Of a stretch of 64,000 nucleotides of DNA, positions 1 through 64,000 are shown piece by piece. The notes below the pieces were generated by a model. It saw only the letters and a list, made by a program, of their open reading frames with translations, searched no databases and was not told where the DNA came from. Source of the stretch: an uncultured Candidatus Cloacimonadota bacterium. GTDB lineage: Bacteria > Cloacimonadota > Cloacimonadia > Cloacimonadales > TCS61. The stretch spans positions 92,845 to 156,844 of the forward strand of contig CAZFPK010000001.1 in NCBI GenBank assembly GCA_964521025.1. Direction: 5' to 3'. The translations under genes and the position numbers were made by a program. The first letter of the stretch is position 1; each line of letters opens with the position of its first letter.

Positions 1-1
1 G

Positions 2-826
2 TTTATCCTTTATTTTCCAATCAATAATAATATCTTTCATCGGACGCGTCGGTAAAAGATGAAAATCTGCTCTGACCAATCTCCAGCCGTTGCATAATTG
101 CCCGAAATTCAGAACATAAAATCCTTTATCTTCATCCATTTCCTGGAAGGAAGTGCGTTCCGTTGAACCGGAATAAATGACCGGAATCTGTTTCTTATCC
201 TTCCGGAACCAGATAATCTGCTGACGATGGATATGACCGGACAGCAGACAATGAAAATCATCAGGAATATCTTTTCCGCTGATCACATCTTCCCCGCTCC
301 GAAATGTATAATTCTTAACTTTCGATCCCTCGACAGCATGATGAAAACAGAGAAGTCTAATATCGGAATAATTTTTGTTCCATTCTGTCTGTCCGATGAT
401 ATTCTTAAAATTATCCCGTACATTATTCCTTTCATATGGAAATCCGGAAACTCCAAATCTGATTCCTTTTATCTCGAGGAAAAAAGTTTGAGGTTTTTCA
501 AAAATATAAATACTCGGATGTCTCGTCAAAATCGATTGTGGCAGTCTCGATCTTTCATGATTGCCGGGAACAATGAAGAATGGAATTCCATTTTCTGCAA
601 ATTCAAAAAGGATTTCGTAAGATTTTGTTACGATTTGCTGCGGAACTTTACTGCGAAAGAAAAAATCTCCGCCGTGAATGATCAGTTCAATCTTATTTTC
701 AAGCGAATAATTCAGTACTCTCCTAAAATTATTAAAGAAATCCTCTCCTCTCCGTCTGCGCTCGATGCGGGGACGGATCGGAAAATCAAAACCAAGGTGA
801 GTATCCGAAAAAAATAAAATTTTCAT
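2..826 (-). CDS. SbcD/Mre11-like metallophosphoesterase (DNA repair exonuclease), 3' end runs off the window; absent from the ORF track
   Basis: Manual translation from ATG 826: MKILFFSDTHLG...IIHGGDFF...VPGNHE...LSGHIH...YSGSTER, i.e. DxH, GD, GNHE and GHxH motifs. Confidence 0.85.
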   Translation of the reverse strand, partial: MKILFFSDTHLGFDFPIRPRIERRRRGEDFFNNFRRVLNYSLENKIELIIHGGDFFFRSKVPQQIVTKSYEILFEFAENGIPFFIVPGNHERSRLPQSILTRHPSIYIFEKPQTFFLEIKGIRFGVSGFPYERNNVRDNFKNIIGQTEWNKNYSDIRLLCFHHAVEGSKVKNYTFRSGEDVISGKDIPDDFHCLLSGHIHRQQIIWFRKDKKQIPVIYSGSTERTSFQEMDEDKGFYVLNFGQLCNGWRLVRADFHLLPTRPMKDIIIDWKIKDK

Positions 827-838
827 TTTTATTATTCG

Positions 839-912
839 ATGTCATCCTGAGTGTAGTCGAAGGATCTATTCATATCGATTTAATTTATCCTCGACTACGC
901 TCATACTGACAA
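839..912. repeat. REP-like inverted-repeat doublet (GTCATCCTGAG..GTCGAAGGA / TCCTCGAC..CTCA..TGAC)
   Basis: Imperfect inverted repeat visible in the intergenic sequence. Confidence 0.65.
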
Positions 913-1050
913 CTCTTATAGTTTTCAATTAGAAAATTAAGGCAAATTTCTTTAATTTCCCGAACCTTTATCCAAAAATATTCTATATAAAATTATGTGA
1001 AGAAAATTTTTTATTTGCTTCTATCGATTATTATATTATCTTTTCAAGCG

Positions 1051-1067
1051 TTGAGAATGATTCTCAA
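1051..1067 (+). promoter_or_regulatory. Fur-box-like operator
   Basis: Perfect 8-1-8 palindrome TTGAGAAT-G-ATTCTCAA just upstream of the AAGGAGG RBS of 1086. Confidence 0.6.
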
Positions 1068-1085
1068 AAACAAAAAGGAGGTTTC

Positions 1086-1535
1086 ATGCAGAGAATAACT
1101 CTAATTTCACTGCTGTCCTTATTCTTTATTCCGCTTTTTTCAGAAATTATGATCATCGAAACAACCACTCAAACTTACGAGATCGATATTTCCGAAATTG
1201 CGAATATTGAATTTACCGACATCACGGATGTGGAAAGTCTGGAAATTATGAACCGGATCAATTTTAAATTGGAGCAGAATTTTCCCAATCCCTTCAATCC
1301 GCAAACAAATTTCAGTTTTACTTTGAAATCGGATGGATCGACTAAACTCGAAATCTATAATTTGAAAGGGCAAAAAGTTAAAACTCTGGTCGATCACAAC
1401 CTGAACAAAGGCGATCATACTATTGCCTGGAACGGAACCGATGAGAATAACAAAAAAGTCTCATCAGGGTTGTATTTATACAAACTGACCCTCGACGGTC
1501 AGACCAAATCCAAAAAAATGATAATGATCAAATAA
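1086..1535 (+). CDS. Small secreted protein with FlgD-Ig / T9SS type-A-like C-terminal domain
   Basis: Signal peptide; QNFPNPFNP..EIYNLKGQKVKTLV..WNGTD..VSSGLYLYKL..KKMIMIK. Confidence 0.85.
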   Translation: MQRITLISLLSLFFIPLFSEIMIIETTTQTYEIDISEIANIEFTDITDVESLEIMNRINFKLEQNFPNPFNPQTNFSFTLKSDGSTKLEIYNLKGQKVKTLVDHNLNKGDHTIAWNGTDENNKKVSSGLYLYKLTLDGQTKSKKMIMIK

Positions 1536-1544
1536 GGAGGAAAA

Positions 1545-2126
1545 ATGCGTAACTCAATAATAATTTTAATTTTAGTAACAATTGCTGCAACAATTTTTGC
1601 AGCAGATATGGTGATCAACAAAACAGATGGAACCGAAATCGTGATCCCGATCTTAGAAATCGAAGATATAACTTTTACGACAACGACCTGGAACGAAGTA
1701 ATCGTCGATGGTATTACTTTCCAATGGATGACAGATGATGAAGATCTTTACGGTATGGTAACTGCCCCGACTTCCGGTTGGGTTGCGGTTGGTTTCGATC
1801 CAACTAACCAGATGCAGAATGCTAACATTATCATCGGTTATGTTGATGTGAACGGAATGGTGAATATCAGGGATGACTGGGGCATTTCCGCAACATCTCA
1901 TGCATCCGATACTTCTTTGGGAGGAACTGATAATGTGATGGAACCTGCTGGTGAAGAAGGCGGAGCATCGACTATGATCAGTTTCAAAATTCCTTTGAAT
2001 TCCGGAGATCAATACGATCGCGTCCTGGTTACTGGAAATACTTATACGATCATACTTGCCTACGGTTCAGTAGATAATTTCACAAGTTTTCATACATTAG
2101 CAACTTTTACGGAGATTGAGTTGTAA
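1545..2126 (+). CDS. Secreted DOMON-domain protein
   Basis: Signal peptide; GWVAVGF..MQNANIIIGYV..D and C-terminal FH typical of DOMON. Confidence 0.8.
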   Translation: MRNSIIILILVTIAATIFAADMVINKTDGTEIVIPILEIEDITFTTTTWNEVIVDGITFQWMTDDEDLYGMVTAPTSGWVAVGFDPTNQMQNANIIIGYVDVNGMVNIRDDWGISATSHASDTSLGGTDNVMEPAGEEGGASTMISFKIPLNSGDQYDRVLVTGNTYTIILAYGSVDNFTSFHTLATFTEIEL

Positions 2127-2136
2127 TAATAAAATT

Positions 2137-2247
2137 TGTCATTCTGAGGTTTCTTATAAAAGAATTCTAACGAAGAATCTACGGCGAGATAATAATACAC
2201 AATTGCAGATTCCTCGAAAGAAATAGTAAGAGATCTCGGAATTACAA
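2137..2247. repeat. REP-like doublet TGTCATTC(T/C)GAG..GAATCT / AGATTCCTC..CTCGGAATTACA; related half-copies near 48886 and 58648
   Basis: Inverted termini and recurrence within the window. Confidence 0.6.
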
Positions 2248-2261
2248 CAATGCTAACCTGA

Positions 2262-2486
2262 ATGAAAATGAAATTCTTAAATTTTTTTTTGTTTTAGTAA
2301 TGTTCTAACATTTCCCACTTCGTTTTCGATCGGTTAGATGATTGAAAACGAAGTGGGAAATGTTAATAATACTTTTAATAGAATTCTATTGGAAGGTAAT
2401 ACTTATTCAGTAATTCTTGCTTACTGCTCGAGCGATGATTTTGATTCAATTCAACAAGTAAAAGAAAATATAAGCATTGAATTAAA
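2262..2486 (+). pseudogene. Remnant of a second DOMON gene (signal-peptide-like start, hairpin, C-terminal fragment)
   Basis: NRILLEGNTYSVILAYCSSDDFDS..SIEL aligns with DRVLVTGNTYTIILAYGSVDNFTS..EIEL of 1545-2126. Confidence 0.65.
2306..2365. repeat. 22-bp perfect inverted repeat
   Basis: TAACATTTCCCACTTCGTTTTC ... GAAAACGAAGTGGGAAATGTTA. Confidence 0.9.
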
Positions 2487-2584
2487 ACCTGGTTTTTTGC
2501 AGCAAAATCCGGATTTTTTTCCTTTACCAGATTTTGTTTGACAATAATTAGACATCTTTCATTTCCTCCTTCGAGGTTTAATGA

Positions 2585-3163
2585 ATGAAGCAGATTAGTA
2601 GCATTATTATCATTTTTATCCATCTTATTTTTATAAAGACTTACTCATCTGAAATATCCATTCCTTTTGGATCCAACATCCTTCCTAATGGAAAGTTTTC
2701 AAAAAACGAATGGACCGACGCTGATTCCTGTCTTTTAGGAGATTCCATTAAATTCTGCCTTAAGCTAGATGAGGAATTTGTTTATCTCGCTTTGAAGTTC
2801 CTTCAAGAAAAACATACCGGAATCGATCTCTATCTTGCTGATTCTGAAACTAACTTGAAAAACCTGCATATTTCATCGGCGCTTGGAGAAAGGAATTTCA
2901 AAGATAATAAGTGGGAAAAATTTGTTTGGGGGGAGAATATCTTCTGCATGGGAAATAGCATTGGATCTGTTTTTGCAGATGGGAAAATGACATATCTCGA
3001 TCCGGATGGATTTGAATTTCAGATTGACAAAACAATGTTTAAGAGAAAAACTTGGTTTTTGAGAATTCATTTGAAAAGACCGGAATATATTTTCCCGATC
3101 AGTACTGAAAATAATAATATTGAGAATTGGTTTTGGATAAATTTGGAGAAGGCAATTGAATAG
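2585..3163 (+). CDS. Hypothetical secreted protein, possibly CBM9/DOMON-like fold
   Basis: Signal peptide; NGKFSKNEW, DEEFVYLAL, FEFQI. Confidence 0.55.
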   Translation: MKQISSIIIIFIHLIFIKTYSSEISIPFGSNILPNGKFSKNEWTDADSCLLGDSIKFCLKLDEEFVYLALKFLQEKHTGIDLYLADSETNLKNLHISSALGERNFKDNKWEKFVWGENIFCMGNSIGSVFADGKMTYLDPDGFEFQIDKTMFKRKTWFLRIHLKRPEYIFPISTENNNIENWFWINLEKAIE

Positions 3164-3623
3164 AAAAGAACAAGTCATAAACACATATTCTCAGGGTTTT
3201 AATTGTACTCAATCGGTTCTTTCCGTATTTTCGGAAAGATTCGGGATAGATTTGTCCGCTGCTCTGAAAATAGGTAGTGCATTCGGCGGAGGTTATGCCC
3301 AAACAGGAAAGATCTGCGGCGTCATAACAGGAGCATTAATGGTTTTAGGTTTGAAATATCCCAGACTCGCACCGGAAAACGAAGAGCAGAAAGAAAGGAT
3401 TTATAATCTCGCAGCCGATTTTATCGAAAATTTCCAGCAGAGAAATAAAAATTATACTTTTTGCCGTGATTTATTGGAATATGATGTCAGCACCGAAGAA
3501 GGAAGATTATCGGCAAAAGAAAATAACGCACGAAAAAAGTGTGAGAAATATGTTCAGGATGCAGTTGAAATTTTAGAAGAGATGTTTTTTCGGGGTTATA
3601 ATGAGTTTAATTATCGGAAATGA
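3156..3623 (+). CDS. C_GCAxxG_C_C family putative redox protein
   Basis: FNCTQSV, GKICGVITG, FCRDL, CEKYV; TTG start overlapping the upstream gene. Confidence 0.85.
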   Translation: MNRKEQVINTYSQGFNCTQSVLSVFSERFGIDLSAALKIGSAFGGGYAQTGKICGVITGALMVLGLKYPRLAPENEEQKERIYNLAADFIENFQQRNKNYTFCRDLLEYDVSTEEGRLSAKENNARKKCEKYVQDAVEILEEMFFRGYNEFNYRK

Positions 3624-4248
3624 ATCTTTCACTCCAACCAGGATTTTCTGTATCGGTAGAAATTATGTCGAACATGCAAAAGAACTGGAAAATAAAATTC
3701 CAACCAAACCGGTGATTTTTATGAAACCTTTTACCAGTCTTGTTCCGGATGGATGCAAAATCCAATATCCAAAACATGGGAAAGACCTGCATTATGAAGC
3801 GGAACTTGTTGTTGTGGTCGGAAAAGAAGGTCAACCATCAAGTCTTGATCAGGTTATATCGTTTATCAAAGGAATTTCTATAGGACTCGATCTGACTTTG
3901 CGAGACATTCAAAATGATCTGAAGAAAAAAGGACTTCCCTGGGAAGTCTCCAAGTCTTTTGAGCAAAGTGCTGCTGTCGGTTTATTTGTTCAGGTTTCGC
4001 AAAATGAAGATTTAGAAAAAATCGAATTCAAATGTTTCGTAAATAGAAAATTAAGACAAATTGGAAATTCCAAAAATATGATCTTTCCAATAAAAAAAAT
4101 CGTTTTTGAAATATCAAGAATCTGGAATCTCCTTCCTGGTGATTTGATCTATACCGGGACACCGAAAGGAGTCGGTTCTTTAAATAATGGAGATGTTATA
4201 ACGGTTGAAAGTGAACTAATCGGTTCGTTTAATTGGAAAATAATATAA
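3601..4248 (+). CDS. Fumarylacetoacetate hydrolase family protein
   Basis: CIGRNYVEHAKE, HYEAEL, DLTLRD, GDLIYTGTP. Confidence 0.92.
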   Translation: MSLIIGNESFTPTRIFCIGRNYVEHAKELENKIPTKPVIFMKPFTSLVPDGCKIQYPKHGKDLHYEAELVVVVGKEGQPSSLDQVISFIKGISIGLDLTLRDIQNDLKKKGLPWEVSKSFEQSAAVGLFVQVSQNEDLEKIEFKCFVNRKLRQIGNSKNMIFPIKKIVFEISRIWNLLPGDLIYTGTPKGVGSLNNGDVITVESELIGSFNWKII

Positions 4249-4283
4249 AAATTTGAGTTTTTTTTTAGAAAAAAGGAGTAAGA

Positions 4284-5072
4284 ATGAATAAAGAAGTGAA
4301 CATTTTAGCTATTATCGGCAGTCCGCGCAAAGGTAATACTTATAAAATCTGTCAATCATTCGAGGATAAAGTTACAAAAATAGATCCTACTATTTCGATC
4401 GAATATCTTTTTCTCAAAGATAAAAATATCAAGATATGTCGCGGATGTCATGTTTGTCTGTTGAAAGGGGGAGAATTTTGTCCCCTCAAAGATGATATTC
4501 CCGAGATAATCAACCTGTTAAAAGAAGTAGATGGTTTTATCGTTACATCTCCGGGTTACAGTCAGCATGTTCCGGCAATTATGAAAAATTTCATCGACCG
4601 GCTGACCTATATTTGTCATACTCCCTTATTTCATGAAAAAATCGCAGTAACTCTGGCAACTGTAGCCGGCATGGGATTAAAACCGACTCTGAAGTACATC
4701 TCTCTTATTACATCCTGCTGGGGAACACAAGTGATCGGAAGTCTGGGAGTAATGATGGATTACCTGGATAATGTTCCGAAATATAGAACAAAGACCGAGA
4801 AAGAATTGGAAACTCTCGCGCGGAAATTCTGTCGGCAATTAAGATCTGAGAAAAAACCTGTTCCAACCTTGAACGATATGATCGTCTTCGTTTCTTTACG
4901 AGAGGAGACCAGGTTCAGTCCGCTATTTTACAAATATTGGAAAGATATGGGCTGGACAAAGATGGATTACTACTACAAAGTGCGGATTAATCCTTTGAAG
5001 TTACTATTTGCCAGGTTGATGGGATATTTTATCAAAAAGGAAATGGAAAAAGTATTGCAGGTTAAATCTTGA
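4284..5072 (+). CDS. Flavodoxin-fold NADPH-dependent FMN reductase / iron-sulfur flavoprotein
   Basis: GSPRKGNT, CRGCHVC..CP, MKNFIDR. Confidence 0.85.
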   Translation: MNKEVNILAIIGSPRKGNTYKICQSFEDKVTKIDPTISIEYLFLKDKNIKICRGCHVCLLKGGEFCPLKDDIPEIINLLKEVDGFIVTSPGYSQHVPAIMKNFIDRLTYICHTPLFHEKIAVTLATVAGMGLKPTLKYISLITSCWGTQVIGSLGVMMDYLDNVPKYRTKTEKELETLARKFCRQLRSEKKPVPTLNDMIVFVSLREETRFSPLFYKYWKDMGWTKMDYYYKVRINPLKLLFARLMGYFIKKEMEKVLQVKS

Positions 5073-5095
5073 TTTTATTTTTGTAAGAGATTTTA

Positions 5096-5617
5096 TTATT
5101 GGATAGTAAGAGATCCATTCCTTTTATCAGGATCATCAGCACCAGCGATCGTATTACCGTTTTCATCGATCAAACTGATATTCTGAAATTCAAGAGTACT
5201 CGTTCCGCTGCTATCTGCTGTTAATTCATAAGTAAATAAAGTATCACTTCCTGTTTCGTTGACATCGCTTATATAAAAAATAGCAACATTTAAAATTCCG
5301 GATTCTCCTATGATTAATTTCTGAGTCTCTCCTGTCCAGAAACTACCAACTTCAACAGAATCTTCTTCAGGACTCTTTATTAATGTGCTGTCAAAAACAA
5401 TCTCCATCGACATACCATGAAGGTCTGGAGCATTTTCGCCGGCATTTTCGATCAAGACGGAAAATTCCGCTGTATCTCCTATAGCAATTATTAGAGAATC
5501 AGGTTCCATTTTTAAGATCAAGTTATCGTCTGGAGGTGGAACAGGTGGATCATCTTTAGAACAAGAAAATATCCCACTAAAAATAATCACTGTTAAAAAC
5601 AAAAAAAATCTATTCAT
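5096..5617 (-). CDS. Cohesin-domain lipoprotein
   Basis: Lipobox IFSC, Pro linker, beta-sandwich pattern GDTAEFSVLIEN..EIVFD..GTSTLEF. Confidence 0.7.
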   Translation of the reverse strand: MNRFFLFLTVIIFSGIFSCSKDDPPVPPPDDNLILKMEPDSLIIAIGDTAEFSVLIENAGENAPDLHGMSMEIVFDSTLIKSPEEDSVEVGSFWTGETQKLIIGESGILNVAIFYISDVNETGSDTLFTYELTADSSGTSTLEFQNISLIDENGNTIAGADDPDKRNGSLTIQ

Positions 5618-5764
5618 AAAATCCTTCTTCTTTATTTTATTTTCTATTTTTTAAATATTTTTCAGTAATTTTATGTCAATGAATTTATAGAGTATTTCAA
5701 AACTTATTTCACATTCAGAGGTAAATAAGAGATGCAGCAGCAGGTATAGAAATTTTGAGATACA

Positions 5765-5799
5765 AAAAATGCCATCCTTCATAAAAAGGATGGCATTTT
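5765..5799 (-). terminator. Intrinsic terminator after the S8 protease gene
   Basis: AAAATGCCATCCTT / AAGGATGGCATTTT stem with T-tract. Confidence 0.85.
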
Positions 5800-5822
5800 A
5801 TCATTCAGGATACGATCCTGTT

Positions 5823-8800
5823 CTACTTCTTTCTTTCTTTTACTTCTTCATTCCCTAAAATCAAGGTCGGAACACAATTCCTGACAGCTGTAACCTGGTA
5901 GAACAATTTTGCTCCTGCAGGTTCGGAATAACTCGTAACCGGTGAAGTATCGGGAATTACTCCACTAAAATCATAAGGATCGGAAGATTTGTAGATGTTG
6001 AAGTAATCCACCGTTGTGGGATATGTCCAACTCAGCTCGATATTACCAGCATTTTCCTGGATTGTCAGATCATCGATTGCAGGAAGAGCATTCCAGGTAA
6101 TAGCATCCGGTCCCCAGATATTATTACCTTCATCCAATTCTAAAATATCTTCTTCCGTATCGACCTGAACATAAGAATCCCAGGATTCCGCAACATCATA
6201 AATAATATCGAATTCAACCTCCACAAAGTTACCGGCAGGAACACCAACATCGATCCATTCATACTGATCTCCAATATCATAGAGAGATGGCGGAGCTCCG
6301 GGATCGTAATAAATATCGACATAAAATCCATCACCAGCAGGAATATCGATATTTCCATTATTATAAACTGTAATGGTCGCAGTTATTTCATCACAGACAT
6401 AAGGATTCGCGTCGGTCCAGACGACATTGGTGATTTCTAAATCCGGTCCGAATCCATCCCAGTGAATTCTTTCAAAAGCATCATCTTCATACACTGGACC
6501 TGCAAAATCTCCGGTTGCATTGGTGAAGGTTACTTCTCCTTGATCGAAGGATTTCATCACATTACTTGCTCCTCCCCAGGTATTGGTCGGGAAAGAGACA
6601 TTGTCCGCAGTAAAGGTCTGGCCATTATCGATGCGCAGGAGAGTTCCACCGGGTTCTCCGTTTTGGAAAGTACAATTATTGAATGAATCCGTAGCATCGA
6701 CAATTGCTCCATTCTTGATGTAAACTCCATTTAAGGACATATATTGAAAAATCCCGAAATCAGCAATGATTGTTCCGCCACTTTCAATATTCAGATCGTA
6801 ATAATCCGAATGATGAGTTAAGATGGCTTCATTTCCGGCTGAACCGTTTAATTCCAATGTCCCACCATTATTAACAGTGAGAACATCTCCACCGCCAACT
6901 TCCAACCAGGCATTGTCATCGATAGAAAGGATTCCTCCATCATTTATGGTTACATCTCCGGTACATCTGAAGTAATGACCATTCAGATCGAGTGTTCCTT
7001 CATCGATGATGAGAGAAGCATTAGCTGAAGATACTACATCGGTTAATAAAGTAACCTGCATACTTCTGGAGTTTTCGTTTTCTCTAAATTCTGTTCCCGT
7101 AATTTTTTCTTTGTTGGAGTCAGATGAAATTATTCTGCTAACAGTTTTATCGATCAGGACATCATGAAAACTACCATCTGTTGTCGGAGGATCGAAGGTA
7201 ACATCTTGATCAGCAGTACCTTTGAAAACAATTGTATTGTAGGTTGTATCTCCAATCCAACCAGCTCCTGCTGCCACAGTGAAATCTCCTTGAACATAAT
7301 GCGTTAGATAAGGTGTATTATCTTGCCATGAGCCATCATTGATCGTCAAGTCATCATAAACCTGAACATTGTCCCAGGATCTAAAATTTCCACCGGAATT
7401 ATCGATTACCAGGTCATAAAAATCCTCTTGAGCACAACCGGTAGTAAGGAACTGATCAGCAGCACCATCGAAAGTAACGGTCGAAGTTCCGGGGTTAAAT
7501 CCGATATAGGAATCATAAGTGATATTATTATTAGTCCAGTCACCTCCAACTGAAATATTCAATCCTGTACCATAGTAAGCACTCAAGCCGGCATCGAGGG
7601 CAATAGTCAAATCATTGCCGATATGCAAGGTCGAACCGATATTCATATCCAAAGTGCGGTTAAGTATATTCAAATCATTGGTAACATTAACTGTCCGGTA
7701 AGATTGAATTTCCACGGCTTCGACATGCGGGATGGTCTTATCTACAATTAGATTATAAAAAGTTTCATCAGTTTCTATATCAGAAAAGTCACCACCAAAG
7801 AAAGTAACGGTTTGTGTTCCTTCCAGAAATCCTAAATCTCCTACATTGTTGGTCCAATCTCCACCGACATCAATATCATGACCATTTGTATCAAGAGAAC
7901 CAGCATCTATAATTAAATCATTCTGAACGATCAGGTCATTATGTACATTGAACTCATTTGATCCATTGACCAACATGTTATAAAGATAATTCCCATTTGA
8001 ACAATGAATATATGTTAGTTCGATAAGTGCAGTGAATTCCATTGTTCCACCTGAAGGCTGGAATGTATTAAGTTCGTCAGCGAAAAATGTTCCACCGGTC
8101 CTGATAATTCCACCACTGATATTATCGATAAAAGAACTCTCAATGGCAATATGATTATTAGTTATCTCAAGCAAACCATCGCTTAAGTTTAATTCCCCGT
8201 AAAAATATTGCCAACCTCTAGATAACGGACCATCGCTGATAAATGTTCCGCTATCGATCGTCAAAATACCTGTGGCGGCAAGTTCAAACTCTCCGTGAAT
8301 AAGAACATCTCCTCCATCGATATTCAGTTCTCCATTTAGGGTGAAATCAGAGTTGTTGGTCATTGTTCCACCGACATCCTCAAGATACATTGTTCCTGTA
8401 TCTTCGATATCAAGAGTTCCTTCGATCAGCAGGTCACTTGTTTCAACCTGGAAAACATCATCTGCGGTAACTGTCATATCACCGGCAACGCGCATAGTCT
8501 CAGTGCTGGAAGAATGGATCCAGGTTGCCATCGAGGGCATATCGATAGTAAGATCACCAAATTCAGCATTAGAGTCCATACAATAGATGAATTGACTATC
8601 CGATCCATCAAAATAAACGGTATTTCCTGTTCCAAGTTGAGCATTTGTACCGTCATTAAATGTCCAGTCTCCGGAAACGAATATCTTGCCATCTGTCACA
8701 ATATCGGAAGACCCTGATTCCCAGACAATATCATTCACAATCAAAGTATCTTCAGGAAAAGACATATCCAGGATGTCCGAAATTGTCATTAGTTCATCGA

Positions 8801-11800
8801 CGATGACATTATATGTAACAAGTCTTAATCTACCTGCCACGATATTCATATTGTTGCAGTAGATGGTTGGTGCTGTACTTTCAGGACGCACCCAGGATGC
8901 AGCTGAATTGATCACGATATCATTGAAATAGTCATTTTCTTCGACAACTTGAACTGCACCAGGTGTTGTACCATTGAATGTAACTATAGAATTGGAACCT
9001 GCATCGAATCCTCCACTTGTATTAGAATCAAACCAATCTTCAACTACAGAAATATTTATTGTACCCGAATCATTAGCATTTAGAGTTGCACCATTACTAA
9101 TATTTAACTCATTGCCTATCGAAATGTTGGTTGGATTATTCAGTTCCATAGTTCCATCATAAAGTCTTAAATTATTGAGTATGGAAATATCCACTCCGTC
9201 ATCATCTCCGGAACCGGTTTCGAGTCCCATATAACCAGCATAAGTTTTATCCAAATGAAGATCATAAAAAGTCTCATTGGTGAGAATATCGGCAGCATTT
9301 GCTCCATCGAACACAACTTTTTGAGTTCCTTCGATGAATCCGGCATCTCCGACATTGTTTTCCCAATCTCCGGCTACATACAGGTCGAAACCATTAGTAT
9401 CAAAAATTCCGGCATCGATCACAAAATCTCCATTAATATCAAGATCGGTTGTCGCTGTAATTGTGTTTGCTCTTTCTCTTCGAGTGATGGTACCGTCTCT
9501 TTCTACAACTTCGATATACTGTTGTCTGGCATCTTCATTTCCTGATCGAGCAGATTTATTAATATGGATATCAAAGAAATTACTTCCTGCTCCCATACTC
9601 ATATTTCCGTCGGTTGTGCCGTAACATTCGATCGTTCCTCCGGTTGGATTGAAGTTCGTGATATTTCCCCTGAATCCTTCCGCGGTTCTGATCGTTCCTC
9701 CGGAAATAATATCGGTCAAAGTATTTCCATTGTCTTGGAGGTAAATTCCCTGATTGATGAAATCCAGAATTCCTCCATTCATAGTTATGGAAGCATCATT
9801 CGTATATGCCCAATAACTATCTAAAGAACCTCCATAAACATTGATTGTTCCTCCACCTGTAAAAGTTAAACTTCCTTCCAGATCGATCCACGAACTTCCA
9901 TCCTGGTGTAGATTTATCGTTCCACTGGTATTTACATAATAGCTGCCATAAAGTCCATTATCAGCCAGATCGTTGGCAGTAAATGTTCCGGACAACACAT
10001 CGAGAGCACCGCTGGTCCAATCATAAGAAGCACATGTTACGGTTGTTCCATTCAGCCTGAAAGCAGCGGATGGCTTATCTATCTCCAGGATATTGAATGT
10101 TTCGTTCGAGCAATATTGATGTCCGTCGCTGCCGTTAAAGATGACAGTTCCCGCACCTTCAACAAAACCACCGGCTCCGACATTATTCGTCCAGTCTCCA
10201 CCTAACTCTATCTGATAATCGTTTGTTACTAAAGCGCCGCTTTCGATCAAGAGATCATTATTCACATTTAGATTATCACTCAAGGAAGTATTTCCACTGG
10301 AACTGATGGTCAGGTTATTAAAATGATCACCGGCATTTGATGTTATGGAATGAGATGTTCCGTCAAAAACAAAAGTTCCGTATTCAAAATTAAAATGATT
10401 ATTGTTATAGAAATATCCTTGCAGGACAATCGAATAATGGGAATAACTGTTAAATTTTGCATTCGGATGGATATATAGATCTTCATGAATATTCAGGGTT
10501 TCATCGGATAATCCACTGACTGCTATATATGAACCTCCGGTTTTGTAACTTCCCAGATCGTTGAAGTAACAGTTTTCTTCGTAACTACGGATATATTTAT
10601 TATCACTTCCTGCAAAATCAACAATACCGTCATCTAAATGAACATTTGCACCACTCCTGAAATCCCAGTTTCCATAGACCCAAATAACTGCATTAGCTGA
10701 AATATCTGCAGTAGAGCCCGATTCCCAGATAACATCCTCATAAGCATAGAGCACTCCGGCAGCATCGTTCATTTCCAATTCACCCAGGATTGTAAAATCA
10801 CCATTTATCTCAAGAGTCTGGTCTCTTATTTCCAAAGCTGCTCCGGCTTCGATTTTCAGAGTATTACATTCTTCATCATAGATATCGACTCTTGGTGGAT
10901 AATAACCATTAGAAGTGATGAGAACATCTTCAGCAGGAAGAGGAATATGACCGAATGACCAGTTATTATCATTATGCCAGTAATAATTGTACGCTCCGGT
11001 CCAGGTATTGATTTCATGACTTTCCATACCTGAAACAATGAGAGAATAATCCTGTCCCGGTGCGATATTTCCTTCGTGTGAGATTTGAACTCTATAATAA
11101 CCGGCAGCCGGATTATCGATAAATACCTGCTCCACATTATCAATATCATTATCGCTATTTTGAGTAGCAGCGTTGGCAGGATTAGCAGGATCACACTGCC
11201 AGGGATAATAAGTAGTGGTCGGATATATTGAAAATATCCTCAAATCGAGATCATTTACCAGCATAACATCGTTCGGATCAACAGCAGCAGCTGGTGGAGT
11301 TCCGGCAGGATCTGTCCAGCAGATAGTAACATTGATATCTTCTGTTCCATCACAGTAATAATGATATTCTTCGGTTTCTCCATTGCTTAAATTATTTTCA
11401 TCGATAAGAGCACTCAAGGTATTATCCGCTGTAATTAAATCTACCGCTTCTTCGGAATTCATCAGCCCCCAACCGAACATGTAATCAGGACCATCGTTAG
11501 GACCGGCTTCGTCGGCAGTATTAATGATAAGTCCTTTCAAGGTTGCGGCGAGCATATAATCACCATTAAGGTTTTCATAATACTCCTGCAGGAGAGCAGC
11601 TGAACCGGCAGCAGCAGGAGAGGACATGGAAGTTCCTCCAACCCATTGATAATCGGTATTATTGTCATCATCAGTGGAGTATAACCAATCACCATCTGCC
11701 ACAATATCAGGTTTGATACGACCGTCATCACAAGGTCCCCAACTGGTGAAATCACTGGCAACAACATCTCCCGGAGCAGTCCAACCTCCGGGAATTTGTT

Positions 11801-12731
11801 CGACTGATCCGACAGTCATAATATTTTTGGCAGTAGATATTTGCGGTAGACAATCCCAATCTCCATCCGGATCGCGAGCAGCAGTACTCCAGACCCAACC
11901 GCCACCGCTCCAAACCCAATGACCTCCGTTATGATCATCATCGCGGTCATTGCTGGCAGCTTTGAAGATCAGGTATTCCGGGGCATCATGCGCAATTTGA
12001 TCCCAATCTTCAGCAGAATCATCATAAAATCCAAACAAATAATCTTCGGTGGCACTTACACCGGTATTTCCCCACCAAAACCAGGCACCATCCCAATTCC
12101 AACCTCGATTCCAGGAATAAGAATGGTTGGAAATAAGCAGATCATCATCAGCGGCAGCAGTAGCCATTTCAGCATCATCATCATCCCAATCATAAGAATC
12201 GAGGTCTGCTTCGAATGCCATTCCCTGAGCATTAGCATCTTGACCTTCTGCAATCAAAGTTCCTCCGACATGAGTAGAATGCCAATGAGTTGCTACTGCA
12301 TCTCGATGCGTAACTCTGGTTCCTCCTACTCCATCATCGAATTCCACATGAGTCGTAAGAACAGTCCCTTGATCCCATTCCCCAATCAGGAAACCATCAC
12401 CGGATAGATTCAAACCGGTTCCTCCTCCTGTCCATAATTCGTCTGTTTCAATCGTTCTGGCTGAATTCAGATTGGAAGTAATGTAATACTCAGGCATCCC
12501 GTTTTTGCTCAAACGCATCAATTCCATACTGAATTCACCTTCCCGGTCAATCGTCACCGGAAAGTTTTTCTCCTTTGCGACTCTTAATGCTTCTTCTTTT
12601 TGCCGGGTGTATTTATCGTGGAGTTCACGAGAAAGTTCCAGCAATTTCCGGTCATTATTTTTCTCTGAAAATAACAGACCGGGAATTAAAAGAAGCAATA
12701 CAATGCAAAAAAACAAATAGTTTTTTTTCAT
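5823..12731 (-). CDS. Large secreted S8 (subtilisin-like) protease with repetitive beta-rich passenger, CARDB-like and small C-terminal domain
   Basis: Signal peptide; catalytic WDQG, HSTHVGGT, GTSMSSP; DDGRIKPD; repeated GDWTNN units; PDLEIT..NNGN..EGNN CARDB. Confidence 0.9.
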   Translation of the reverse strand: MKKNYLFFCIVLLLLIPGLLFSEKNNDRKLLELSRELHDKYTRQKEEALRVAKEKNFPVTIDREGEFSMELMRLSKNGMPEYYITSNLNSARTIETDELWTGGGTGLNLSGDGFLIGEWDQGTVLTTHVEFDDGVGGTRVTHRDAVATHWHSTHVGGTLIAEGQDANAQGMAFEADLDSYDWDDDDAEMATAAADDDLLISNHSYSWNRGWNWDGAWFWWGNTGVSATEDYLFGFYDDSAEDWDQIAHDAPEYLIFKAASNDRDDDHNGGHWVWSGGGWVWSTAARDPDGDWDCLPQISTAKNIMTVGSVEQIPGGWTAPGDVVASDFTSWGPCDDGRIKPDIVADGDWLYSTDDDNNTDYQWVGGTSMSSPAAAGSAALLQEYYENLNGDYMLAATLKGLIINTADEAGPNDGPDYMFGWGLMNSEEAVDLITADNTLSALIDENNLSNGETEEYHYYCDGTEDINVTICWTDPAGTPPAAAVDPNDVMLVNDLDLRIFSIYPTTTYYPWQCDPANPANAATQNSDNDIDNVEQVFIDNPAAGYYRVQISHEGNIAPGQDYSLIVSGMESHEINTWTGAYNYYWHNDNNWSFGHIPLPAEDVLITSNGYYPPRVDIYDEECNTLKIEAGAALEIRDQTLEINGDFTILGELEMNDAAGVLYAYEDVIWESGSTADISANAVIWVYGNWDFRSGANVHLDDGIVDFAGSDNKYIRSYEENCYFNDLGSYKTGGSYIAVSGLSDETLNIHEDLYIHPNAKFNSYSHYSIVLQGYFYNNNHFNFEYGTFVFDGTSHSITSNAGDHFNNLTISSSGNTSLSDNLNVNNDLLIESGALVTNDYQIELGGDWTNNVGAGGFVEGAGTVIFNGSDGHQYCSNETFNILEIDKPSAAFRLNGTTVTCASYDWTSGALDVLSGTFTANDLADNGLYGSYYVNTSGTINLHQDGSSWIDLEGSLTFTGGGTINVYGGSLDSYWAYTNDASITMNGGILDFINQGIYLQDNGNTLTDIISGGTIRTAEGFRGNITNFNPTGGTIECYGTTDGNMSMGAGSNFFDIHINKSARSGNEDARQQYIEVVERDGTITRRERANTITATTDLDINGDFVIDAGIFDTNGFDLYVAGDWENNVGDAGFIEGTQKVVFDGANAADILTNETFYDLHLDKTYAGYMGLETGSGDDDGVDISILNNLRLYDGTMELNNPTNISIGNELNISNGATLNANDSGTINISVVEDWFDSNTSGGFDAGSNSIVTFNGTTPGAVQVVEENDYFNDIVINSAASWVRPESTAPTIYCNNMNIVAGRLRLVTYNVIVDELMTISDILDMSFPEDTLIVNDIVWESGSSDIVTDGKIFVSGDWTFNDGTNAQLGTGNTVYFDGSDSQFIYCMDSNAEFGDLTIDMPSMATWIHSSSTETMRVAGDMTVTADDVFQVETSDLLIEGTLDIEDTGTMYLEDVGGTMTNNSDFTLNGELNIDGGDVLIHGEFELAATGILTIDSGTFISDGPLSRGWQYFYGELNLSDGLLEITNNHIAIESSFIDNISGGIIRTGGTFFADELNTFQPSGGTMEFTALIELTYIHCSNGNYLYNMLVNGSNEFNVHNDLIVQNDLIIDAGSLDTNGHDIDVGGDWTNNVGDLGFLEGTQTVTFFGGDFSDIETDETFYNLIVDKTIPHVEAVEIQSYRTVNVTNDLNILNRTLDMNIGSTLHIGNDLTIALDAGLSAYYGTGLNISVGGDWTNNNITYDSYIGFNPGTSTVTFDGAADQFLTTGCAQEDFYDLVIDNSGGNFRSWDNVQVYDDLTINDGSWQDNTPYLTHYVQGDFTVAAGAGWIGDTTYNTIVFKGTADQDVTFDPPTTDGSFHDVLIDKTVSRIISSDSNKEKITGTEFRENENSRSMQVTLLTDVVSSANASLIIDEGTLDLNGHYFRCTGDVTINDGGILSIDDNAWLEVGGGDVLTVNNGGTLELNGSAGNEAILTHHSDYYDLNIESGGTIIADFGIFQYMSLNGVYIKNGAIVDATDSFNNCTFQNGEPGGTLLRIDNGQTFTADNVSFPTNTWGGASNVMKSFDQGEVTFTNATGDFAGPVYEDDAFERIHWDGFGPDLEITNVVWTDANPYVCDEITATITVYNNGNIDIPAGDGFYVDIYYDPGAPPSLYDIGDQYEWIDVGVPAGNFVEVEFDIIYDVAESWDSYVQVDTEEDILELDEGNNIWGPDAITWNALPAIDDLTIQENAGNIELSWTYPTTVDYFNIYKSSDPYDFSGVIPDTSPVTSYSEPAGAKLFYQVTAVRNCVPTLILGNEEVKERKK

Positions 12732-13016
12732 AACTACCTCCTAATTTTGTGTACTTGTTAACAAATTTTTAACCCCGATACCTCTACTTTGTGATATAAT
12801 GCTCAATTCACAATCTAGGCAAAATTTCTCCGAGAGTCATTTTACTGTCAATAAAAAAAAAGAATATATCATTTTTAAAAGACATTAAACCTGAAATTTG
12901 GATATTACAAAGCAATTCTGTTTGACAAATATAAACCCTTCCAGATTTTCGTCGCAATTTTTGAGAAATCTTATTTCATCCGGATTTCATGATAAGAGAA
13001 TATAAAAGGAGTGTAA

Positions 13017-13703
13017 ATGAAAGACGCCAGGAAAAAAATTAAAGTCTATCTTTTGGGTGAGCTTTTTGAAGTTCCGGAAGGTTCGACAATTATTACTGCC
13101 CTGGAATATGTCGGATTCCAACTGAAGCGAGGAGTCGGCTGCAGGGAGGGTTATTGCGGAGCATGTGCCACTGTTTACAGAGAAAAAGGTGAATATAAAA
13201 TAAACGGTGGACTTGCCTGTCAGACAGTTGTAACAGACGGTATGACCATTACGCAAATCCCATTTGTTCCATCGGATAAACCGGTATATGATATCGAAAA
13301 ACTATCTCCCGATGTTAATGCTTTTAAAGAACTTTTCCCCAGTGTTTTCCGATGTGTTGCCTGTAATACCTGTACTAAGGTATGCCCTCAAGAAATTCAA
13401 GTCATAGATTATATACAGGCAATCATCCGCGACGACCTGGAAGAAGCCGCTCAACTTTCATTCGATTGTATTAGATGCGGATTGTGTGCTTTACGATGTC
13501 CGGCAGAGATCGTTCAATTCAATATTGCCACTTTAGCTCAGCGATTATATGGAAAATATTTAGCAAAGAAAAGCCCCGAACTCGACAAAAGGATCAAGGA
13601 AATGGAAGAAAGAAGATATGACGAAGAAATAAATGAACTAAAAAGCAAAGACATCGTTCCTTTAACAAAACAATATTTTGAAAGACATATCAAGATATAT
13701 TAA
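13017..13703 (+). CDS. Fe-S subunit of succinate dehydrogenase/fumarate reductase type ([2Fe-2S] plus two [4Fe-4S])
   Basis: GCREGYCGAC..LAC; CVACNTCTKVCP; CIRCGLCALRCP. Confidence 0.85.
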   Translation: MKDARKKIKVYLLGELFEVPEGSTIITALEYVGFQLKRGVGCREGYCGACATVYREKGEYKINGGLACQTVVTDGMTITQIPFVPSDKPVYDIEKLSPDVNAFKELFPSVFRCVACNTCTKVCPQEIQVIDYIQAIIRDDLEEAAQLSFDCIRCGLCALRCPAEIVQFNIATLAQRLYGKYLAKKSPELDKRIKEMEERRYDEEINELKSKDIVPLTKQYFERHIKIY

Positions 13704-13724
13704 TAAATTAATCAAGGAGTAATT

Positions 13725-15395
13725 ATGTATCCTGCATATATGATGAAATCTATCAAAAAAGTAGAAAGAACAAGAGCCAAACGACTGAAATTAGCAGAAA
13801 AACTAGGCAAAGAAGTATTTCCCGCCATGAACGAAGAAACCCAGAATGATATTCTAAGTAAATACCATCCCGATTATACTCCGGGAGCAAGAAAAGAGAT
13901 CAGGATCGGACCGAACAAAGGTGAACAATTAACAAGTGATGTCGTTAATTTGCTGGAATCTTATCCCCGGAATAAAGTAAAAGATTTCGATCTAAAAAAA
14001 GTCGATTATGAAACAGATATGCTTATTATCGGAGCAGGTTCTGCCGGTCTCGCGGCAGCTCTGGAAGCATCCAATAATGGAGCAAGTTCCCTGGTCATTA
14101 CAAAACTAAGACTTGGTGATGCCAATTCTATGATGGCTCAAGGCGGGATCCAGGCAGCGGATCAACCGGATGACAGTCCTGCCATTCATTATCTTGATGC
14201 GATCGGCGGAGGTCATTTCGATAATAAACCGGAATTGGTCGAAGCATTGGTAAAAGACGGTCCGAAATCGATAAAATGGTTGGAAGAACTGGGAGTGATG
14301 TTCGACAAAAACCCGGATGGTTCGATGATGGTCAAATCCGGGGGAGGAACGAGCAGGAACAGGATGCATTCAGGCAGGGATTATACAGGAGCAGCTATTT
14401 GTCGTGTTCTCCGCGATGAGGTTTACAATCGACCCGGTAAGATCAGATTTATCCAATATACAGCAGCTACGGAATTGATCCTCGATGATAAAGGACAGGT
14501 TGCAGGAGCTATAGTTTATCACATGGAAACAAAAAAATATGCCCTTATTAAAGCAAAAACCGTGATCATCTCCACCGGTGGATTTGGCAGGCTTCATATC
14601 CGCAACTTTGAAACAACAAATCATTATGGAGCAACTGCCGATGGACTGGTTCTCGCTTATCGAGCCGGAGTTAAACTACTTTATATGGATTCTGTTCAAT
14701 ATCATCCGACGGGAGCAGTATATCCTGAACAAATAGTTGGTTTTCTCTGCACTGAAAAAATACGTGGTTTGGGAGCTCAACCTGTTAATAAAAACGGCGA
14801 ACTTTTTGTCTATCCTCTCGAACCAAGAGATATAGAAGCATCCTCATTTATCCGGGAATGTGCTAACGATATGGGAATAGAGACTCCTTCAGGTCTGAAA
14901 GGAATCTGGTTGGATTCTCCTTTGATAGAAAAACTAAGCGGTGAAGGTACTATAGAAAAAAATCTCCCGGCTATGTTCAGACAATTTAACAGGTTCGATA
15001 TCGATATCAGGAAATATCCCATGTTGGTTTATCCAACTCTTCATTATCAAAACGGCGGCATCGAGATAAATGAAAAAGCAGAAACAACTATCTCCGGATT
15101 ATATGTAGCAGGAGAAGCTTCCGGAGGTGTTCACGGCAGGAACCGCTTGATGGGAAATTCACAACTCGACTTGATCGTGTTCGGGAGAAGAGCCGGAAAA
15201 AATGCTGCGGAAAAAGTGAAAGAAGGGATAAAACATGGAAAATTATCTCTCGATCATGTTACTGCTTATTCCAGAGAAGTAAAAAAAATCGGAATCGATA
15301 AAGATAAAATCTCGCCAATCATCCTCCCTGATTATATCCCAGATCATGTGAAAGCGAAACAACTGACACTTAAATATTTCGGAACTTTAACATAG
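13725..15395 (+). CDS. Succinate dehydrogenase/fumarate reductase family flavoprotein
   Basis: GAGSAG, AQGG, QYHPTG, HYQNGG, HGRNRLMGNS. Confidence 0.88.
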   Translation: MYPAYMMKSIKKVERTRAKRLKLAEKLGKEVFPAMNEETQNDILSKYHPDYTPGARKEIRIGPNKGEQLTSDVVNLLESYPRNKVKDFDLKKVDYETDMLIIGAGSAGLAAALEASNNGASSLVITKLRLGDANSMMAQGGIQAADQPDDSPAIHYLDAIGGGHFDNKPELVEALVKDGPKSIKWLEELGVMFDKNPDGSMMVKSGGGTSRNRMHSGRDYTGAAICRVLRDEVYNRPGKIRFIQYTAATELILDDKGQVAGAIVYHMETKKYALIKAKTVIISTGGFGRLHIRNFETTNHYGATADGLVLAYRAGVKLLYMDSVQYHPTGAVYPEQIVGFLCTEKIRGLGAQPVNKNGELFVYPLEPRDIEASSFIRECANDMGIETPSGLKGIWLDSPLIEKLSGEGTIEKNLPAMFRQFNRFDIDIRKYPMLVYPTLHYQNGGIEINEKAETTISGLYVAGEASGGVHGRNRLMGNSQLDLIVFGRRAGKNAAEKVKEGIKHGKLSLDHVTAYSREVKKIGIDKDKISPIILPDYIPDHVKAKQLTLKYFGTLT

Positions 15396-15699
15396 AAAAC
15401 CATCCTGCTATCCTACTTTTATTCTGGTAATGGTGGGGGTAAAATATACAAGAATGATTTAGTTTAACACTTCAGTATCGGAATATTTTGTCCGTTTGAA
15501 TAGGACACTTTATTTACAGCTCTTAATAACACTGGTTTCCTAGAAAAACAGATATTGTTATTCAATCCATACTCCGAAGTTCAGCGAAGAATGAATAAGG
15601 AACTCGTTTTGGGACAAGACACCCGTCGAAATAAAAGAATTATTAAATGACCAAGAACCAAACTTACGATTTTGAAACAGGATAAATTCTCTATCAACA

Positions 15700-16269
15700 C
15701 TACCATTCATTTCCGTTAATATCAAAATCCGAATCACGCCATTCGGAAACCGACATTTTCGCCGGATAGATCATTTTTATACAAGAATCATCTTTATCTT
15801 TTTCATTGTTCTGATTGGTGAAATAAAAAGTGTTATTAACTTCAATCCAACCTAATTTTAGATAAAATCCCGATACTTGAGGTCCACAAAAAAGCAATCC
15901 ATAATCGAATTTCTGACTCTCGATTAAATATTCCTGGGCTTCAAGCATACATAATTTTGCTGCTCCAAAACCTCGATATTCCGGTAAAGAACAGACATTT
16001 CCAATCCCACCGATAAATAAATTTCTCTTGAAATTGGAAATCTCTCGGTTGTGTAACCAAGTAACTGCAATAACTTTTGAATTAATGAGAGTAACAAACC
16101 AGATATCTTTTTCTAATGGTTGTGTATTTGTCCATCTTCGATGTTGAAAAATCTTAACATCCGGAAAGGCTCGAGATAAAACATTTCTTATCTGTTTGTC
16201 GATATCGGGTGGAAGATTTTTTTCTAAATAGTATTTGGTGATGAATGATTTGTTTTTCAGTTTATTCAC
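15700..16269 (-). CDS. GNAT N-acetyltransferase
   Basis: GGIGNVCSLPEYRGFG, FYLKLGW. Confidence 0.85.
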   Translation of the reverse strand: MNKLKNKSFITKYYLEKNLPPDIDKQIRNVLSRAFPDVKIFQHRRWTNTQPLEKDIWFVTLINSKVIAVTWLHNREISNFKRNLFIGGIGNVCSLPEYRGFGAAKLCMLEAQEYLIESQKFDYGLLFCGPQVSGFYLKLGWIEVNNTFYFTNQNNEKDKDDSCIKMIYPAKMSVSEWRDSDFDINGNEW

Positions 16270-17314
16270 CCTCTCTTTTGTTCTCCAATTTCCCCAAAGG
16301 CATAATATAAAGCGGTTCTTCCTCTCTGGTCATATTAATAGCCAACTTCACTTTCAGATCATCGAAAGCACCAACAGCGCAGGTTCCAATATTCAATGAC
16401 ACTACTTGCAGATAAACATTCTGAGCGGAGTGACCGAGATCCATACAAACATAGCGCTCTCTACCCCGCTCTCCGTATCGTTGCGTAGTTCGTTTGAATA
16501 TGGCAGAATAAACAAGCGAAGCAGGTGCATCTCTTATCATTTCCTGATGATATGCGGCTTTGTATAACTCATTCCGTTTATCATCATCTGAAATCTTCAG
16601 CAGTTTATGACCATCAGGTTTGTATTTGTAGATTCCGACCGGCAGGTGGGTCACATTTTTAACAACAACATAGATTTCTAACGGATAAGTTGCACCGGCA
16701 GAAGGTGCGGTTTTCAATCCTCCGCGTAATTGTTCCGGCATTCCTTCCTCATAAAAGGTTACACCATAAGCAGCCCAGAAAATTTGGGAGATTTCTTTGA
16801 TTGTCAAAGGTTCTTCCGTATAACTCCTGATCGACCTTCTCTCCAATAAAGTTTCTTCGATGGAAGTATTGCTGAAATAATCCGGTTCGGGTAAATTGAT
16901 AATCTCATTCTCCGGATGTTTTTTCGGAAGATCATCTTCCAGTTTACTCAATTTGTTTTGAAGTTGAGCAACCAGATTCTTGAATTGCATATTCTTTTGT
17001 AATGACTCCAAATCTTTATCCTCCTGTAGCCAGTTCACGTCCAACCAACCGGTTTCTATCGCTTTTTCCAGGTTTGATAATGCTTTCTCATTATTTCCAA
17101 TCAAAGCCCAACAGCTGGCAACATTATAAAAATCTTCCCTGCTGGGATTTCCTATTTTGAAGGCTTCTTCGGATAATTCTGCTGCTTTCAGATATTTTTT
17201 CTGATTGTATAAAGATGTTGCTTCGGTCATCATCTCTACATAAGATTTTGCATCAAGATCAGAAAAAACAAAACAAACAAGAAAAGCAATAAATGACAAT
17301 CTGAATTTCATCAT
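16262..17314 (-). CDS. Signal peptide + TPR + SagB/ThcOx-type nitroreductase fusion
   Basis: FYNVASCWALIG..KAL..LEKAI (TPR); RRSIRSY, APSAGATYPLE, DLGHSAQN, VGAFDD. Confidence 0.85.
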   Translation of the reverse strand: MMKFRLSFIAFLVCFVFSDLDAKSYVEMMTEATSLYNQKKYLKAAELSEEAFKIGNPSREDFYNVASCWALIGNNEKALSNLEKAIETGWLDVNWLQEDKDLESLQKNMQFKNLVAQLQNKLSKLEDDLPKKHPENEIINLPEPDYFSNTSIEETLLERRSIRSYTEEPLTIKEISQIFWAAYGVTFYEEGMPEQLRGGLKTAPSAGATYPLEIYVVVKNVTHLPVGIYKYKPDGHKLLKISDDDKRNELYKAAYHQEMIRDAPASLVYSAIFKRTTQRYGERGRERYVCMDLGHSAQNVYLQVVSLNIGTCAVGAFDDLKVKLAINMTREEEPLYIMPLGKLENKREGE

Positions 17315-17327
17315 TCCCTCCTTTTTT

Positions 17328-19529
17328 TTACTGCATATTAAAAGTATAACTCACCTTCAAAAAATAAGTCATCATATCTTCCTGAAAACGCAGCATCTTT
17401 TGAAGATGTTGTTGATTTTGCGAATCCCATATCGTTCCTTCATAATCTTCATCATACCAACTATTCGATGCTCCCAGATAAACAGCAGCATTGGCACTCG
17501 GTTTATAGGTGAAGAGCGGATAGAGATTTATTCTTTGATATTGGTAATCATCAACCTGAATGTCGTTGTTCGTCAGTTGCAGGATAGCTCTTATCCAGAA
17601 ATTTTTATGAAATTGCAGTTTCAGTTTTGTCTCGTAAGTTCGTGCGATGTAAAATGTTTTTGATTCGTGATAACGCTGCTTGAATTCCAATTCAATATTG
17701 TTGGAAGGTCGGAGACCAAGAGTTGTTTCGTATTTCTGATAATCTGCTGTTTCTCCCTGATCATAACCGTAAAAAAGATTCTGACCATCCACAAGAAGTA
17801 AAACAAGTTTGAGTTGTTTAAGTGGTTCATATTCCGAGTAAAACCAGGGATAATACATATAAAAATCTTCTCCCAGGTAGTTTTCCATTTGATACTCAAA
17901 ACCAGTCCAAATATTCATTTTGTTCTAAAAAACTCCTCCGCCCATTATTTCCCAGTAAAATGATTTGATGTCATTAAAATTGAAATCATATTTGATATTT
18001 TGCGTGGAAGCAAATTCCAGGTAACGGATAAAATCCTGATCGGTTTTTGCATGAACTTGATACTCGGTTCTGTTGGTGAAAAAATTGAAATCCCTTTCCG
18101 TTACAAAACCAAGATCAGCAGCAAAATCTACTGTAATTGCTTTTGTTTCAAAATTGATGAACCATTTGCTGTTATAAAAATCGAGATCAAAAGCATGAGC
18201 ATATCCTTTTTTCTGCTCGATCTCTCCATTTTCCGTTTCCATTTCGCTGGAACTGATAACAACCTGACCGTCACAATTGAAAAGATCCAGAAAGCGGTGG
18301 TTTGTGTCCAGACTAACAACATAATTTTCAAATACTTTGAATTTGCGGAAAGTACCGGCTACTCGTAAGAAGGAATTCCCTTCCCGGAATTTGCGATTGA
18401 AAGTAGCGAAACCGAAAGGAGTATCTGTTGTTCCTTCAAATCCGAAACGAGAACCTTCCGCTTTTTCATCGACTGCACCGAGAGCATAAACTGTTGTCTT
18501 CCCGAACGAACCGGAAAGTTTTGCACCATATTTCGGGTCAACAATCTGCCTTGTATGAAAGATGTTGATATCTGTTCGGAAAGGATTTGTCTCCTCGATG
18601 AAAAAAGGTCTTTTTTCCGGAAAATATCGCGGGTAACGGAGATTCACATCGACTTCGAGTTGGTCTGCTTCAATCGTATTAAAATCAGGATTTATGGTTG
18701 CGTTCAAGGTCAGGTTGGAGTTCGGTTCAAAAAAGATATTCAATTCGGGTTCAAAATCTTTCTCGGAAGTTTTTGTTTCGATATTATAACCAAGAGAATC
18801 GGGAAATATTATTTTATCTTCCGAAAAAGTTCCAATCGCTGACGGAATAACCTTCAAATTCATCTTTGTGGGAAGTTCCTCGAACTGGAAAATTCCATAA
18901 TTATCATAAAAATTCCCGCCTCCTCGTTTGACGGGAAAACTTGTTATCTCTTCATTCCTTTCCGGAATAGTTCTTTTCAGGAATCCGCCCCAGCTGACAT
19001 TTTTCCCGCTTTTATATTTCAGACTTTTTAAAGGAATAGCGATCTCGACCAGCCAACCGAAATCCGTTCTGCTGCCGCTCGATTCGAAATAAAAATCGAT
19101 GGTGGGATCGATATCTTCGATGACGATTCCGTCCGCTTGTTCCCCATTAGCATTGGCAACGACATAATATGCCCTGTCATTTGAGTGAAATGTATCGAGG
19201 AAGAGAAACACTCTATCCGTAGTGTAAATCGCATCTCTCTGACAATGATGATAACGGATGAGAGATTTGTCCTGCATATAACACTTTGCCAGAGCGTAAA
19301 TATTTTTATCATCATAACCGAGATAGAATTCCGTTTTTTCCGAAGGTTCGGTGTTGTCTCCGGGAGTGGTTTGAAAGAATTTATCCCGCTGAATTGATTT
19401 ATCCCATTCGTTCGCCGAGATTTTTCCATCTATGATGGGAGGAGTTGTTAGTTTTGGGATTTGGAAGTGTTCTTTGGCATTTAAGCAACATATTGAAAAT
19501 ATGAGAAATAAAAGAATTGTTGTTTTCAT
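17328..19529 (-). pseudogene. DUF5916/CBM9-like outer-membrane protein interrupted by one in-frame TAG at 17925-17927
   Basis: ORFs 17925-19529 and 17328-17918 share a frame (GGVF*NKMNIW); INPDFNTIEAD..EKRPFF; C-terminal YFLKVSYTF like the paralogue at 30805. Confidence 0.75.
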
Positions 19530-19891
19530 TTTATCTCACTCGAATCCTCTTTTTGAAGCGCAATAACCGCGTTAATGCATAACACCGAAGTCGTTTTCAT
19601 ATCTAAAATAACACGGTTATTTTACTCCATATCGAATTTGTGAAGTCTTTGATACTTACCAAATTTCAATTCATCTTAAAAAATTCAAATCCAGCAGTTG
19701 CCTGATTGGTAAGTTTTTCTCAATCAAGATGATTGAGTTACTTTCTCAACAGGATTGTTTGAGTTACATTTACCCTGAAAATCCTGTTATCCTATCTAAT
19801 CTCTAATGCTTTTTTAAAGTTATTCTCAATTCGACGCTTCAGACTTCACTTCGTTTCGCCTTGACAGGTCGCTTTGAAGTCGAGTCTAACT

Positions 19892-21223
19892 TTAGCCAGG
19901 ACTCACGGAAAGATTTGTTTTCAATCCAGCATCCTCACCTTTTCCGGAGACAGTCAAACCCTCGAACTTAATCCAAGGATAGAGATGATAGCCGGAATTC
20001 ACTCTTTCGGATGAGATTTGTTTGATATTCTTCAGCATCTCGACCAGATTTCCGGAAACCATTGTTTCGCTGATGGGATATTTTATCTCGCCGTTTTCGA
20101 TGTAATAACTGTTCTTGGCAACTCCGCTGAAATCACCGTTATCGCTGGGATTTCCTCCGCTGAAACGACAAAGCAGGATTCCCTGTCTGGTTGATTTGAT
20201 GATTTCTTCATAAGAAACATCTCCCGGTTCGATAATGTAGTTTCCTCCCATATTAACTGCCTTAGGAAGTCCGGTTTTTTTGGAGCCGTAAAGTCCCAGG
20301 AGGAATGTTTTCAGAATTCCTTTATCGATGACGGTGCTGTCTTTTGCTTCAAAGCCGTCCGGAGTAACGAAATAATTAGCAGCCAGTTCTTTTGATAAAG
20401 GTTTTGAGTGCAAAGTGAACCTGCTATCTGCGATCACTTTTTTCAATTTGTCTTTATAAACCGAAGTTTTCGTAATGAGCGGGTAATCATAAAGATAGCG
20501 AGTAATGCTGCCGATAATATCATCCATACAATCGGGAGTAATGATCACATTTCCGACGAATTTTTCCGGGATCGGATGCGTTTCGGTTTGTTCGGAAGAC
20601 TGCTGCATTAACCTGTCGAAAGATGCTAATTCTTTGAATGGTTTATCCAGATCTTTGGTTAGAGCAAAAGAATAATTGAAGGAAGAAGTTTTCTTTCCCT
20701 TCTTGGTCGTGAACATCGCCACAAAAGTATAAAGACTGTTTCGGGTAGTGAATTCTACTCCATTGGAATTAATGAATTTACTATTCCTTTTGGTGAAATC
20801 AAAGATCAATTCTTCCAGTATTGTGTCCGGATAAGTTTCTTTTGCCCAAGCCATAAATTCGGTCATGCGGGAATACATTTTGTCCAGATCCGGTTTTTCC
20901 GGCCCGGAAGAAAATTCCTTTGCCGGCTGTTTTTCGGAAATATCGTTTGCCGGATCCGGCTGGGAAGACTCCGCCAGTTCGATAACCTGCTTCACTGCTG
21001 CATCTACAGGTCGTTTATCGAGTTTGTTGATGGTAGTCGAGCCTTTCTTATCCTGCAGAATTCCGGTCAAAGAGAGATTATTATTGAAAGTAGTGCGGAA
21101 AAGACTGATTTCTCCAGCTACCACATTCAGTTCGTGTTTTTCACTTTTTGTGAGAGAACACTGGACTTTTTCCGCTCCTGATTTGAACAGAGATTCTTGA
21201 GCATATTTGAGTATGTTTTCCAT
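19892..21223 (-). CDS. pmbA: TldE/PmbA family protein
   Basis: Follows tldD; NGDFSG..IENGEIKYPISETMVSGN. Confidence 0.85.
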   Translation of the reverse strand: MENILKYAQESLFKSGAEKVQCSLTKSEKHELNVVAGEISLFRTTFNNNLSLTGILQDKKGSTTINKLDKRPVDAAVKQVIELAESSQPDPANDISEKQPAKEFSSGPEKPDLDKMYSRMTEFMAWAKETYPDTILEELIFDFTKRNSKFINSNGVEFTTRNSLYTFVAMFTTKKGKKTSSFNYSFALTKDLDKPFKELASFDRLMQQSSEQTETHPIPEKFVGNVIITPDCMDDIIGSITRYLYDYPLITKTSVYKDKLKKVIADSRFTLHSKPLSKELAANYFVTPDGFEAKDSTVIDKGILKTFLLGLYGSKKTGLPKAVNMGGNYIIEPGDVSYEEIIKSTRQGILLCRFSGGNPSDNGDFSGVAKNSYYIENGEIKYPISETMVSGNLVEMLKNIKQISSERVNSGYHLYPWIKFEGLTVSGKGEDAGLKTNLSVSPG

Positions 21224-22602
21224 TATTTACCTCCGATATTGACTTTACATTTGATGGCTGGTCCGCCCATTCCAACCGGGATCATCTGCTTTTTCCCGCA
21301 CATTCCGCCGCAACTCCAAACCATATCATCCGAAATCATAGTTACAGTTTTCAAAACATCGAAGGCAATTCCGCTGATAGTCGTATCTTTGATCGCTTTC
21401 CCGAGTTTTCCGTTTTTAATTTCATATCCCTGCACAATTCCGAACATAAATTCGCTGGTAGAATCTGCCTGTCCGTTGGAAGATTTCATCAGATAATAGC
21501 CGTTGTCGATGGAAGCGATCATATCTTCTAGTTTGTCTTTCCCGGGAATAAAAGCAGTATTTCTCATCCTGACGAGCGGTTCGTCAGAAAAAGTATAAGC
21601 ACGCGCATTTCCGGTCAATTCCATCTGAAAATGATTCGCATATTCTTTGGTGTTCAGATATTTTTTAAGAATTCCATTTTCGATGATAACCGCATCTTCC
21701 GCTTTGGTTCCTTCATCATCGATAAAGAGCGGAACCGGACACAATTTTCCATCATAATGATTGGCAAAATCTACGAGATTTACCATCTCTGACGCAACTT
21801 TCTGATTGAGAAAATCTCCGGCAACAGAACCACCTTTGACGATATCCGCTTCGGTTGTATGACCGATCGCTTCGTGTGCTAGAATTCCCGCCAGATCAGC
21901 ATCGAGAATACAATTGTGAATTCCTGCTTCCGCATAAACTCCTTCCGATTTTTTGATGAGATGTTCATACTGCTCACCGAGTTGGGGGAAAAGTTTCTTT
22001 GGATCGTCAAAATTGTCCTCGAACTGTCCTAAACCGCCGTAAACTTTATAAAGTTCATAAGGTTGTCCGTCTTTCTCGACTGTCATCGTTACATAACTGA
22101 TCGTTCTGGGGATCATTGAAAAAGAAGTCGAACCGTCGGAAGTGAGCAGCAATTTCTCCATATCGAGACACGCCATAACAACCGTTCTGGAAGTCAGTTT
22201 CGTGAATTTCTCTTTGATGTAATCATCGATTTTCTGCATGAATTCAATTATCTCTTTCTGCGATTTTTTCGGTTTAGTCGTAGTGAAATCATTTTCCGAA
22301 CTGCCTTTTCGGTTAGGAAGTTCCGGTTTTTTCCGGTCTTCTTTGGAACTGATAAATTTCGCATTTTTGGTTGCAGATGCAATCACCTGCTTGATAGTTT
22401 CCTTCTCAAGTTCCGGATTGGAAGCAAAACCCCAGAATCCGTCCTTGTAAACACGTGCAGAAACTCCACCAGTAGCGGTTCTGCTGTTACTCATAATGTC
22501 GCCGTTGACCATCGTGATTCGAATATCCCGATTTTCCTGAACGCGCAGTTCAGTGTATTCGGTGAAATACTTCGAATACTTGCTTAAGTCTTTTAGAATC
22601 AT
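21223..22602 (-). CDS. tldD: TldD metalloprotease
   Basis: HEAIGH, DDEG, GNAR, RMRNT, CGK. Confidence 0.92.
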   Translation of the reverse strand: MILKDLSKYSKYFTEYTELRVQENRDIRITMVNGDIMSNSRTATGGVSARVYKDGFWGFASNPELEKETIKQVIASATKNAKFISSKEDRKKPELPNRKGSSENDFTTTKPKKSQKEIIEFMQKIDDYIKEKFTKLTSRTVVMACLDMEKLLLTSDGSTSFSMIPRTISYVTMTVEKDGQPYELYKVYGGLGQFEDNFDDPKKLFPQLGEQYEHLIKKSEGVYAEAGIHNCILDADLAGILAHEAIGHTTEADIVKGGSVAGDFLNQKVASEMVNLVDFANHYDGKLCPVPLFIDDEGTKAEDAVIIENGILKKYLNTKEYANHFQMELTGNARAYTFSDEPLVRMRNTAFIPGKDKLEDMIASIDNGYYLMKSSNGQADSTSEFMFGIVQGYEIKNGKLGKAIKDTTISGIAFDVLKTVTMISDDMVWSCGGMCGKKQMIPVGMGGPAIKCKVNIGGK

Positions 22603-22943
22603 AGTTCTATCTCCTTTTATTTTTTATCCACGAATTACACTAATTTCACTAATTTAATTAACAACGAACAAAACGAACATTGAAAAACCTTGAAAAAGTT
22701 TATAAGAATTCACTTCCTGCTTAACTTTTTCAAATGTTTCCTCGCAAATTTGTGAAGTCTATAAAAGACTTACCGAATTTTATCATTTCTTTTAATTCTC
22801 TGATAAACTTCACAAGTTTTGAAAACTTGGTAAGTTTCATTTTCCAACCATTGAAAATGACTTAATCACCTTCGGTGATTTTAGAAAAAATTCCGCTGGT
22901 AGAGTCCGTTTTCAAGGTTTCTCGAAATTGAAATTTCGAGTTA
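22603..22943. repeat. Composite palindromic spacer (modules F-D-B-E-C)
   Basis: CACGAATT module; ACCTTGAAAAAGTT..AACTTTTTTCAA; TTTGTGAAGTCT..AAACTTCACAAG..CTTGGTAAGTTT; AACCATTGAAAA..TTTTCAAGGTT; CTCGAAAT..ATTTCGAGTTA. Confidence 0.85.
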
Positions 22944-24986
22944 TTTCTCAAACTCATCCAGCGGTTCATTCAATTCTTCCGTGCCGGGAACAACGAATCT
23001 ACCATCTCTGATTATATCGATTTTCTCTCCATCTTTGGTGATGGCAGAAATAAAATCCAAATCTTCATACGGAAGCGTGATATCTGTATGACAGTTCGTG
23101 TATGCCTGCTGGATATCGGTTTTCCGCAAAGCACTTTTTTCGTTCTCGCGAGCCGTTATCTCTTTGTTATCGATGGGATTATACACTTTAAAATCCTCTT
23201 CCCAGCTGAAACAGGTATCGCCAATTGCAAAATGTGGTCCCATTTTTTCAACAATCAAAACCGGCAGGATCGGGAGAATATCAAATTTTCTTGCCATAAC
23301 ATAAGCCTGCGTGTTCGTTCCGATAGCAAATTCTCCGAGTGGAAGAATTTTATGCGGGAAGAGCAGGTTTTCCTGGATGTATTTTTTGTTCTGTTCCGCA
23401 TCTTCAAAGTTTTTGCAGTCATATTCGGAAACATAACCTTCTTTGAAGGTCAGTTTCAGATCTGTGAATTTCAGTTGTTTGAGGAAAGTTTCTTTCAAAT
23501 GTAAAATTCCATTTGTTCCCTTTAATTGCGGGGAAGTAAAAACTTCTCCCACGGGGATATTCACATCTGCACCGCAATTCACGAAATTCGTGTGTTTGGA
23601 CGGATCTTCCAACTTCTGCATCTTCACTTTTATGTCCGTCAGATTCCCGCCTTTTCCTTTGATATGAACATAATCCGCCAGATCGAGAACATCGACAATC
23701 TTCTGCTGGATTTCTTCGTGATGAATTGTGTCGATCATATTCAAAGCAAGAGTATCCTCGAAAATCTTCTCGAAATTTTCTCCGATTTCCGGACTCGGGA
23801 AACCGATGATACAAAAACTGGTCTTGGAACGGGAAATGTATCGATCGAGGATTTTACTGCGTTCGATATTCATCTTCTGCATTAATTTCTGCTGCTGGGG
23901 AGAGAGTTTCAAACAAGCGTCTTTCTGTTTGGGATCGAATGGTTTTTCACCGAATTTATCGAAATAAAACGGACCTGCGAATTTCAATAATTCCTCCCGG
24001 CATTTTTCCGCAGCATTTTTGATCACATCTGTCTGCTTTTCCACGAATTCTTCATCCAGGAAAAGTGCTCCCGGAAAGCGATGATCGTAAGTGTATTGGC
24101 GATTGGGAGGAGTCGTATAAACAGTGTTAAGAAGTGCTTTCAATTTGTTATTCTCCAATTCCATGACCAGCGCGCGAGCCAGTTTTTCCTGCCCGATATT
24201 GTAATGAACATTTACAGTTTCCTTTTGGGAAATGTCTTTGCGAGCCAGTTCATAACCGCGGATGAATGCTTTCACCATGGCTGCTGCCAATTCCCGAATT
24301 TTCTCTTCAGGATAATGAAGGAAAAATTCGGCAGTTTTAATCTCATTTTCCGTAATGGTTTTCCCATATTGATACAAATATCGCAAATCGGAAAGGTCAG
24401 AATTCATTAAAAGAGATTGAAATCCAGGATATTCCAAACTATAAAATTCTAGAAAACGAAAAACCTGATCGTCGATAGTTGGATTTTTGTGGATTTTTGT
24501 GGAGATATCGATGTATGGTTTTTTATCTCGAATTCTCTCTTTCATAAGTTCATAAAATTCGAGGAAATTGGTGTTCCATTTTTCCATCATAAAACGCTGA
24601 TTTTTGATGGAAAGAGATAGGAAAATCCTGAATTGGAGATAGAAATTGGAGAAAATCACTCCGAGTTCTTTGCCGAAAACTTTTACCGCATACTCCGGAT
24701 TAGCAAAACTTCTCTCGTAATTTTGAGGAAGGATTTCAGAAAAATAATTCAGGTTGAATTCTTTTAATTCTCCCAGCGTTTTTTCCTGGTAATATTTGTT
24801 GGAAAATTCTCTTTCAAGTTCGCTCAATACAATGATTCTGTCGGCAATTGTGAAAGCGAATTCCATAAACTTATCTTCCGATTCTCTGGTTTCTTCCCTG
24901 ATTTTTCTGATTTTTTGAAGATTCTGTTGAAAACTCTCATCGATTTGTTTATTTCTCTTTTGGAGAAGTTCTTCGTAATTTACCAT
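22941..24986 (-). CDS. M29 (thermophilic metalloprotease) aminopeptidase with long N-terminal extension
   Basis: NIPVGEVFTSP, GEFAIGTN, EKMGPHFAIGD, HTDITLP. Confidence 0.85.
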   Translation of the reverse strand: MVNYEELLQKRNKQIDESFQQNLQKIRKIREETRESEDKFMEFAFTIADRIIVLSELEREFSNKYYQEKTLGELKEFNLNYFSEILPQNYERSFANPEYAVKVFGKELGVIFSNFYLQFRIFLSLSIKNQRFMMEKWNTNFLEFYELMKERIRDKKPYIDISTKIHKNPTIDDQVFRFLEFYSLEYPGFQSLLMNSDLSDLRYLYQYGKTITENEIKTAEFFLHYPEEKIRELAAAMVKAFIRGYELARKDISQKETVNVHYNIGQEKLARALVMELENNKLKALLNTVYTTPPNRQYTYDHRFPGALFLDEEFVEKQTDVIKNAAEKCREELLKFAGPFYFDKFGEKPFDPKQKDACLKLSPQQQKLMQKMNIERSKILDRYISRSKTSFCIIGFPSPEIGENFEKIFEDTLALNMIDTIHHEEIQQKIVDVLDLADYVHIKGKGGNLTDIKVKMQKLEDPSKHTNFVNCGADVNIPVGEVFTSPQLKGTNGILHLKETFLKQLKFTDLKLTFKEGYVSEYDCKNFEDAEQNKKYIQENLLFPHKILPLGEFAIGTNTQAYVMARKFDILPILPVLIVEKMGPHFAIGDTCFSWEEDFKVYNPIDNKEITARENEKSALRKTDIQQAYTNCHTDITLPYEDLDFISAITKDGEKIDIIRDGRFVVPGTEELNEPLDEFEK

Positions 24987-25280
24987 TTTTCCCCCTTGTT
25001 TATTTCAAAGATTCAACGATTACCCATCACCAATCTGCAAATTATGTACCAGATGCTGTGATGTTATAAACCGTTTTATATTCATCTTTTGTTACAATAT
25101 TTTCAATTTACTATTTATCAAAATGATAATTTCTTTTAAACGAGATTTATCAAATTTTCATCCTATTTACTTTGAAAAAGTTACTCTCAATCAATCTTTC
25201 TTATTAACTCTTTCAAGGTTAGATCTTACGAACTCTAAAAGAGTCAATTGAGAGAGAATTTGGAAGAGACTTTTTCAGAG

Positions 25281-25886
25281 TTACATAAAAACTCGCATCA
25301 TCATTTTGGTTGCTTTGCGCAAAAAGTCTTTGGAAACATCTTCCCTATTATATTTTGTGTGCATATTGATGTAGAGATTATTGAGGAAATAATTCACTGC
25401 AATTTTCGATTCGATTTCTGAGAAAATACTTCCATCCTCGATTCCCTTTTTCATAATTTCGGAAAACAATTTTAGTTTTTTCTTACTTGATTTTTCAAAT
25501 TCCTGCTCTCGTTTCTGGTTGGAATCACAAAGTTTGATACCTTTATCATGCACATATTTTAACAGTGAAAAGTAGATAGAATTTTGACTGAAAAAGTTGT
25601 TGTATGATTTCGCTGCTGCGAGAAGTTTATCGTATCCTTTTTCTTTGGATTCTGCGGCTTTTTTGATTAGTTCGAAACTGCGGTTCCAACCTCTCATATA
25701 AACTGCTAACAGGATTTCTTCTTTGCATGAAAAATATTTGTATAAAGTCGGTTTTGTATAGTCGGATTCGGAAGCGATATCCTCCATTTTTGTGCTTTCA
25801 AAACCGTTTTCTAAAAAGAGTTTTTCAGCGGCTTCTATGATCAGGTTTTCCCTGAATTCAATTTCTTTTTCCTTACGGGAAACCAT
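25281..25886 (-). CDS. TetR/AcrR family regulator
   Basis: AAEKLFLENGFESTKMEDIA..TKPTLYKYFSCKEE. Confidence 0.92.
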   Translation of the reverse strand: MVSRKEKEIEFRENLIIEAAEKLFLENGFESTKMEDIASESDYTKPTLYKYFSCKEEILLAVYMRGWNRSFELIKKAAESKEKGYDKLLAAAKSYNNFFSQNSIYFSLLKYVHDKGIKLCDSNQKREQEFEKSSKKKLKLFSEIMKKGIEDGSIFSEIESKIAVNYFLNNLYINMHTKYNREDVSKDFLRKATKMMMRVFM

Positions 25887-26028
25887 TAGTTACTCCTTAT
25901 TATTTTATTTAACTTTGGGTCAAATATTTTTTAATGAAGTAAATGTCAAGTTTTTTGTGTTTTTTATTTGACACTGATACTCTTGTTATCAACTTTGATT
26001 TTGATATATAAATATCAGGAGGTTACAG

Positions 26029-26409
26029 ATGGGATTAATCAAAACCAAGATTATTTTAAAGAATCCAAAAAAGGAAGAACTGGAAGAGATGGAAGTTGAT
26101 ACACTTGTTCATTCCGGTGCTTTACATTTGTATATTCCTGAAAAAATTGCTATTCAGTTGAATTTAGATGAACTTTATAAACGAGAAGTTGTTACGGCTG
26201 ACGGTAAAGAGCATTTGTGTTCTTATGTAGGACCTATCGAAGTAAAATTCGAGAATAGAGGATGTTTTACCGGTGCTTTAGTTTTGGGAGATGAAGTTTT
26301 GCTGGGAGTAGTTCCAATGGAAGACATGGATGTTCTAATTTCACCTGCCGAACAGAAACTTATTGTAAATCCGGAAAGTCCAAATATTGCTTCTTCCATT
26401 GTTAAATGA
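26029..26409 (+). CDS. Clan AA aspartic-protease-like protein; usual DTG/DSG motif appears as HSG
   Basis: LVHSGA, TADG, YVGP, LLGVVPMEDMD. Confidence 0.75.
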   Translation: MGLIKTKIILKNPKKEELEEMEVDTLVHSGALHLYIPEKIAIQLNLDELYKREVVTADGKEHLCSYVGPIEVKFENRGCFTGALVLGDEVLLGVVPMEDMDVLISPAEQKLIVNPESPNIASSIVK

Positions 26410-26547
26410 GATGAAGAGTGAACCTTGAATAAGTTTATAAGATAATTCATCTCGCTGAACTTTTTCTGTAGTTTCAACTTCTAACTGTTGAAAAGGATTA
26501 ATCTCCTATGGAGATTTTTACACGAATTCCACTGGCAGAATCCGTTC

Positions 26548-28146
26548 TCAAGGTTTTCCCAACTCCAGAGTTTCCGAGGATAGTTTTTCCTGCAGATAAC
26601 GGTCATGAGAAACGAAGATGATTGTTCCATTGAATTTTATGAGAGCATTTTCCAACGCTTCTCTGGCTGATATTTCCAGATGATTCGTCGGTTCATCGAG
26701 AAGCAGCACATTAGCATCGGAAACAATGATCTTTGCCAGAGCAGTTTTGCTTTTTTCTCCGATACTTAAACTTCTAATTTTCTGATATACTTTATCTTTC
26801 CGGATATTCAAGCATCCGAGAATTGTCCTCGCTTCAGAATGAATTTCGTTATTTCCTTGAATGACCTCCTCGATGATGGAATTATTCTCATTCAGATTCT
26901 CAAACTCCTGCGAATAATAACCGATTTTGGCTTGCGGATTCCAGGAAAAAGAACCATCAAAATCGGTAATTTCTCCAATCAGGATTTTCAAAAGAGTCGT
27001 TTTACCGCTACCGTTTACTCCATTTATTACTAATCTTGAATGATTGGGAACAGAAAAGAAGAGACTTTTGAAAACATTATTCGCATCAAACGATTTTCCC
27101 AAATTTTCAACTTTCAGGATAAACCTGCTTTTCAAATCAGAATCGTGAATTTGGATTTTCCTTTTTTTCTCGATGAAAGGTTTGCTCGATTCCTCTTTCT
27201 CGATTTCTTTTCGAATCCTTGTTTCGATGTTCTTTGCTCTTTTCATCGCACTTTTTGCCGGATTCGTGATTTTCTCATAGACCGGAGCATAACCTTCTTT
27301 TCCGGTTTGCGATTGATGGGAAAATGCCCAAGTTTTTCGCTGTGAAAGAGTTTTCTTCAATTGTTTTATCTTTTTCTGCTGCACTTCAAATCTATGCATT
27401 TTCCTGTTGAATTCAGTTGCTTTTTCATACTTGTAAAAGGAATAATTCCCGGAATAAGTTTGAATCGTTTTGTTCTCCAACTCCCAGATTTCTTTCACGC
27501 AGTAATCCAGAAATCTGCGGTCATGGCTGATAACGAGAAACGGAATGGAAATCTTCTGCAGATAGGATTCGAGCCAGTTCAGAGTTTTGATATCGAGATG
27601 ATTTGTCGGTTCATCCAGAAGTAGAATATCTGGTTCATTTAGCATAATTCGACAGAAAGCGATTTTGGTTTTCTCACCTCCACTTAAACTGGAAAGAGGA
27701 CGGGTCAACATTTCCTCTTCGAGTTCAAATTGAGAGAGAGTTTTTTCAAACCTGTATTCAAATTTATATCCGCGATTTTTCTCGAAGTCAGAGTAAATTT
27801 GAACAACTTCCTGTTCGGAAAAATCCTGCAGATTTTTCATCTTCCTTTTTAACTCAAAAAGTATTGGATTAACTTTCCAGAGAAAATCAGAAACAGAAAT
27901 ATTTTCCGAAAGGTCTATCTCCTGGGGAAGAAATCCAGAAACCAGGTCTTTCCTGAAATAAATATTCCCGGAAATTGGCTGAATTTCTTCTTTCAACATT
28001 TTAAGAATCGTAGTTTTCCCGCAGCCGTTATTCCCGATCAAACCGACACGACTGGAATTTACCATCTCGAAAGATACATCTTCCAGGATATTTTCGGATT
28101 GAGTTTCGTAACAGAAACTGATGTTATTTGTTTTGATGTATAGCAT
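26548..28146 (-). CDS. ABC-F ATPase, probable ribosomal protection type
   Basis: Two NBDs (GNNGCGKT, GVNGSGKT; LDEPTNHLD/E), no TM segments, extended interdomain linker ending AKSAMKRAK. Confidence 0.88.
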   Translation of the reverse strand: MLYIKTNNISFCYETQSENILEDVSFEMVNSSRVGLIGNNGCGKTTILKMLKEEIQPISGNIYFRKDLVSGFLPQEIDLSENISVSDFLWKVNPILFELKRKMKNLQDFSEQEVVQIYSDFEKNRGYKFEYRFEKTLSQFELEEEMLTRPLSSLSGGEKTKIAFCRIMLNEPDILLLDEPTNHLDIKTLNWLESYLQKISIPFLVISHDRRFLDYCVKEIWELENKTIQTYSGNYSFYKYEKATEFNRKMHRFEVQQKKIKQLKKTLSQRKTWAFSHQSQTGKEGYAPVYEKITNPAKSAMKRAKNIETRIRKEIEKEESSKPFIEKKRKIQIHDSDLKSRFILKVENLGKSFDANNVFKSLFFSVPNHSRLVINGVNGSGKTTLLKILIGEITDFDGSFSWNPQAKIGYYSQEFENLNENNSIIEEVIQGNNEIHSEARTILGCLNIRKDKVYQKIRSLSIGEKSKTALAKIIVSDANVLLLDEPTNHLEISAREALENALIKFNGTIIFVSHDRYLQEKLSSETLELGKP

Positions 28147-28554
28147 TTAATTTCTTTTTTTTGAACGACAAATTATTAGCAACGAACACACTGAAACTTG
28201 AGTTAAGTTCGGCTTTAGCCGAATCTTGACTTAAGTTGACAATGTTTTATTTGTGAAGTCTGCAAAGACTAACCAAAAGTTTTTATCCCTCTTTTACAAA
28301 CTTCACAAGTTTCAAAAACTTGGTAAGTTTCAGTTCTAACCGTTGAAAAGGACTTAATCTCCTGTGTAGATTAAAAAAAGAATTCCGCCAATAGAATATT
28401 TTTTAAGATTACTGCTTTCCAAACTCTGAAAGAGTCGAATGAAAGAAAATTTGAAAGAGACTTTTTCAGAGTTATTATCTCGAAATCGGAATTTCGAATT
28501 ACTGTATCACAATCATTCTTAATTGTATTTTTTTAAACAGGGATTTTTGAGTTA
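28147..28554. repeat. Composite palindromic spacer (F-A-B-E-H-C-G)
   Basis: A 28194-28240, B 28249-28330, E 28338-28410, H 28422-28474, C 28479-28502, G to 28554. Confidence 0.88.
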
Positions 28555-29286
28555 CAATTGATGCATCATCCAGACATTCGGTTCGAAGTAAATCCCCTCT
28601 ATATCATCAAAGACCACTAGACTCAACGCACCGGGAATTATGTATTTTCCTGATTCAGGAAATTTCATTCCTGTCCAACTTTCCCAATCCGCATGAGAGC
28701 CTGATATTTTCATTGCTTGGGAACATACTTTAATTATTTTTCCACCAAGTGTTTCGTGAACTCGCAGCCAGGGATCGAAAAGTTTCCCATCTTCTCTTTT
28801 CCATGAAATATATTTTTGCATATCAATGAGCGGATAATCTTTTTTCAATGTCGGACGAACAGGAACCAGAAGTTTTTCAAAATTTTTCTTCTTCCCTATT
28901 TCCATCATTGCTTTTATCATTTCCGTGCTGATCCCTTTTCCTTGATATTTTGGACTGATCGTGATCGACATCGCACAAAGAAAGTTCGGTTTTATCTTAT
29001 TTTCTTTATCTTTGAATCCTTTTTGCAATGCCCAATCCCAGCCATTTTCAGGAAGATTTTCAAGTTTATTATTCCAGAAAATCGGGATCGAGTTTCCGCT
29101 TCCAACCATTTCATTTCCTTCCATAAGCCAGTATTGATATTCCGGGAAATCATCATAAAGTCTGATAAAATATTCATCTGCGACAGCATCGTTCAGCATA
29201 AATTCAGGCCAGACTTCGATGACTAATTCATCGCCTTTTTCGATCAAGTCTTCTTGTTCGAGAGTTGTTACTACTTTGTATTTCAT
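28552..29286 (-). CDS. GNAT family acetyltransferase
   Basis: ISPKYQGKGIS, PVRPT, DPWLRVH. Confidence 0.85.
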   Translation of the reverse strand: MKYKVVTTLEQEDLIEKGDELVIEVWPEFMLNDAVADEYFIRLYDDFPEYQYWLMEGNEMVGSGNSIPIFWNNKLENLPENGWDWALQKGFKDKENKIKPNFLCAMSITISPKYQGKGISTEMIKAMMEIGKKKNFEKLLVPVRPTLKKDYPLIDMQKYISWKREDGKLFDPWLRVHETLGGKIIKVCSQAMKISGSHADWESWTGMKFPESGKYIIPGALSLVVFDDIEGIYFEPNVWMMHQL

Positions 29287-29558
29287 TTTATTTCCTTCCT
29301 ATCACGGCGTAGTTCTGAACAAAGCCGGATTTTTTTGAATCACTAATTATAACGAATTTTCACGAATATAAACTTTGAAAAAGTCTCTCTCATTCATTCA
29401 TCCTGATTGTGCATCTCTCAAACAGGAATGCTTGAGTTACATCCTGTTAATTCAGCCTGATTTTTTCTCCTTGCTCTCTGTATTCTCTGTGATTAACATT
29501 TGAAAAGTAGTTAATCTCCTGTGTAGATTAAAAAGAATTCCGCTGACAGAATCCGTTT

Positions 29559-30356
29559 TCAAGGTTTCTTCGCAACTAAAATATAACTCAATGGCAATTT
29601 CAAATCTGATTTCTGTAAATATTCATAAATCACTCCGTAATCTCTCTCATATTCATTGAATAACTTCAATTGAAATCCACTAGAAATAATTCCATTAATC
29701 AAATCGGAAACCGTATGAGAAAATTCGTAAGCCGAAGCAGAATCATATTTGGTTAAGCCGTAATAATCGATTCCATCTTTCCCGACATAAATCTCATTGT
29801 CGAAGTAATTATGTATGATTTTTACTTCTCCGTCGAATTCATTATCATACGGCAGAACATTATTGAAAGGATGGATTTCGTATATGAAGAGAATTCCGTT
29901 TTGTGTAAGAAGTTGCGATGCTTTCCGGAAATATCCATTCAAATCCGGAATCCAGGCTAATGCTCCAACTGTGATGTAAACCAGGTCGAATTTATCGTTA
30001 TATTTTTCCGGAATATCGAACACATCCGTTCTAACGAATTCACAATCGATTTCGAATTTTTTTGCTCTTTTCATCGCATCTTTTATTGCTTCATCAGAAA
30101 TATCGAAACCGACACATTTTGCTGCTCCCATTCTTTTGAGAGACATTAGTTCGACGCCGTTATTGCAGGATAAATGTGCGATATTCTTCCCTTTGATCCC
30201 AATTTTATTTAGTTCCTCCAATTCTTCATTTTTCTGAAAGATGAAATCCGGATTGGAAAACATCTTATCCCACTTATTATCCATCACTTTGCGATGTTTG
30301 GGCATTGCCTGATTCCAGGCTTTTCGATTTGCTTCGGTGTATTTTTTGGTTTCCAT
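29559..30356 (-). CDS. Class I SAM-dependent methyltransferase
   Basis: HLSCNNG, GFDIS, FDLVY..GALAWIPDL, YEIHP. Confidence 0.88.
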   Translation of the reverse strand: METKKYTEANRKAWNQAMPKHRKVMDNKWDKMFSNPDFIFQKNEELEELNKIGIKGKNIAHLSCNNGVELMSLKRMGAAKCVGFDISDEAIKDAMKRAKKFEIDCEFVRTDVFDIPEKYNDKFDLVYITVGALAWIPDLNGYFRKASQLLTQNGILFIYEIHPFNNVLPYDNEFDGEVKIIHNYFDNEIYVGKDGIDYYGLTKYDSASAYEFSHTVSDLINGIISSGFQLKLFNEYERDYGVIYEYLQKSDLKLPLSYILVAKKP

Positions 30357-30804
30357 TACTTATCCTTTTTTTCAACGAACAAAACAACCGACTAACAATC
30401 AGAATCTTGATTTTGGAGTGCATCAATTATTTTGCTGCAAAACGACGGAGTCGTTTCCCCACAGAATGCAATTCTGTGCTTCTCTGACCTTGAAAAAGTT
30501 TTTTAGTATTCACAACAAAAATCTTTGAAGGAGATTACAGAACTTTTTCAACGGTTTCTATCTAAATTTGTGAAGTCTTTGAGACTTACCAAATTTTGAA
30601 GATATAAAACTTCACAAGTTTCGGAAACTTGGTAAGTTTTCTCGAAATCGGAATTTCGAGTTACATTCCAAACCTTGAAAAAGTTTATAAGTATTCTCTT
30701 CCTGCCATACTTTTTCAATGGTTTTCCCATATCATCGATTTCCAACCATTGAAAAGGACAAATGAAAGAATTCCTCCGGTAGAATCCGTCTTCAAGGTTT
30801 TTAA
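30357..30804. repeat. Composite palindromic spacer (F-D-B-C-D-E)
   Basis: D 30488-30557, B 30565-30640, C 30641-30664, D 30672-30725, E 30744-30800. Confidence 0.85.
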
Positions 30805-32859
30805 CTAAAAAGTATAACTCACCTTCATATAAGCCTGTTCGTAGTCGGTGATAAACTCCTGATCAATTTCATCTTGAGCAGTTTTATAACCGAGATAGAA
30901 ATTGCAGTTATCCTTGAATTCAAAACGAAGATTGGAGAAAAAACCGAGATTAGCAGAATAATTTTCCATCTCATAATTGTTATATCGCAAACCATTAGTG
31001 AGAGAGAGTCGATTGGAAAAATTGATGATCAAATCGGCATTTCCGATCCAATATTCATCATCCTTTCCGCAATCGATCGGGAAATCAAAATGCTTAAGTT
31101 TTTGCCCGGAAATATTATATGAAATATGATTGCTGACATCTCCAAAAAAAGTTATGTGAAATTTATCTCTTCTAAATATTTCGGAAAGATCATAAACGAG
31201 AGAATTTCCTGTGATGTAAGTGAGCCAGGCACCAAACCAGGAAATCTTCCAGGTTTTGATACTTGCGTAAAAATTATTCCAGGTGTAAACAGAACCGTTG
31301 TAATTTTCCTGACCAATACTCCCATTCAAACTGAAATTAATTTTATGAGGAGAATTCATCCAGAAATTCAATCCTCCATTTTGTTCGAGCAGTTCTTTAT
31401 TTTCATTTTCAAATGCTTTATGAAGCCAGATACTCGAACCAAACTTCTTTATGATCTTTCCATTCGGATCACTGTTTTGCCAAAAATTTGCATTTAGAGA
31501 TGTGAAATCGGTTTCAAAAACCCGACCCATGTCCGCATTATAATTTTTGCTCATTCGCGCTCCGTTCAACGACCAGTTTAGATCACTCTTTTTTCCATTA
31601 TATCCGAGATGGACAGAATATCCTTTTTCATATTTAATTTCCGGATCATTTTTCAAAGTGAAATCTATCTCACTCCAAATCGAGTGGTTTTTCACAAATT
31701 CCCATCTTGGATTGATCATTAGAACTTCGTTGTGATAATCTTTGTTCATCCTGTTCAAGAGCGTCATTTGAATAGAAAGATCTTCCCATTTCGGTTTGAA
31801 AGCCAACAGGTTATAAAGATCATTATCGTTCAGGATATTATTATCATCCGAAACTTTTTTATCCATTGCGGAAAGAAATCCATAAGAAAAATTTTCAGTA
31901 TTTCCCGTCAATTTGACAGCATAACGAGGTTGCATAATATGACGGGAATAAAACAAATTGCTCTCTACTCCGAAAACATCGAGATCTTCGATAAAGAAAT
32001 AACGATTTTCCTCGAAATGCGGAGGATAGCGAATATTGAAATTATCTTCCACTTCATCCAGCGGAATATCGGAAAAATCGGGATTCAGACTGATCTTTGC
32101 TTTTGTGGAAGAAGTAGGATTATAAGAAAAATCCAATCCAATATTTTCCGGATCGAAAGAATCTGTCTTTTCAATCAAATCATATTTTTTGATGAAATAT
32201 GGAGTGATCCTGTAATTCTTGTTTTTGGATAATTCCTCATTTATAGTGACATCATAAGCAGTCCGAAAATAATCTTTTCCCATTTTATTTGTGCCGAAAG
32301 GAACTGAAAAATATTCGTCGGATTCCTTCAAATACCGGGTTAAAATTATTTTCCAATTATAAGGAGGATCACCGTAAAATCGTAAATCTTTCAAAGGAAT
32401 TTTCATCATACTTTTCCATAACTTTTCGGAAATAATATTTTCCCTCTTGTAATTGCTGTTCCAACTTGTATCCATATTCATGTCGGATTGGCGAATGCCG
32501 TCATAATGATTTCCGAGCGGAAAAACGCAAAACATATAAGCATAATAATTTTTGATGTCCGTGATGACCTGGATCCTGATAAAATCGCAATCGACCCATT
32601 CATCCTTGTTTGCTAATTTTCCTTGTGCAAAACTTTTATCGATTTCCGCTTCGCAACGAACAAATAGATTTTCTTTATCGTGCCAAAGCCAAACATCTGT
32701 CCGCAACGGAATTGACTGCCCATCATCGGGAGAAATCCGCACAAACTCCGAAAGATGATTCGATTCTGTTTTCAATTCTGTCTGCGAATACGGGATCGTG
32801 ATCGCTGTTAGAATTACTGCTGTGAATATTAAAATTAATGTTACAATTTTCTTTTTCAT
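30805..32859 (-). CDS. DUF5916/CBM9-like outer-membrane protein
   Basis: Signal peptide; LNPDFSDIPLD..ENRYFF; C-terminal YMKVSYTF barrel signal. Confidence 0.8.
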   Translation of the reverse strand: MKKKIVTLILIFTAVILTAITIPYSQTELKTESNHLSEFVRISPDDGQSIPLRTDVWLWHDKENLFVRCEAEIDKSFAQGKLANKDEWVDCDFIRIQVITDIKNYYAYMFCVFPLGNHYDGIRQSDMNMDTSWNSNYKRENIISEKLWKSMMKIPLKDLRFYGDPPYNWKIILTRYLKESDEYFSVPFGTNKMGKDYFRTAYDVTINEELSKNKNYRITPYFIKKYDLIEKTDSFDPENIGLDFSYNPTSSTKAKISLNPDFSDIPLDEVEDNFNIRYPPHFEENRYFFIEDLDVFGVESNLFYSRHIMQPRYAVKLTGNTENFSYGFLSAMDKKVSDDNNILNDNDLYNLLAFKPKWEDLSIQMTLLNRMNKDYHNEVLMINPRWEFVKNHSIWSEIDFTLKNDPEIKYEKGYSVHLGYNGKKSDLNWSLNGARMSKNYNADMGRVFETDFTSLNANFWQNSDPNGKIIKKFGSSIWLHKAFENENKELLEQNGGLNFWMNSPHKINFSLNGSIGQENYNGSVYTWNNFYASIKTWKISWFGAWLTYITGNSLVYDLSEIFRRDKFHITFFGDVSNHISYNISGQKLKHFDFPIDCGKDDEYWIGNADLIINFSNRLSLTNGLRYNNYEMENYSANLGFFSNLRFEFKDNCNFYLGYKTAQDEIDQEFITDYEQAYMKVSYTF

Positions 32860-33170
32860 ATTTTATTTTTTCCTTTTTTTTGAAATCATGAATTAACACA
32901 AATTTTCACGAATCTAAAACTTAAGTTAAGCCGGCTTTAGCAGGTCTTGACTTAAGTTGACATATTCCGCTCCCATTAATTCTCAATATATTTGTGAAGT
33001 CTCCGAGAACTTAACAAATTTTGTTTCGATCCTTGCAAAACTTCACAAGTTTTTGGAAACTTGGTAAGTTTTCTCAAAATCGGAATTTCGAGTTACTGTA
33101 TCACAATCAATCCTGATTGTGTTTTTCTCAAACAAGATTGTTTGAGTTACATTTATCCTGTTCATCCTTT
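32860..33170. repeat. Composite palindromic spacer (F-A-B-C-G)
   Basis: A 32917-32961, B 32991-33071, C 33073-33096, G 33092-33150. Confidence 0.88.
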
Positions 33171-33464
33171 TTAATCATTCACCCAATATTCCCGGCAATC
33201 TTGAGTTCTTCTCATAAATCCATAATCGACGAGTAATCTTCTAATTATGAAGATATCATCATAAAAACCGGAGACAATTTCATTCACCTCTTTTTCTGAA
33301 TATTTCCTATTCGATTCGAAATTCTCGAAAATTTTCTGTAAAACTATCACCTTTTTCTTCTCTTTATTTGGAAGTGTTTTCAATCTTCCCGAATCTTTAT
33401 CGAAATATGATTTCAACACTTTCTCTTTTGTTTTTTCATCTATCTCATATTTGTCTTTGATCAT
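33171..33464 (-). CDS. DUF2087 domain protein
   Basis: GRLKTLPNKEKKK, YSEKEVNE, IRRLLVDYGFMRR..EYW. Confidence 0.85.
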   Translation of the reverse strand: MIKDKYEIDEKTKEKVLKSYFDKDSGRLKTLPNKEKKKVIVLQKIFENFESNRKYSEKEVNEIVSGFYDDIFIIRRLLVDYGFMRRTQDCREYWVND

Positions 33465-33663
33465 TTTGTTCTCCTTTTTTTGAAACCATTAATTAACACA
33501 AATTCTCACGAATAAAACTTGAGTTAAGTCGGCTTTAGCCGATCTTGACTTAAGTTGAAGATAATCATTACTTCGTCTATCCAACCATTGCGAAGGTCAA
33601 GAGAAGCAAGAAGTCCGAAAACCATTCGCAAGGTCTTTCTCGAAATCTGAATTTCGATTTACA

Positions 33664-35352
33664 TTATATCGCAGGTCCATAAAATGATTCCCATAATTTC
33701 TTTGAAACATTGTATGAATCTTTCTCCACCCCGAATTTGCTTACATATTTGCAGATATTTTCAACATCCCGCAAAAGCAGTTCAAAGGCGTTATGATTTA
33801 CATTCGGATCTACTGCTTGAGGAAAATCGATAATATACGGCTCTTCCTTGTGATAGAGAATATTAAAAGGTGAAAGATCACCGTGCACAATATGATTTTG
33901 GAGCATCACGGAAATATTGTTCACGATTTTTTTAAAGACATTTTCCGCTTCTTGCTTATTTAAACGAACATCTTTGAGCATCGGAGCAGAATAATCATCT
34001 TCTCCGATAAAACTCATCACAACAGCATCATCCGTGCAGGCAATCGGTTCCGGCACTTTCAATCCGATGTCAAATAATGTTCCCAAAGCATCAAATTCGT
34101 TGTTCACCCAAATAGAGCGTTCCACTTGTTTCACGATTGAAGAACCTTTCTTTTTACCTCGTTCCAAGCGTTTATCCCAAATCCTGCCTTGATGGTAAAT
34201 TCCATCCTGCTTAAAATTCCGGAATTTCTTTTCCCGATACAATTTTACTGCCATATATTCACAATTCATTTCATGATGCGCCTTACAGCAGACAACAACC
34301 GCTTCTTTACCTTTTTTTACCACTCGAATTAGTTCTGTGATTATTTTTTCATCAAAGAAATCCTCGCAGGATTCTCCGTAACGCATCAAATCTGTTTTGA
34401 AAACATTTTCCACAGGCTGCAATTCATAGAATATTTTTTCCAACAAAGATATTCTTTCTTTATCGATTTCCGGAACTTGTTCAGCGTTAAATTGCTGACC
34501 AATCTCACCCATAAAATCTACACAGCAAACTGCTGTATAAAAATCCAGAACCTGAAGTTGCAGATTGGACAGGTTATATTCATCTGAAATAAAATCGATA
34601 TAATCCGTATCACTATTTTGAGAAAGTAGAGCCATTTTCGTGAGACCTAAATGAAACAATTTATCACCGAAACAGAGTTCATCTACATCTACAATTCCAT
34701 TCAACTTTCCGTTTTGGATGATTACATTTTTGGTAGTGATATCATCGAGAAAAGGAACCGACTCGATCGATGAAAAATATTCATCAAAGCGCTCCATCCT
34801 GGTGAAAAGAAACTCCACCTGTTTCAAACTGCAAACTCCGATGTCAGCGATGCGATCTCTACTTCTTTTCAGCGAATTCCTGATCACATCTTTCCACGAT
34901 TTATTTTCCTTTAGAATTTTATCTTCATAAGAAGTTGCATAACCGTAACCTTCCGCTTTGGGAAGATCTGAAACTATTTTTTGAATTTTCACGATTTCTT
35001 TCGATAGATTTTTCTTTTGCGTCCCGGTCAGTTCATCATAAACAAAATGCAGGTCTTTTCCTGCTAATCGTTCCATAATCACATACGGAAATTCGCATTC
35101 AAAATCGAAATGAAGAATTTCAGGAACAGGAGTTTTAAAATGCTTCATTTTTTTATTCCAATAAACTCCACCTTTTAATAAATTTATGGAGTTATCTCTT
35201 GCGAGACGAATTACAATTTCCTCACCGGTTTCCAATTTTACATCATAAACAAAATGACATAATCCTGCATTAAACCTGCTGATTTCAGAAACAGCAACTT
35301 GATAATGATTTTCTACAATATCTTTTGCGATTTGAATATTTGGATTTTTCAT
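33664..35352 (-). CDS. Aminoglycoside-phosphotransferase-like domain fused to RIO1-type kinase
   Basis: N-half DDITTKNV..GIVDVD; C-half KKGKEAVV, AVKLY, HGDLSPFNIL, IIDFPQAV; start placed at ATG 35352 after the RBS. Confidence 0.8.
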   Translation of the reverse strand: MKNPNIQIAKDIVENHYQVAVSEISRFNAGLCHFVYDVKLETGEEIVIRLARDNSINLLKGGVYWNKKMKHFKTPVPEILHFDFECEFPYVIMERLAGKDLHFVYDELTGTQKKNLSKEIVKIQKIVSDLPKAEGYGYATSYEDKILKENKSWKDVIRNSLKRSRDRIADIGVCSLKQVEFLFTRMERFDEYFSSIESVPFLDDITTKNVIIQNGKLNGIVDVDELCFGDKLFHLGLTKMALLSQNSDTDYIDFISDEYNLSNLQLQVLDFYTAVCCVDFMGEIGQQFNAEQVPEIDKERISLLEKIFYELQPVENVFKTDLMRYGESCEDFFDEKIITELIRVVKKGKEAVVVCCKAHHEMNCEYMAVKLYREKKFRNFKQDGIYHQGRIWDKRLERGKKKGSSIVKQVERSIWVNNEFDALGTLFDIGLKVPEPIACTDDAVVMSFIGEDDYSAPMLKDVRLNKQEAENVFKKIVNNISVMLQNHIVHGDLSPFNILYHKEEPYIIDFPQAVDPNVNHNAFELLLRDVENICKYVSKFGVEKDSYNVSKKLWESFYGPAI

Positions 35353-35576
35353 TGTTTTTTCCTTTTTTTTGAAACTACGAATTTTCACGAATCTAAAACT
35401 TGAGTTAAGTCGGCTTTAGCCGATCTTGACTTAAGTTGACATATTAGCACCTTGAAAAAGTTTCTTTCAATCCATCTTCCTATTTAACTCTTTCAAGGTT
35501 ACACATCTCCAAACTCTGAAATAGTCAAATATAAGAGAATTTGGAAGAGACTTTTTCAGAGTAATATTCAAGGTTT
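35353..35576. repeat. Composite palindromic spacer (F-A-D-H); D-H part nearly colinear with 25171-25283
   Basis: A 35396-35440, D 35449-35500, H 35512-35563. Confidence 0.85.
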
Positions 35577-37403
35577 CTATGCATTCAATATCTTCGCTTC
35601 CTGTTCTTCCATAAACTGGTTCGTGTAGAGTTTATGGTAATATCCTTTCTGGTTGAGAAGTTCGTGATGATTTCCCTGCTCGGTAATTTTTCCATCGCGG
35701 ATCACTAAAATCCTGTCTGACGAACGGATTGTGGAAAGACGGTGGGCGATGATAAAACTCGTACGATTCTCCAGAACTGTTTGGATAGCATCCTGGATTT
35801 TCTGTTCGGTTTCCGTATCCACAGACGAAGTTGCTTCATCCAGCACAAAGATTTTTGGATTCGCTAGAATCGCTCTGGCAAAGGAAATGAGTTGCTTTTC
35901 TCCGGTTGAGAGCAGACTTCCACCTTCACCGACTTCGCTGTCATATCCTTTCTCGGTTTTCTGGATAAAATCGTGTGCATTGACCAATCGAGCCGCATTT
36001 TCAACTTCCTCGTCATTTGCATCCAATCTGCCGTATTTGATGTTGTCCTTGATCGTACCGCTGAACAGATGTGGTGTCTGCAATACATAACCGAGATTGG
36101 AATGCAACCAGAGCAATGACCTTTCCCGATAATCGGTTCCGTCGATTTTGATAGAACCGGAATTCGGTTCATAAAATCGGCAGGCAAGATTTACGATTGT
36201 GCTTTTGCCGGAACCTGTTTCTCCAACGAGTGCTATTGTTTCTCCGGAATTTATTTCCAGGTTGAAATTCTCCAGCACATTTTCACCTTTTTTGTATTTG
36301 AAAGAAACATTCTCAAAGTGGATATTCCCTATTATTTTTGGCCAATTCTCTGTTTTCGAGTTAAGGATATCACCGAATTTTTCCGCAATTTCCGAACTGT
36401 CCTGAATCTCCGGTTTCTCATCGATCATCGAGAAAATCCTCTCTGCTGATGCTTGAGCATTTTGCAATTCCGCAAAGATGCGAGCCAGTTCCCGCAAAGG
36501 TTCAAAAAACTGAACTGTGTAAGATATGAAAGCGACAAGAGTTCCGTAAGTTATGGTTTGCAGGATAACGCCTTCTCCGCCTTTCCATAGTGCGAGTCCG
36601 GTTCCGATGCTGCCGAGAGTCAGAACTGCCGGCAGATACAAGGATGAGAAAATCGCTGCTTTTACGGATGAACGATACATTTTGCTCGTAAGTTGCTGGA
36701 ATTCTTTCAGATTCGCTTCTTCCCGAACTAATGTTTTGGTTGTCTTTGCTCCGGAGATTCCTTCATTGAACGACCCAGTAATGCGCGAATTCGTCTTCCG
36801 AACTTTCCGATAAGTTTTCAGTATTTTCTTCTGGAAATAAATGCTGATCACAACCAAAACCGGAACAACGATCAAAACCATCAACGCCAGTTTCCAATTC
36901 ATAATCAACATCACGATACTGATCCCGATCATCAGCGAAAATCCCCAAACCAGATCGACCAAACCCCAGGCGATGGTTTCTCCCAAACGCTGTCCGTCGG
37001 AAGTCATTCTTGCCATCAGCCAGCCGACCGGAGTTTTATCATAGTAATTGAAGGAAAGTTCCTGCAGATGCTGGAATCCTGCTTTCCTGATGTCGTAGGT
37101 CAATCCCATCTCAACTCTTCCTGCCAAAGCAATGAAGAAATAGATATTTATCGATTGAATGACGATCAATCCGAAATAGATCAGACCAAATCTCACAAGT
37201 CCGTCAGTACTTGCCGGAACAACAAAATGATCGATCGCATACTTACTCATCAGCGGGAAAATGACATCTACTCCAGCCAATCCCAGCATAAAAACTGCGA
37301 TGATGATCATTTGTTTTTTATAGGAAATTGTGAATTGAAAGAGTTTTTTCCACAACTTCCAATCTAAATTTTTATTATATTCCTGTTCTTCAAAAATAGA
37401 CAT
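35577..37403 (-). CDS. ABC exporter TMD-NBD half (consensus subunit of a heterodimer)
   Basis: TM helices; GETGSGKS, LSTGEKQ, LDEATS, AHRLST. Confidence 0.92.
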   Translation of the reverse strand: MSIFEEQEYNKNLDWKLWKKLFQFTISYKKQMIIIAVFMLGLAGVDVIFPLMSKYAIDHFVVPASTDGLVRFGLIYFGLIVIQSINIYFFIALAGRVEMGLTYDIRKAGFQHLQELSFNYYDKTPVGWLMARMTSDGQRLGETIAWGLVDLVWGFSLMIGISIVMLIMNWKLALMVLIVVPVLVVISIYFQKKILKTYRKVRKTNSRITGSFNEGISGAKTTKTLVREEANLKEFQQLTSKMYRSSVKAAIFSSLYLPAVLTLGSIGTGLALWKGGEGVILQTITYGTLVAFISYTVQFFEPLRELARIFAELQNAQASAERIFSMIDEKPEIQDSSEIAEKFGDILNSKTENWPKIIGNIHFENVSFKYKKGENVLENFNLEINSGETIALVGETGSGKSTIVNLACRFYEPNSGSIKIDGTDYRERSLLWLHSNLGYVLQTPHLFSGTIKDNIKYGRLDANDEEVENAARLVNAHDFIQKTEKGYDSEVGEGGSLLSTGEKQLISFARAILANPKIFVLDEATSSVDTETEQKIQDAIQTVLENRTSFIIAHRLSTIRSSDRILVIRDGKITEQGNHHELLNQKGYYHKLYTNQFMEEQEAKILNA

Positions 37404-37449
37404 AATTTACCTCTTAATTAGCAACGAACAAAACTAACAAAACGAACAA

Positions 37450-38145
37450 TTATTTACCACCGAGAACACCGAGATACACCGAGTTTAAATCTCCTCTTGA
37501 GAGGAGTCCGACTTTAGTCGGGAGGTGTGTTTCTTCATCATTGGATATTCCTTGTTGGATATTGAATATTTTTCTCTCCCAATCCCTTCTCAAGAGTGAA
37601 TAAATCAATTGATCATATCTAATTTTCCCATTCTCAAACCAATAATGTGCTCTCATTCTGCCATCGATTTGAAAACCAAAATGATCGAGTAGTTTTATCG
37701 AGCCGATATTTCCCTCATTTGTTTCAGCATAAATCTTATTCAAACTCATTTTCTTATAATTGAACATTGTATCCAAAAATAATGAAAGTAGTATCTTTCC
37801 ATAACCCTTTCTACGATTTTCTTTTGGGAAGTAATAACTGATCTCGATGCTATAATTTCGATGATTTCGATTTTGATAACTGGCGAAACCTAAATATTCT
37901 CCTGTTTTATTTTCTTTCAGAAAAGCGTAATTTATTTCTGAATACAATCGATTCTGCATTCTTTGATAGAATTTCTCAAAATGTTCTTCTTTGAAATCTT
38001 CTGTGTGCTTTTCCGGAACCCAGGCACAACTCATTTTATCTTTTTCATCTTCACTGATCTGCCATTTGTAATACTGCTTCAGAAGTTTTCTATCTTCTTT
38101 ATTTACAAATATTAGTGAATAAGATTTCTTTATGTCTTTTGTCAT
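37450..38145 (-). CDS. RimJ/RimL-type GNAT acetyltransferase with repeat-derived C-terminal tail
   Basis: RRKGYG, NIGSIKLL..FGFQIDGRMR; last ~40 aa run through repeat DNA. Confidence 0.82.
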   Translation of the reverse strand: MTKDIKKSYSLIFVNKEDRKLLKQYYKWQISEDEKDKMSCAWVPEKHTEDFKEEHFEKFYQRMQNRLYSEINYAFLKENKTGEYLGFASYQNRNHRNYSIEISYYFPKENRRKGYGKILLSLFLDTMFNYKKMSLNKIYAETNEGNIGSIKLLDHFGFQIDGRMRAHYWFENGKIRYDQLIYSLLRRDWERKIFNIQQGISNDEETHLPTKVGLLSRGDLNSVYLGVLGGK

Positions 38146-38219
38146 TTGTTCTCCATTTCTTTTCTTCCTTTTTCCTTCATTATTGGAAATTCCTTGTTGG
38201 ATATTGGATATTCATCTTT

Positions 38220-40085
38220 TCAAACAATCTTCTTCTCCTTCTTCAACACATCCGCTTCCATCTGCTTTGGCTCGATCTCGAATTCCAGTTCTTCCTCCAA
38301 CTGATTCTGCAGATTCCAGATACGCTGATAAAGTCCAGTTTGATTAACAAGTTCCTGATGATTTCCCTGCTGGATAAGTTTACCGTTTTCCAGAACCAGA
38401 ATCAAATCTGCTTCTGCGAGTGTATTGATGCGATGCGAGATGATGAAAGTCGTTGCCTTATTATTTCGCTTTTTGAGTTCTTTCCTGATCGCAGCATCTG
38501 TTTCCGTATCGACAGCACTCAATGAATCATCAAAAATCAGAATCGGACTGTCATTTACCAGAGTTCGAGCAATGGCGATTCGCTGCTTTTGTCCGCCGGA
38601 AAGAGTTACACCCCGCTCTCCAACTGCAGTTTCATATCCATTCTCAAAATCTTCGATAACTTCATGCACGGAGGCAATACGAGCGGCTTCAAAGACTTCC
38701 GCTTCGATCACATCGTGCTTTGCCAATCCGATATTTTCTTGAATCGTTTTGGAGAATAGGAAGGGCTCCTGAAGAACAATTCCCACTTTTTTCCTGATCA
38801 CTTTCTTATCGATATTTCTCAATTCAATTCCATCGATCTTGATCGAACCTTTTTGATTCTCATACAATCTCGGTAAAAGATGAACGAGAGACGATTTTCC
38901 AGATCCTGTCGGACCGAGAACAGCAACTGTCTGTCCTTTTTTGATATGAAAAGAAACATCATCCAGAACCGGTTTTCCTTCATCGTATTCGAAAGATACA
39001 TTTTGGAATTCGATCTCGCCTTCGATGGTTGGAGTCGGATCGCTGTCATTTCCAAATTCTTCGATCGGTGCATCGAGTATTTCCTGAATCCTGCCAATCG
39101 AAACAAGCGCTTTTCCCATATCGGTCAGAACTCGTCCCATTTGACGAATCGGCCAGAGCAACATTCCTACATAAGAAGTGAAAGCGAGTAAAGTTCCCAA
39201 CGAGATGATTCCTTTAGCAGCCCAGAAAGTTCCGATAACCAGAACTCCACCGATCTGGATCAAACAGAAAAAATCGGAAACCGACCAATACCAGGCGAGA
39301 AGCCGGATGAGATTGTAAGTAAGGTTGCGATACTCTACATTTCGCTCATCGAATTTCCCGATTTCATAAGACTGTCTGGCAAATGCTCGCACCACGCGCA
39401 CTCCGGTTAGATTTTCCTGTAGAACCGTTGATAATCTTCCTTCCGACTCATCCGAAAGTTTGAATGCTTTCTTTACTTTGATGAAGAAAACCACCGTGAA
39501 ACAGAAAATGAGAGGAATGAGCGACAACGAAACCAGCGTCATTTTCACATTCATCGGCAACATAAAGGAAAGTGCAAAAGCTATCATAAAGAGTGCTCTT
39601 CCAACCTCCACAAACTGCATTGCCAGAAATCTGCGAATCGTTTCCACATCGGAAGTACAGCGCTGGATCAAATCTCCGGTTTTCGCTTTCTGATGATAAT
39701 CATACGGAAGTTTCTGGAGATGATCGTAAACTTTCTCCCTGATCTTCCTGGCAATAGATTCCGCAGAAACAGCCGACCACTTTCCTTTCCAATACAGGAA
39801 AACTCCTCTGATCAATGTTAATCCAATGAGGAGTAAACTGCAGATCCAGAGGTTTTTTGCCAGTAGACTCTGATTTCCAAAAAAATTTAGCAAACCTTCG
39901 ATATACAGCTGCAACCAACCGAAAACAGCCATCTCTTTCCCACCGATGATCGAATCAACAGTGATCCTTAAAATCATTGGCCAAATGAAGTTAATGAAAG
40001 TAGCAAAACCAATGGAAAGGATGGACAGCACATAAAGCGTTCTGTTTCCTTTCATAAAATTCCATAATATTTTTATTTTATCCAT
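38220..40085 (-). CDS. ABC exporter TMD-NBD half (degenerate-site subunit of a heterodimer)
   Basis: GPTGSGKS, LSGGQKQR, Walker B FDDSLSAVD with Asp in place of the catalytic Glu. Confidence 0.92.
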   Translation of the reverse strand: MDKIKILWNFMKGNRTLYVLSILSIGFATFINFIWPMILRITVDSIIGGKEMAVFGWLQLYIEGLLNFFGNQSLLAKNLWICSLLLIGLTLIRGVFLYWKGKWSAVSAESIARKIREKVYDHLQKLPYDYHQKAKTGDLIQRCTSDVETIRRFLAMQFVEVGRALFMIAFALSFMLPMNVKMTLVSLSLIPLIFCFTVVFFIKVKKAFKLSDESEGRLSTVLQENLTGVRVVRAFARQSYEIGKFDERNVEYRNLTYNLIRLLAWYWSVSDFFCLIQIGGVLVIGTFWAAKGIISLGTLLAFTSYVGMLLWPIRQMGRVLTDMGKALVSIGRIQEILDAPIEEFGNDSDPTPTIEGEIEFQNVSFEYDEGKPVLDDVSFHIKKGQTVAVLGPTGSGKSSLVHLLPRLYENQKGSIKIDGIELRNIDKKVIRKKVGIVLQEPFLFSKTIQENIGLAKHDVIEAEVFEAARIASVHEVIEDFENGYETAVGERGVTLSGGQKQRIAIARTLVNDSPILIFDDSLSAVDTETDAAIRKELKKRNNKATTFIISHRINTLAEADLILVLENGKLIQQGNHQELVNQTGLYQRIWNLQNQLEEELEFEIEPKQMEADVLKKEKKIV

Positions 40086-40301
40086 TATTAATTTCCTTTA
40101 ACCGCGAATGAACACAAATTTTCGCGAATTCACCTTGAAAAAGTTTATAAGTCTTTTCTTCTTGCTGAACTTTTTCAACGGTTTTCATTTGAATTTGTGA
40201 AGTCTCCAAAGACTTAACAAATTTTATAAAGCTATTAGTCTAAAAAACTTCACATCCGTCAGTTGCCGGATTGTTAGTTTTCTCAAAATCGGAATTTCGA
40301 G

Positions 40302-40445
40302 TTACTTTCGTTTCAATTCCTCTTTCAAGAATTTCCGTACAGTCTTTCTTCCCTTCTGCTTAAACCAGCGTTTCGATTTTGTATGAGCACCATCCGGATG
40401 CGCCGGTCTTTTCCGGTTATATAATTTTTGAATTCCTGTTTTCAT
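40302..40445 (-). CDS. 47-aa highly basic small protein, not in ORF track
   Basis: MKTGIQKLYNRKRPAHPDGAHTKSKRWFKQKGRKTVRKFLKEELKRK; bracketed by the same spacer modules as neighbouring genes. Confidence 0.6.
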   Translation of the reverse strand: MKTGIQKLYNRKRPAHPDGAHTKSKRWFKQKGRKTVRKFLKEELKRK

Positions 40446-40608
40446 AATTTATTTCCCACAATTTAGCTCCGAACAAAACCAACAAAACGAACAATCTAAA
40501 ACTTGAGTTAAGTCGGCTTTGTTCGAATCTTGACTTAAGTTGAACTCTTTACCCTCGAAATCGGAATTTCGAGTTACATTCCAGTCCCATCATATGATTT
40601 TCCAAAAT

Positions 40609-40648
40609 AAAAAAAGACTCGTGAGAGCCAGAGCCCACTCGAGTCTTT
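40609..40648 (-). terminator. Attenuator terminator T2
   Basis: Minus strand AAAGACTCGAGTGGGCTCTGGCTCTCACGAGTCTTTTTTT. Confidence 0.8.
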
Positions 40649-40670
40649 GAAAAAATTTTGCTTTAGATAC

Positions 40671-40711
40671 AAAAATAGTGGGATTAGCCCTGGTATCGAC
40701 CAATCCCACTA
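40671..40711 (-). terminator. Attenuator terminator T1
   Basis: Minus strand TAGTGGGATTGGTC-GATACCAG-GGCTAATCCCACTA-TTTTT. Confidence 0.8.
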
Positions 40712-40777
40712 AAATATATTTATCTCATTTTATTGAGCGTTTTTCCTGATATTTTAATAAATTACGGGATCGGTCAA

Positions 40778-40822
40778 CTAAATGACAGAACCGCCTGCAG
40801 GTAATCTTAATAATCTATTCAT
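40778..40822 (-). CDS. Leader peptide MNRLLRLPAGGSVI
   Basis: AAGGAGG RBS 6 nt upstream of ATG; stop overlaps a 13-nt sequence complementary to T1. Confidence 0.72.
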   Translation of the reverse strand: MNRLLRLPAGGSVI

Positions 40823-41108
40823 CCAAATCCTCCTTCGTTTATTTTGCATTTTGCAATGAAAGATTACTACTCTATTTTTTAAGGAATATATACTGTCAAG
40901 AATTTTTACTTAATTTTTCGAAAATATTTCTAATTCTTTAGTTGTAATTTGTTTAAAAATAGACAATTATCCAGATGAAATTTTATTTTATGAAATGAAA
41001 CAAAAAGATTTCTTCTAATAATAATGAATGAAATGGATAAAATTATTTCTCTTTACAATAAAATTGTATCTTTAAGTTTTGCAGAGAATTTTTTTCGGAG
41101 GATAGTAG

Positions 41109-41729
41109 ATGAAAAAAATCGATTTTAAAAAAGAGTTAAAAGAACTTTATAATCCATCTGCAAAAAAGGTTGTTGTCATAGATGTTCCGATTTTGAATTT
41201 CCTGATGATCGATGGACAGGGAAACCCGAATACTGCGAAAGAATACCAGGATGCTCTGGAAACACTTTACGGAGTTACCTTCACGATCAAAATGCTGCCC
41301 AAAAAAGGAGAAACTCCGGAAGGATATTTCGAATATGTTGTTCCACCTTTGGAAGGTCTCTGGTGGTCGGATGAAAAGAATAACCTTGATCTGGAAGATA
41401 AAAATAATTGGAAATGGACAGCCATGATCATGCAGCCGGAATTTGTAACGCAGGAATTGGTTGAATTTGCAATCCAACTTCTCCAAAAGAAAAAGGATAT
41501 TCCTGCTTTATCGAAAATGCGATTTGAAAGTTATAATGAAGGTTTATCCGCCCAGATAATGCATATTGGACCTTATGCGGAAGAAGCTACGACTATTGAT
41601 ATGATTTATCATTTCATCAAAGAAAAGGGATACAAATTTAATGGAAAACATCACGAGATCTATTTGAGCGATCCGCGACGAAGTGCTCCGGAAAAATTGA
41701 AAACAGTTATCAGACAACCGATCAAGTAA
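41109..41729 (+). CDS. GyrI-like small-molecule binding protein
   Basis: PPLEGLWW, MHIGPY, HHEIYLSDPRR..KLKTVIRQP. Confidence 0.88.
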   Translation: MKKIDFKKELKELYNPSAKKVVVIDVPILNFLMIDGQGNPNTAKEYQDALETLYGVTFTIKMLPKKGETPEGYFEYVVPPLEGLWWSDEKNNLDLEDKNNWKWTAMIMQPEFVTQELVEFAIQLLQKKKDIPALSKMRFESYNEGLSAQIMHIGPYAEEATTIDMIYHFIKEKGYKFNGKHHEIYLSDPRRSAPEKLKTVIRQPIK

Positions 41730-41804
41730 AACAATCAAGTAAAATGTCTTACAAAAAAACAATATAGCAAATTATACTACGAATAAAAGTAAGAAAGAGA
41801 ATTT

Positions 41805-44800
41805 ATGTTTGAAAAAAAATGGCAAAACTTAATTGAAGATGATTTAGACAAATTATCAGAAATAATAAATCCTGTAAAAGAAAAAACAATTAAACTCGAA
41901 GAAGGAGAAAACAGGATTGTTTCGATCTTCTTCCTCGATATAAAAGGTTTTACCGCGATGAGTGAAAAACTTCAATCCGAACAGGTGAAAAGAATAATCG
42001 ATAGGATCTTTAAAGTTTTCACTAATGTTATTCTCAAGTATGGTGGTTATATCGATAAATATGAAGGTGATTTGATCATGGCTCATTTCGGCAGTAAAAT
42101 AACTTCCGAAACCGATACTGAAAGAGCCATAAAAAGCGGATTGGAAATTCTAAACAAAATAAAGCAAATAAATGAGATGCTGACTCAAAGAAAGATAGAA
42201 CTAAATGTCAGGATCGGAATAAATACAGGAATGGTAACCACAGGCAAAATCGGTCTTCAAAGATCAGGAGATTTTACTGTTTATGGTGATGCGGTCAATC
42301 TTGCTGCCAGAATGGAAAAAAATGCTCCTTTGAACTCTATTTTGATTTCGGAAGAAACAAAGAAACTGGTTACCGATATATTCCGGTTTGAATCACTCGG
42401 TAAATTAAAATTAAAAGGTATTTCTTTTCCTGTCGATGTTTATAAAGTTCTGGGAGTTGTAACTAAAAAAATCGAGAGATGGGAACGGTTCAAGGTTGTG
42501 CATAGACCTGTATATGTGGGAAGAGATAAAGAATTAAAGAAAATTGAAAAAGTTTATGTAAAAGCAAAATCTCAAATTGGAAAAATCGACGCTGATTATA
42601 AACCTATAGTGATCGGCTTGCGTAGTCCTGCAGGACTGGGGAAATCCCGTCTTATTTATGAATTCTCTAACAAGATAAAAGATAAATACAAGTTAAAAAC
42701 CATGAAAAACATTAAAATAAGTGGTTATACAAAATCGTATGCCCAAGCACCTTATACAATTTGGACATCTTTTATCAAAAACTACATCGGCATTAATGAA
42801 ACCGATACAAATGAGATTATTAGAGAGAAATTCGAATATTTTTTTTCTGAAATTTCTCCGGAACTTAAAAGAAATGAAAACCAGGTTTTAGAAAAAGCAA
42901 AACCTATATTGGGATTTATCCTCGGTCTGACCTATAAAGATATTAGATTGAAAAATCCCGATCCAAAATCTATTCAAACAGAAATTTTCCTGGCAATTCG
43001 ATACTTCCTGGAGGCAATTACTAAAATAGCGAATAGACAAAATCATCCATTGATAATCGTCCTTGAAGACCTTCATTGGCTCGATGAATCATCCCGTTAT
43101 GCGTTGAAGACCATCTTATCATCTCTGAATGTGGAAGAAAAAAGAAATAATAAAGCAAACAAAATTTTGTTTCTCCTGCTTGCTTATCGAAATGAATTTG
43201 AACTCATTAGTGAATTTAAGTTTAGAACAGAATTTTATGAATTCCAATTAGAACCTTTAACAACTGATAATTCCGATCAAATGATAAATTCTATGCTCGG
43301 GAAAATAAACATCCCGCAAAAGATCAAATCCGAACTTCTATCAAAATCCGAAGGAAATCCATTTTATATCGAAGAATGGATTCACTTTCTCCTGGATGAA
43401 GATATAATTGAAAAAAAAGACAATATGTGGCGGCTGAAAAAGGAAATTACCGCTGTTCCGGATACTTTGCATAAACTTATTTTATCTCGTATCGACAGAA
43501 TGGAAACTCCTTTAAAAATTCTTCTGCAAAAAGCAAGTGTTATAGGATATTCATTTCTTAAATCCATCATGGAAGCAATGGAAATAAGACTGGGAAACAA
43601 GCAACCGATAGAACCAAAACTTACTCAACTAATTCACATGGACTGGCTTAAAAGAGAAGAAGAAGTCGATGAAACAGATACTAAATACTTATTCAAGCAT
43701 ATTATTGCCTGCGATGTCGTGTATCAGACTATTCTCATTTATAATAAGAAAATCCTGCACAAGATCATAGCAGAATATGTGGAAGAAAAATTCAGGGATA
43801 ACAAAGATTATTATGCTTTTCTGGCAAACCATTATGAAAAAGCAGAAGTAAAAGATAAATCAAGGGAATATCTGAAAAAGGCAGGAGACTTTGCCAGAGA
43901 TCATTATCAAAATGAATTGGCAGTCGTATTTTACGACCAACTATTGCAGAGCATTCACGATTTATCAAACCAAAAAGAATTAGAAATCGACATTCTTCTT
44001 AAAAAGGGTAACATCTTTCGATTTATAGGAAAGTGGAAAGAAGCAGAAGATATTTATCAAAATGCTCTTCATTTAGCGACCAAAATTAAGGATAAAAAAA
44101 GAATTGCAACTTTAACTAATTCTGTAGGTTGGCAAAATTATTTAAAAGGCAATTATGAAAAAGCAATGGAGTGTTTGGAAAAACAATTAAAAATCAGCGA
44201 AGAAATTGAAGATAAAAGCGGAATTTCAATAGCATTTGGAAATATGGGGGTTGTGTTTAAGGAATTAGGTAATTATGAAAGAGCAATGGAATGTCATAGG
44301 AAAAAATTAGAAATTTGTGAGGAACTCGAGGATAAAAGCGGAATGTCGATTGCATTTGGGAATATAGGTCTTGTTTATTGGAATCAGGGAAATTATGAAA
44401 GAGCAATGGAATTTCATGAGAAAAAATTAAAAATAAAAGAAGAACTCGCAGATAAAAAAGGAATCTCGATAGCAGTTGGGAATATGGGAATTGTTTATGA
44501 AAATCAAGGGAATCACAAAAAAGCGATGGAATGCTTTGAAAAAAGACTGAAAATCAGTGAAGAACTCGGCGATAAAAGCGGCATTTCAATAGCAGTCGGA
44601 AATATGGGAATTGTTTATAAGGAACAGGGTAATTATGAAAAAGCAATGGAGTGTTATCAAAAAGATTTAATTATATCGGAAGAATTGGGAAACAAAAAAG
44701 GAATTTCCAGAGCAGTCGGTAATATGGGACTTGTTCATACGAATCTTGGTAATTATACAAAAGCTATGGAATGTTATCAAAAAGATTTAGTAATTTTGGA

Positions 44801-45356
44801 GGAACTCGGAAATAAGAAGGGGATATCAATAGTCGTAGGTAATATGGGAAATGTTTATCGTTTTCAAGGAAATTTTGGAAAAGCGATAGATTGTTTTGAG
44901 AAAGTGATTGAAATCGACAGTGAAATCGGATTTAAACCTCACCTCCCTTATGTTTTATCTGAAAAAGCAAATTGTCTCTATGAACTGAAAAAATATGAAA
45001 AGGCGAATGAAATAAATGAAGAATGTCTGAAAATTGCTGAAGAGATAAAAGACGAAGAGTATATTTTTGCTGCTGAAATTCTAAAAGTGAAAATTGAGTT
45101 TAAAATAATAAAAAGATATAAGGTGCGGATAAAAAAGTGTATCGAATCGCTTGAAAAAATGCTTGCTGATACAAAGAAAGAAGAACAAATTGCTGCTCTG
45201 AATTATGAATTAGCAATTATGAACAAGCAATTAGGAGGAAAAGAAGTAACTGAAAAGTATAAAAAAGATGCAATAAAATCCTACAAAAAGCTCTATAAGA
45301 AAACACCGAAAATAGATTATAAAAACAAGTATGAAGAATTGGAGAAACTAAAATAA
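41805..45356 (+). CDS. Class III adenylate/guanylate cyclase + AAA ATPase + TPR (STAND-like)
   Basis: FLDIKGFT, DKYEGD, GDAVNLAARME; PAGLGKS, LEDLHWLD, GNPFYIEE; 40-aa TPR repeats. Confidence 0.9.
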   Translation: MFEKKWQNLIEDDLDKLSEIINPVKEKTIKLEEGENRIVSIFFLDIKGFTAMSEKLQSEQVKRIIDRIFKVFTNVILKYGGYIDKYEGDLIMAHFGSKITSETDTERAIKSGLEILNKIKQINEMLTQRKIELNVRIGINTGMVTTGKIGLQRSGDFTVYGDAVNLAARMEKNAPLNSILISEETKKLVTDIFRFESLGKLKLKGISFPVDVYKVLGVVTKKIERWERFKVVHRPVYVGRDKELKKIEKVYVKAKSQIGKIDADYKPIVIGLRSPAGLGKSRLIYEFSNKIKDKYKLKTMKNIKISGYTKSYAQAPYTIWTSFIKNYIGINETDTNEIIREKFEYFFSEISPELKRNENQVLEKAKPILGFILGLTYKDIRLKNPDPKSIQTEIFLAIRYFLEAITKIANRQNHPLIIVLEDLHWLDESSRYALKTILSSLNVEEKRNNKANKILFLLLAYRNEFELISEFKFRTEFYEFQLEPLTTDNSDQMINSMLGKINIPQKIKSELLSKSEGNPFYIEEWIHFLLDEDIIEKKDNMWRLKKEITAVPDTLHKLILSRIDRMETPLKILLQKASVIGYSFLKSIMEAMEIRLGNKQPIEPKLTQLIHMDWLKREEEVDETDTKYLFKHIIACDVVYQTILIYNKKILHKIIAEYVEEKFRDNKDYYAFLANHYEKAEVKDKSREYLKKAGDFARDHYQNELAVVFYDQLLQSIHDLSNQKELEIDILLKKGNIFRFIGKWKEAEDIYQNALHLATKIKDKKRIATLTNSVGWQNYLKGNYEKAMECLEKQLKISEEIEDKSGISIAFGNMGVVFKELGNYERAMECHRKKLEICEELEDKSGMSIAFGNIGLVYWNQGNYERAMEFHEKKLKIKEELADKKGISIAVGNMGIVYENQGNHKKAMECFEKRLKISEELGDKSGISIAVGNMGIVYKEQGNYEKAMECYQKDLIISEELGNKKGISRAVGNMGLVHTNLGNYTKAMECYQKDLVILEELGNKKGISIVVGNMGNVYRFQGNFGKAIDCFEKVIEIDSEIGFKPHLPYVLSEKANCLYELKKYEKANEINEECLKIAEEIKDEEYIFAAEILKVKIEFKIIKRYKVRIKKCIESLEKMLADTKKEEQIAALNYELAIMNKQLGGKEVTEKYKKDAIKSYKKLYKKTPKIDYKNKYEELEKLK

Positions 45357-45367
45357 AGGAAAACCAA

Positions 45368-46294
45368 ATGATCCAACTAAAAAACATCTCCAAAAACTTT
45401 GGTGAAATAAAAGCACTGCAAGATGTCTCGTTAAAGATTGAAAAAGGTGAACTCTTCGGTCTGCTCGGTCCAAATGGAGCAGGAAAGACGACAATGATTA
45501 ACATCATAAATACATTCCTGCCATTCGATGATGGGGAAATTCTCATAAACGATCTTTCTCTCAAAAATAGAAAAGAGAAGATCAAACAGAAGATCGGTGT
45601 CATCCCGCAGGAAATTGCCCTTTACGAAGAACTCACTGCTTTTGAGAACTTGAAATTCTGGGGAGAAGTTTATAGAATTACCGGGAAAGATCTGAAAAAC
45701 AGATGCGAAGAAACCTTGAAAATGGTCGGACTTTTTGAGAGAAGAAACGATGCATTGAAAAAATATTCCGGTGGAATGAAACGCAGGATAAACATTGCTG
45801 CCGGACTGCTTCATAACCCTGAAATAATCTTGATGGACGAACCGACAGTCGGTGTCGATCCGCAATCACGCAATTTCATTTTCGAGATGATCGAGCAGTT
45901 GAATTCCATTGGAAAAACAATTATTTATACAACACATTATATGGAAGAAGCGGAGAGACTTTGCCAGCGGATTGCCATAATCGATAAAGGACAGATCATC
46001 GCTTTGGGAACAAAAGAGGAATTGTTCAAACTATTGGAAAAAGAGAACAGCATTAATATCAAATTCAAAAAAAACATTGATTTAGAAAATTATAAAAATG
46101 CATTTAATGAATTCCAAATATCAAAAATTAATGATCAGACTTTGCAGGTTTCAGGTGAAAACTTGATCGGAAATTTATCAGTAATTCTCGATTCGATCAA
46201 TCAAAATAAAAATGAAATTTCGGAAATAGATTTTAATAAACCAAACCTGGAAAAACTCTTCCTGAAATTGACAGGACGAGAATTGAGAGAATAA
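45368..46294 (+). CDS. ABC-2 type ATP-binding protein
   Basis: GPNGAGKT, YSGGMKRR, DEPTVGVDPQSR. Confidence 0.92.
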   Translation: MIQLKNISKNFGEIKALQDVSLKIEKGELFGLLGPNGAGKTTMINIINTFLPFDDGEILINDLSLKNRKEKIKQKIGVIPQEIALYEELTAFENLKFWGEVYRITGKDLKNRCEETLKMVGLFERRNDALKKYSGGMKRRINIAAGLLHNPEIILMDEPTVGVDPQSRNFIFEMIEQLNSIGKTIIYTTHYMEEAERLCQRIAIIDKGQIIALGTKEELFKLLEKENSINIKFKKNIDLENYKNAFNEFQISKINDQTLQVSGENLIGNLSVILDSINQNKNEISEIDFNKPNLEKLFLKLTGRELRE

Positions 46295-46300
46295 AAAAAA

Positions 46301-46406
46301 CTCATCCCCTAACCCCTTCTCTTACAAGAGAAGGGGAACTCTATGGAAATAAAATTCACTTTATTTCGATTTATTCCCTCTCTTTTTAAGAGAGGATTAG
46401 GGTGAG
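46301..46406. repeat. REP-like doublet CTCA.CCCTAACCC..CTC / GAG..GGTTAGGGTGAG; second copy 58842-58936
   Basis: Two internal hairpins and inverted termini, two copies in the window. Confidence 0.75.
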
Positions 46407-46421
46407 CAAAAAGGAGTATGA

Positions 46422-47651
46422 ATGAACATATTCCCGCTTATAAAAAAAGATTTCAAAATGTTTTTCAAAAGCAAATCGGCAGTTGCTCTAACATACATTG
46501 TACCAATGGTGATCACCTTAATTTTTGGAGCAGTTTTCGGAGGATTCGGAAAGACGGAAGGAATCAGCGGTATTAAAGTGTTGCTGGTCGATGATGATCA
46601 AACGGAATTGTCCAAAAAATTCTACACACTTTTGGATAGTCTATCGGAACTGAAAGTCCATACGAAAAAGAGAGTAAAGGACGAATACATCCTCTTTGAT
46701 CAAAATTCGATGGATGAATGGATCAGGGAAGGAAAACGGAAACTCGGGATTTACATTCCAAAAGGTTTCGGAAGAAGTATCTCAACCGGAAGGAAAATCC
46801 TTCTCGAAATCCATTTCGATCCCAAATACCAGATCGAGTATGGAATCACAAATGGAATTATCAAAAAAGTTCTGGTAGAAAATTTCCCTCAAATAATGAT
46901 CAATAGTATGATGAAAAGCCCATTGTTCCGGCAGTTTTCCTTTACTGAAAATCAAGATCAGTTCATGATTAATATACCGGATTATGTTCCCAAAATGGAA
47001 AATCCGATCGATCTGAAATCCGTCAAGCTGCTCGGAAAAGCAAAGGAAAATTCCATGTTCGCACAATATGTAGCAGGAATGGCGGTGATGTTCCTTCTTT
47101 TCTCCGTTACTTATGCCGGTGCCACTCTTATCGATGAAAAAAATAACGGAACTATCGATAGACTGCTTATTGCTCCAGTCAAAAGAAGTGAAATCCTGCT
47201 CTCTAAAATGCTTTATATCAGTCTGTTGGGATTGTCTCAATTGATTGTTCTTTTTATTTTTGGTTGGCTCGTTTTTAAACTGAATATTTTCAAAGATGTT
47301 CCTGCACTTTTAGTGATGATAATTGTAACTGCTCTTGCCTGCTCGTCTGTCGGGATTTTTATTGCAGCTATTTGTAAGAATCAACAGCAGGTGGGAAGTC
47401 TTTCAACATTGCTCGTGCTGGGAATGTCTGCTCTCGGGGGTTCCATGTTTCCATCATTTATCATGCCGAAATATATTCAAACCATTGGAAATTTCACAGT
47501 CAATCATTGGGCAATGAAAGGAATAACCGATATTTTCTGGTATGATAAACATCTTTCCGATATTTATCCAAGTGTCCTCATTTTAATTGGAATTACATGT
47601 GTGTTTTCATTTATCGCTATCAGGATTTTTAATAGAAGGTTGATGGAATGA
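46422..47651 (+). CDS. ABC-2 type permease
   Basis: One N-terminal and several C-terminal TM helices; EKNNGTIDRLLIAP; LGGSMFP. Confidence 0.9.
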   Translation: MNIFPLIKKDFKMFFKSKSAVALTYIVPMVITLIFGAVFGGFGKTEGISGIKVLLVDDDQTELSKKFYTLLDSLSELKVHTKKRVKDEYILFDQNSMDEWIREGKRKLGIYIPKGFGRSISTGRKILLEIHFDPKYQIEYGITNGIIKKVLVENFPQIMINSMMKSPLFRQFSFTENQDQFMINIPDYVPKMENPIDLKSVKLLGKAKENSMFAQYVAGMAVMFLLFSVTYAGATLIDEKNNGTIDRLLIAPVKRSEILLSKMLYISLLGLSQLIVLFIFGWLVFKLNIFKDVPALLVMIIVTALACSSVGIFIAAICKNQQQVGSLSTLLVLGMSALGGSMFPSFIMPKYIQTIGNFTVNHWAMKGITDIFWYDKHLSDIYPSVLILIGITCVFSFIAIRIFNRRLME

Positions 47652-47699
47652 AGGAGATAGGAAAAGGGAAGGAAAATGGAAAATCGAAGGAGAAAGTTA

Positions 47700-48878
47700 A
47701 TGAAAAAAAACGAAATAATCTATCCGGATTATAACAACTCAACTTTGAATCTTGTTTCAACAATACAAAACATTTTCGGAGTAAAAACCGAACATAAACC
47801 TCTCAAGCAAATCGATGTCGGGGAATTAAAAGAAAAGCAGAACATCATCCTTATGATCTTCGATGGTTTTGGGTATAATCTTCTGGAAAAATATAAAAAA
47901 ACTTCCTGCTCTTTTTTAGCGGATCATTTCATCGATAAGATAACTTCGGTTTATCCATCCACGACAACTTCAGCTATTACAACTCTTTACACAGGAAAAT
48001 CTCCTCTCCAACACGGGGCTTTGGGCTGGAGTTTATATTTTAAAGATTATTTCAAAATGATCGATTTTTTACCGAATAATGATAGTATTTATCAGAAATC
48101 ATTAAATAAAGAAAATTTTAATACTCACGATTTTCTCGATATTCCCAATATTTTTTCACAGATAAAAGAAACTATGCCCGGAACACAATTATTTTACTTG
48201 AAACCGAAACATCTCGGAATAAGTATTTATTCTAAATATATGACCAGAGATGCCCAAAATATACCTTTCAAATCAGCAAAACAGCTCTTTACCCGAATCA
48301 AAAAAATCTCACAGAAAAAAAGCAGAAAATTCATTTTTTCATATTCCTCTCTTCCTGACGGTCTGGAACATCATCACGGAGTAGATGCGGAAATCGTTGA
48401 AAAATATCTTAAAGAAATCGATTGGAGATTGGAGAAACTATCATCCCAGTTAACAAACACAACGATCTTGATAACAGCAGATCACGGACTGACGAATGTA
48501 TATAAATATTTTTATGTAAACGAAGATAAAGAGTTGGATGATTGTCTGATCCTGCCTGCATTTCCGGAACCGAGATTTATTTCCTTTTTCGTGAAAAGTC
48601 ATAAAATGAAAGATTTTGAGAGGATCATAAAAAAATACGAGAATGATTTTTTGTTTATGAAAAGAGAAAAACTCTTCACTGCTAATTTATTTGGTTTTGG
48701 AAAGCAGCATCCGAAAATAGATGATTTCATCGGTGATTATGTAGCGATCGCTATTTCCGATGCTGCCATGAAACCGGTATTTCAGCAGAATGAAAAGAAT
48801 AAACAGGAATTTCCGGCACATCATTGCGGATTGACGAAAGATGAAATGCTGGTTCCGCTTATCAGGATCGATGCTTAA
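47700..48878 (+). CDS. Alkaline-phosphatase-superfamily (nucleotide pyrophosphatase-type) protein
   Basis: FDGFG, SVYPSTT, TADHG, HHCGLT..EMLVP. Confidence 0.85.
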   Translation: MKKNEIIYPDYNNSTLNLVSTIQNIFGVKTEHKPLKQIDVGELKEKQNIILMIFDGFGYNLLEKYKKTSCSFLADHFIDKITSVYPSTTTSAITTLYTGKSPLQHGALGWSLYFKDYFKMIDFLPNNDSIYQKSLNKENFNTHDFLDIPNIFSQIKETMPGTQLFYLKPKHLGISIYSKYMTRDAQNIPFKSAKQLFTRIKKISQKKSRKFIFSYSSLPDGLEHHHGVDAEIVEKYLKEIDWRLEKLSSQLTNTTILITADHGLTNVYKYFYVNEDKELDDCLILPAFPEPRFISFFVKSHKMKDFERIIKKYENDFLFMKREKLFTANLFGFGKQHPKIDDFIGDYVAIAISDAAMKPVFQQNEKNKQEFPAHHCGLTKDEMLVPLIRIDA

Positions 48879-49043
48879 AAATCCGCTATTCCGAGATTTT
48901 CTCTTTCGAGATAGAGACGGATTCTTTCAGCAGTAAAACGAGGTATCTTGATATTCTCTTGCATTCTCTTTCAAGATCAGGAATCTGTAACTGAAACAGG
49001 AAAAGGAATTTTTTTAAATCAATTTTCGGACTTTATTTTATAA

Positions 49044-49958
49044 ATGACTGATCAAAAAAAAGCCTACATTTACGCCTTTCTCGCAGTTCTTCTCTGGTCA
49101 ACAGCAGCATCTGCTTTTAAAATTTCTCTAAGATATTCGAATTTTCTACACCTTCTCTTATTCTCATCTTTTTTTGCTTCTCTCGTTTTATTCATAATTT
49201 TAGTGTTTCAACAAAAAATCGAACTGGTATTTTCTTTTTCCAAAAAAGAATATTTACATTCACTTTTTCTCGGTTTCCTGAATCCATTCCTTTATTATCT
49301 GATCCTCTTCAAAGCATACGAATTACTTCCGGCTCAGGAAGCACAACCATTGAATTTCATCTGGCCTCTGATGATCGTGCTTCTCTCCATTCCGATCCTC
49401 AAACAGAAGATCAAACTAATAAATATTATTGCCCTCTTGATCAGTTTCCTGGGAGTAATTATCATTTCCACTCATGGAAAAGTCTTCGATCTAAAATTTT
49501 CAAATCCGTTCGGAGTCTTTCTTGCTCTATTTTCTTCGATCATCTGGGCATTTTTCTTTATCTTTAATATGAAGGATAAAAGAGATGAAATCGCAAAACT
49601 CTTTTTAAGTTTCTTATTTGGATTTTTCTATATTTTAGTTTTCTCTCTTATTTTTACGAAAATTGAACTTCTTTCAATGAAAGGAATTTTAGGAGCAACT
49701 TATATCTCATTTTTTGAAATGGCGATTACTTTTTTTGTCTGGCTAAAAGCACTAACTCTTTCAGAGACAACCGCAAAAGTAAATAATCTCATCTATCTGA
49801 CACCATTTCTATCATTGTTATTCATAAATTTCCTGGTCGGAGAAAAAATTTTGTTTTCAACTTTTATTGGTTTGATTTTTATTGTCTCGGGAATTTTATG
49901 TAGTTCGGAACCTTTAGTCCGGCAACTGACTGATTGTTCCGGGTCCACAGATATTTAG
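49044..49958 (+). CDS. EamA/DMT family transporter; C-terminus extends into a REP
   Basis: About ten TM helices; LPAQEAQPLNFIWP. Confidence 0.88.
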   Translation: MTDQKKAYIYAFLAVLLWSTAASAFKISLRYSNFLHLLLFSSFFASLVLFIILVFQQKIELVFSFSKKEYLHSLFLGFLNPFLYYLILFKAYELLPAQEAQPLNFIWPLMIVLLSIPILKQKIKLINIIALLISFLGVIIISTHGKVFDLKFSNPFGVFLALFSSIIWAFFFIFNMKDKRDEIAKLFLSFLFGFFYILVFSLIFTKIELLSMKGILGATYISFFEMAITFFVWLKALTLSETTAKVNNLIYLTPFLSLLFINFLVGEKILFSTFIGLIFIVSGILCSSEPLVRQLTDCSGSTDI

Positions 49959-50200
49959 ATCGAACAGAGATTATAAAAAGGAGGATCAGAACAAGTTTTG
50001 AACTTCAGTAGCTCGGAACTTGTTCCGAAAAAAGTGTAACACCATCGTCCAGATAGAAATAGAAAATTCAAAGATTGAACTCGACTTGTCCCGAAGGTAT
50101 TCGGGATGTGAGTTGAGTTCAATTTTAGGACAAAGTGTTAGACGAGAATAACTTGTTTCGCAAGACGCAATTCTCAACTCGCACTTCGTAGCAAGTCGAG
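49900..50200. repeat. Cluster of GTAG REPs and other palindromes
   Basis: GTAGTTCGGAAC..TTGTTCCG 49900-49942, inverted copy ~49986, GTAGCTCGGAACTTGTTCCGA 50008-50028. Confidence 0.8.
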
Positions 50201-50251
50201 TCTTGCAGGAATATGAAGACCACCGGGACAGTGGTGATACAGGAGGAAACC

Positions 50252-51613
50252 ATGAAATCGATCAATCCTTTAACAGGAGAAACGATCAAAGAATACAAAG
50301 AACATACTTCCGAAGAAATCAATATCCAAATCGAAAAATCGCAGCAGACATTTTTGGATTGGAAAAAAACCAGTTTCGAGGAAAGAACCTGGCTCATGAC
50401 AAAAGCAGCTCAAATCCTGCGAAACAAATCGGATGAATACGCAGAATTGATGATGAATGAAATGGGAAAATTATTCAGAAGCGGGAAAGCGGAAGCGGAA
50501 AAATGTACCTGGGTCTGTGATTATTATGCGCAAAATGCGAAAAAGTTTTTAGAACCCGAAATCGTTGAAACCGATGCGACAGAAAGTTTCATATCCTTCC
50601 AGCCGATTGGAATCGTGCTTGCGGTAATGCCCTGGAATTTCCCTTTCTGGCAGGTTTTCAGATTCGCTGCTCCGGCTTTGATGGCTGGTAATATCGGTAT
50701 CCTGAAACACGCATCTAATGTTCCCGGATGTGCTTTGGCGATAGAAGATATTTTCAAGCAGGCTGGTTTTCCAGAAAATGTTTTTCAAACTTTATTGATC
50801 GGAAGTAACAAAGTCGCCGAAGTAATTGAAAATCCTCTCGTGAAAGCAGTAACCCTGACCGGCAGTACTTTAGCGGGAAAGTCTGTCGCAAAAAAATCAG
50901 GAGAAATGCTGAAAAAAGTAGTACTCGAACTGGGCGGCAGCGATCCTTATGTTATTCTCGCTGATGCTGACTTGGAAAAAGTTGTTCCGATATGTGTAAC
51001 TTCTAAACTGATCAATGCAGGTCAGAGTTGTATTGCCGCGAAAAGATTTATCGTTGATGAATCTATCAAAGAAGAATTTGAAGAAAAACTGGTTAAGCAG
51101 ATGGCTTCTCAAAAAATGGGTGATCCAAAAGATACGGAAACAACGATCGGACCTTTAGCAAGGCAAGATCTGAGAGACGAACTTCATCAGCAAGTTGTGA
51201 AGAGTATCGAAAAGGGAGCGGTTTGTATTCTCGGAGGAAAGATCCCGGAAAATAAAGGAGCATTTTATCCGCCGACAGTTCTGACAAATGTCCGGAAAGG
51301 AACTCCGGCTTACGATGAAGAATTATTTGGTCCTGTTGCCGTTATCATTTCCGCCAAAGATGAAAATGATGCGAGCAGGATTGCTAATGATTCCGTGTTC
51401 GGACTCGGAGCTGCAGTTTTCACCTCTAATGAAAAAAAAGGCAAAAGGATTGCAGAAAAAGAATTGGAAGCAGGTTGCTGCTTTGTGAATGATTTCGTGC
51501 GTTCAGATCCGAGACTTCCTTTTGGCGGGGTCAAAGAAAGTGGTTACGGACGGGAACTTTCTCATTATGGTATCAAGGAATTTGTGAATATTAAAACTGT
51601 CTATATCAAATAA
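50252..51613 (+). CDS. NAD(P)-dependent succinate-semialdehyde dehydrogenase family aldehyde dehydrogenase
   Basis: MPWNFP, LELGGSD, NAGQSCIA, EELFGP; AGGAGG RBS before ATG 50252. Confidence 0.9.
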   Translation: MKSINPLTGETIKEYKEHTSEEINIQIEKSQQTFLDWKKTSFEERTWLMTKAAQILRNKSDEYAELMMNEMGKLFRSGKAEAEKCTWVCDYYAQNAKKFLEPEIVETDATESFISFQPIGIVLAVMPWNFPFWQVFRFAAPALMAGNIGILKHASNVPGCALAIEDIFKQAGFPENVFQTLLIGSNKVAEVIENPLVKAVTLTGSTLAGKSVAKKSGEMLKKVVLELGGSDPYVILADADLEKVVPICVTSKLINAGQSCIAAKRFIVDESIKEEFEEKLVKQMASQKMGDPKDTETTIGPLARQDLRDELHQQVVKSIEKGAVCILGGKIPENKGAFYPPTVLTNVRKGTPAYDEELFGPVAVIISAKDENDASRIANDSVFGLGAAVFTSNEKKGKRIAEKELEAGCCFVNDFVRSDPRLPFGGVKESGYGRELSHYGIKEFVNIKTVYIK

Positions 51614-51792
51614 AAAAATCGCCGAATTTTTGGAAATTTGGCAACTCTGAAGAGCATCAGTAAAACTCTTGACAAATAATTATTAGTCTTTAAATAGAAA
51701 TCAAGAGGAAAAATGGATATTAGAAAACAGTTCATCGTCGATGGAAAAGGAAAAATCCAAAAAAAATCAAATAAGATAATATGGAAAATTAA

Positions 51793-53286
51793 TTGATAAC
51801 AAATAACAAAAAACCAAAAATCCTTCTCTGTACTCCGGAAATAACCGAACTTCCCGAAGGTATGGGAAATGCCGCAAATTTCGTCTCGGCTAAAGGCGGC
51901 GGTCTCGGAGATATTTCCGCCAGCTTGGTACGCCATCTCAATGAAAGTCATGAATTCGAGTTGCATATCGTTCTTCCCAAATATGATAACCGCATCAAAA
52001 ATGTTTCCAAATACACGAATCAGCAGATCGACAGGTTGTCCATCACTTTGCAGGGAAAAGGAATCCATCTTGTTAATGACAGTGCATTTTCCTATTTGAG
52101 CAATCCTTATGCAGATCATAAAGTTCATTCCCCGGTGCGGCGTTCGCTGGTTTTCCAGAGATATGTGATCAATAACCTGCTCGACTGGATACAACCCGAT
52201 GTTGTTCACTGCAATGACTGGATGACCGGATTGATTCCGGCAGCAGCGAAGGCAAAAGGCATCAAATCACTTTTTACTTTGCATAATATTTTCACGGAAA
52301 AGCAGACTTTAATGGATATCGAATTGAGCGGCTTAAAACCTATGGAATTTGTCGAATATTTATATTTTGAGGAATTTCCGGAAAATATTAAAAAGAACTG
52401 GCGCAAATATTTTCATACAAATAAAGTGGATTTCACTGCCAGTGCGATCTTTGCCGCAGATTTTTTCAACACAGTCAGCCAGACATTCCTGGAAGAACTC
52501 AAGGACGACCATTTCCCGGAGCTCGTTTCCAGACCGATCTATCAAGTCATTAAGGATAAATACGAGCAGGGAAAAGCAGTCGGTATTCTCAATGCTCCCA
52601 ATGATACGATCAATCCGAAAGTTATGTCCGATATGATCAATTTTAATAAACATACGGTTATGGAAAAGAAAGCGGAAAACAAGGCTTTATTCCAGGAAAA
52701 AATGGATTTACCACTCGCTCCGGATATTCCCTTGTTTTTCTGGCCGAACAGACTTTATTCCCAGAAATCTCCTGAGTTACTGATAGACAATGCTCTTTAT
52801 TTCCTGAAAAAATATAAGATACAGATAGCAGTCGTTGCTAACGGTGATCTCAAACTGGAAAATAAATTACGATTATTTTCCAAAAAAAACAAAAATCTTA
52901 AATTTCATCCATTCGATGAATATTTGAGTACTCTCGGAAAAGCCGCAGCCGATTTTATTTTGATGCCTTCCCGTTACGAACCTTGCGGACTTCCGCAAAT
53001 GGAAGCTCCCAGATTCGGAACTTTGCCCATTGTTCGTGCAACCGGCGGTTTAAAAGATACGGTCGAACATCTCGATGTGAAAAAAAATAAAGGTAATGGT
53101 TTCGTCTTTGTCATGGTCGATAAAACCGGAATCGAATTCGGGATCAAAGAAGCACTCAAATTTTATGAACAACCTTTTGAAATCCGTAAAAAGCAGATCC
53201 GGAGAATTATGAGTCAATCCAAAAGAATGTTCAATATGGAGAAAACAGCAGGGGAATATATGAAGGTTTATGAAGGGATGTTGTAG
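51793..53286 (+). CDS. glgA: Glycogen synthase (GT5)
   Basis: KGGGLGD, HCNDW, PSRYEPCGLPQM, TGGLKDTV. Confidence 0.88.
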   Translation: MITNNKKPKILLCTPEITELPEGMGNAANFVSAKGGGLGDISASLVRHLNESHEFELHIVLPKYDNRIKNVSKYTNQQIDRLSITLQGKGIHLVNDSAFSYLSNPYADHKVHSPVRRSLVFQRYVINNLLDWIQPDVVHCNDWMTGLIPAAAKAKGIKSLFTLHNIFTEKQTLMDIELSGLKPMEFVEYLYFEEFPENIKKNWRKYFHTNKVDFTASAIFAADFFNTVSQTFLEELKDDHFPELVSRPIYQVIKDKYEQGKAVGILNAPNDTINPKVMSDMINFNKHTVMEKKAENKALFQEKMDLPLAPDIPLFFWPNRLYSQKSPELLIDNALYFLKKYKIQIAVVANGDLKLENKLRLFSKKNKNLKFHPFDEYLSTLGKAAADFILMPSRYEPCGLPQMEAPRFGTLPIVRATGGLKDTVEHLDVKKNKGNGFVFVMVDKTGIEFGIKEALKFYEQPFEIRKKQIRRIMSQSKRMFNMEKTAGEYMKVYEGML

Positions 53287-54292
53287 TTCGGAACTTGTTC
53301 CGATTGAAATTTACATTCGTAGCTCGGTACTTGTTCCGAATTCGCAATTAATAAAAAAATCGAAATATGAAAAAATCAGAACAATCCGTCAAAAGCCGGA
53401 CTAAAGATTCTGAACTTCGATAAATCCGAATTCAAGAAATAAATATAATGAAAAGAGGGGCAGAACAAGTTCTGAACTACGGTAGCTCTTATGAAATCAA
53501 AAAAACTTGAATACCGTTATTTCTACCGAAGAAACTTGCCGCATATCCAACCTAAGATGCAATACTTTTTGTATCATACCGGCTTGCATTCAGTTTCCCG
53601 GATTATGTTTTATCCGAATTAAGGCAAAATAAAAACCAGTTTCAGAAGAAAATTTGTAAATTTAACAAAATCGAGAAAATCAAAATATGCGGAATTTTGA
53701 TAAATGACAATTCGATTATATCGATTCATTTTTAGCAAAATGTGAAGAAAGTCCGACCTGGTTAGCAAATGATAAAATCACCACTCTTGTGTTTGACAAT
53801 TTATGTGAAAAGAATGGTGAATTATATGAATTATATTGTTTTTGCATAATGCCCAATCATGTTCATATTTTGATCAAACCTTTACATAAGATCGATGACA
53901 TTCCTTATTCTTTAGCAGAAATATTGAAAATTGTAAAAGGTCAAACCGCTGTCGAAGCAAACAGGATTTTAGGAAGAAACGGACCATTCTGGCAAGCAGA
54001 AAGATATGATCATTTTATCAGGAATGTTGAAGAATTTACCGGTATTGTTCAGTATATCATTAATAATCCGGTAGAAGCGGATTTGTGTGAACATTATAAA
54101 GATTGGAAATATACATGGATAAAAGACGATGTAGCTCGGAACTTGTTCCGATTCAGAAAATAATCAAAAAAAAAGAAATAAAAAAATTGAAATATTAAAA
54201 ATCAGAACAACAGTAGAACGGAACTTGTTCCGATTCAGTTAATATTTTAAAAACGAAACAATAAAAAAAAATCAGAATAAGTTCTGAACTAC
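53283..54292. repeat. GTAG-type REP cluster flanking the RAYT gene
   Basis: Copies at 53283, 53319, 54131, 54213 (+) and ~53376, 53461, 54272 (-); further pair at 60571-60647. Confidence 0.88.
53491..54163 (+). pseudogene. REP-associated tyrosine transposase (RAYT, Y1 HUH), inactivated
   Basis: YRRNLPH; two frameshifts and an in-frame TGA; then IMPNHVH, FWQAERYDH, YIINNPV. Confidence 0.85.
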
Positions 54293-54303
54293 GGGAGTAA
54301 AAA

Positions 54304-55995
54304 ATGATCAAAAAAATATTTATCTTATTCTTCTTATTATCAAACATCCTCATTGCAAAAGACAACTTCCACTTCGCTATCCTCGGAGACAGAACCGGAG
54401 GAGCAGACCAGCAGGAATTTGAAAGAGTTGTTAAAGAAATGAGTGCAATGCGTCCTGATTTTGTTGTCACAGTCGGGGATTTTGCGGAGGATGGAAGAAA
54501 TCCGGATGATTATGATATTCCCCTGGAAACAATGAAGATCTTCGATTGTCCGGTTTATTATACTCCCGGAAACCATGATATTTACGACGAGAATTCTGCA
54601 AAAATATTCAAAGAAAAAACAGGGAACGATCCATATTATTCCTTTGATTTTGGAAATACTCATTTTATCATTATAGATAATTCGACAGTTTCCAAATATG
54701 AAGATATCGATGAGAATCAGAGAGATTGGGTGATCGATGATCTTGCTAATAACCAGGATAAAACAAATATTTATGTTTTCATGCATAAGCCTTTCTGGGC
54801 AGATGCAGTAGCCGATGGAAAAGAAGATTTTATGCACGATATTTTCAAAAAATATAATGTCGATGCGGTTTTCACGGGACATTGGCATCAATACGCTTAT
54901 AATGAATTTGATGGGATCGAATACTTTCTTGTGGGCAGTTCCGGAGGTTCATTTCCTTACGAGGATGATAATATGGGAATGTTCTATCAATATTTGTGGT
55001 GCAAAGTTGAAGGAGATAGACTTTATACCAATTTGATAAAATCAGGAAACATGTTCGAGAAAGAATTGGTTACGATCGAGGAAGAACAATTATCATACGA
55101 TATTCCCCGCAAGTTCATTCAAAAGAAAAGCAAAATTACGGATGAATCCAAACCGGAAGAAATAACAGTCGAATTATCTATTTCCAATCAAACGGAAAAG
55201 ATCATTAACGATACTATCAGGATCGAGCATGATTATAACTGGATAATTTCCGAAAAAGAATTCCCCATAAAAATAAACCAGCATGATACTCTCAAAAAAG
55301 AGTTCGATTTTGTCCAAATATCCAAACCGTTTCCGTTGCCGAGAATTCAATTTACTTATCCTTTCGGGCGAGATAAAAAATACAAATACAATGAACCGAT
55401 CACTATTCAAAGGAAAATCGAATGCCGAAAAATCAATAATATTCCCGTTATCGACGGCAGGATTTCCCATGATGATGAAGATAAAGCAGTTGTTATTTCG
55501 GAATTTTCCAATGAAGAAGGAAATCCCTCGAAAATCAAAAATACAAAAACATTCTTTCTGTATGATGAGGAATTCCTGTATCTTGCCTGTTATTGTGCGG
55601 AACCGAATATCGACAGTCTGAAAGCAGAAAAGACAGAAAGAGATGACAAGATTTATGATGATGATTCAATGGGATTCCTTGTCTCGACGGATGGAAATAT
55701 TGTTTACCAGTTTTATGTGAATGCAAATGGTGCAGTCTGGGATATGAGAACAGATCTGGAAAAATCTGATTATAACAAAGATTGGAATGGAAATTTTGAG
55801 ATCAAATCTGCAATATATAAAGATAACTGGATCGCTGAAATAAAAATTCCTCTCGTTGAAATCGGCTGCACCGAAGATATAAATGAACTGAGAATAAATT
55901 TCAGGAGATATAGAACTTATGATGAGGAAGCGGCTTTCTTTATCCCGGAATGGAGTTATGGGTCGGTGAATGATGGGAAGTTGATTTTGGAATAA
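54304..55995 (+). CDS. Secreted calcineurin-like metallophosphoesterase with C-terminal CBM9-like domain
   Basis: LGDRTG, VGD, PGNHD, MHKP, GHWH; IDGRI..W..EIKIP. Confidence 0.85.
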   Translation: MIKKIFILFFLLSNILIAKDNFHFAILGDRTGGADQQEFERVVKEMSAMRPDFVVTVGDFAEDGRNPDDYDIPLETMKIFDCPVYYTPGNHDIYDENSAKIFKEKTGNDPYYSFDFGNTHFIIIDNSTVSKYEDIDENQRDWVIDDLANNQDKTNIYVFMHKPFWADAVADGKEDFMHDIFKKYNVDAVFTGHWHQYAYNEFDGIEYFLVGSSGGSFPYEDDNMGMFYQYLWCKVEGDRLYTNLIKSGNMFEKELVTIEEEQLSYDIPRKFIQKKSKITDESKPEEITVELSISNQTEKIINDTIRIEHDYNWIISEKEFPIKINQHDTLKKEFDFVQISKPFPLPRIQFTYPFGRDKKYKYNEPITIQRKIECRKINNIPVIDGRISHDDEDKAVVISEFSNEEGNPSKIKNTKTFFLYDEEFLYLACYCAEPNIDSLKAEKTERDDKIYDDDSMGFLVSTDGNIVYQFYVNANGAVWDMRTDLEKSDYNKDWNGNFEIKSAIYKDNWIAEIKIPLVEIGCTEDINELRINFRRYRTYDEEAAFFIPEWSYGSVNDGKLILE

Positions 55996-56073
55996 GGAAC
56001 TTCCAAATGTTGAACTCCCTGCAAGCGAGGAAGTCCGGTCAGACGGGAATTCTTCACGAAGTAGAGATTTCCG

Positions 56074-56481
56074 TTAAAGAGGAAATCCATCCGCAAATTT
56101 CTCTATCCATTCCCCGGCTGCTTCAGCATGCGATAACTTCCTGCCTTGTGAGTGCAAAACTTCTTTCCTGTAATGCTCAATATAACATATCTGCTCGACC
56201 ATCCTGACGCGATACTCGGAATGAATATCCATAAATTTTACTCCAATCTCATAACCTTTATCCAGTTCTTTACACCAGACGACCAGACCTTTGAGCACGA
56301 ACTCAGGTTTCCGCGCCGCAATATGAATGATCAATTCCGTTCCCTTCTCGATAAATTTTCTCGATTGGAAGCAAAGTCCGCCATGCCCGATATTTTTCAG
56401 GAATTCGTTTTTATGCGGATCGTTCTCATCGATTTTATATTTTATGGGAATATCTGTGGGGTGACGAATATATTTTCGCAT
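56074..56481 (-). CDS. PilZ domain protein
   Basis: RKYIRHP and NIGHGGLCF (RxxxR, D/NxxxxG), GYEIGVKF. Confidence 0.85.
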   Translation of the reverse strand: MRKYIRHPTDIPIKYKIDENDPHKNEFLKNIGHGGLCFQSRKFIEKGTELIIHIAARKPEFVLKGLVVWCKELDKGYEIGVKFMDIHSEYRVRMVEQICYIEHYRKEVLHSQGRKLSHAEAAGEWIEKFADGFPL

Positions 56482-56613
56482 AATTTTTTTCCTCTTTTTT
56501 TTAAACAATATCTAATTAGAATTTATGAAAAATATGTCAAACAGTTTTCTGCTGAATTTTAAAACTTAATTTAAAACTTGCCAAATTTTTGAAATTTGGC
56601 AAGTTTACCTTAT

Positions 56614-57804
56614 ATGAAAAAAATAAATAAACACTATAAAGAAATAAAAACCGCAATCCGCAAACATAAACTCGCAGATCATTATTTCGTCAGCAAATAT
56701 TCCTTTTCTCCGTATATGGCTTGCGAACACGGTTGTAAATACTGCGACGGCAGAGCGGAAAAGTATTATGTCGAGGGAGATTATGAAAAAGATATCGTGA
56801 TCCGCAAAAATCTTCCGGAAATCCTGGGAAAAGAACTTCCCAAACTCCGGGAAAAAGGAGTCATCTTCATCGGTTCCGGGATCAGCGATGCTTATCAACC
56901 TGTGGAAAAAGAAGAAAATTTAATGCTGAAATGTGCGGAAATTTTATCCAAATCTTATTTCGCTGTCACGGTTCTGACGAAATCATCCCTGATCTTACGA
57001 GACCTTGATATTTGGAAAAAAGTTCATCAAAAGAATAGTTTTGTATTGATGATCTCGCTGACATTCCTCGACGATGAATTAAGAAAAATATTCGAACCGG
57101 GAGCGAGTTCGGTTCAGGAGAGGATCGAGATTATCCGGACTTTCAAATCAGCAGGAATTCCGGTTGGGATCACTGCTATGCCGTTCCTTCCTTTTATTAA
57201 TGACGCGGAAAAACAAATCTCCGATTTTCTCAATAAAATGAAAGAAATTGATGTTGATTTTATTATGCCTGCGAGTTTGACCCTTCGTCCCGGAAAACAA
57301 AAAGATACTTACCTCGAAATGATCAAAAAGAATTTTCCTGAATTGATCTCCAAATATGAAATCCTTTATCAGAAAAATCTCCCATCCGGAATGCCGTCAT
57401 ATTCCTACAGAAAAAATTTCTATCCTCACATAAACAGGAAAATTCTCGAAAAAAACATGACCATATTTCAACCTCATCGGATCTATAAAAACAAACTGCC
57501 GTTATATGATGAGATCTTTATCCTGATGCATCACCTGAAAGAACTTTATGAAATGCGGAAAGTCGATATCACGGCTTTACGAAATAACCTGGATCTTTAT
57601 ACAAAATGGCTGCTGGATGAGAAAACATCTTTCAATCGAAGAAAGAAACCGACGCACAAAGATCTGGAACTGAAATTGATCGGAATTATTAATAATGAAG
57701 AATTCCTCGAAATAATCAGGAACAGGAAACTGTTTGGATTTCTGAAAAAAATTGTTATTGACAGGAAAACCTTCGATTACGGAACACTCAAAATTGAAAA
57801 TTGA
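56614..57804 (+). CDS. Radical SAM protein (SplB-like/Rv2578c-like)
   Basis: SPYMACEHGCKYCDG, SDAYQP, TKS, FEPGASS; start uncertain (56596 TTG or 56614 ATG). Confidence 0.85.
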   Translation: MKKINKHYKEIKTAIRKHKLADHYFVSKYSFSPYMACEHGCKYCDGRAEKYYVEGDYEKDIVIRKNLPEILGKELPKLREKGVIFIGSGISDAYQPVEKEENLMLKCAEILSKSYFAVTVLTKSSLILRDLDIWKKVHQKNSFVLMISLTFLDDELRKIFEPGASSVQERIEIIRTFKSAGIPVGITAMPFLPFINDAEKQISDFLNKMKEIDVDFIMPASLTLRPGKQKDTYLEMIKKNFPELISKYEILYQKNLPSGMPSYSYRKNFYPHINRKILEKNMTIFQPHRIYKNKLPLYDEIFILMHHLKELYEMRKVDITALRNNLDLYTKWLLDEKTSFNRRKKPTHKDLELKLIGIINNEEFLEIIRNRKLFGFLKKIVIDRKTFDYGTLKIEN

Positions 57805-57880
57805 AAATTGAAAATTGAAAATTGAAAATTGAAAATTGAAAATTAGAAATTAGAAATTAGAAATTAGAAATTAGAAATTG
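57790..57880. repeat. Heptamer tandem repeat, 13 units
   Basis: 7x AAAATTG, AAAATTA, 4x GAAATTA, GAAATTG. Confidence 0.95.
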
Positions 57881-57892
57881 GAAGAGGTTAAT

Positions 57893-58402
57893 ATGTCGAT
57901 TTTGACACGAGATGAAATCCTCAAAGAAATTGAGAACAAAAATATTATCATCGAACCATTCGATGCGGGAACAGTTGGACCTGCTTCCATCGATCTAACT
58001 CTCGATAATAAATTCCGGATCTATAAACAATTCCAGGATATTCACGATGTGGACGATAATGCGGATTACAAACAAATTACCGAATTGATCGAGACAGATT
58101 CTATCATCATCAAACCACAGGAAACACTTCTCGGTATAACTAAAGAGAAAGTCATTCTCGCTCCGAATATCTGCGGTTGGCTGGAAGGCCGCAGCCGCTT
58201 TGCGAGGTTAGGATTGATGGTTCATATCTCCGCATCATTTATGCAGCCGGGAATTTCTAATCAACAAGTTCTGGAGATCAGTAATGTTGGGAATGTGTTA
58301 TTGCGATTACATGCGGGAACGAAGATCTGCCAGTTTATTTTCCAGAGAACGCTCGGGAAAGCGAAATACAAGGGAAGGTTTTTGGATCAGACGGAACCTT
58401 AA
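57893..58402 (+). CDS. dcd: dCTP deaminase
   Basis: PASIDLTL, EGRSRFARLGL, LEISN, KICQFIF. Confidence 0.9.
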   Translation: MSILTRDEILKEIENKNIIIEPFDAGTVGPASIDLTLDNKFRIYKQFQDIHDVDDNADYKQITELIETDSIIIKPQETLLGITKEKVILAPNICGWLEGRSRFARLGLMVHISASFMQPGISNQQVLEISNVGNVLLRLHAGTKICQFIFQRTLGKAKYKGRFLDQTEP

Positions 58403-58949
58403 TCTTGTGAGAAAGAATGAAAGAGTGCCAAGATTTTATGAGTTTTTGAGAGAGAATTTCAAGAAGAGTTCCATAAACTCAAACAAATAATAGAATGATT
58501 GAAAGAGAACCAAGATTTTTGAGTTTATGAAGAGTGATCAAGAAGAATTCCATGAACTCAAACTGTGAAAGATAAGGGATTGAAAGAATTTCAGAATTTT
58601 ATGAGATTAAGGGAAAAAAGAGTTTGAGAGGAGCAAGAATTGAAACTTTGTCATTCCGAGGTTTTCTCTTTCTTGAAAGAGACGGGTTCTTCTTGTTAAT
58701 TTCTTTCGAGGAATCTCCTTTAAGCCTTCTAAAAACCAGTTAGTTCTCCTTTAGCAAAGGGAGATGTCATCTCCTGCGGAGATGTAAGGATTTTTTGAGA
58801 TTAGTGGAGAAGGGAGTTTAAGAGAAACAAGAAAAAAATCAACTCAATCTCTAATCCCTTCTCTTTCAAGAGAATGGGAAATCGAAGAAAAAATTAATTT
58901 TTTCCCTCTCTTTTTAAGAGAGGGTTAGGGTGAGTTAAAGAGGTAAAAA

Positions 58950-59702
58950 ATGTACAAATACAAAATAGTCTTATTAAGACACGGCGAAAGTGTCTGGAAC
59001 AAAGCAAACCGTTTCACAGGTTGGACCGATGTCGAGCTTTCCGAAAAAGGGATCGAGGAAGCACATGCAGCCGGAAATCTCTTGAAAAAAGAAGGATTCA
59101 AATTTGACCTGGCTTTTAATTCCGTTTTGAAAAGAGCGATCCAAACTCTTTGGATAGTGCTTGAAGAAATGGATTTAAGGTGGATCCCGATCTCTAAACA
59201 TTGGCGGTTGAATGAAAGACATTATGGTGCACTGCAAGGTTTGAACAAAGCTGAAACTGCAAAAAAATACGGAGAAGAACAAGTTCTTATCTGGAGAAGA
59301 AGTTATGCGACTCATCCTCCGTTTTTAAAATCAGATGATGAACGCTGTCCCGGTTTTGATGAAAAGTATAAAAATATCTCGAATGATATTCTTCCGCTGG
59401 GGGAATGTTTGAAAGATACGGTTGAGAGAGTTCTTCCCTATTGGCATGAAACTATTGTTCCGACCATAAAATCCGGGAAAAGGATCATCATTTCTGCTCA
59501 CGGGAACAGTTTGCGGGCTTTGGTAAAATATCTCGACAATGTGAGTGCGGAAGCGATTTTAAAACTCAATATCCCGACGGGTGTTCCGTTAGTTTATGAA
59601 TTGGATGAAAATCTGAAATCGCGCAAACATTATTATCTCGGAGATTCGAAGGCAATACAAAAAAAGATGGATTCCGTTGCTAACCAGGGAAAAGCAAAGT
59701 AA
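58950..59702 (+). CDS. gpmA: 2,3-bisphosphoglycerate-dependent phosphoglycerate mutase
   Basis: [33 protein letters not shown]. Confidence 0.97.
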
Positions 59703-59994
59703 TTTATACTTTTTCATCGTTACCAATCCCCTGATTGGTAATGGAATAAATCTCAATTAACTCGAAGACAAATACCTCAAACAAGACCGTTTGAGATGCG
59801 CATTTTAACCGGGTTTCTACAGAACATCATATTCCCATCCGGTAGTTGCCGGTTAGGAACAATTGAAAAAATCTATTTGACATTGCGAGTTTCCCCTACC
59901 TAAAGTTAGGGTTTTTTGATCCGGAAGTTGTTTCAATCAATAACCCACTCCTTCAGGTGTGGGATCAGAAATCATCAAAAAAGGAGTTATAATT

Positions 59995-60549
59995 ATGAAC
60001 AAGAAAATCGTATCATTATTCATTATTTCATTAGTTTTATCATCTCTTTTCTCTCTCGAGATCGGGGGAAAAGATCTTCCGGATACCCAAAAAATCGGAG
60101 AGAAAGATTTATTATTGAATGGAGCAGGAATCCGGAAAAAACTGATCTTCAAAGTTTATGCGTGCGGACTTTACCTCCCGCAGAAAAACTCCAATTCCGA
60201 AAGTATTCTAAAAGTAGATGAAGAGATCGCGATCAGAATGCATTTCATTTACAAGAAAGTTTCTTCGGAAAAACTCGTAAATGCGTGGAATGAAGGTTTT
60301 TCCAACGCAAATGTTCCTGATTCTCTCCGACCAAAGATCACTGCATTCAATTCCTGTTTTTCTGAAGCAGCATTGAAAGACGATATTTATGATATTGTTT
60401 ACACACCGGAAAAAGGAACGAGTATTTTTATCGATAATGAATTGCAGGGAACGATTAAAGGTTTTGCTTTCAGGAAAGCAGTTTTCTCGATCTGGTTGGG
60501 AGAAAATACTGCACTTCCGAAATTAAAAAAAAAATTGTTAGGAATGTAA
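59995..60549 (+). CDS. Secreted chalcone-isomerase-like protein
   Basis: LNGAGIRKK..KVYACGLYL, FSIWLG; AAGGAG RBS. Confidence 0.85.
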   Translation: MNKKIVSLFIISLVLSSLFSLEIGGKDLPDTQKIGEKDLLLNGAGIRKKLIFKVYACGLYLPQKNSNSESILKVDEEIAIRMHFIYKKVSSEKLVNAWNEGFSNANVPDSLRPKITAFNSCFSEAALKDDIYDIVYTPEKGTSIFIDNELQGTIKGFAFRKAVFSIWLGENTALPKLKKKLLGM

Positions 60550-60859
60550 CACCCTCGTCCCGATGGTAAAGTAGTTCAGAACTTATTCTGAACCTTTTAA
60601 AAAATATTGATCAACATTCATCAGAATCCTAACAAGTTCCGAACTACAACACAATCAGATTGATTGTAGGTAGTGTTACATTATTTTTGAAAGATTATGG
60701 AAAAAAATTGGTTGGACATTTCTAGTTTCCCCTACATGAAGTTAGGCACTTAATTCTAAAATCCTTACATCGTTATTATCTAAAAAACTTGACTGCTTAA
60801 ATATAGTTTAAATGCTTTACCTAGAACATTCAATAGAATGTTTTAAATCAAGGGGGAAT

Positions 60860-62971
60860 ATGAGACAATTTTTAAAAATATCTCTGCTGATCATTGTTTT
60901 AATTACTTCTTGTTCAAATACAAATCATGAACCTCCGGTTGCCAAAGTAATTCCTCAGAAATCAATCCAACATGGAATCGAACTTATCGATAATTATCAC
61001 TGGTTGAAAGACAAATCCAGAACTAATAAAGAGGTCCTGAATTACATCGAAGCAGAAAACAAATATACTGAAAACATGATGAAACATACATCGAAATTTC
61101 AAAAAAAAATATATGATGAAATTATCGGCAGAATAAAAAAAGATGAGCAAAGTGTTCCGGTTAAAATAGATGACTATTATTATTATTCAAGGAATGTTAT
61201 TGACAAACAATACCGTATTTATTGCCGGAAAAAAGAAAGTCCGGAAGCTTCGGAAGAGATTTACCTGGATGTTAATGAACTGGCAAAAAATAAAAAATAC
61301 TGCAGTATTTACGATGTAAAAATCAGTCCCGACCACAAACTGCTCGCTTATACATTGGACACAAGCGGAGCAGAAAAATATACACTTTATATCAAGGACC
61401 TGGAAACGGGGAAAATTTTGGCAGAAACCATTTCTCCGGTCGGAGATGTAACCTGGGCAAACGATAATAAAACAATATTTTATACACTCGAAGACAAAAC
61501 AGGACGAAGTTACAAAGTTTTTCGACATGTTTTGGGGAATGATTATCAGAATGATGAACTTCTCTATCACGAAAAAGATGAAAAATTTTATACCTGGACT
61601 TACAAAACGCGAAGCAGGAAATTTATTATTTTGGGAACAGACAGCAAAACAACTTCCGAATACAGGATCCTGAATGCAGATGAACCTTTCGGAAAATTTT
61701 CTTTAGTTCAAAAAAGAATTCCGGGTCATGAATATTCTCTGCAACATCATTCAGATAAATTTTATATCCGCACGAACGCAGATAATGCAAAAAATTTTAA
61801 AATTATGACCTCTCCTGTCGCTACTCCTTCGCAAGATTATTGGAAGGATTTTTTACCTTACCGCGATTCGGTTTATGTCAGTTACTCGGTTTTTAAAGAT
61901 TATATGATCGTTTACGAACTTTTAAATGGAACCGAAAAAATGAGAGTTATTAACCTGCATACCAGTGATGATTTTTATGTTGAATTTCCGGAAGAAATTT
62001 ATACGGTTTACGGAGGTTGGAATCCGGAATTTGATACTAATTTTTACAGGTTTGAATATGAATCGATGATCACACCTTATTCTATTTTTGATCTGAATAT
62101 GAAAACCGGAGAAAAGATTTTAAGAAAACAACAGCAAATACTGGGAGATTTCAGTTCGGAAGATTATAAATCGGAAAGAATTTATGCAAAAGCTCATGAT
62201 GGAAAATCGATTCCGATTTCATTGGTCTATAAGAAAGAACTTTACCGGGATAATAAGACAAATCTTTTGCTGCTCGATGCATATGGTTCTTATGGTGATG
62301 CTTATGATCCTTATTTCTCGATTTCTCGATTGAGTTTGCTGAATAGAGGATTTATCTATGCAAACGCTCATGTCCGCGGTGGAGGAGAACTGGGAAAAAA
62401 TTGGCATGAACAGGGATGCATGTTGAACAAGAAGAATACTTTCATGGATTTCATCTCCTGTGCGGAATGTCTTATTGAAAATTGTTATACCGAGCAGGAG
62501 AAACTTGTGATCGAAGGCGGAAGTGCCGGTGGTTTATTGGTCGGAGCAGTTACGAATTTACGACCTGAATTATTTAAGGTCGTTATTGCCGATGTTCCTT
62601 TTGTGGATGTTTTGAATTCCATGTTCGATCCAAGTTTATCAGCAACAATTTCCGAATATGAAGAATGGGGAAATCCCAATGATAGGATTTATTTCGACTA
62701 TATTCGTTCATATTGTCCCTACCAAAATATTCAACCGCAAGATTATCCGCATATCCTCGTTCTTGCAGGATTCAATGACCATCGTGTCAATTACTGGGAA
62801 CCTGCAAAATGGACTGCCAAACTGCGTGCAAAAAAAACCGACGATAACTTGCTTTTACTTAAAATAGACATGTCATCCGGTCACGGAGGAGCATCCGGTA
62901 GATTCGACTATTATAAGGAAATTGCTTTTAAATATGCTTTTGTTTTCGATATTTTCGGGATAAATATGTAA
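60860..62971 (+). CDS. ptrB: Oligopeptidase B (S9A), predicted lipoprotein
   Basis: Lipobox ITSC; HVRGGGELG, GGSAGG, ND.RV, GHGGASGR. Confidence 0.92.
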   Translation: MRQFLKISLLIIVLITSCSNTNHEPPVAKVIPQKSIQHGIELIDNYHWLKDKSRTNKEVLNYIEAENKYTENMMKHTSKFQKKIYDEIIGRIKKDEQSVPVKIDDYYYYSRNVIDKQYRIYCRKKESPEASEEIYLDVNELAKNKKYCSIYDVKISPDHKLLAYTLDTSGAEKYTLYIKDLETGKILAETISPVGDVTWANDNKTIFYTLEDKTGRSYKVFRHVLGNDYQNDELLYHEKDEKFYTWTYKTRSRKFIILGTDSKTTSEYRILNADEPFGKFSLVQKRIPGHEYSLQHHSDKFYIRTNADNAKNFKIMTSPVATPSQDYWKDFLPYRDSVYVSYSVFKDYMIVYELLNGTEKMRVINLHTSDDFYVEFPEEIYTVYGGWNPEFDTNFYRFEYESMITPYSIFDLNMKTGEKILRKQQQILGDFSSEDYKSERIYAKAHDGKSIPISLVYKKELYRDNKTNLLLLDAYGSYGDAYDPYFSISRLSLLNRGFIYANAHVRGGGELGKNWHEQGCMLNKKNTFMDFISCAECLIENCYTEQEKLVIEGGSAGGLLVGAVTNLRPELFKVVIADVPFVDVLNSMFDPSLSATISEYEEWGNPNDRIYFDYIRSYCPYQNIQPQDYPHILVLAGFNDHRVNYWEPAKWTAKLRAKKTDDNLLLLKIDMSSGHGGASGRFDYYKEIAFKYAFVFDIFGINM

Positions 62972-63049
62972 CACGAAGTTCTGCTTCGTTGTAATTATGA
63001 TTCTCCGAATCATTTATTTTTTTGGGGGACTTTACAATTTGATATAAAT

Positions 63050-63763
63050 ATGCCAGAAATACAAAAAAAAATACCACAAAAAAAGGATTTCACTTTACGC
63101 GGTCTGGAAATGACCCGTTTAGAAACTTTTGTCGATGCAGCATTTGCATTCGCGATTACTATGTTGGTAATTTCAGTAGGTTCAATTCCAACCAACTTTA
63201 AAGATCTTATCACTGCTTTGAAATCAGTACCCTCATTTATTGTTAGTTTCAGTTTCCTCATGCTCTTCTGGATAGGACATCGTAAATGGAGTAGAAGATA
63301 CGGTCTGGAAGATTCTATTTCTACTGTTATTAGTTTGGGGCTTGTATTTGTGATGCTCGTTTATGTTTATCCATTAAGACTTATGGCTTCAGCACTTTTT
63401 GCCTGGATTAGTAAAGGACTTTTACCTTCCGAATTCATCATAAACGACTGGACAGAACTGGCAGGATTATTTATTGTTTATGGTTTGGGATTCACAGCCC
63501 TGACAATGATGCTTGCTTTACTTTATTTACGAGCTCATTCTGCTGGTGCTTCACTTCAGCTTACTACTTTGGAACGAATCAGAACAAATGAAGAAATCGC
63601 TTTTTGGATAACAATGTCAATCACCGGAGCTATTTCAACTTTGTTCGCCTGGATAATGCCAGCTCGAATCGGTATTTGGTCAGGATTTATTTACTCTTCA
63701 TTATGTTTAACAATGCCTTTTATCACATTTCATTATGCGAAGAAAATTGAAAAAGTGAAGTAA
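63050..63763 (+). CDS. TMEM175/DUF1211 family potassium-channel-like protein
   Basis: RLETFVDAAFAFAITML, FWIGH; multiple TM helices. Confidence 0.85.
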   Translation: MPEIQKKIPQKKDFTLRGLEMTRLETFVDAAFAFAITMLVISVGSIPTNFKDLITALKSVPSFIVSFSFLMLFWIGHRKWSRRYGLEDSISTVISLGLVFVMLVYVYPLRLMASALFAWISKGLLPSEFIINDWTELAGLFIVYGLGFTALTMMLALLYLRAHSAGASLQLTTLERIRTNEEIAFWITMSITGAISTLFAWIMPARIGIWSGFIYSSLCLTMPFITFHYAKKIEKVK

Positions 63764-63929
63764 ATATTTCTAACATGCTGTAACTCAAACAATCCGTCAA
63801 AACCGACCGCAGTTCTGCTCGAGAAGTAACACGAAGTCCTGTTTTGTTGTAATTATAATTCTCTTAATCAATGATATTTTGTCTTGAGATTTGACAATTT
63901 TGTAAATTGTTCAACGATTGTAAGGTTTT

Positions 63930-64000
63930 ATGAAAAAATTAGAAAAAAAGTTAGCAGAAATTATCGGAGGAAATGTCCTCGATGTAGCAACCGGTGCCGG
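63930..64000 (+). CDS. Class I SAM methyltransferase, 5' fragment
   Basis: MKKLEKKLAEIIGGNVLDVATGA, motif I; truncated by the window end. Confidence 0.7.
   Translation, partial: MKKLEKKLAEIIGGNVLDVATGA

Follow-up and report, generated by a model that had tools for sequence, protein, structure and literature searches.

Introduction

The closest described counterparts of the repeats reported here are the REP and BIME elements of E. coli and their REPtron (PMC3333891, PMC2817692, PDB 4ER8), which, in so far as these sources describe them, are short, high-copy, extragenic imperfect palindromes, frequently just after genes, with several related REP types per genome, mosaic clusters in which the order is set, a conserved mismatch in the stem and a Y1/HUH transposase gene bracketed by repeats. 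Binding and cleavage by E. coli TnpArep are described as needing the stem mismatch (PMC3333891), and a 5′ GTAG or CGTC tag as marking most catalogued REPs (PMC3733652). Pseudomonas REPINs, according to the accounts in PMC3116915 and PMC3337134, consist of two inverted arms that form a hairpin, are inherited vertically with long persistence, occur as inverted doublets and are tied, population by population, to a cognate RAYT. The IS200/IS605 family (IS608, ISDra2) is reported to combine a related enzyme of the Y1 HUH type with imperfect sub-terminal hairpins, recognised on a single strand, and a strand- and replication-linked orientation (PMC6006769). In integron attC arrays and CALINs, co-oriented genes are each followed by an imperfect palindrome of 57–141 nt (RYYYAAC...GTTRRRY) with bulged bases and a variable centre, and the stop codon at times lies inside the repeat.

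We analysed a window of 64,000 nucleotides from an uncultured Candidatus Cloacimonadota bacterium (GCA_964521025.1, contig CAZFPK010000001.1), in which a run of genes is separated by palindromic spacers. These spacers are very probably mosaics of several REP-type families, the major ones having a present or past cognate, flanked RAYT (a REPtron). The kind of element is already known; within this phylum, Cloacimonadota, it has not been described before. The traits listed above for the E. coli elements recur here, as do those of REPINs, including inverted doublets (A+ A−, H− H+, B− B+). Unlike E. coli REPs, the modules lack the 5′ GTAG tag, are AT-rich, are often 45–90 nt with a long conserved ‘loop’, and belong to families that hold different positions between the stop codon and the next start in a cloacimonadotal host. 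Where E. coli, in the account of PMC3333891, has a single tnpArep gene, we find at least three REP–RAYT pairings, two in the genome studied (G000) and one in a relative, and 10 RAYT-family matches in G000; REPIN-tied RAYTs are likewise reported as single-copy (10.1101/2022.05.22.493013), whereas up to 18 matches per genome occur in relatives. In contrast to the REPIN doublets described, copies in the window are single and co-oriented. Unlike IS200/IS605 elements, the modules contain no transposase gene and show no conserved target tetranucleotide visible 5′ of E. The strand- and replication-linked orientation of that family could plausibly account for the polarity of the modules.

Module composition and order of the spacers

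The 14 genes from 17925 to 40085 all lie on the minus strand, and the run contains one plus-strand gene:

19892..22602 (−), PmbA-like and TldD-like metallopeptidase gene pair (19892-21223, 21223-22602)
22941..24986 (−), 681-aa protein, C-terminal M29 aminopeptidase domain
25281..25886 (−), TetR-family regulator
26029..26409 (+), 126-aa clan AA aspartic protease (TIGR03698 70.2 bits, cut-off 57.35), the only + strand gene of the run
26548..28146 (−), ABC-F type ATPase, two ABC_tran domains
28552..29286 (−), GNAT acetyltransferase 1
29559..30356 (−), SAM-dependent methyltransferase
30805..32859 (−), 684-aa protein, no Pfam or NCBIfam family match
33171..33464 (−), DUF2087 protein
33664..35388 (−), APH-like and RIO-kinase domain protein
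35577..37403 (−), ABC exporter 1, membrane and ATPase domains fused
37450..38145 (−), GNAT acetyltransferase 2
38220..40085 (−), ABC exporter 2
40302..40445 (−), 47-codon ORF, very basic, no Pfam family match; divides the last spacer

The 3′ end of the GNAT acetyltransferase 2 ORF passes through a further repeat copy (37533-37570). Profiles were built for modules A–E and H, and the F and G motifs were seen by reading the spacers. Pattern and profile matches recovered A, B, C, D, E and H at every position at which they had originally been predicted:

28194..28237 (+), A, profile 47.0 bits
32917..32958 (+), A, profile 48.0 bits
33515..33556 (+), A, profile 52.0 bits
35396..35437 (+), A, profile 52.0 bits
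40499..40541 (+), A, profile 38.3 bits
19636..19716 (+), B, profile 23.3 bits; degenerate, lacks third block
22748..22837 (+), B, profile 49.2 bits
28249..28330 (+), B, profile 53.2 bits
30566..30639 (+), B, profile 60.0 bits
32990..33071 (+), B, profile 50.4 bits
40193..40267 (+), B, profile 26.1 bits; second half variant
22919..22943 (+), C; TTA is the stop codon of the M29 peptidase gene
28478..28502 (+), C
30639..30664 (+), C
33071..33096 (+), C
33637..33662 (+), C
40280..40305 (+), C; TTA is the stop codon of the 47-codon ORF
40554..40577 (+), C
22688..22733 (+), D, profile 38.3 bits
25172..25218 (+), D; H profile also matches, opposite strand
26423..26466 (+), D, profile 27.0 bits
29375..29409 (+), D-like partial copy, profile 18.7 bits
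30488..30553 (+), D, long loop; pattern match only, below profile threshold
30673..30720 (+), D, profile 30.5 bits; only element out of order
35450..35498 (+), D, profile 44.5 bits
40133..40180 (+), D, profile 36.9 bits
22846..22920 (+), E, profile 42.7 bits
26483..26556 (+), E; right arm supplies TGA stop of ABC-F gene
28338..28404 (+), E, profile 19.6 bits; right arm degenerate
29495..29567 (+), E; right arm supplies TGA stop of methyltransferase gene
30744..30800 (+), E; 4 nt off stop of 684-aa gene
25231..25281 (+), H; adjoins TetR gene stop codon (distance −1)
28422..28472 (+), H, profile 46.2 bits
35512..35562 (+), H, profile 40.6 bits

The region therefore holds five copies of A, six of B, eight of D (with the extra one at 30673), five of E and three of H, and seven plus-strand loci of C against 0.04 matches expected by chance. 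Each spacer carries 2 to 5 different modules and no module type is common to all. On the plus strand, 10 of the 11 multi-module spacers keep to the predicted polar sequence A<D<B<{E,H,C}, a count that takes the last spacer as two, divided by the 47-codon ORF; the sole exception, spacer 30357-30804, had already been flagged. The order was derived from the same data that it describes and its only independent check lies outside the region, where E stands ahead of B, D or A 11 times as against twice.

The claim that all copies share one orientation holds within each family and fails for D and H taken together. The D profile matches H copies and the H profile matches D copies, each in the opposite orientation, so that D and H are inverted relatives within one superfamily. 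H–D alternation and the A+ A−, B− B+ and H− H+ doublets are found genome-wide, with A+ A− inverted doublets at nine loci; A, B, C and E in the window are single and co-oriented. Because the genes are on the minus strand, F adjoins the ribosome-binding site of the downstream gene, as had been proposed, and C, E and H adjoin the stop codon of the upstream gene.

Hairpin structure of the families

Module A is a REP-like nested hairpin with two conserved G.T pairs in the outer arms and a variable inner hairpin. Among 71 pattern matches, which include approximately 5–6 reverse-strand re-hits, both G.T/T.G outer pairs are retained in 61, one outer pair is G-C in 40 and switches to A-T in 25, and a stem of 4 bp or longer can form within the inner segment in 46, compared with a mean of 13.8 and a maximum of 25 in shuffles (n=200). 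Module B comprises four 15-nt AAACTT-NNN-AAGTTT blocks that give two imperfect hairpins, each with a 2×2 mismatch; C is an 8-bp hairpin followed by TTAY; D (~50 nt) has 14-nt arms and a loop conserved between copies; and E (~75 nt) has an outer stem, with one unpaired base per arm, and an inner hairpin. An AACTT/AAGTT theme is common to A, B and D. Read in the gene sense, both A and E start with AAC and finish with GTT.

H, C and G open with GTAAC or TAAAC, E opens with AAACC, and the GTAG or CGTC tag was absent from the 5′ flanks examined; the modules behave like REPs yet fall outside both tagged superfamilies. Rfam 15 gave no matches in the 64-kb window at the gathering threshold. Fold energies depend on the strand for A and H, the strand assignment of which rests on this same asymmetry, and are alike on both strands for E and B. 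The better-folding strand of A in the window (−16.7 vs −8.2 kcal/mol) is antisense to the genes.

Dispersal and polarity across the genome

Genome-wide we located 278 module loci (B 108, A 76, E 33, H 29, D 23, C 9), counts that are biased towards this region since the profiles were seeded from the window. The loci are mostly single or paired between ordinary genes, with 22 inside ORFs by crude calls, and the number of contigs occupied, out of 111, ranges by family from three (C) to 50 (B) and is 12 to 50 for each of the major ones. In an unbiased all-against-all comparison, short intergenic repeats with at least five other copies make up 78,661 nt (2.2% of the genome). Unbiased genome-wide mapping, proposed as a check on enrichment, places the region at ~3.4 times the genome mean, the second-densest 21-kb stretch rather than a unique one. 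Of the observations that the original prediction would have counted against itself, namely modules equally dense elsewhere, random order and invariant genes, only the first is partly borne out: modules are common genome-wide, their order is non-random and gene content in the sister genus is variable.

Relative to co-directional flanking genes, elements are oriented opposite rather than same in ratios of 25:2 for E, 15:3 for D, 19:8 for H and 54:22 for B. Module A is not polar genome-wide (33:25), which leaves its uniform orientation in the window (5/5) unaccounted for. The upstream stop codon is no more than 10 nt away for 20 of 30 copies of E (4.7 expected) and for 8 of 20 of H (1.0 expected), as against none of 46 for A and none of 17 for D; six genes use the TGA of E itself as their stop codon. 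The next start is within 70 nt for 21/66 copies of A, 5/29 of E and 1/26 of H. Only six informative elements lie in skew-opposing genes, and gene-relative and replication-relative orientation are thus not separable.

RAYT genes bracketed by modules

A search for cognate HUH enzymes, which the original prediction had called for, revealed that three module families flank RAYT genes. Eight D/H copies, the first beginning at the RAYT stop codon, surround the gene at C29:2609-3148 of G000, an arrangement that recurs in the relatives G038 (C55) and G147 (C213). Two copies of B per side flank the gene at C18:7206-7733, which was identified solely by tblastn (32% identity to the C29 RAYT, E 3e-24) and visible HUH and Y motifs. 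Copies of A lie on both sides of a RAYT on C14 of G147; there is no A-flanked RAYT in G000, where the C15 RAYT has flanks that by eye resemble A and share its two G.T positions. E gave weak partial matches only to the flanks of the C31 RAYT (E 9e-5 to 3e-3), and no C-flanked RAYT was found for the nine copies of C, seven of which are within the region. The RAYTs on C29 (83.7 bits) and C31 (83.8 bits) pass the cut-off of 80 for NCBIfam NF047646 and that on C15 scores 59.1; a match to PF01797 (39.5 bits), another to the TnpArep structure PDB 4ER8 (E 2e-5) and HUH and Y motifs readable in the translations further characterise the family. Matches to RAYTs were obtained in 51 of 61 genomes. In relatives, the 30 RAYT loci with the highest scores were free of these modules, and mobility was not seen in four metagenome runs, in which the sides of contig joints were at most 32 nt, as repeats would give.

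From the genome-wide dispersal and the RAYT flanking it follows that the spacers are BIME-like mosaics of several REP families. The repeats are dispersed and flank RAYT genes; their stems have conserved mismatches on one strand, and they have been passed on at the same positions in different genera. Each major family would have, or have had, its own REP-associated tyrosine (HUH/Y1) transposase, itself bracketed by copies. By analogy with the E. coli enzyme, this RAYT would bind the imperfect hairpin on single-stranded DNA, on one strand only, and may cut and rejoin it, with copies spreading into tolerant spacers.

Alternative origins of the spacers and of their order

The spacers had been predicted to descend from one composite unit copied in the manner of an integron. 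A cassette array of the CALIN type, in which each gene is a cassette, one module type is attC and the integrase of the genome recombines them, has several traits to its credit: an integron integrase is encoded at C68:202-1161 (439 bits, cut-off 265), some 200 nt from the contig end, so its own array would be unassembled; the genes of the run are co-oriented and accessory-looking; gene content in a sister genus differs between conserved flanks, a cassette-like variability between relatives; and A and E have AAC...GTT ends in the gene sense, with one unpaired base in each arm of E. Even so, we consider this origin most improbable and the composite-unit claim unsupported, because the 278 loci are dispersed, mostly as singles or pairs by ordinary genes, and extend to other genera; spacers hold unlike modules with none in every spacer; and RAYT genes are flanked by three families, unlike attC sites. 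No module adjoins the integrase or its homologues in four relatives, and the E-B-D spacer goes with the downstream TldD, where attC would go with the upstream ORF. The modules do not fit RYYYAAC...GTTRRRY in a heuristic hairpin scan, a weak test that gave 31 scattered matches and none in the region. No integron integrase adjoins the run, IntI being on C68. Tyrosine recombinases gave 14 matches in the genome and none on the contig of the window.

It is also very unlikely that the AAACTT-NNN-AAGTTT 15-bp blocks, and arms related to them, serve a dimeric DNA-binding protein (a nucleoid-associated protein or global regulator, for example) as double-stranded binding sites and not a transposase as substrates. 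IHF and gyrase are among the proteins that bind E. coli BIMEs. In favour of such sites, the four 15-bp units of B are near-perfect palindromes, A, B and D share the AACTT/AAGTT theme, and the binding of several proteins to E. coli BIMEs is described in PMC2817692. Conserved mismatches, G.T pairs and compensatory changes, however, indicate a folded single strand, and operator sites would not be expected to flank RAYT genes.

For the polar order of the REP-type mosaics, the original suggestion of ordered target preference or an RNA-level role stands as regards the pattern, namely the stop-codon adjacency of E and H and the orientation bias; the cause may be insertion preference, strand-specific transposition or selection on the mRNA. 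Strand-specific, single-strand insertion would automatically co-orient the elements with genes, 87% of which follow the local GC skew. Families may, in addition, hold different niches at gene ends, with E, H and C on or beside the upstream stop codon, bringing their own in-frame TGA or TAA, and A and D placed distally, closer to the next gene. A less probable, though conceivable, account is that the order of REP-derived elements is maintained by selection on mRNA, E, H and C serving at the 3′ end as stabilising hairpins, as partial terminators or, at the stop codon, as translation-coupled brakes, and A, D and F being part of the following gene's 5′ leader or promoter. Liang, Rudd and Deutscher reportedly found in 2015 that REPs within ~15 nt of a stop codon reduce translation. 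E. coli REPs are described as 3′UTR terminator-stabilisers in bioRxiv 10.64898/2026.03.23.713779. The orientation bias relative to transcription, the extreme stop-codon adjacency, the TGA that E supplies to six genes, the proximity of A to the next start and the retention of the composite E-B-D spacer across genera would all suit this account. Against it, A in the window folds well on the strand antisense to the genes and E and B equally on both, sigma-70-like promoter matches are at chance (54 vs 52.7), no Rfam family matched, and the identity of the E-B-D spacer is not above that of the neighbouring genes, which gives no sign of extra constraint.

Inheritance and gene content in relatives

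Module A is present in 22 of 61 genomes and in 6 of the family's 22 genera. Three genomes share the E-B-D spacer upstream of TldD as orthologous sequence, with a mean column identity of 74% compared with ~77% for the neighbouring genes, and it stays with TldD and not with the upstream ORF. Comparison of relatives for gene gain and loss showed that gene content between modules varies in the sister genus. The stretch from ABC exporter 1 to TldD holds differing sets of genes in G038, G105, G081 and G147. As read here, the region is simply among the most heavily colonised parts of the genome, with co-directional, accessory-looking genes whose content is variable between genera. In G115, which belongs to the same genus, the three assembled junctions are shared.

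Organisation of the region and its intergenic modules

The source assembly comprises 3.55 Mb in 111 contigs at 36.6% GC, and the region examined here is a run of genes whose spacers are built from short palindromic repeat families, designated modules A to E and H, together with the further motifs F and G. The genes are as follows (window coordinates).

17925-40085, minus strand: fourteen ORFs, in order of transcription ABC exporter 2; GNAT acetyltransferase 2; ABC exporter 1; APH/RIO-kinase protein; DUF2087 protein; 684-aa protein without known family; methyltransferase; GNAT acetyltransferase 1; ABC-F ATPase; TetR regulator; M29 peptidase domain protein; TldD-like and PmbA-like peptidases; CBM9-domain protein
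Within this run, plus strand: small aspartic-protease gene
40302-40445, minus strand: 47-codon ORF, very basic, preceded by an F leader and a ribosome-binding site of its own; stop codon inside a C module, no Pfam family

The 47-codon ORF possibly encodes a real small protein. Gene orientation and GC skew switch together at ~40600-41100, minus-strand genes with negative skew lying to the left and plus-strand genes with positive skew to the right, which may mark an origin-like replication switch or no more than a divergent gene boundary. The nearest named relatives of TldD (21223-22602, minus strand) are a few Candidatus Cloacimonadota MAGs with 74-85% identity, and the next rank is occupied by Bacillota (~58-65%), above many other Cloacimonadota (51-62%); one 85% match is labelled Armatimonadota and may be a mislabelled bin. 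This ranking hints at lateral acquisition of the TldD/PmbA pair. A tRNA scan found none, Rfam gave no matches in the window at gathering thresholds and a sigma-70 promoter scan of the region remained at chance level (54 matches versus 52.7 expected). Terminator-like hairpins in the region number 26 versus 14.1 expected, several of them being the modules themselves.

The modules and their polar order, as described in the original prediction, were confirmed. Pattern and profile searches recovered A (n=5), B (n=6), E (n=5), H (n=3) and D (n=8) where they had been predicted, and the C pattern matched seven loci versus 0.04 expected. For these minus-strand genes, the order along transcription is stop codon, C/E/H/G, B, D, A, F, ribosome-binding site and next gene. 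This order is kept by 10 of the 11 multi-module spacers, the exception being an extra D at 30673. The claim that all copies share one orientation holds within each family but not for D and H taken together, since the profile of each also hits copies of the other in opposite orientation, implying that an H-D pair is an inverted doublet of one superfamily.

Module families occupy characteristic positions relative to gene ends

Genome-wide, the ratio of antisense to sense copies relative to co-directional flanking genes is 25:2 for E, 15:3 for D, 19:8 for H, 54:22 for B and 33:25 for A. Proximity to the upstream stop codon also differs between families.

Modules near the upstream stop codon (overlapping or at most 10 nt away; expectation from uniform placement in the spacer)
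E: 20 of 30, expected 4.7
H: 8 of 20, expected 1.0
A: 0 of 46, expected 3.2
D: 0 of 17, expected 0.9

The TGA within the AAACCTTGA of E is the stop codon of six genes, and stops derived from E presumably also bring two preceding codons from the repeat. H, C and G start with GTAAC or TAAAC, the TAA of which is often the stop codon. At the other end of the spacer, the next start is at most 70 nt away for 21 of 66 A copies, 5 of 29 E copies and 1 of 26 H copies. Beyond the region, E stands before B, D or A in 11 cases versus 2 in the reverse order. F, mapped with loose and noisy patterns (110 and 42 matches over both strands), comes directly after 6 of the 76 A copies and 2 of the 23 D copies. 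These family-specific positions, seen genome-wide, account for the fixed order, and the single ancestral composite unit that had been proposed to explain it is therefore not upheld. Of 1,511 genes, 1,315 agree with the local GC skew and only six informative elements lie in skew-opposing genes, so that transcription-linked and replication-linked orientation are inseparable by this measure.

A broader reading would have the REP families share out the intergenic space, with E, H and C as 3′ stop-donating elements, B in the centre and D and A proximal to promoters, and the mosaics serving as recombination joints for the loss, gain and shuffling of genes. The mosaics would act as such joints because each gene is flanked by direct repeats of one kind and one orientation, but we regard this reading as unlikely. 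If true, it would imply gene exchange by a homologous or RAYT-mediated route, and an economy of cassettes resembling that of integrons but doing without the integron integrase.

The modules are dispersed throughout the genome

The idea that the modules are private to the array was not borne out, since profiles built on the window copies and then iterated across the genome give 278 non-overlapping loci, approximately 34 of which are inside the 21-kb region. The families occupy from 3 (C) to 50 (B) contigs. As profiles seeded in this way favour the window in such counts, we carried out an all-versus-all comparison of intergenic DNA, in which 78,661 nt (2.2% of the genome) are short repeats for which five or more further copies exist. 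The region contains 1,585 such repeat bases (1,462 in the richest 21-kb scan interval covering it) compared with a genome mean of ~466 per 21 kb, an enrichment of ~3.4-fold, and is the second-densest 21-kb stretch after contig C6:28-49 kb with 1,654. It is the upper end of a continuum and no separate island. C is the sole local module, with seven of its nine copies in the region. Module A was also found in 22 of the 61 sampled genomes of the family, representing 6 of 22 genera, and the reversed-pattern control gave zero matches.

Some RAYT genes are bracketed by modules

The suggested search for cognate HUH recombinases was productive, revealing genes for REP-associated tyrosine transposases (RAYTs) bracketed by D/H and by B in the source assembly and by A in a relative, G147. 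The source assembly has 7 matches to PF01797 (Y1 transposase) and 10 to NF047646, and RAYT matches are present in 51 of 61 genomes of the family, with up to 18 per genome in relatives and 10 in the source. Eight D/H copies surround the RAYT gene at C29:2609-3148, and of those downstream the first starts at the RAYT stop codon. The counterparts of this gene in two relatives (G038:C55 and G147:C213) show the same D/H bracketing. A second RAYT gene, C18:7206-7733, is flanked by B copies, two to either side. In G147:C14, a RAYT gene related to one on C15 of the source assembly is bracketed by A copies, and the flanks of the C15 gene itself carry repeats that by eye are A-like, with both A G.T positions. 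E yields only partial and weak matches, in the flanks of a fourth RAYT gene, located on C31, and C has no match in RAYT flanks. The proteins from C29 and C31 score above the cut-off of the NCBIfam equivalog NF047646 (83.7 and 83.8 bits, cut-off 80), the C29 protein matches E. coli TnpArep (PDB 4ER8) with an E-value of 2e-5, and RAYT translations show HUH and Y motifs by inspection. The arrangement is that of a REPtron, a RAYT gene bracketed by copies of its own repeat, known from E. coli (PMC3333891) and from other bacteria (PMC2817692). Zero matches were obtained with the module profiles at the 30 best-scoring RAYT loci of relatives; these belong to other RAYT subfamilies, and hence nothing follows for A, B or E.

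Further Y1/RAYT-like genes in the source assembly are found at C31:29700-31400, C31:22900-25000, C28:1-1300, C8:66900-68800, C15:51100-52900 and C10:88206-88583, and most have in their flanks a palindromic repeat family of their own that is distinct from modules A to H. The window itself contains a 124-aa truncated RAYT-like ORF (53789-54163, plus strand; PF01797, E-value 4.8e-5) with flanks free of repeats, which is probably a decayed copy.

Hairpin signature of the modules

Among 71 pattern matches to module A, of which approximately 5-6 are reverse-strand re-hits, the two outer G.T/T.G pairs are retained in 61, and the third outer pair is G-C in 40 and A-T in 25. The inner segment is represented by 66 distinct sequences and can close into a stem 4 bp or longer in 46 of the 71 matches; the corresponding number over 200 shuffles had a mean of 13.8 and a maximum of 25. 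B is made up of four AAACTT-NNN-AAGTTT blocks of 15 nt, which fold into two local hairpins with a 2x2 mismatch in each. For a possible long-range pairing of B blocks (b1:b3 and b2:b4, as a pseudoknot or alternative fold), the covariation was mixed (~4 double versus 5 single changes in 25 copies, by eye). According to PMC3333891, binding and cleavage by E. coli TnpArep need a stem mismatch and the single-stranded state, and by analogy the modules would act as REPs do. Unlike the REPs of E. coli, they are missing the 5′ GTAG tag and so, for all their REP-like working, lie outside the GTAG and CGTC superfamilies (PMC3733652).

Comparison with relatives and the integron question

Gene content in the array is not invariant, in agreement with the original prediction. 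Within the genus, the three junctions assembled in G115 (TldD-M29, M29-TetR and RIO-ABC exporter 1) are 75-82% identical to the window, spacers included. The sister genus keeps the flanks (ABC exporters 2 and 1, TldD-PmbA) while the genes between them differ. In G147, GNAT acetyltransferase 1 is immediately before TldD and the 684-aa gene immediately after ABC exporter 1; G038, G105 and G081 have other ORFs between the conserved flanks. The E-B-D spacer upstream of TldD aligns in the source, G147 and G105, loops included, with a mean column identity of 74%, even though each has a different gene upstream of it. This conservation implies that the mosaics are old, vertically inherited and move with the downstream gene.

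The genome does encode a genuine integron integrase (C68:202-1161; TIGR02249, 439 bits, cut-off 265), located ~200 nt from a contig end so that its cassette array is outside the assembled sequence, and homologues are present in 5 of 53 further genomes from the family, likewise mostly near contig ends. However, we consider an integron-like cassette array highly improbable as an account of the region. The modules are dispersed and absent at integrase loci, where the best match of the module profiles in the source and four relatives was no better than an E-value of 0.049; none of the 14 tyrosine-recombinase matches in the genome is on the contig of the window; and a crude scan for attC, the integron recombination site, found nothing in the region. 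Moreover, attC belongs to the upstream ORF, whereas the E-B-D mosaic goes with the downstream gene. The spacers are most probably REP/BIME-type mosaics with cognate RAYTs, an interpretation that replaces the one favoured earlier. The integron-looking pattern is thereby explained as ordinary REP/RAYT biology, and the region should be annotated neither as a cassette array nor as a set of new RNAs.

REP-RAYT systems are thereby extended to the Cloacimonadota, with several REP families coexisting and stacked in a reproducible order. Among the papers listed by a literature search, none seems from its title and abstract to describe REP/RAYT in this phylum, and the main text of a survey of HUH proteins (PMC6006769) does not contain 'Cloacimon', though its supplementary tables may list such genomes. 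The adjacency to stop codons provides a clean, quantifiable example of selfish repeats shaping gene ends. Features that we single out are the way in which stop-hugging and distal families divide the niches, how many RAYT matches each genome has and the variable resistance-like genes in a heavily colonised run.

Contigs from the source population

The public sequencing runs listed as containing the stretch include no RNA run. Contigs from four DNA runs of one study reproduce the window sequence and break at modules, which gives the mosaics relevance to gene calling and MAG assembly. No structural variants are supported in these contigs: every joint has one side of 21-32 nt and there are many loose ends at repeat edges, as expected of dispersed repeats. 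With regard to cassette excision the joints are neutral.

Another repeat family, GAATATCCAATATC..AAGGAATTTCCAATGATGAAG, is present at 38170-38215 and 37533-37570, often followed by two short GC hairpins, and has ~10 copies in the genome, with up to 98% identity in other genera. One copy is inside the 3′ end of the GNAT acetyltransferase 2 ORF, and summed contig depth and loose ends accumulate at the copies at both positions.

Follow-up and report, generated by a model that had tools for sequence, protein, structure and literature searches.

The locus described here is, at roughly even odds, the local form of a conserved family feature: an attenuator-led exporter with a modular array behind it, forming a translation-inhibitor response island. 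It lies in a window of 64,000 nt, the whole stretch of DNA analysed, from an uncultured Cloacimonadota bacterium. Ten ORFs, all on the minus strand, follow a leader within 26548..40822. From the leader to the distal end they encode p47, ABC1, GNAT1, ABC2, an APH-RIO kinase, a DUF2087 protein, a 684-aa barrel, a methyltransferase, GNAT2 and an ABC-F protein. An earlier, sequence-only reading had listed ten co-oriented genes of these families, and all are found as named: Pfam and NCBIfam searches bear out every family except those of the 47-aa and 684-aa proteins, for which they gave no match. The divergent GyrI-like gene of that reading is also present (41109..41729, plus strand); it is not conserved with the locus, its position being taken in relatives by other genes (a TPR protein, adenosine deaminase). 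Coordinates below refer to the minus strand, save those of intergenic spacers and of a barrel paralogue in the window.

Judged by its sequence elements, the leader appears to be a real, conserved leader-peptide attenuator. A promoter-like -35 box, TTGACA (40894..40899), follows an A-rich tract, and an A-rich tract with CTTGAC stands some 70 nt ahead of the leader's start codon in 22/22 leaders of relatives; a search for the -10 element of the leader promoter gave none convincing. The leader ORF (40778..40822) encodes 14 aa (MNRLLRLPAGGSVI) behind a strong Shine-Dalgarno sequence, GAAGGAGG. All 22 relatives have such a Shine-Dalgarno-led uORF of 13-15 aa, placed 50-100 nt upstream of the terminator T1, and 20 of the 22 peptides contain RxPxG. 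T1 is a 14-bp stem followed by UUUUU (40676..40711; -23 kcal/mol, z -5.85). A second terminator, T2, is a stem followed by U7 (40613..40648; -17.1 kcal/mol, z -4.44) and is present in all five leader sequences inspected. A search for the T1 pattern in 201 genomes of the order found it in 22, a single time in each and all of one family, with 0 control matches. These 22, with T1, uORF and ABC1 close behind, bear out the attenuator as originally proposed. The gene after the leader is the ABC1 orthologue in 20 of them; in the other two, ABC1 comes second, behind p47. ABC1/ABC2 are thus the genes that go with the attenuator; the distal genes are not tied to it.

We read the segment 40766..40775, complementary to the 5' arm of T1, as a putative antiterminator. 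Its pairing holds in 95.4% of cells across 22 sequences, against 18-59% for slid-partner controls, the 22 being closely kin and T1 itself having served as the search pattern. Covariation is weak: 2 of 10 pairs are altered on both sides, and shuffles equal the observed score in 64 of 500 cases.

We infer the mechanism of the switch, its stalling site and its inducers. In the head unit, a short leader ORF with its promoter would be followed by the antiterminator/T1 alternatives and by T2, together controlling ABC1/ABC2. During unimpeded translation, a ribosome at the leader stop would cover the antiterminator, which starts some 3-5 nt past that stop, so that T1 would form and transcription would end. 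Were a ribosome to stall at the RxPxG codons, which are conserved and lie 3-4 codons ahead of the stop, the antiterminator would stay free; it could then base-pair with the T1 5' arm, letting RNA polymerase continue.

The putatively controlled genes, ABC1 (38220..40085) and ABC2 (35577..37403), encode exporter halves and adjoin each other in every relative examined. In ABC1 (TMD and NBD) the Walker B is degenerate (DD) and the signature, LSGGQ, canonical; in ABC2 the Walker B is canonical (DE) and the signature, LSTGE, deviates. Their closest bacterial structures are TM288, TmrA/B and BmrD. The motifs indicate that the two halves form a heterodimer in which one ATP site is degenerate and the other consensus, an asymmetry of the BmrCD/TM287-288 type that upholds the BmrCD-like heterodimer first suggested; drugs are the predicted cargo.

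In the account of PMC4191407, the bmrB-bmrCD system of Bacillus subtilis controls a heterodimeric multidrug ABC exporter by ribosome-mediated transcription attenuation. In both systems, two ABC half-transporter genes, whose products share one degenerate ATP site, are preceded by a small leader ORF that is translated, by alternative stem-loops and by an intrinsic terminator, and translation inhibitors would be the expected inducers here. In contrast to bmrB-bmrCD, the leader here has 13-15 aa with RxPxG, its terminator comes after the ORF and not within it, and a second terminator follows. Moreover, p47 and GNAT1 fall within the unit, a variable accessory array stands behind it, and the host belongs to a diderm FCB-group phylum.

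The small basic protein p47 (47 aa; 40302..40445) belongs to a conserved, undescribed family. Its ORF is a real gene, since its differences from four orthologues pile up at third codon positions (9/7/24, 13/6/21, 8/9/21 and 11/8/24 for the three positions). Nine homologues were found, the named one being from Cloacimonadota, and the family comprises 22 representative clusters; by these comparisons p47 would represent a new protein family. Could p47 or the leader peptide be the precursor of a modified peptide or natural product, made and exported by the cluster, with the kinase, methyltransferase and GNATs as tailoring enzymes? These enzymes and an ABC exporter do stand together, and the kinase core, and only the core, has a faint class III lanthionine-synthetase match (E 1.3e-4). 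However, p47 is lysine/arginine-rich and conserved end to end, with no leader/core split, profile searches of the locus gave no cyclase, peptidase-domain exporter or other core biosynthetic enzyme, and the genes are not conserved as a set. We consider a biosynthetic cluster scarcely credible.

GNAT1 (37450..38145) is inserted between ABC1 and ABC2 in this genome alone among those examined, and is flanked by a 53-nt direct repeat (repeat family D18). GNAT2 (28552..29286), an acetyltransferase by family match, has orthologues of 67-71% identity in four other arrays. The APH-like/RIO1-like double kinase (33664..35352) has an ORF that runs to 35388, the ATG at 35352 being likely the true start; its full-length fusion forms about 16 clusters, and stand-alone homologues of the APH half are numerous. 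The methyltransferase (29559..30356) is of the class I SAM type. In profile comparison, GNAT1, GNAT2, the methyltransferase and the APH half matched no known resistance enzyme family, and their similarity to characterised enzymes is weak; the drug-modifying role first assigned to the GNAT and APH proteins thus found no confirmation.

The gene for the DUF2087 protein (33171..33464) was not found in the relatives' arrays examined. The 684-aa protein (30805..32859) is an outer-membrane-type beta-barrel of a DUF5916/CBM9-like family, DUF5916 being present in its homologues. Its AlphaFold2 model (pLDDT 84.5, pTM 0.82) has a signal helix, a beta-sandwich and a large beta-barrel, similar to large outer-membrane barrels, and paralogues lie on contig C51 and at 17925-19529 of the window. 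This protein groups with the conserved flank, not with resistance. The array as a whole may serve in resistance, as had been suggested, but the barrel, DUF2087 and GyrI-like genes are no resistance markers.

The most distal gene encodes an accessory, ARE-like ABC-F (26548..28146), present in 8 of 62 family genomes. Its bit scores are 292 for VmlR2, 263 for Sal(B), 242 for VmlR and 237 for YbiT, a small margin over the last. As in VmlR, VmlR2 and Sal(B) (PDB 6ha8, 8buu and 7p48), there are two ABC domains and no membrane domain, the distribution is accessory, and the extended linker aligns without large gaps and exceeds that of YbiT, the tip by about 13 residues; the tip is conserved across five aligned orthologues. 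Unlike them, the protein shows low identity and has no dedicated leader ORF: a Shine-Dalgarno-led uORF was looked for upstream of it and none was found in this genome. The HMM classification called for by the sequence-only reading leaves its ARE ABC-F only partly supported. The protein is accessory, with VmlR2, Sal(B) and VmlR as its nearest solved relatives, but it reaches none of the named ARE subfamily cut-offs (Sal 353 vs 725, others likewise). NF000355 is not resistance-specific: 8 of 14 control genomes have a match above its cut-off, and the other ABC-F of this genome reaches it too.

Array content was compared in 11 genomes. p47 and GNATs each occur in 10 of them, methyltransferases in 5, the ABC-F orthologue and HflX in 4 each, and the kinase in 2. 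Gene order and content vary in every genome, and contents differ between genera; common to the relatives is the flank, with M29, TldD/PmbA, CBM9 and nitroreductase genes. Where a comparison of gene content had been proposed as a check, it revealed that relatives have this leader too, followed by arrays of like kind, including a second HflX and, in two genomes, tightly packed ORFs: the ORF calls of ABC2, HflX and a GNAT fusion overlap in G061, and the gaps in G015 are 14, 304, 21, 129, 15, about 0 and 11 nt.

The array HflX is a second copy in all four genomes checked; the present genome has one HflX, on another contig, and none in the window. According to PMC6310831, hflXr of Listeria monocytogenes is subject to attenuation with a 14-aa leader. 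The second HflX of the four relatives similarly follows a leader-peptide attenuator, its leader being some 14 aa long, although the motif here is RxPxG and there RLR, the gene is inside an exporter array, and the window itself has no such copy.

Of the nine gaps in the ten-gene run, seven measure 188-448 nt. These spacers are mosaics of hairpin repeat modules dispersed across the genome, at 28147..28551 and, of like kind, at 29287-29558, 30357-30804, 32860-33170, 33465-33663, 35353-35576 and 40086-40301. The modules are spread over more than 60 contigs, often singly, with M1 (6 of 7 copies) and M2 (5 of 19) concentrated at the locus. M2 is placed directly upstream of start codons, in gene orientation, and its copies elsewhere stand before genes whose functions are unrelated. 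Three stop codons are followed by a composite module some 75 nt long. The REP/BIME intergenic mosaics of enterobacteria are likewise short hairpin modules, genome-dispersed and combined in variable order between co-oriented genes; the sequences here are unrelated to them, and the concentration of M1 and M2 at the locus and the placing of M2 before start codons set the modules apart.

Imperfect hairpins between co-oriented genes, together with the composite module behind stop codons, recall an integron-type cassette array that lacks its integrase, with the hairpins as attC sites. The genome does have a bona fide integron integrase (TIGR02249, 439 bits, the cut-off being 265); its gene lies at one edge of contig C68, on which no cassettes were found. 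Nonetheless, such an origin is very improbable: the 158-kb contig of the locus carries no integrase, the dispersal of the modules and the position of M2 do not fit attC sites, and ABC1-ABC2 and the leader are vertically conserved. The attC box consensus is RYYYAAC/GTTRRRY, and by eye the hairpins match it only in AAC/GTT.

The genome-wide repeats of the spacers, the unrelated genes behind M2 elsewhere, the direct repeat around GNAT1, the generic nature of the modifying enzymes and the shuffled order and content of every array could also mean that the leader, ABC1 and ABC2 are the sole functional unit and the rest a recombination hotspot, with no joint regulation or stress role. We find this unlikely. 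The recurring families (ABC-F, second HflX, GNATs, methyltransferases, kinases and p47, across genera) are non-random, and they match classes of the WblC/WhiB7 regulon as given in PMC7157823; the tight or overlapping ORFs of G061 and G015 also speak against it. In the response island that we favour, the exporter would be followed by a co-oriented hotspot. In this genome the hotspot would hold p47, GNAT1, the APH-RIO kinase, DUF2087, the barrel, the methyltransferase, GNAT2 and the ARE-like ABC-F, and it would end at the conserved flank, whose genes encode a barrel, a nitroreductase, an M29 peptidase and TldD/PmbA.

Whether the switch could govern all ten genes, p47 to ABC-F, as one 14-kb transcript made solely by attenuator read-through, with the hairpins as RNA-stability or processing elements, depends on what lies between them. 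Co-orientation is not by itself evidence of an operon, because it runs on into the housekeeping-like genes of the flank. On the coding strand, the leader promoter has an A-rich tract with a CTTGAC box, and the stretches between the genes have none. Missing -35 boxes count for little, however, because the promoters of the phylum are uncharacterised; a consensus promoter scan gave 52 sites, against 51.5 in shuffled sequence. Internal terminators, the feature expected to split the run, come to one credible case: a hairpin with U5 just after the methyltransferase stop (29535..29554; -10.5 kcal/mol, z -3.81), upstream of GNAT2 and ABC-F. Most other hairpins inside the array are weak (-7.4 and -1.4 kcal/mol, not surpassing shuffles) or have no U tract, and read-through of the whole array may therefore occur. 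The compact arrays behind the same leader in relatives, and an ABC-F gene with no uORF of its own, would suit a single transcript. Against it stand the long gaps, the hairpin behind the methyltransferase and the ABC-F orthologues found apart from the exporter in L040 and, on another contig, in G008; a single transcript is accordingly doubtful.

Within the response island, only leader-p47-ABC1-GNAT1-ABC2 is convincingly under the switch in this genome, its co-transcription itself being probable. For genes beyond ABC2, the switch would at best act through read-through of the long spacers with their repeats, and GNAT2 and ABC-F are behind the terminator-like hairpin. The multi-mechanism array under one switch that had been envisaged therefore stands as to leader, exporter and array classes, but not as to control past ABC2.

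The WblC/WhiB7 regulon, as PMC7157823 presents it, includes ABC proteins, HflX, 16 GNATs and 7 methyltransferases and is induced via uORF attenuation. The family feature resembles it in combining a uORF-attenuation sensor with ABC exporters, ABC ATPases, HflX, many GNATs and methyltransferases. The actinobacterial sensor acts on a transcription factor, which in turn activates a dispersed regulon, whereas here the candidate effectors are strung physically behind the sensor, with no transcription factor, their link past the exporter being putative. The island would join efflux with ribosome protection or rescue, and possibly with drug or target modification. The array fits a translation-inhibitor response island and may be a cis-linked counterpart of the WhiB7/WblC resistome.

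The locus lies on the minus strand of the window and runs from 40822 down to 26548, where a leader ORF of 14 codons is followed by ten genes in series. In order, they encode a basic protein of 47 residues (p47), an ABC half-transporter of 621 residues (ABC1), a GNAT protein of 231 (GNAT1), a second ABC half-transporter of 608 (ABC2), a kinase joining APH and RIO1 domains (574 as listed), a DUF2087 protein of 97, a barrel protein of 684, a SAM methyltransferase of 265 (MT), a second GNAT protein of 244 (GNAT2) and, last, an ABC-F protein of 532. A GyrI-like gene (206 residues) is divergent from the locus. The sequence-only reading had named these genes and taken them for a candidate defence operon of ~14 kb behind an attenuator, inducible by translation stress or antibiotics. 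Its description of the genes is correct, since Pfam and NCBIfam agree on the families, with two exceptions: p47 and the 684-residue protein have no match in either database.

The genome of origin (G000) is a 3.5-Mb, 92%-complete assembly in 111 contigs, of which the first, C1, holds the window at 92845-156844. Named homologues of the three proteins searched (the 684-residue protein, p47 and the kinase) all come from Candidatus Cloacimonadota. For the ten genes, PADLOC returns generic ATPase, kinase and methyltransferase matches only and no anti-phage system, and Rfam at gathering thresholds has no match in the whole window. Adjoining the GyrI-like gene, a plus-strand gene at 41805-45356 encodes a 1183-residue STAND-like signalling protein with adenylate/guanylate cyclase, AAA_16 and TPR domains; its cyclase domain also matches Pycsar cyclase models.

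In the leader, upstream of the p47 gene, an A-rich tract is followed by a TTGACA box. The leader ORF (40778..40822) has the Shine-Dalgarno sequence GAAGGAGG and is predicted to encode the 14-residue peptide MNRLLRLPAGGSVI. Two terminator hairpins follow: T1 (40676..40711), of 14 bp with U5, at -23 kcal/mol (z -5.9), and T2 (40613..40648), with U7, at -17.1 kcal/mol. A 10-nt segment just 3' of the leader stop is the complement of the T1 5' arm. The leader therefore has, as read from its sequence, the parts of a putative attenuator: a uORF with its own Shine-Dalgarno, an intrinsic terminator before the gene and an antiterminator pairing that would be mutually exclusive with it.

Of 201 genomes sampled from the order, 22 contain the T1 pattern, each a single time, and all of these belong to the family of the window (G000 and 21 of the 61 other genomes); the reversed pattern, used as a control, gives 0 matches. 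A Shine-Dalgarno-led ORF of 13-15 codons stands 50-100 nt upstream of T1 in 22/22. Its peptide carries RxPxG in 20 of the 22 leaders and PxG in 21, the peptide of G013 being read from its own leader sequence. The attenuator assumed upstream of the array is thus borne out; it is conserved and linked to the exporter, as the ABC1 orthologue is the first gene after the leader in 20 of these genomes and the second, after p47, in the remaining 2. The antiterminator was left out of the T1 search pattern. Across the 22 leaders, it pairs with the T1 5' arm in 95.4% of cells, versus 18-59% when the partner is slid. Covariation is weak: changes on both sides are seen in two of the ten pairs, and the alignment does not clearly outscore shuffles. 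The evidence for the predicted antiterminator is conserved complementarity, not strong covariation.

This geometry suggests a stalling mechanism. A ribosome at the leader stop codon would cover the antiterminator; one that stalls on P-x-G, 3-4 codons short of the stop, would leave it free, and T1 would be disrupted. The architecture matches that of bmrB-bmrCD (PMC4191407) and hflXr (PMC6310831), from which the leader differs by its own peptide motif (RxPxG) and its tandem terminator.

The exporter behind this leader consists of two chains, each with ABC_membrane and ABC_tran domains (Pfam). By the usual definitions of the Walker B and ABC signature motifs, ABC1 has a Walker B ending in FDD and the signature LSGGQ, and ABC2 a Walker B ending in LDE and the signature LSTGE. 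In a heterodimer that pairs a degenerate ATP site with a consensus one, such complementary deviations are expected, and the two chains can be read as a half-transporter pair with asymmetric ATP sites of the BmrCD/TM287-288/TmrAB type. Their closest solved bacterial relatives are TM288, TmrA/TmrB and BmrD; specific NCBIfam equivalogs do not reach their cut-offs with either chain (MsbA 410-444 vs 602). ABC1 and ABC2 are adjacent in all relatives examined and split in G000 only, where GNAT1 is the sole gene found between them in any genome examined. A 53-nt direct repeat of 83% identity on both sides of GNAT1 (37530-37582 and 38172-38224) suggests that it was inserted by way of repeats. The last ~40 codons of GNAT1 and the following spacer recur on contigs C34, C76 and C22 of the same genome.

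The gene content of the locus was compared among related genomes, as the sequence-only reading had proposed, in 11 arrays that each extend at least ~3 kb beyond ABC2 (G000, G013, G015, G117, G137, G061, G089, G011, G097, G077 and G113). The exporter head is constant: all 11 begin with ABC1-ABC2, followed by same-strand genes whose set and order vary. p47 occurs in ten of them (it is absent in G061), as do GNAT-domain genes; methyltransferases occur in five, the ABC-F orthologue and HflX in four each and the APH-RIO kinase in two. A 203-residue protein without Pfam family is found in three arrays and in the partial array of G095. It is encoded directly 3' of ABC2 in four relatives (L034 10901-11512; L042 4761-5372; L143 4371-4982; L148 4275-4886) and does not occur in the window. 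In one relative (L141 of G089, 3860-5362, minus strand), orthologues of GNAT2 and MT share one 500-residue reading frame in the order GNAT2-MT; in G000 they are two genes in the reverse order, MT-GNAT2, with 272 nt between them.

A CBM9/DUF5916 barrel ends 7/11 arrays, and the genes past it vary by genome, nitroreductase, M29 peptidase or TldD/PmbA among them. The window's flank at 15700-24986 (minus strand) holds genes that also bound the relatives' arrays: a GNAT_9-like gene, a nitroreductase, a 196-residue protein, a CBM9 barrel, a TldD/PmbA pair and an M29 peptidase. The CBM9 barrel of the flank is a 26%-identical paralogue of the 684-residue protein of the locus; DUF5916 occurs in homologues of the latter and CBM9 in its paralogues. 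The structure model of the 684-residue protein (pLDDT 84.5) has a signal helix, a beta-sandwich and a large barrel, and compares with large outer-membrane barrels at TM 0.3-0.4. As the gene sets between ABC2 and the common flank differ so widely, the array is modular rather than a fixed operon, and the region is a hotspot of variable content.

A near-constant companion of the exporter is p47. It is single-copy in G000 and 66-75% identical to orthologues in five other genomes of four genera; its core is strongly conserved and the differences fall mostly at third codon positions. The family is small (22 representative clusters at 50% identity) and appears in the ESM Atlas in unnamed clusters only; a profile search of PDB sequences gave nothing meaningful (best E 0.066). 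Its position changes from array to array: behind the attenuator in G000 and G013, directly 3' of ABC2 in G089, G011 and G113, directly 3' of ABC-F with almost no gap in G015 and G117, and after HflX in G137. From its charge and its neighbours, one might guess at a ribosome-associated role.

The ABC-F protein has two ABC_tran domains and ABC_tran_Xtn, without a TMD (Pfam). Its orthologues occur in 8 of 62 genomes of the family (7/32 high-quality ones; 6/22 genera), which makes it accessory; none was found in the same-genus genome, a fragmented assembly. The protein scores best with resistance factors, at 292 bits with VmlR2, 263 with Sal(B) and 242 with VmlR, against 237 with YbiT. The tip of its linker, conserved among five aligned orthologues, is ~13 residues longer than that of YbiT, the single housekeeping protein compared, and the linker aligns with those of VmlR, VmlR2 and Sal(B) without a large gap. 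Classification by HMM did not place the protein in any named ARE subfamily, to which the sequence-only reading had looked for ribosome protection: scores stay below the cut-offs for Sal (353 vs 725), Vga (307 vs 725), Lsa (304 vs 750), Msr (270 vs 680) and OptrA (259 vs 1450). It passes NF000355 (464 vs 380), a generic model that is not ARE-specific, being passed in 8 of 14 control genomes and by the 660-residue ABC-F paralogue of G000. A literature search on Cloacimonadota and ABC-F found nothing related.

In all four genomes with HflX in the array, this HflX is a second copy, the higher-scoring one lying elsewhere in the genome; hflXr is described as just such a second copy (PMC6310831). The mix of gene classes in the Cloacimonadota arrays mirrors that of the WblC/WhiB7 regulon, which includes ABC exporters, ABC ATPases, HflX, many GNATs and methyltransferases and is switched through uORF attenuation (PMC7157823). 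The proposal that several resistance mechanisms are gathered here is reasonable, and is strengthened by the accessory ABC-F, the second HflX and this WblC/WhiB7-like mix. Caution is called for by the unspecific NF000355 match, the missed ARE cut-offs and the modifying enzymes: GNAT1, GNAT2 and MT resemble solved proteins only weakly (29-35 bits).

The APH half of the kinase passes the generic Pfam APH domain (41.1 vs 23.2) and misses the cut-offs of the APH resistance families (38.9 vs 205 for APH(3')). It belongs to a large family of ~315-residue stand-alone kinases; the APH-RIO1 fusion is rare, with ~16 full-length clusters among the 120 listed. Both halves keep the catalytic-loop motifs usual for kinases. 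As listed, the gene starts at a GTG (35388) that falls within the repeat module M2/D1; a likelier start is the ATG at 35352, which has AAGGA ahead of it and would give 562 residues. We also considered that the genes might form a peptide-natural-product cluster, and ruled this out because Pfam and NCBIfam find no core biosynthetic enzymes among them.

The spacers bear on whether one switch governs all ten genes. From p47 to ABC-F, the gaps measure 216, 74, 46, 188, 199, 311, 448, 272 and 405 nt. Seven of the nine are large, the two short ones (74 and 46 nt) lying around GNAT1; in G000, the ten genes do not have the short gaps or overlaps of a single operon. After the MT stop, a hairpin of -10.5 kcal/mol (z -3.8) with U5 is a credible terminator. 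Of the others, those after the barrel gene (-7.4 kcal/mol) and within the GNAT2/ABC-F spacer (-1.4 kcal/mol) do not outperform shuffles, and a hairpin pair after ABC-F has no U tract. No second A-rich tract with a CTTGAC box was found on the coding strand between the genes, nor a Shine-Dalgarno-led uORF upstream of ABC-F. A consensus promoter scan of the window gave 52 sites versus 51.5 in shuffles, with a consensus that may not be the phylum's own. Some relatives have compact arrays: in G061, ABC1, ABC2, HflX and a GNAT fusion are separated by a 12-nt gap and then by overlapping ORF calls, and the gaps in G015 are 14, 304, 21, 129, 15, ~0 and 11 nt. Such arrays make co-transcription behind the leader plausible for the family. 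The idea of one operon under one switch gains from them. The lack of a second leader-type -35 box says little in a phylum whose promoters may depart from the consensus. The large gaps and the credible terminator after MT speak against the idea, and it is not established in G000: co-transcription of the ten genes is unproven there, and that of GNAT2 and ABC-F with the leader doubtful.

The large gaps are built as mosaics from short hairpin modules, which occur dispersed throughout the genome. A blastn search with the spacers gave 400 matches, of which 72 fall within the locus and the remaining 328 outside it, spread over more than 60 contigs. Copy numbers in the genome are 32 for ModA (2 in the locus), 19 for M2 (5), 18 for ModB (2) and 7 for M1 (6). 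M2, a hairpin of -15 kcal/mol, precedes the start codons of five genes (p47, the kinase, DUF2087, the barrel protein and ABC-F) at a distance of 44-58 nt, a placement that would suit a 5' element specific to the regulon. This was ruled out: the 10 genes behind copies elsewhere are unrelated in function, so M2 is a generic repeat and no regulon mark. Several modules, perhaps REP- or MITE-like in nature, match other genera at 90-98% identity over ~50 nt, with adjoining coding DNA at ~70%. Genes separated by hairpin-bearing spacers also recall an integron cassette array or a CALIN. We rejected this reading as unlikely, as there is no integrase on the window's contig, the modules are dispersed genome-wide and M2 sits upstream of start codons; by eye, the spacer modules did not match attC boxes. 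Elsewhere, at G000:C68:118-1161, the genome does encode a true integron integrase (TIGR02249, 439 bits). Its contig, 16 kb long and without repeats or module match, ends right beside the gene and is uninformative on cassettes; any cassette array would lie outside it.

Six Y1 (IS200/RAYT-type) transposase-like ORFs in G000 score above the Pfam cut-off, one in the window (53789-54163, plus strand) and the others on C31, C29, C28 and C8. Two spacers (40132-40200 and 30680-30730) carry in-frame look-alikes of the N-terminus of an 84-residue ORF downstream of ABC-F (26223-26477), with the peptide KT[VI]EKV.QEE..YKLFQG; these resemble fragments of gene starts lying among repeats. The ORF has no Pfam family, and paralogues on C5 and C14. 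A literature search on intergenic palindromic repeats in Cloacimonadota found nothing related.

Altogether, the locus is real and coherent. Its components belong to known types, and the novelty lies in how they are arranged in the Cloacimonadota phylum, in the leader motif, in p47 and in the APH-RIO fusion. Read jointly, it might be a counterpart of the WhiB7 resistome without the transcription factor: one RxPxG arrest-peptide switch would open one long, hairpin-punctuated transcript, p47, found in 10 of 11 arrays, would be a new ribosome-binding basic protein for translation-stress relief, and the APH-RIO kinase would dock on the small ribosomal subunit through its RIO half. We give this full reading roughly one chance in eight.

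Leader-peptide attenuators that sense translation inhibitors are known chiefly from Firmicutes and Actinobacteria, and each usually governs a single gene or regulator. In this uncultured anaerobic phylum, an exporter stands behind a conserved attenuator whose peptide motif is distinct, and the same chromosomal slot gathers accessory genes for ribosome protection and rescue, together with modifying enzymes and a small, basic and so far undescribed protein. The locus also shows how dispersed hairpin repeats can lengthen an operon-like array and reorder its genes. Should its genes be induced together, the array would offer a compact, natural case of a multi-mechanism intrinsic resistome, and would supply testable candidates in the RxPxG arrest peptide, in p47 and in the APH-RIO kinase.

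What the first reader, a model, noticed from the sequence alone, without database searches (positions are those of the whole stretch)
40609..40835. Leader-peptide attenuator with two tandem terminators switchable in relay
Seen (minus strand): AAGGAGG RBS and uORF MNRLLRLPAGGSVI. Starting at the last base of its stop is GUUGACCGAUCCC (40766-40778), which makes 13 contiguous pairs (3 G-U) with GGGAUUGGUCGAU (40695-40707), the 5' arm of terminator T1. That pairing frees T1's loop/3' arm CCAGGGC-UAAUC-CCACU (40677-40693), which is complementary (7+5 bp) to AGUGG-GCUCUGG (40628-40639) in terminator T2. Inference: a ribosome reaching the stop masks the antiterminator so both terminators form; early stalling opens both in cascade. 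Known parallels: ribosome-mediated attenuation of B. subtilis bmrBCD and vmlR by translation inhibitors. I do not know of this peptide or this double relay being described.
Basis: partly seen in the sequence, partly recalled or inferred. Interest (0 to 1): 0.85.

Follow-up and report, generated by a model that had tools for sequence, protein, structure and literature searches.

The report
Leader-peptide attenuator with two terminators
A tiny upstream reading frame and two back-to-back transcription stop signals form a conserved RNA switch in front of an exporter operon in uncultured Cloacimonadota bacteria, probably switching the operon on when ribosomes are slowed.

Summary
On the minus strand lie an AAGGAGG site, a 14-codon uORF, a 13-bp antiterminator pairing (AT1) that starts at the last base of the stop codon, and two intrinsic terminators (T1, T2).

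The layout is conserved. It occurs once per genome in 43 of 62 genomes of one Cloacimonadota family (17 of 22 genera). In 38 of 42 distinct leaders the same ABC exporter gene lies downstream, and in 6 its start codon is only 17-31 nt past T2. No Rfam family matches, and no paper describing it was found.

- **AT1 is strongly supported.** At most 5% of shuffles pair as well in 39 of 42 leaders. Pairing is lineage-specific, and the strand always sits 0-9 nt after the stop.
- **The T1-to-T2 relay (AT2) is only partly supported.** It is long and lineage-specific in about 13 of 42 leaders. In the window it is marginal: 21 of 300 shuffles pair as well. It is weak in the largest clade.
- **The switch must be kinetic.** Equilibrium folds favour T1 under almost every ribosome mask.
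- **The signal is unknown.** Sister leaders precede extra HflX and RsgA paralogues. A look-alike leader in another family precedes an ABC-F gene. This points to ribosome stress.

It is a new variant of a known kind of regulator.

The parts
40894..40899 (-). -35-like TTGACA of the leader promoter, with an A/T-rich stretch upstream. The -10 element was not identified with confidence.
   Evidence: Read. A TTGAC lies 57-83 nt upstream of the uORF ATG in 35 of 35 leaders examined. The consensus scan did not list it.
40844..40856 (-). Small hairpin near the 5' end (UUGCA-AAA-UGCAA), upstream of the ribosome-binding site.
   Evidence: Folds. Relatives have a hairpin at the same place with different stem letters (seen by eye; not counted formally).
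40829..40835 (-). Shine-Dalgarno sequence AAGGAGG, 6 nt before the uORF ATG.
   Evidence: A GGAG-type site precedes the uORF in 41 of 42 leaders; the exception is L012.
40778..40822 (-). uORF of 14 codons plus TAG, encoding MNRLLRLPAGGSVI. It contains the R-x-P-x-G motif of the main clade.
   Evidence: P-x-G occurs in 25 of the first 35 leaders. Its codons vary synonymously (Pro CCG 13, CCT 10, CCA 2; Gly GGC 15, GGT 10), and R stands two residues before the P in 22 of 25.
40766..40778 (-). 5' strand of antiterminator AT1 (GUUGACCGAUCCC). It starts at the last base of the stop codon.
   Evidence: In the relatives the strand starts 0-9 nt after the first base of the stop.
40676..40711 (-). Terminator T1, a 14-bp hairpin followed by UUUUUGU (40675-40669). 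Its 5' arm 40707-40695 is the 3' strand of AT1. Its loop and 3' arm 40693-40677 form the 5' strand of AT2.
   Evidence: The T1 tail has at least 5 U in 8 nt in 39 of 42 leaders.
40656..40674 (-). Linker hairpin that pairs the T1 U-tract (UUUUGU) with GCAAAA.
   Evidence: Fold. A comparable linker hairpin is predicted in most relatives.
40609..40648 (-). Terminator T2, a G+C-rich hairpin at about 40648-40613 followed by seven U (40615-40609). Bases 40639-40628 (AGUGG-GCUCUGG) form the 3' strand of AT2.
   Evidence: Of the 12 T2 stem pairs in the RNAalifold consensus, 9 have at least one sequence changed on both sides (10 of all 23 pairs, T1 included).
40554..40577 (-). Repeated hairpin element GTAACTCGAAATTCCGATTTCGAG. 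A second copy lies at 40282-40305. The two copies flank the small basic ORF.
40302..40445 (-). ORF for a 47-residue basic protein of unknown function, lying between T2 and the exporter gene.
   Evidence: 9 homologues; the one that carries an organism name is Candidatus Cloacimonetes. Also (present after T2 in L011 and L089).
38220..40085 (-). First regulated gene: an ABCB-type exporter half-transporter of 621 residues.
   Evidence: Pfam ABC_membrane plus ABC_tran. Among solved bacterial transporters, the best matches are Sav1866 and the heterodimer subunits TM_0288, TmrB and BmrD/YheH. No NCBIfam model reaches its cut-off.
37450..38145 (-). GNAT-family acetyltransferase gene between the two exporter genes.
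   Evidence: weak matches only, all below cut-off.
35577..37403 (-). Second ABCB-type exporter half-transporter, 608 residues.

Best explanation
This is a ribosome-dependent (leader-peptide) transcription attenuator. It controls an operon for a heterodimeric ABCB-type exporter.

Transcription starts at a conserved promoter. A strongly initiated uORF of 14 codons is translated while RNA polymerase moves on. The segment that starts at the stop codon (AT1 5' strand) is complementary to the 5' arm of terminator T1.
- OFF state: if a ribosome reaches the stop codon in time, its footprint covers that segment. T1 then folds, and T2 behind it, and transcription ends.
- ON state: if the ribosome is held up earlier, the segment is free. 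It captures the T1 5' arm before the T1 3' arm is made, so T1 cannot form.

The most likely stall site is the conserved R-x-P-x-G codons, 27 nt upstream of the AT1 core. No stall was observed.

The freed T1 3' arm can then pair with the 5' arm of T2 (AT2). This would pass the antitermination on to the second terminator.

What is shown (by sequence, comparison and folding):
- the parts and their conservation;
- the AT1 complementarity, its lineage specificity and its fixed position next to the stop;
- the lack of room for another promoter in several relatives.

What is inferred:
- the direction of the switch and that it is kinetic;
- the stall site;
- that AT2 works in this genome (my odds about 0.55);
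- that the signal is ribosome stress, such as ribosome-targeting compounds (my odds about 0.55).
For: **Architecture and conservation**
- The parts are present at the stated coordinates. Terminator-like sites number 5, against 0.6 expected. The leader fold has z = -3.99.
- A covariance model of T1 plus T2 finds one copy per genome in 43 of 62 genomes of the window's family. That covers 27 of the 32 high-quality genomes and 17 of 22 genera. Across the phylum it finds 28 of 151 genomes, almost all of them in that family (25 of 30).
- Record titles name Candidatus Cloacimonadota for 15 of 20 pattern hits.
- 42 distinct leaders were collected. All have a uORF of 7-15 codons, and 41 of 42 have a GGAG-type ribosome-binding site.

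**AT1**
- The duplex between the 30 nt after the stop and the T1 5' arm is matched by at most 5% of shuffles in 39 of 42 leaders, and by at most 1% in 31.
- Pairing starts 0-7 nt after the first base of the stop in 34 of the first 35 leaders. The core starts 3-9 nt after it in 41 leaders.
- In 16 representatives, cognate pairs average -17.1 kcal/mol against -11.5 for non-cognate pairs. 0 of 20000 permutations reach the cognate mean.
- On the 28-row main-clade alignment, 84.5% of cells are paired, against 23.5-57.0% when the partner is slid by 1-3 columns.
- Divergent lineages changed both strands together. Examples are GAUCAGAAA/UUUCUGAUC in L070 and AACCGG/CCGGUU in L074.
- In the nascent RNA that ends at the T1 loop, AT1 is in the minimum-energy fold in 17 of 18 representatives. 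With a terminating-ribosome mask only 8 of 18 keep 6 or more AT1 pairs.

**Peptide**
- P-x-G occurs in 25 of the first 35 leaders with synonymous codon variation.
- The distance from the Pro codon to the AT1 core is 24-27 nt, and 27 nt in 19 leaders. It is also 27 nt in the window, although there the stop lies one codon later.

**Target genes**
- The orthologous ABC gene follows within 750 nt in 37 of 42 leaders, and after an inserted RsgA-family gene in one more.
- Its start codon is only 17-31 nt after the T2 U-tract in 6 leaders. There, transcription can only come through T1 and T2.

**Hint at the signal**
- One sister leader precedes a second HflX paralogue. It scores 409 bits against TIGR03156, above the cut-off, and the genome has two HflX genes.
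- Two sister leaders precede RsgA-family paralogues.
- A leader of like architecture in another family precedes a ribosomal-protection-type ABC-F gene (NF000355, 470 bits, cut-off 380).
- In Listeria the extra HflX paralogue hflXr is controlled by a 14-residue leader peptide through attenuation (PMC6310831, passages read).
- bmrCD of B. subtilis is controlled the same way (PMC4191407, passages read).

**AT2**
- Cognate pairs average -15.3 against -10.1 kcal/mol, with 0 of 20000 permutations reaching the cognate mean.
- At most 5% of shuffles pair as well in 13 of 42 leaders.
- The three leaders whose T1 has a degenerate U-tract (L075, L092, L095) have 9-12 AT2 pairs.
Against: - There is no expression evidence of any kind. 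No RNA run holding the stretch was listed.
- Equilibrium folding does not predict a switch. With the transcript complete through T1, T1 is the minimum-energy state in nearly every leader at nearly every ribosome position. AT1 wins in 0-6 of 24-41 leaders per position, and in 1 of 41 with no ribosome. In the window AT1 wins only with the P site at codons 9-10. The mechanism therefore rests on an unobserved order of co-transcriptional folding.
- Within the main clade the formal covariation of AT1 is weak. Four pairs changed on both sides, a count that 297 of 500 shuffles reach. The covariation score is 0.225 against 0.201, reached by 6 of 500 shuffles. Most changes are one-sided G-C/G-U and A-U/G-U exchanges, because the T1 arm is almost invariant.
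- The pair table is fitted to the pairing and leans towards it.
- AT2 is not better than shuffles in 29 of 42 leaders. In the window 21 of 300 shuffles pair as well.
- My count of AT2 pairs in nascent folds (32 of 42) is uninformative. Shuffled arms reach 5 or more pairs in 76% of trials.
- In 9 of the 10 leaders of the RTPQGSSV clade the nascent fold has 0-2 AT2 pairs (L034 has 6).
- The peptide is not conserved across the whole family. By eye, 13 of 42 leaders lack P-x-G and carry other sequences (FTGRLRNN, MIRLRTFTNGNVR, KF[KR]L...).
- The model finds no copy in 19 of 62 family genomes, including the same-genus relative G001, which is 96% complete.
- Related genomes are not independent, so all counts overstate the support.
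Confidence: 0.8

Rival explanations
1. Attenuator with a single regulated terminator. The uORF and AT1 control T1 only. T2 is an unregulated, partly leaky second terminator that lowers basal expression. The T1-T2 complementarity is incidental, a C-rich arm meeting a G-rich arm.
For: AT2 is no better than shuffles in 29 of 42 leaders and marginal in the window, where 21 of 300 shuffles pair as well. Shuffled T1 3' arms pair with the T2 5' arm in 76% of nascent folds. Nine of the 10 RTPQGSSV-clade leaders show 0-2 AT2 pairs. With both terminators transcribed, T2 stays folded in every masked fold of the window.
Against: AT2 helices of 9-12 bp with quite different sequences occur in L069, L071-L076, L091 and L094, where at most 1-3% of shuffles pair as well. 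L011 changed T1 5' arm, T1 3' arm and T2 5' arm together: GCGGG, CCCGC, GCGGG. Three leaders whose T1 has a degenerate U-tract keep strong AT2 pairing. In those leaders the uORF could reach the only terminator, T2, only through the relay.
Confidence: 0.3
2. Classical amino-acid attenuator. Ribosome stalling reports shortage of a charged tRNA (for example Pro, Gly or Arg), as in the trp and his leaders.
For: The geometry is the same: a uORF followed by alternative hairpins and a terminator. Pro, Gly and Arg codons are conserved in the main clade.
Against: There are no runs of one codon; each conserved residue occurs once or twice. Other clades carry unrelated peptides. The regulated genes are exporters and GTPases, not biosynthetic or tRNA-charging genes.
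Confidence: 0.05
3. The strongly conserved T1 region is a ligand- or protein-binding RNA (a riboswitch or a target of a binding protein). The uORF is incidental or only a spacer.
For: The T1 5' arm and the sequence after T1 (GGUGGGAUUGGU ... AUCCCACYAUUUUUGUAUC) are far more conserved than a plain terminator needs to be.
Against: No Rfam family matches even at E up to 10. The conservation is explained by each arm having to pair with two partners. T1 is a simple hairpin with a variable loop and no conserved internal loop or junction. The uORF, its ribosome-binding site and its end next to AT1 are conserved in 41-42 of 42 leaders.
Confidence: 0.05
4. The uORF is an independent micropeptide gene with its own double terminator. 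The exporter operon is transcribed from its own promoter.
For: In the window about 520 nt, including a small ORF, separate T2 from the exporter gene. A weak promoter-like match lies at 40091-40064.
Against: In 6 relatives the exporter start codon is only 17-31 nt after the T2 U-tract. The AT1 complementarity has no role in this model. The peptide sequence is not conserved across the family.
Confidence: 0.03

Closest known systems
bmrB leader of the bmrBCD operon, Bacillus subtilis (PMC4191407; passages read)
   Same: It is a ribosome-mediated transcription attenuator upstream of a heterodimeric ABCB-type exporter. BmrD/YheH is among the solved relatives of the window's protein. It has terminator, antiterminator and anti-antiterminator structures and is induced by ribosome-targeting drugs.
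   Different: bmrB is a 53-codon ORF with a single terminator inside the coding region. Here the uORF has 14 codons and both terminators lie downstream of the stop. In the paper, blocking bmrB translation lowered expression. Here nascent-RNA folds predict read-through without translation. I saw no sequence likeness and did not test for it. The phyla differ.
rli80 leader of hflXr (lmo0762), Listeria monocytogenes (PMC6310831; passages read)
   Same: A 14-residue leader peptide, an antiterminator and a terminator control an extra HflX paralogue. One sister leader of this family (L093/L097) also precedes a second HflX gene. An RLR motif is present in some sister peptides (L069, L071-L074).
   Different: There is one terminator. 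The window's peptide has no RLR, only RLLRL. The regulated gene in the window is an exporter.
ermK/ermD-type macrolide leaders. The leader peptide MTHSMRLRFPTLNQ is quoted in PMC4335068 (passages read). The two terminators of the ermK leader are recalled from Kwak et al. 1991 and Choi et al. 1997, neither of which I read; PMC208150 was not held.
   Same: A short leader peptide with transcription attenuation. From memory, two rho-independent terminators stand in one leader.
   Different: I cannot say whether a T1 3' arm to T2 5' arm relay exists there. The regulated gene is an rRNA methylase, and the peptide differs.
his and trp operon leaders of enterobacteria (recalled textbook knowledge; trp is described in the discussion of PMC4191407)
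   Same: A chain of alternative hairpins (A:B, C:D, E:F against B:C, D:E in his) passes the ribosome's position along the leader to a distal terminator. This is the same logic as the AT1-T1-AT2-T2 chain.
   Different: In those leaders only the last hairpin is a terminator. Stalling is at runs of regulatory codons. Without translation the result is termination, whereas here the nascent folds predict the opposite.
msrDL (PMC10314930; passages read) and toiL (PMC12121999; abstract read)
   Same: Very short uORFs that sense ribosome-targeting drugs. toiL responds to several drug classes by stalling at different positions, which is a model for a general ribosome-stress sensor.
   Different: msrDL stalls at its stop codon and the ribosome itself blocks the terminator. 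toiL acts through occlusion of the ribosome-binding site and Rho. Neither has tandem terminators.

Membership tests
Ribosome-dependent (leader-peptide) transcription attenuators | A short ORF with its own ribosome-binding site in the 5' leader, on the same transcript as the regulated gene | tested here: met
   AAGGAGG lies 6 nt before the ATG. A uORF with a GGAG-type site is present in 41 of 42 leaders. A conserved TTGAC lies upstream in 35 of 35. Translation itself was not observed.
Ribosome-dependent (leader-peptide) transcription attenuators | An intrinsic terminator between the uORF and the regulated gene | tested here: met
   T1 and T2 are hairpins with U-tracts. Of the 23 consensus pairs of T1 plus T2, 10 have at least one sequence changed on both sides; 9 of these are among the 12 T2 pairs and 1 is in the inner T1 helix. 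The T1 tail is U-rich in 39 of 42 leaders.
Ribosome-dependent (leader-peptide) transcription attenuators | A mutually exclusive antiterminator placed so that the ribosome's position decides between the two folds | tested here: met
   AT1 is matched by at most 5% of shuffles in 39 of 42 leaders. Cognate pairs are stronger than non-cognate ones. The strand starts 0-9 nt after the stop. A terminating-ribosome mask removes most AT1 pairs. Equilibrium folds still favour T1.
Ribosome-dependent (leader-peptide) transcription attenuators | Read-through that changes with translation of the uORF in vivo or in vitro | not testable with these tools
   No RNA run holding the stretch was listed.
bmrB-type leader of bmrCD | A leader ORF of about 53 codons that contains the terminator within its coding region | tested here: not met
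   The uORF has 14 codons, and T1 and T2 begin 66 nt or more after its stop. bmrB is as described in PMC4191407. The window's leader works like it but is not a member.
Macrolide-sensing leader peptides with R/K-x-R/K (RLR) motif | An RLR or +x+ tripeptide at the stall site | tested here: not met
   The window's peptide MNRLLRLPAGGSVI has no +x+ tripeptide. RLR is present in sister leaders L069 and L071-L074, and K-N-R or K-S-R in some main-clade peptides. The motif definition is taken from PMC6310831.
Any Rfam 15 family | A match to a curated covariance model | tested here: not met
   No match overlaps 40600-40900 even at E up to 10.
Amino-acid (trp/his-type) attenuators | Tandem or clustered codons for the regulating amino acid in the leader peptide | tested here: not met
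   The peptides have no codon runs.
Heterodimeric ABCB-type exporters (TM287/288, TmrAB, BmrCD) | Two adjacent half-transporter genes, each with an ABC_membrane and an ABC_tran domain | tested here: met
   Pfam matches on both genes. The best heterodimer-subunit matches among solved structures are TM_0288, TmrB and YheH. No NCBIfam equivalog cut-off is reached. I did not examine whether one ATP site is degenerate. The substrate is unknown.

The most novel reading that the evidence does not exclude
The leader is a ribosome-stress sensor specific to this family of Cloacimonadota, with two unusual properties.
1. Its default state without translation is ON. Termination requires a ribosome parked at the stop codon, so any drop in translation of the uORF, whatever the cause, opens both terminators in cascade.
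2. R-x-P-x-G is a previously undescribed nascent-peptide arrest motif that tunes the sensor to particular compounds.

The same sensor has been recruited in front of an exporter, an HflX paralogue and RsgA paralogues. This would define a translation-stress (intrinsic resistance) regulon in an uncultured phylum.
Probability: 0.25. Interest if true: 0.75.

Novelty: new variant of a known kind. Interest (0 to 1): 0.62.

Why it matters
Leader-peptide attenuators that sense ribosome-targeting compounds are known mainly from Firmicutes and from mobile resistance genes. This one is conserved at the family level in an uncultured phylum, and neither Rfam nor the papers I could search contain it.

- In part of the family, one uORF appears to command two successive intrinsic terminators through a chain of alternative pairings. 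That design gives very low basal read-through with a single sensor.
- Because sister leaders also precede extra HflX and RsgA genes, the leader can serve as a marker for candidate translation-stress or intrinsic-resistance genes in genomes that cannot be cultured.
- The conserved R-x-P-x-G peptide is a concrete candidate for toeprinting and structural work on nascent-chain arrest.
- The 42 natural variants already provide a set of compensatory changes for designing mutants.

Tried and rejected
- **Rfam.** A search with permissive filters over 37000-44000 found nothing in the leader.
- **Nascent-fold test of AT2.** The count of AT2 pairs in the fold from the T1 3' half to the T2 loop looked impressive: 16 of 18 representatives, then 32 of 42 leaders. 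The control killed it. Shuffled arms give 5 or more pairs in 76% of trials. I do not use that count as evidence.
- **Equilibrium folds with ribosome masks.** I folded each of 41 leaders with a mask at every P-site position. T1 is the minimum-energy state almost everywhere, so no stall site can be read from thermodynamics. In the window, AT1 wins only at P-site codons 9-10, and AT2 never displaces T2.
- **Column-wise pair counting for AT2.** I abandoned it because MAFFT puts the T2 5' arms of different clades in different registers. I used register-free duplex energies instead.
- **Column-wise counting of AT1.** On the main clade this showed mainly one-sided changes.
- **L076, from another family.** It has a strong AT2, but its AT1 is not better than chance (-7.0 kcal/mol, 51 of 300 shuffles). 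I treat it as a look-alike, not a member.
- **Weak model hits.** On inspection, L077-L079 are ordinary gene-end terminators or lack a uORF.
- **RNA evidence.** No RNA holder was listed.
- **Papers.** Searches for Cloacimon* with leader peptide, tandem terminators, two terminators and related terms found no description of this element. The ermK papers could not be read, so the statement about its two terminators is from memory. Supplementary files were not requested. Table S3 of PMC6310831, which lists leader peptides, might bear on the peptide comparison.
- **Not used:** Structure prediction, fold search, complex prediction and the protein-atlas search. No claim here needs them.
Full report
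**1. The observation**

- AAGGAGG lies at 40835-40829, 6 nt before the ATG at 40822.
- The uORF ends at TAG 40780-40778 and encodes MNRLLRLPAGGSVI.
- GUUGACCGAUCCC (40778-40766) pairs with GGGAUUGGUCGAU (40707-40695) over 13 contiguous pairs, three of them G-U.
- T1 is the hairpin 40711-40676 followed by UUUUUGU.
- T2 is the hairpin at about 40648-40613 followed by seven U.
- The proposed second pairing holds: CCACU/AGUGG (5 bp) plus CCAGGGC/GCUCUGG (7 bp, one G-U).

Against chance:
- The consensus scan finds 5 terminator-like sites in 1.3 kb, against 0.6 +/- 0.9 in shuffles.
- The 261-nt leader folds with z = -3.99.
- None of 300 shuffles of the post-stop segment pairs with the T1 5' arm as well as the real one.
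- The second pairing is only marginal on this sequence alone: 21 of 300 shuffles are as good.

**2. Surroundings**

Downstream on the same strand lie these genes:
- an ABCB-type half-transporter (40085-38220);
- a GNAT acetyltransferase (38145-37450);
- a second half-transporter (37403-35577).

Among solved bacterial transporters the nearest are Sav1866 and the heterodimer subunits TM_0288, TmrB and BmrD/YheH. No NCBIfam equivalog reaches its cut-off, so the substrate is unknown.

About 520 nt separate T2 from the first exporter gene. They hold a 47-residue basic ORF flanked by two copies of a 24-nt hairpin repeat. No Rfam family matches the leader even at E up to 10.

**3. Relatives**

- A DNA search of 61 related genomes first showed that the T1 region is conserved across genera. 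The flanks showed that the whole architecture is conserved.
- Record titles place the hits in Candidatus Cloacimonadota: 15 of 20 titles, with the rest named Cloacimonadales, Candidatus Tenebribacter, 'uncultured bacterium' or, once, Armatimonadota.
- A covariance model of T1 plus T2 finds the element in 28 of 151 genomes sampled across the phylum, almost all of them in the window's family (25 of 30).
- In the family it is found in 43 of 62 genomes. That covers 27 of the 32 high-quality genomes and 17 of 22 genera, with one copy per genome. It was not found in 19 family genomes, including the same-genus G001.
- I collected 42 distinct leaders. All have a uORF of 7-15 codons, and 41 have a GGAG-type ribosome-binding site. 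In the 35 examined, a TTGAC lies 57-83 nt upstream of the ATG.
- The orthologous ABC gene follows within 750 nt in 37 leaders, and behind an inserted RsgA-family gene in one more.
- In six leaders the ABC start codon lies 17-31 nt past the T2 U-tract. This leaves no room for a separate promoter, so the exporter has to be transcribed through T1 and T2. This is a cis-regulatory leader.

**4. The first antiterminator (AT1)**

- In 39 of 42 leaders, at most 5% of shuffles of the 30 nt after the stop pair with the T1 5' arm as well as the real sequence. In 31 leaders it is at most 1%.
- Pairing begins 0-7 nt after the first base of the stop in 34 of the first 35 leaders. The core begins 3-9 nt after it.
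- Among 16 representatives, cognate strand pairs average -17.1 kcal/mol against -11.5 for non-cognate pairs, and 0 of 20000 permutations reach the cognate mean.
- Divergent lineages changed both strands together, for example in L070, L071-L074, L090 and L094.
- Within the main clade the T1 arm is nearly invariant, so the changes are mostly one-sided. There, 84.5% of cells are paired, against 23.5-57.0% when the partner is slid. But only four pairs show two-sided changes, which 297 of 500 shuffles also reach. The covariation score is reached by 6 of 500 shuffles.
- The genomes are related, so all these figures overstate independence.

**5. How the ribosome would decide**

- In the nascent RNA that ends at the T1 loop, AT1 is in the minimum-energy fold in 17 of 18 representatives, even with no ribosome. 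Masking up to 12 nt past the stop, as a terminating ribosome would, leaves 6 or more AT1 pairs in only 8 of 18.
- Once T1 is complete, it is the minimum-energy state in nearly all leaders whatever the mask. In the window AT1 wins only with the P site at codons 9-10.
- The switch, if real, is therefore kinetic, as in other attenuators. AT1 must form before the T1 3' arm is transcribed, and a ribosome at the stop prevents that.
- This model predicts that abolishing uORF translation gives read-through. That is the opposite of what is reported for bmrB and rli80 (PMC4191407; PMC6310831). It is an inference from folds only.

**6. The peptide**

- P-x-G occurs in 25 of the first 35 leaders, and by eye in four of the seven added later.
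- An R stands two residues before the P in 22 of 25. The Pro and Gly codons vary synonymously (Pro CCG 13, CCT 10, CCA 2; Gly GGC 15, GGT 10).
- The Pro codon lies 24-27 nt before the AT1 core, and 27 nt in 19 leaders. It is also 27 nt in the window, although there the stop is one codon later. This spacing fits a stall around P-x-G that would leave AT1 just clear of the ribosome.
- Other clades carry different peptides (FTGRLRNN, MIRLRTFTNGNVR, KF[KR]L...), some of them with the RLR motif known from macrolide-sensing leaders (PMC6310831; PMC4335068).
- The sensor may therefore be general, with lineage-specific tuning.

**7. The relay (AT2)**

- Cognate pairs of T1 3' arm and T2 5' arm are stronger than non-cognate pairs: -15.3 against -10.1 kcal/mol, with 0 of 20000 permutations reaching the cognate mean.
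- In 13 of 42 leaders, at most 5% of shuffles pair as well.
- These include lineages with helices of 9-12 bp made of quite different sequences (L069, L071-L076, L091, L094).
- L011 changed three strands together: T1 5' arm, T1 3' arm and T2 5' arm.
- Three leaders whose T1 has a degenerate U-tract keep 9-12 AT2 pairs. In them the T1 hairpin can act only as the anti-antiterminator of T2.

Against this:
- In the main clade AT2 is a 6-7 bp match (AUCCCAC/GUGGGA) that is not better than shuffles.
- In nine of the ten RTPQGSSV-clade leaders the nascent fold has 0-2 AT2 pairs.
- In the window 7% of shuffles pair as well.
- My nascent-fold count of AT2 pairs proved uninformative once controlled.

I put the relay at about 0.55 for this genome. 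The alternative is that T2 is an unregulated damper.

**8. The signal**

Nothing here shows what stalls the ribosome. The context points to ribosome stress.
- One sister leader precedes a second HflX paralogue, in a genome with two HflX genes.
- Two sister leaders precede RsgA-family paralogues.
- A look-alike leader in another family precedes a ribosomal-protection-type ABC-F gene.
- In B. subtilis bmrCD is induced by ribosome-targeting drugs through bmrB (PMC4191407).
- toiL shows that one uORF can sense several drug classes (PMC12121999, abstract).

I put ribosome-targeting compounds, or slowed translation in general, at about 0.55.

**9. Comparison and novelty**

The element works like the bmrB, rli80 and erm/msr attenuators but is not a member of any of them.
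- The uORF is short and lies upstream of both terminators.
- There are two terminators.
- The peptide is different.
- No Rfam model matches.

The chain of alternative hairpins recalls the his leader (from memory). From memory, ermK also has two terminators; I could not read that paper. Searches of the paper library found no description of this element or of attenuators in Cloacimonadota.

My verdict is a new variant of a known kind. It is well supported as an attenuator and partly supported as a double relay. Its inducer is unknown and there is no expression evidence.

Noticed in passing
window 22921-40577, minus strand (7 sites: 22921, 28479, 30641, 33073, 33639, 40282, 40554): A 24-nt hairpin element, GTAACTCGAAATTCCGATTTCGAG, occurs 7 times in the window, all on the minus strand. 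None is expected by chance. The whole genome has 12 copies, some with compensatory stem changes. In at least two copies the TAA inside the motif is the stop codon of the preceding ORF (the 681-residue ORF ending at 22941 and the 47-residue ORF ending at 40302). At 33639 the element starts just after the stop of the preceding ORF. Similar 'GTAAC plus hairpin' units follow T2 in several relatives. It looks like a repeated intergenic hairpin that marks gene ends.
   Followed up: partly
window 40302-40445, minus strand: A 47-residue, very basic ORF (MKTGIQKLYNRKRPAHP...) lies between T2 and the exporter gene. Nine homologues were found; the one that carries an organism name is Candidatus Cloacimonetes, and none has a Pfam domain. 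The same ORF follows T2 in L011 and L089, and fragments of it in L015, L040 and L048. In the window it is bracketed by the two hairpin repeats, as if it were an inserted cassette.
   Followed up: partly
L090, L092, L094, L095 (just downstream of T2): In four lineages a different small ORF of about 24-27 codons follows T2. It has a strong ribosome-binding site and a shared core ...(K/R)(F/L)C(F/Y)(S/N)W(P/S)(F/Y)R(I/V).... It stands before the exporter gene or the RsgA-like gene, and could be a second regulatory uORF or a small membrane peptide. It has no Pfam match.
   Followed up: partly
L093/L097 (G176), L095/L096 (G010), L094 (G009): Leaders of the same family precede a second HflX paralogue; G176 has two HflX genes. 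They also precede RsgA-family GTPase paralogues, and in G010 the exporter gene follows the RsgA-like gene.
   Followed up: yes
L076/L080 (G049, another Cloacimonadota family): The layout is a 7-codon uORF (MIITAVN) and two U-tailed hairpins whose 5' arms share UUAAGGGAUCA. Then come a 24-codon ORF and a ribosomal-protection-type ABC-F gene (NF000355, 470 bits). AT2 is strong here but no convincing AT1 was found.
   Followed up: partly
L098 (G014:C164), upstream of a second HflX gene: The second HflX paralogue of G014 has a different leader. It consists of AAGGAGG, a 10-codon uORF (MTEITKRFSV) and a hairpin (UCCGGUUCC...GGGAACCGGA) with a weak U-tail. The T1+T2 model does not detect it.
   Followed up: no
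window 41109-41729 (+) and 41805-45356 (+): A 206-residue stand-alone protein with a GyrI-like small-molecule-binding domain is transcribed divergently from the leader promoter. From memory, this is the fold of the drug-binding domain of BmrR-type regulators. Next to it is a 1183-residue protein with adenylate/guanylate cyclase, AAA and TPR domains.
   Followed up: no
window 40844-40856, minus strand, and the same place in relatives: A small hairpin lies near the 5' end of the transcript. Its stem sequence differs between lineages but stays paired (UUGCA/UGCAA, UUUCA/GAAACG-type, UGUGUAAA/UUUACACA). It may be a 5' stabiliser. It was seen by eye and was not counted.
   Followed up: no
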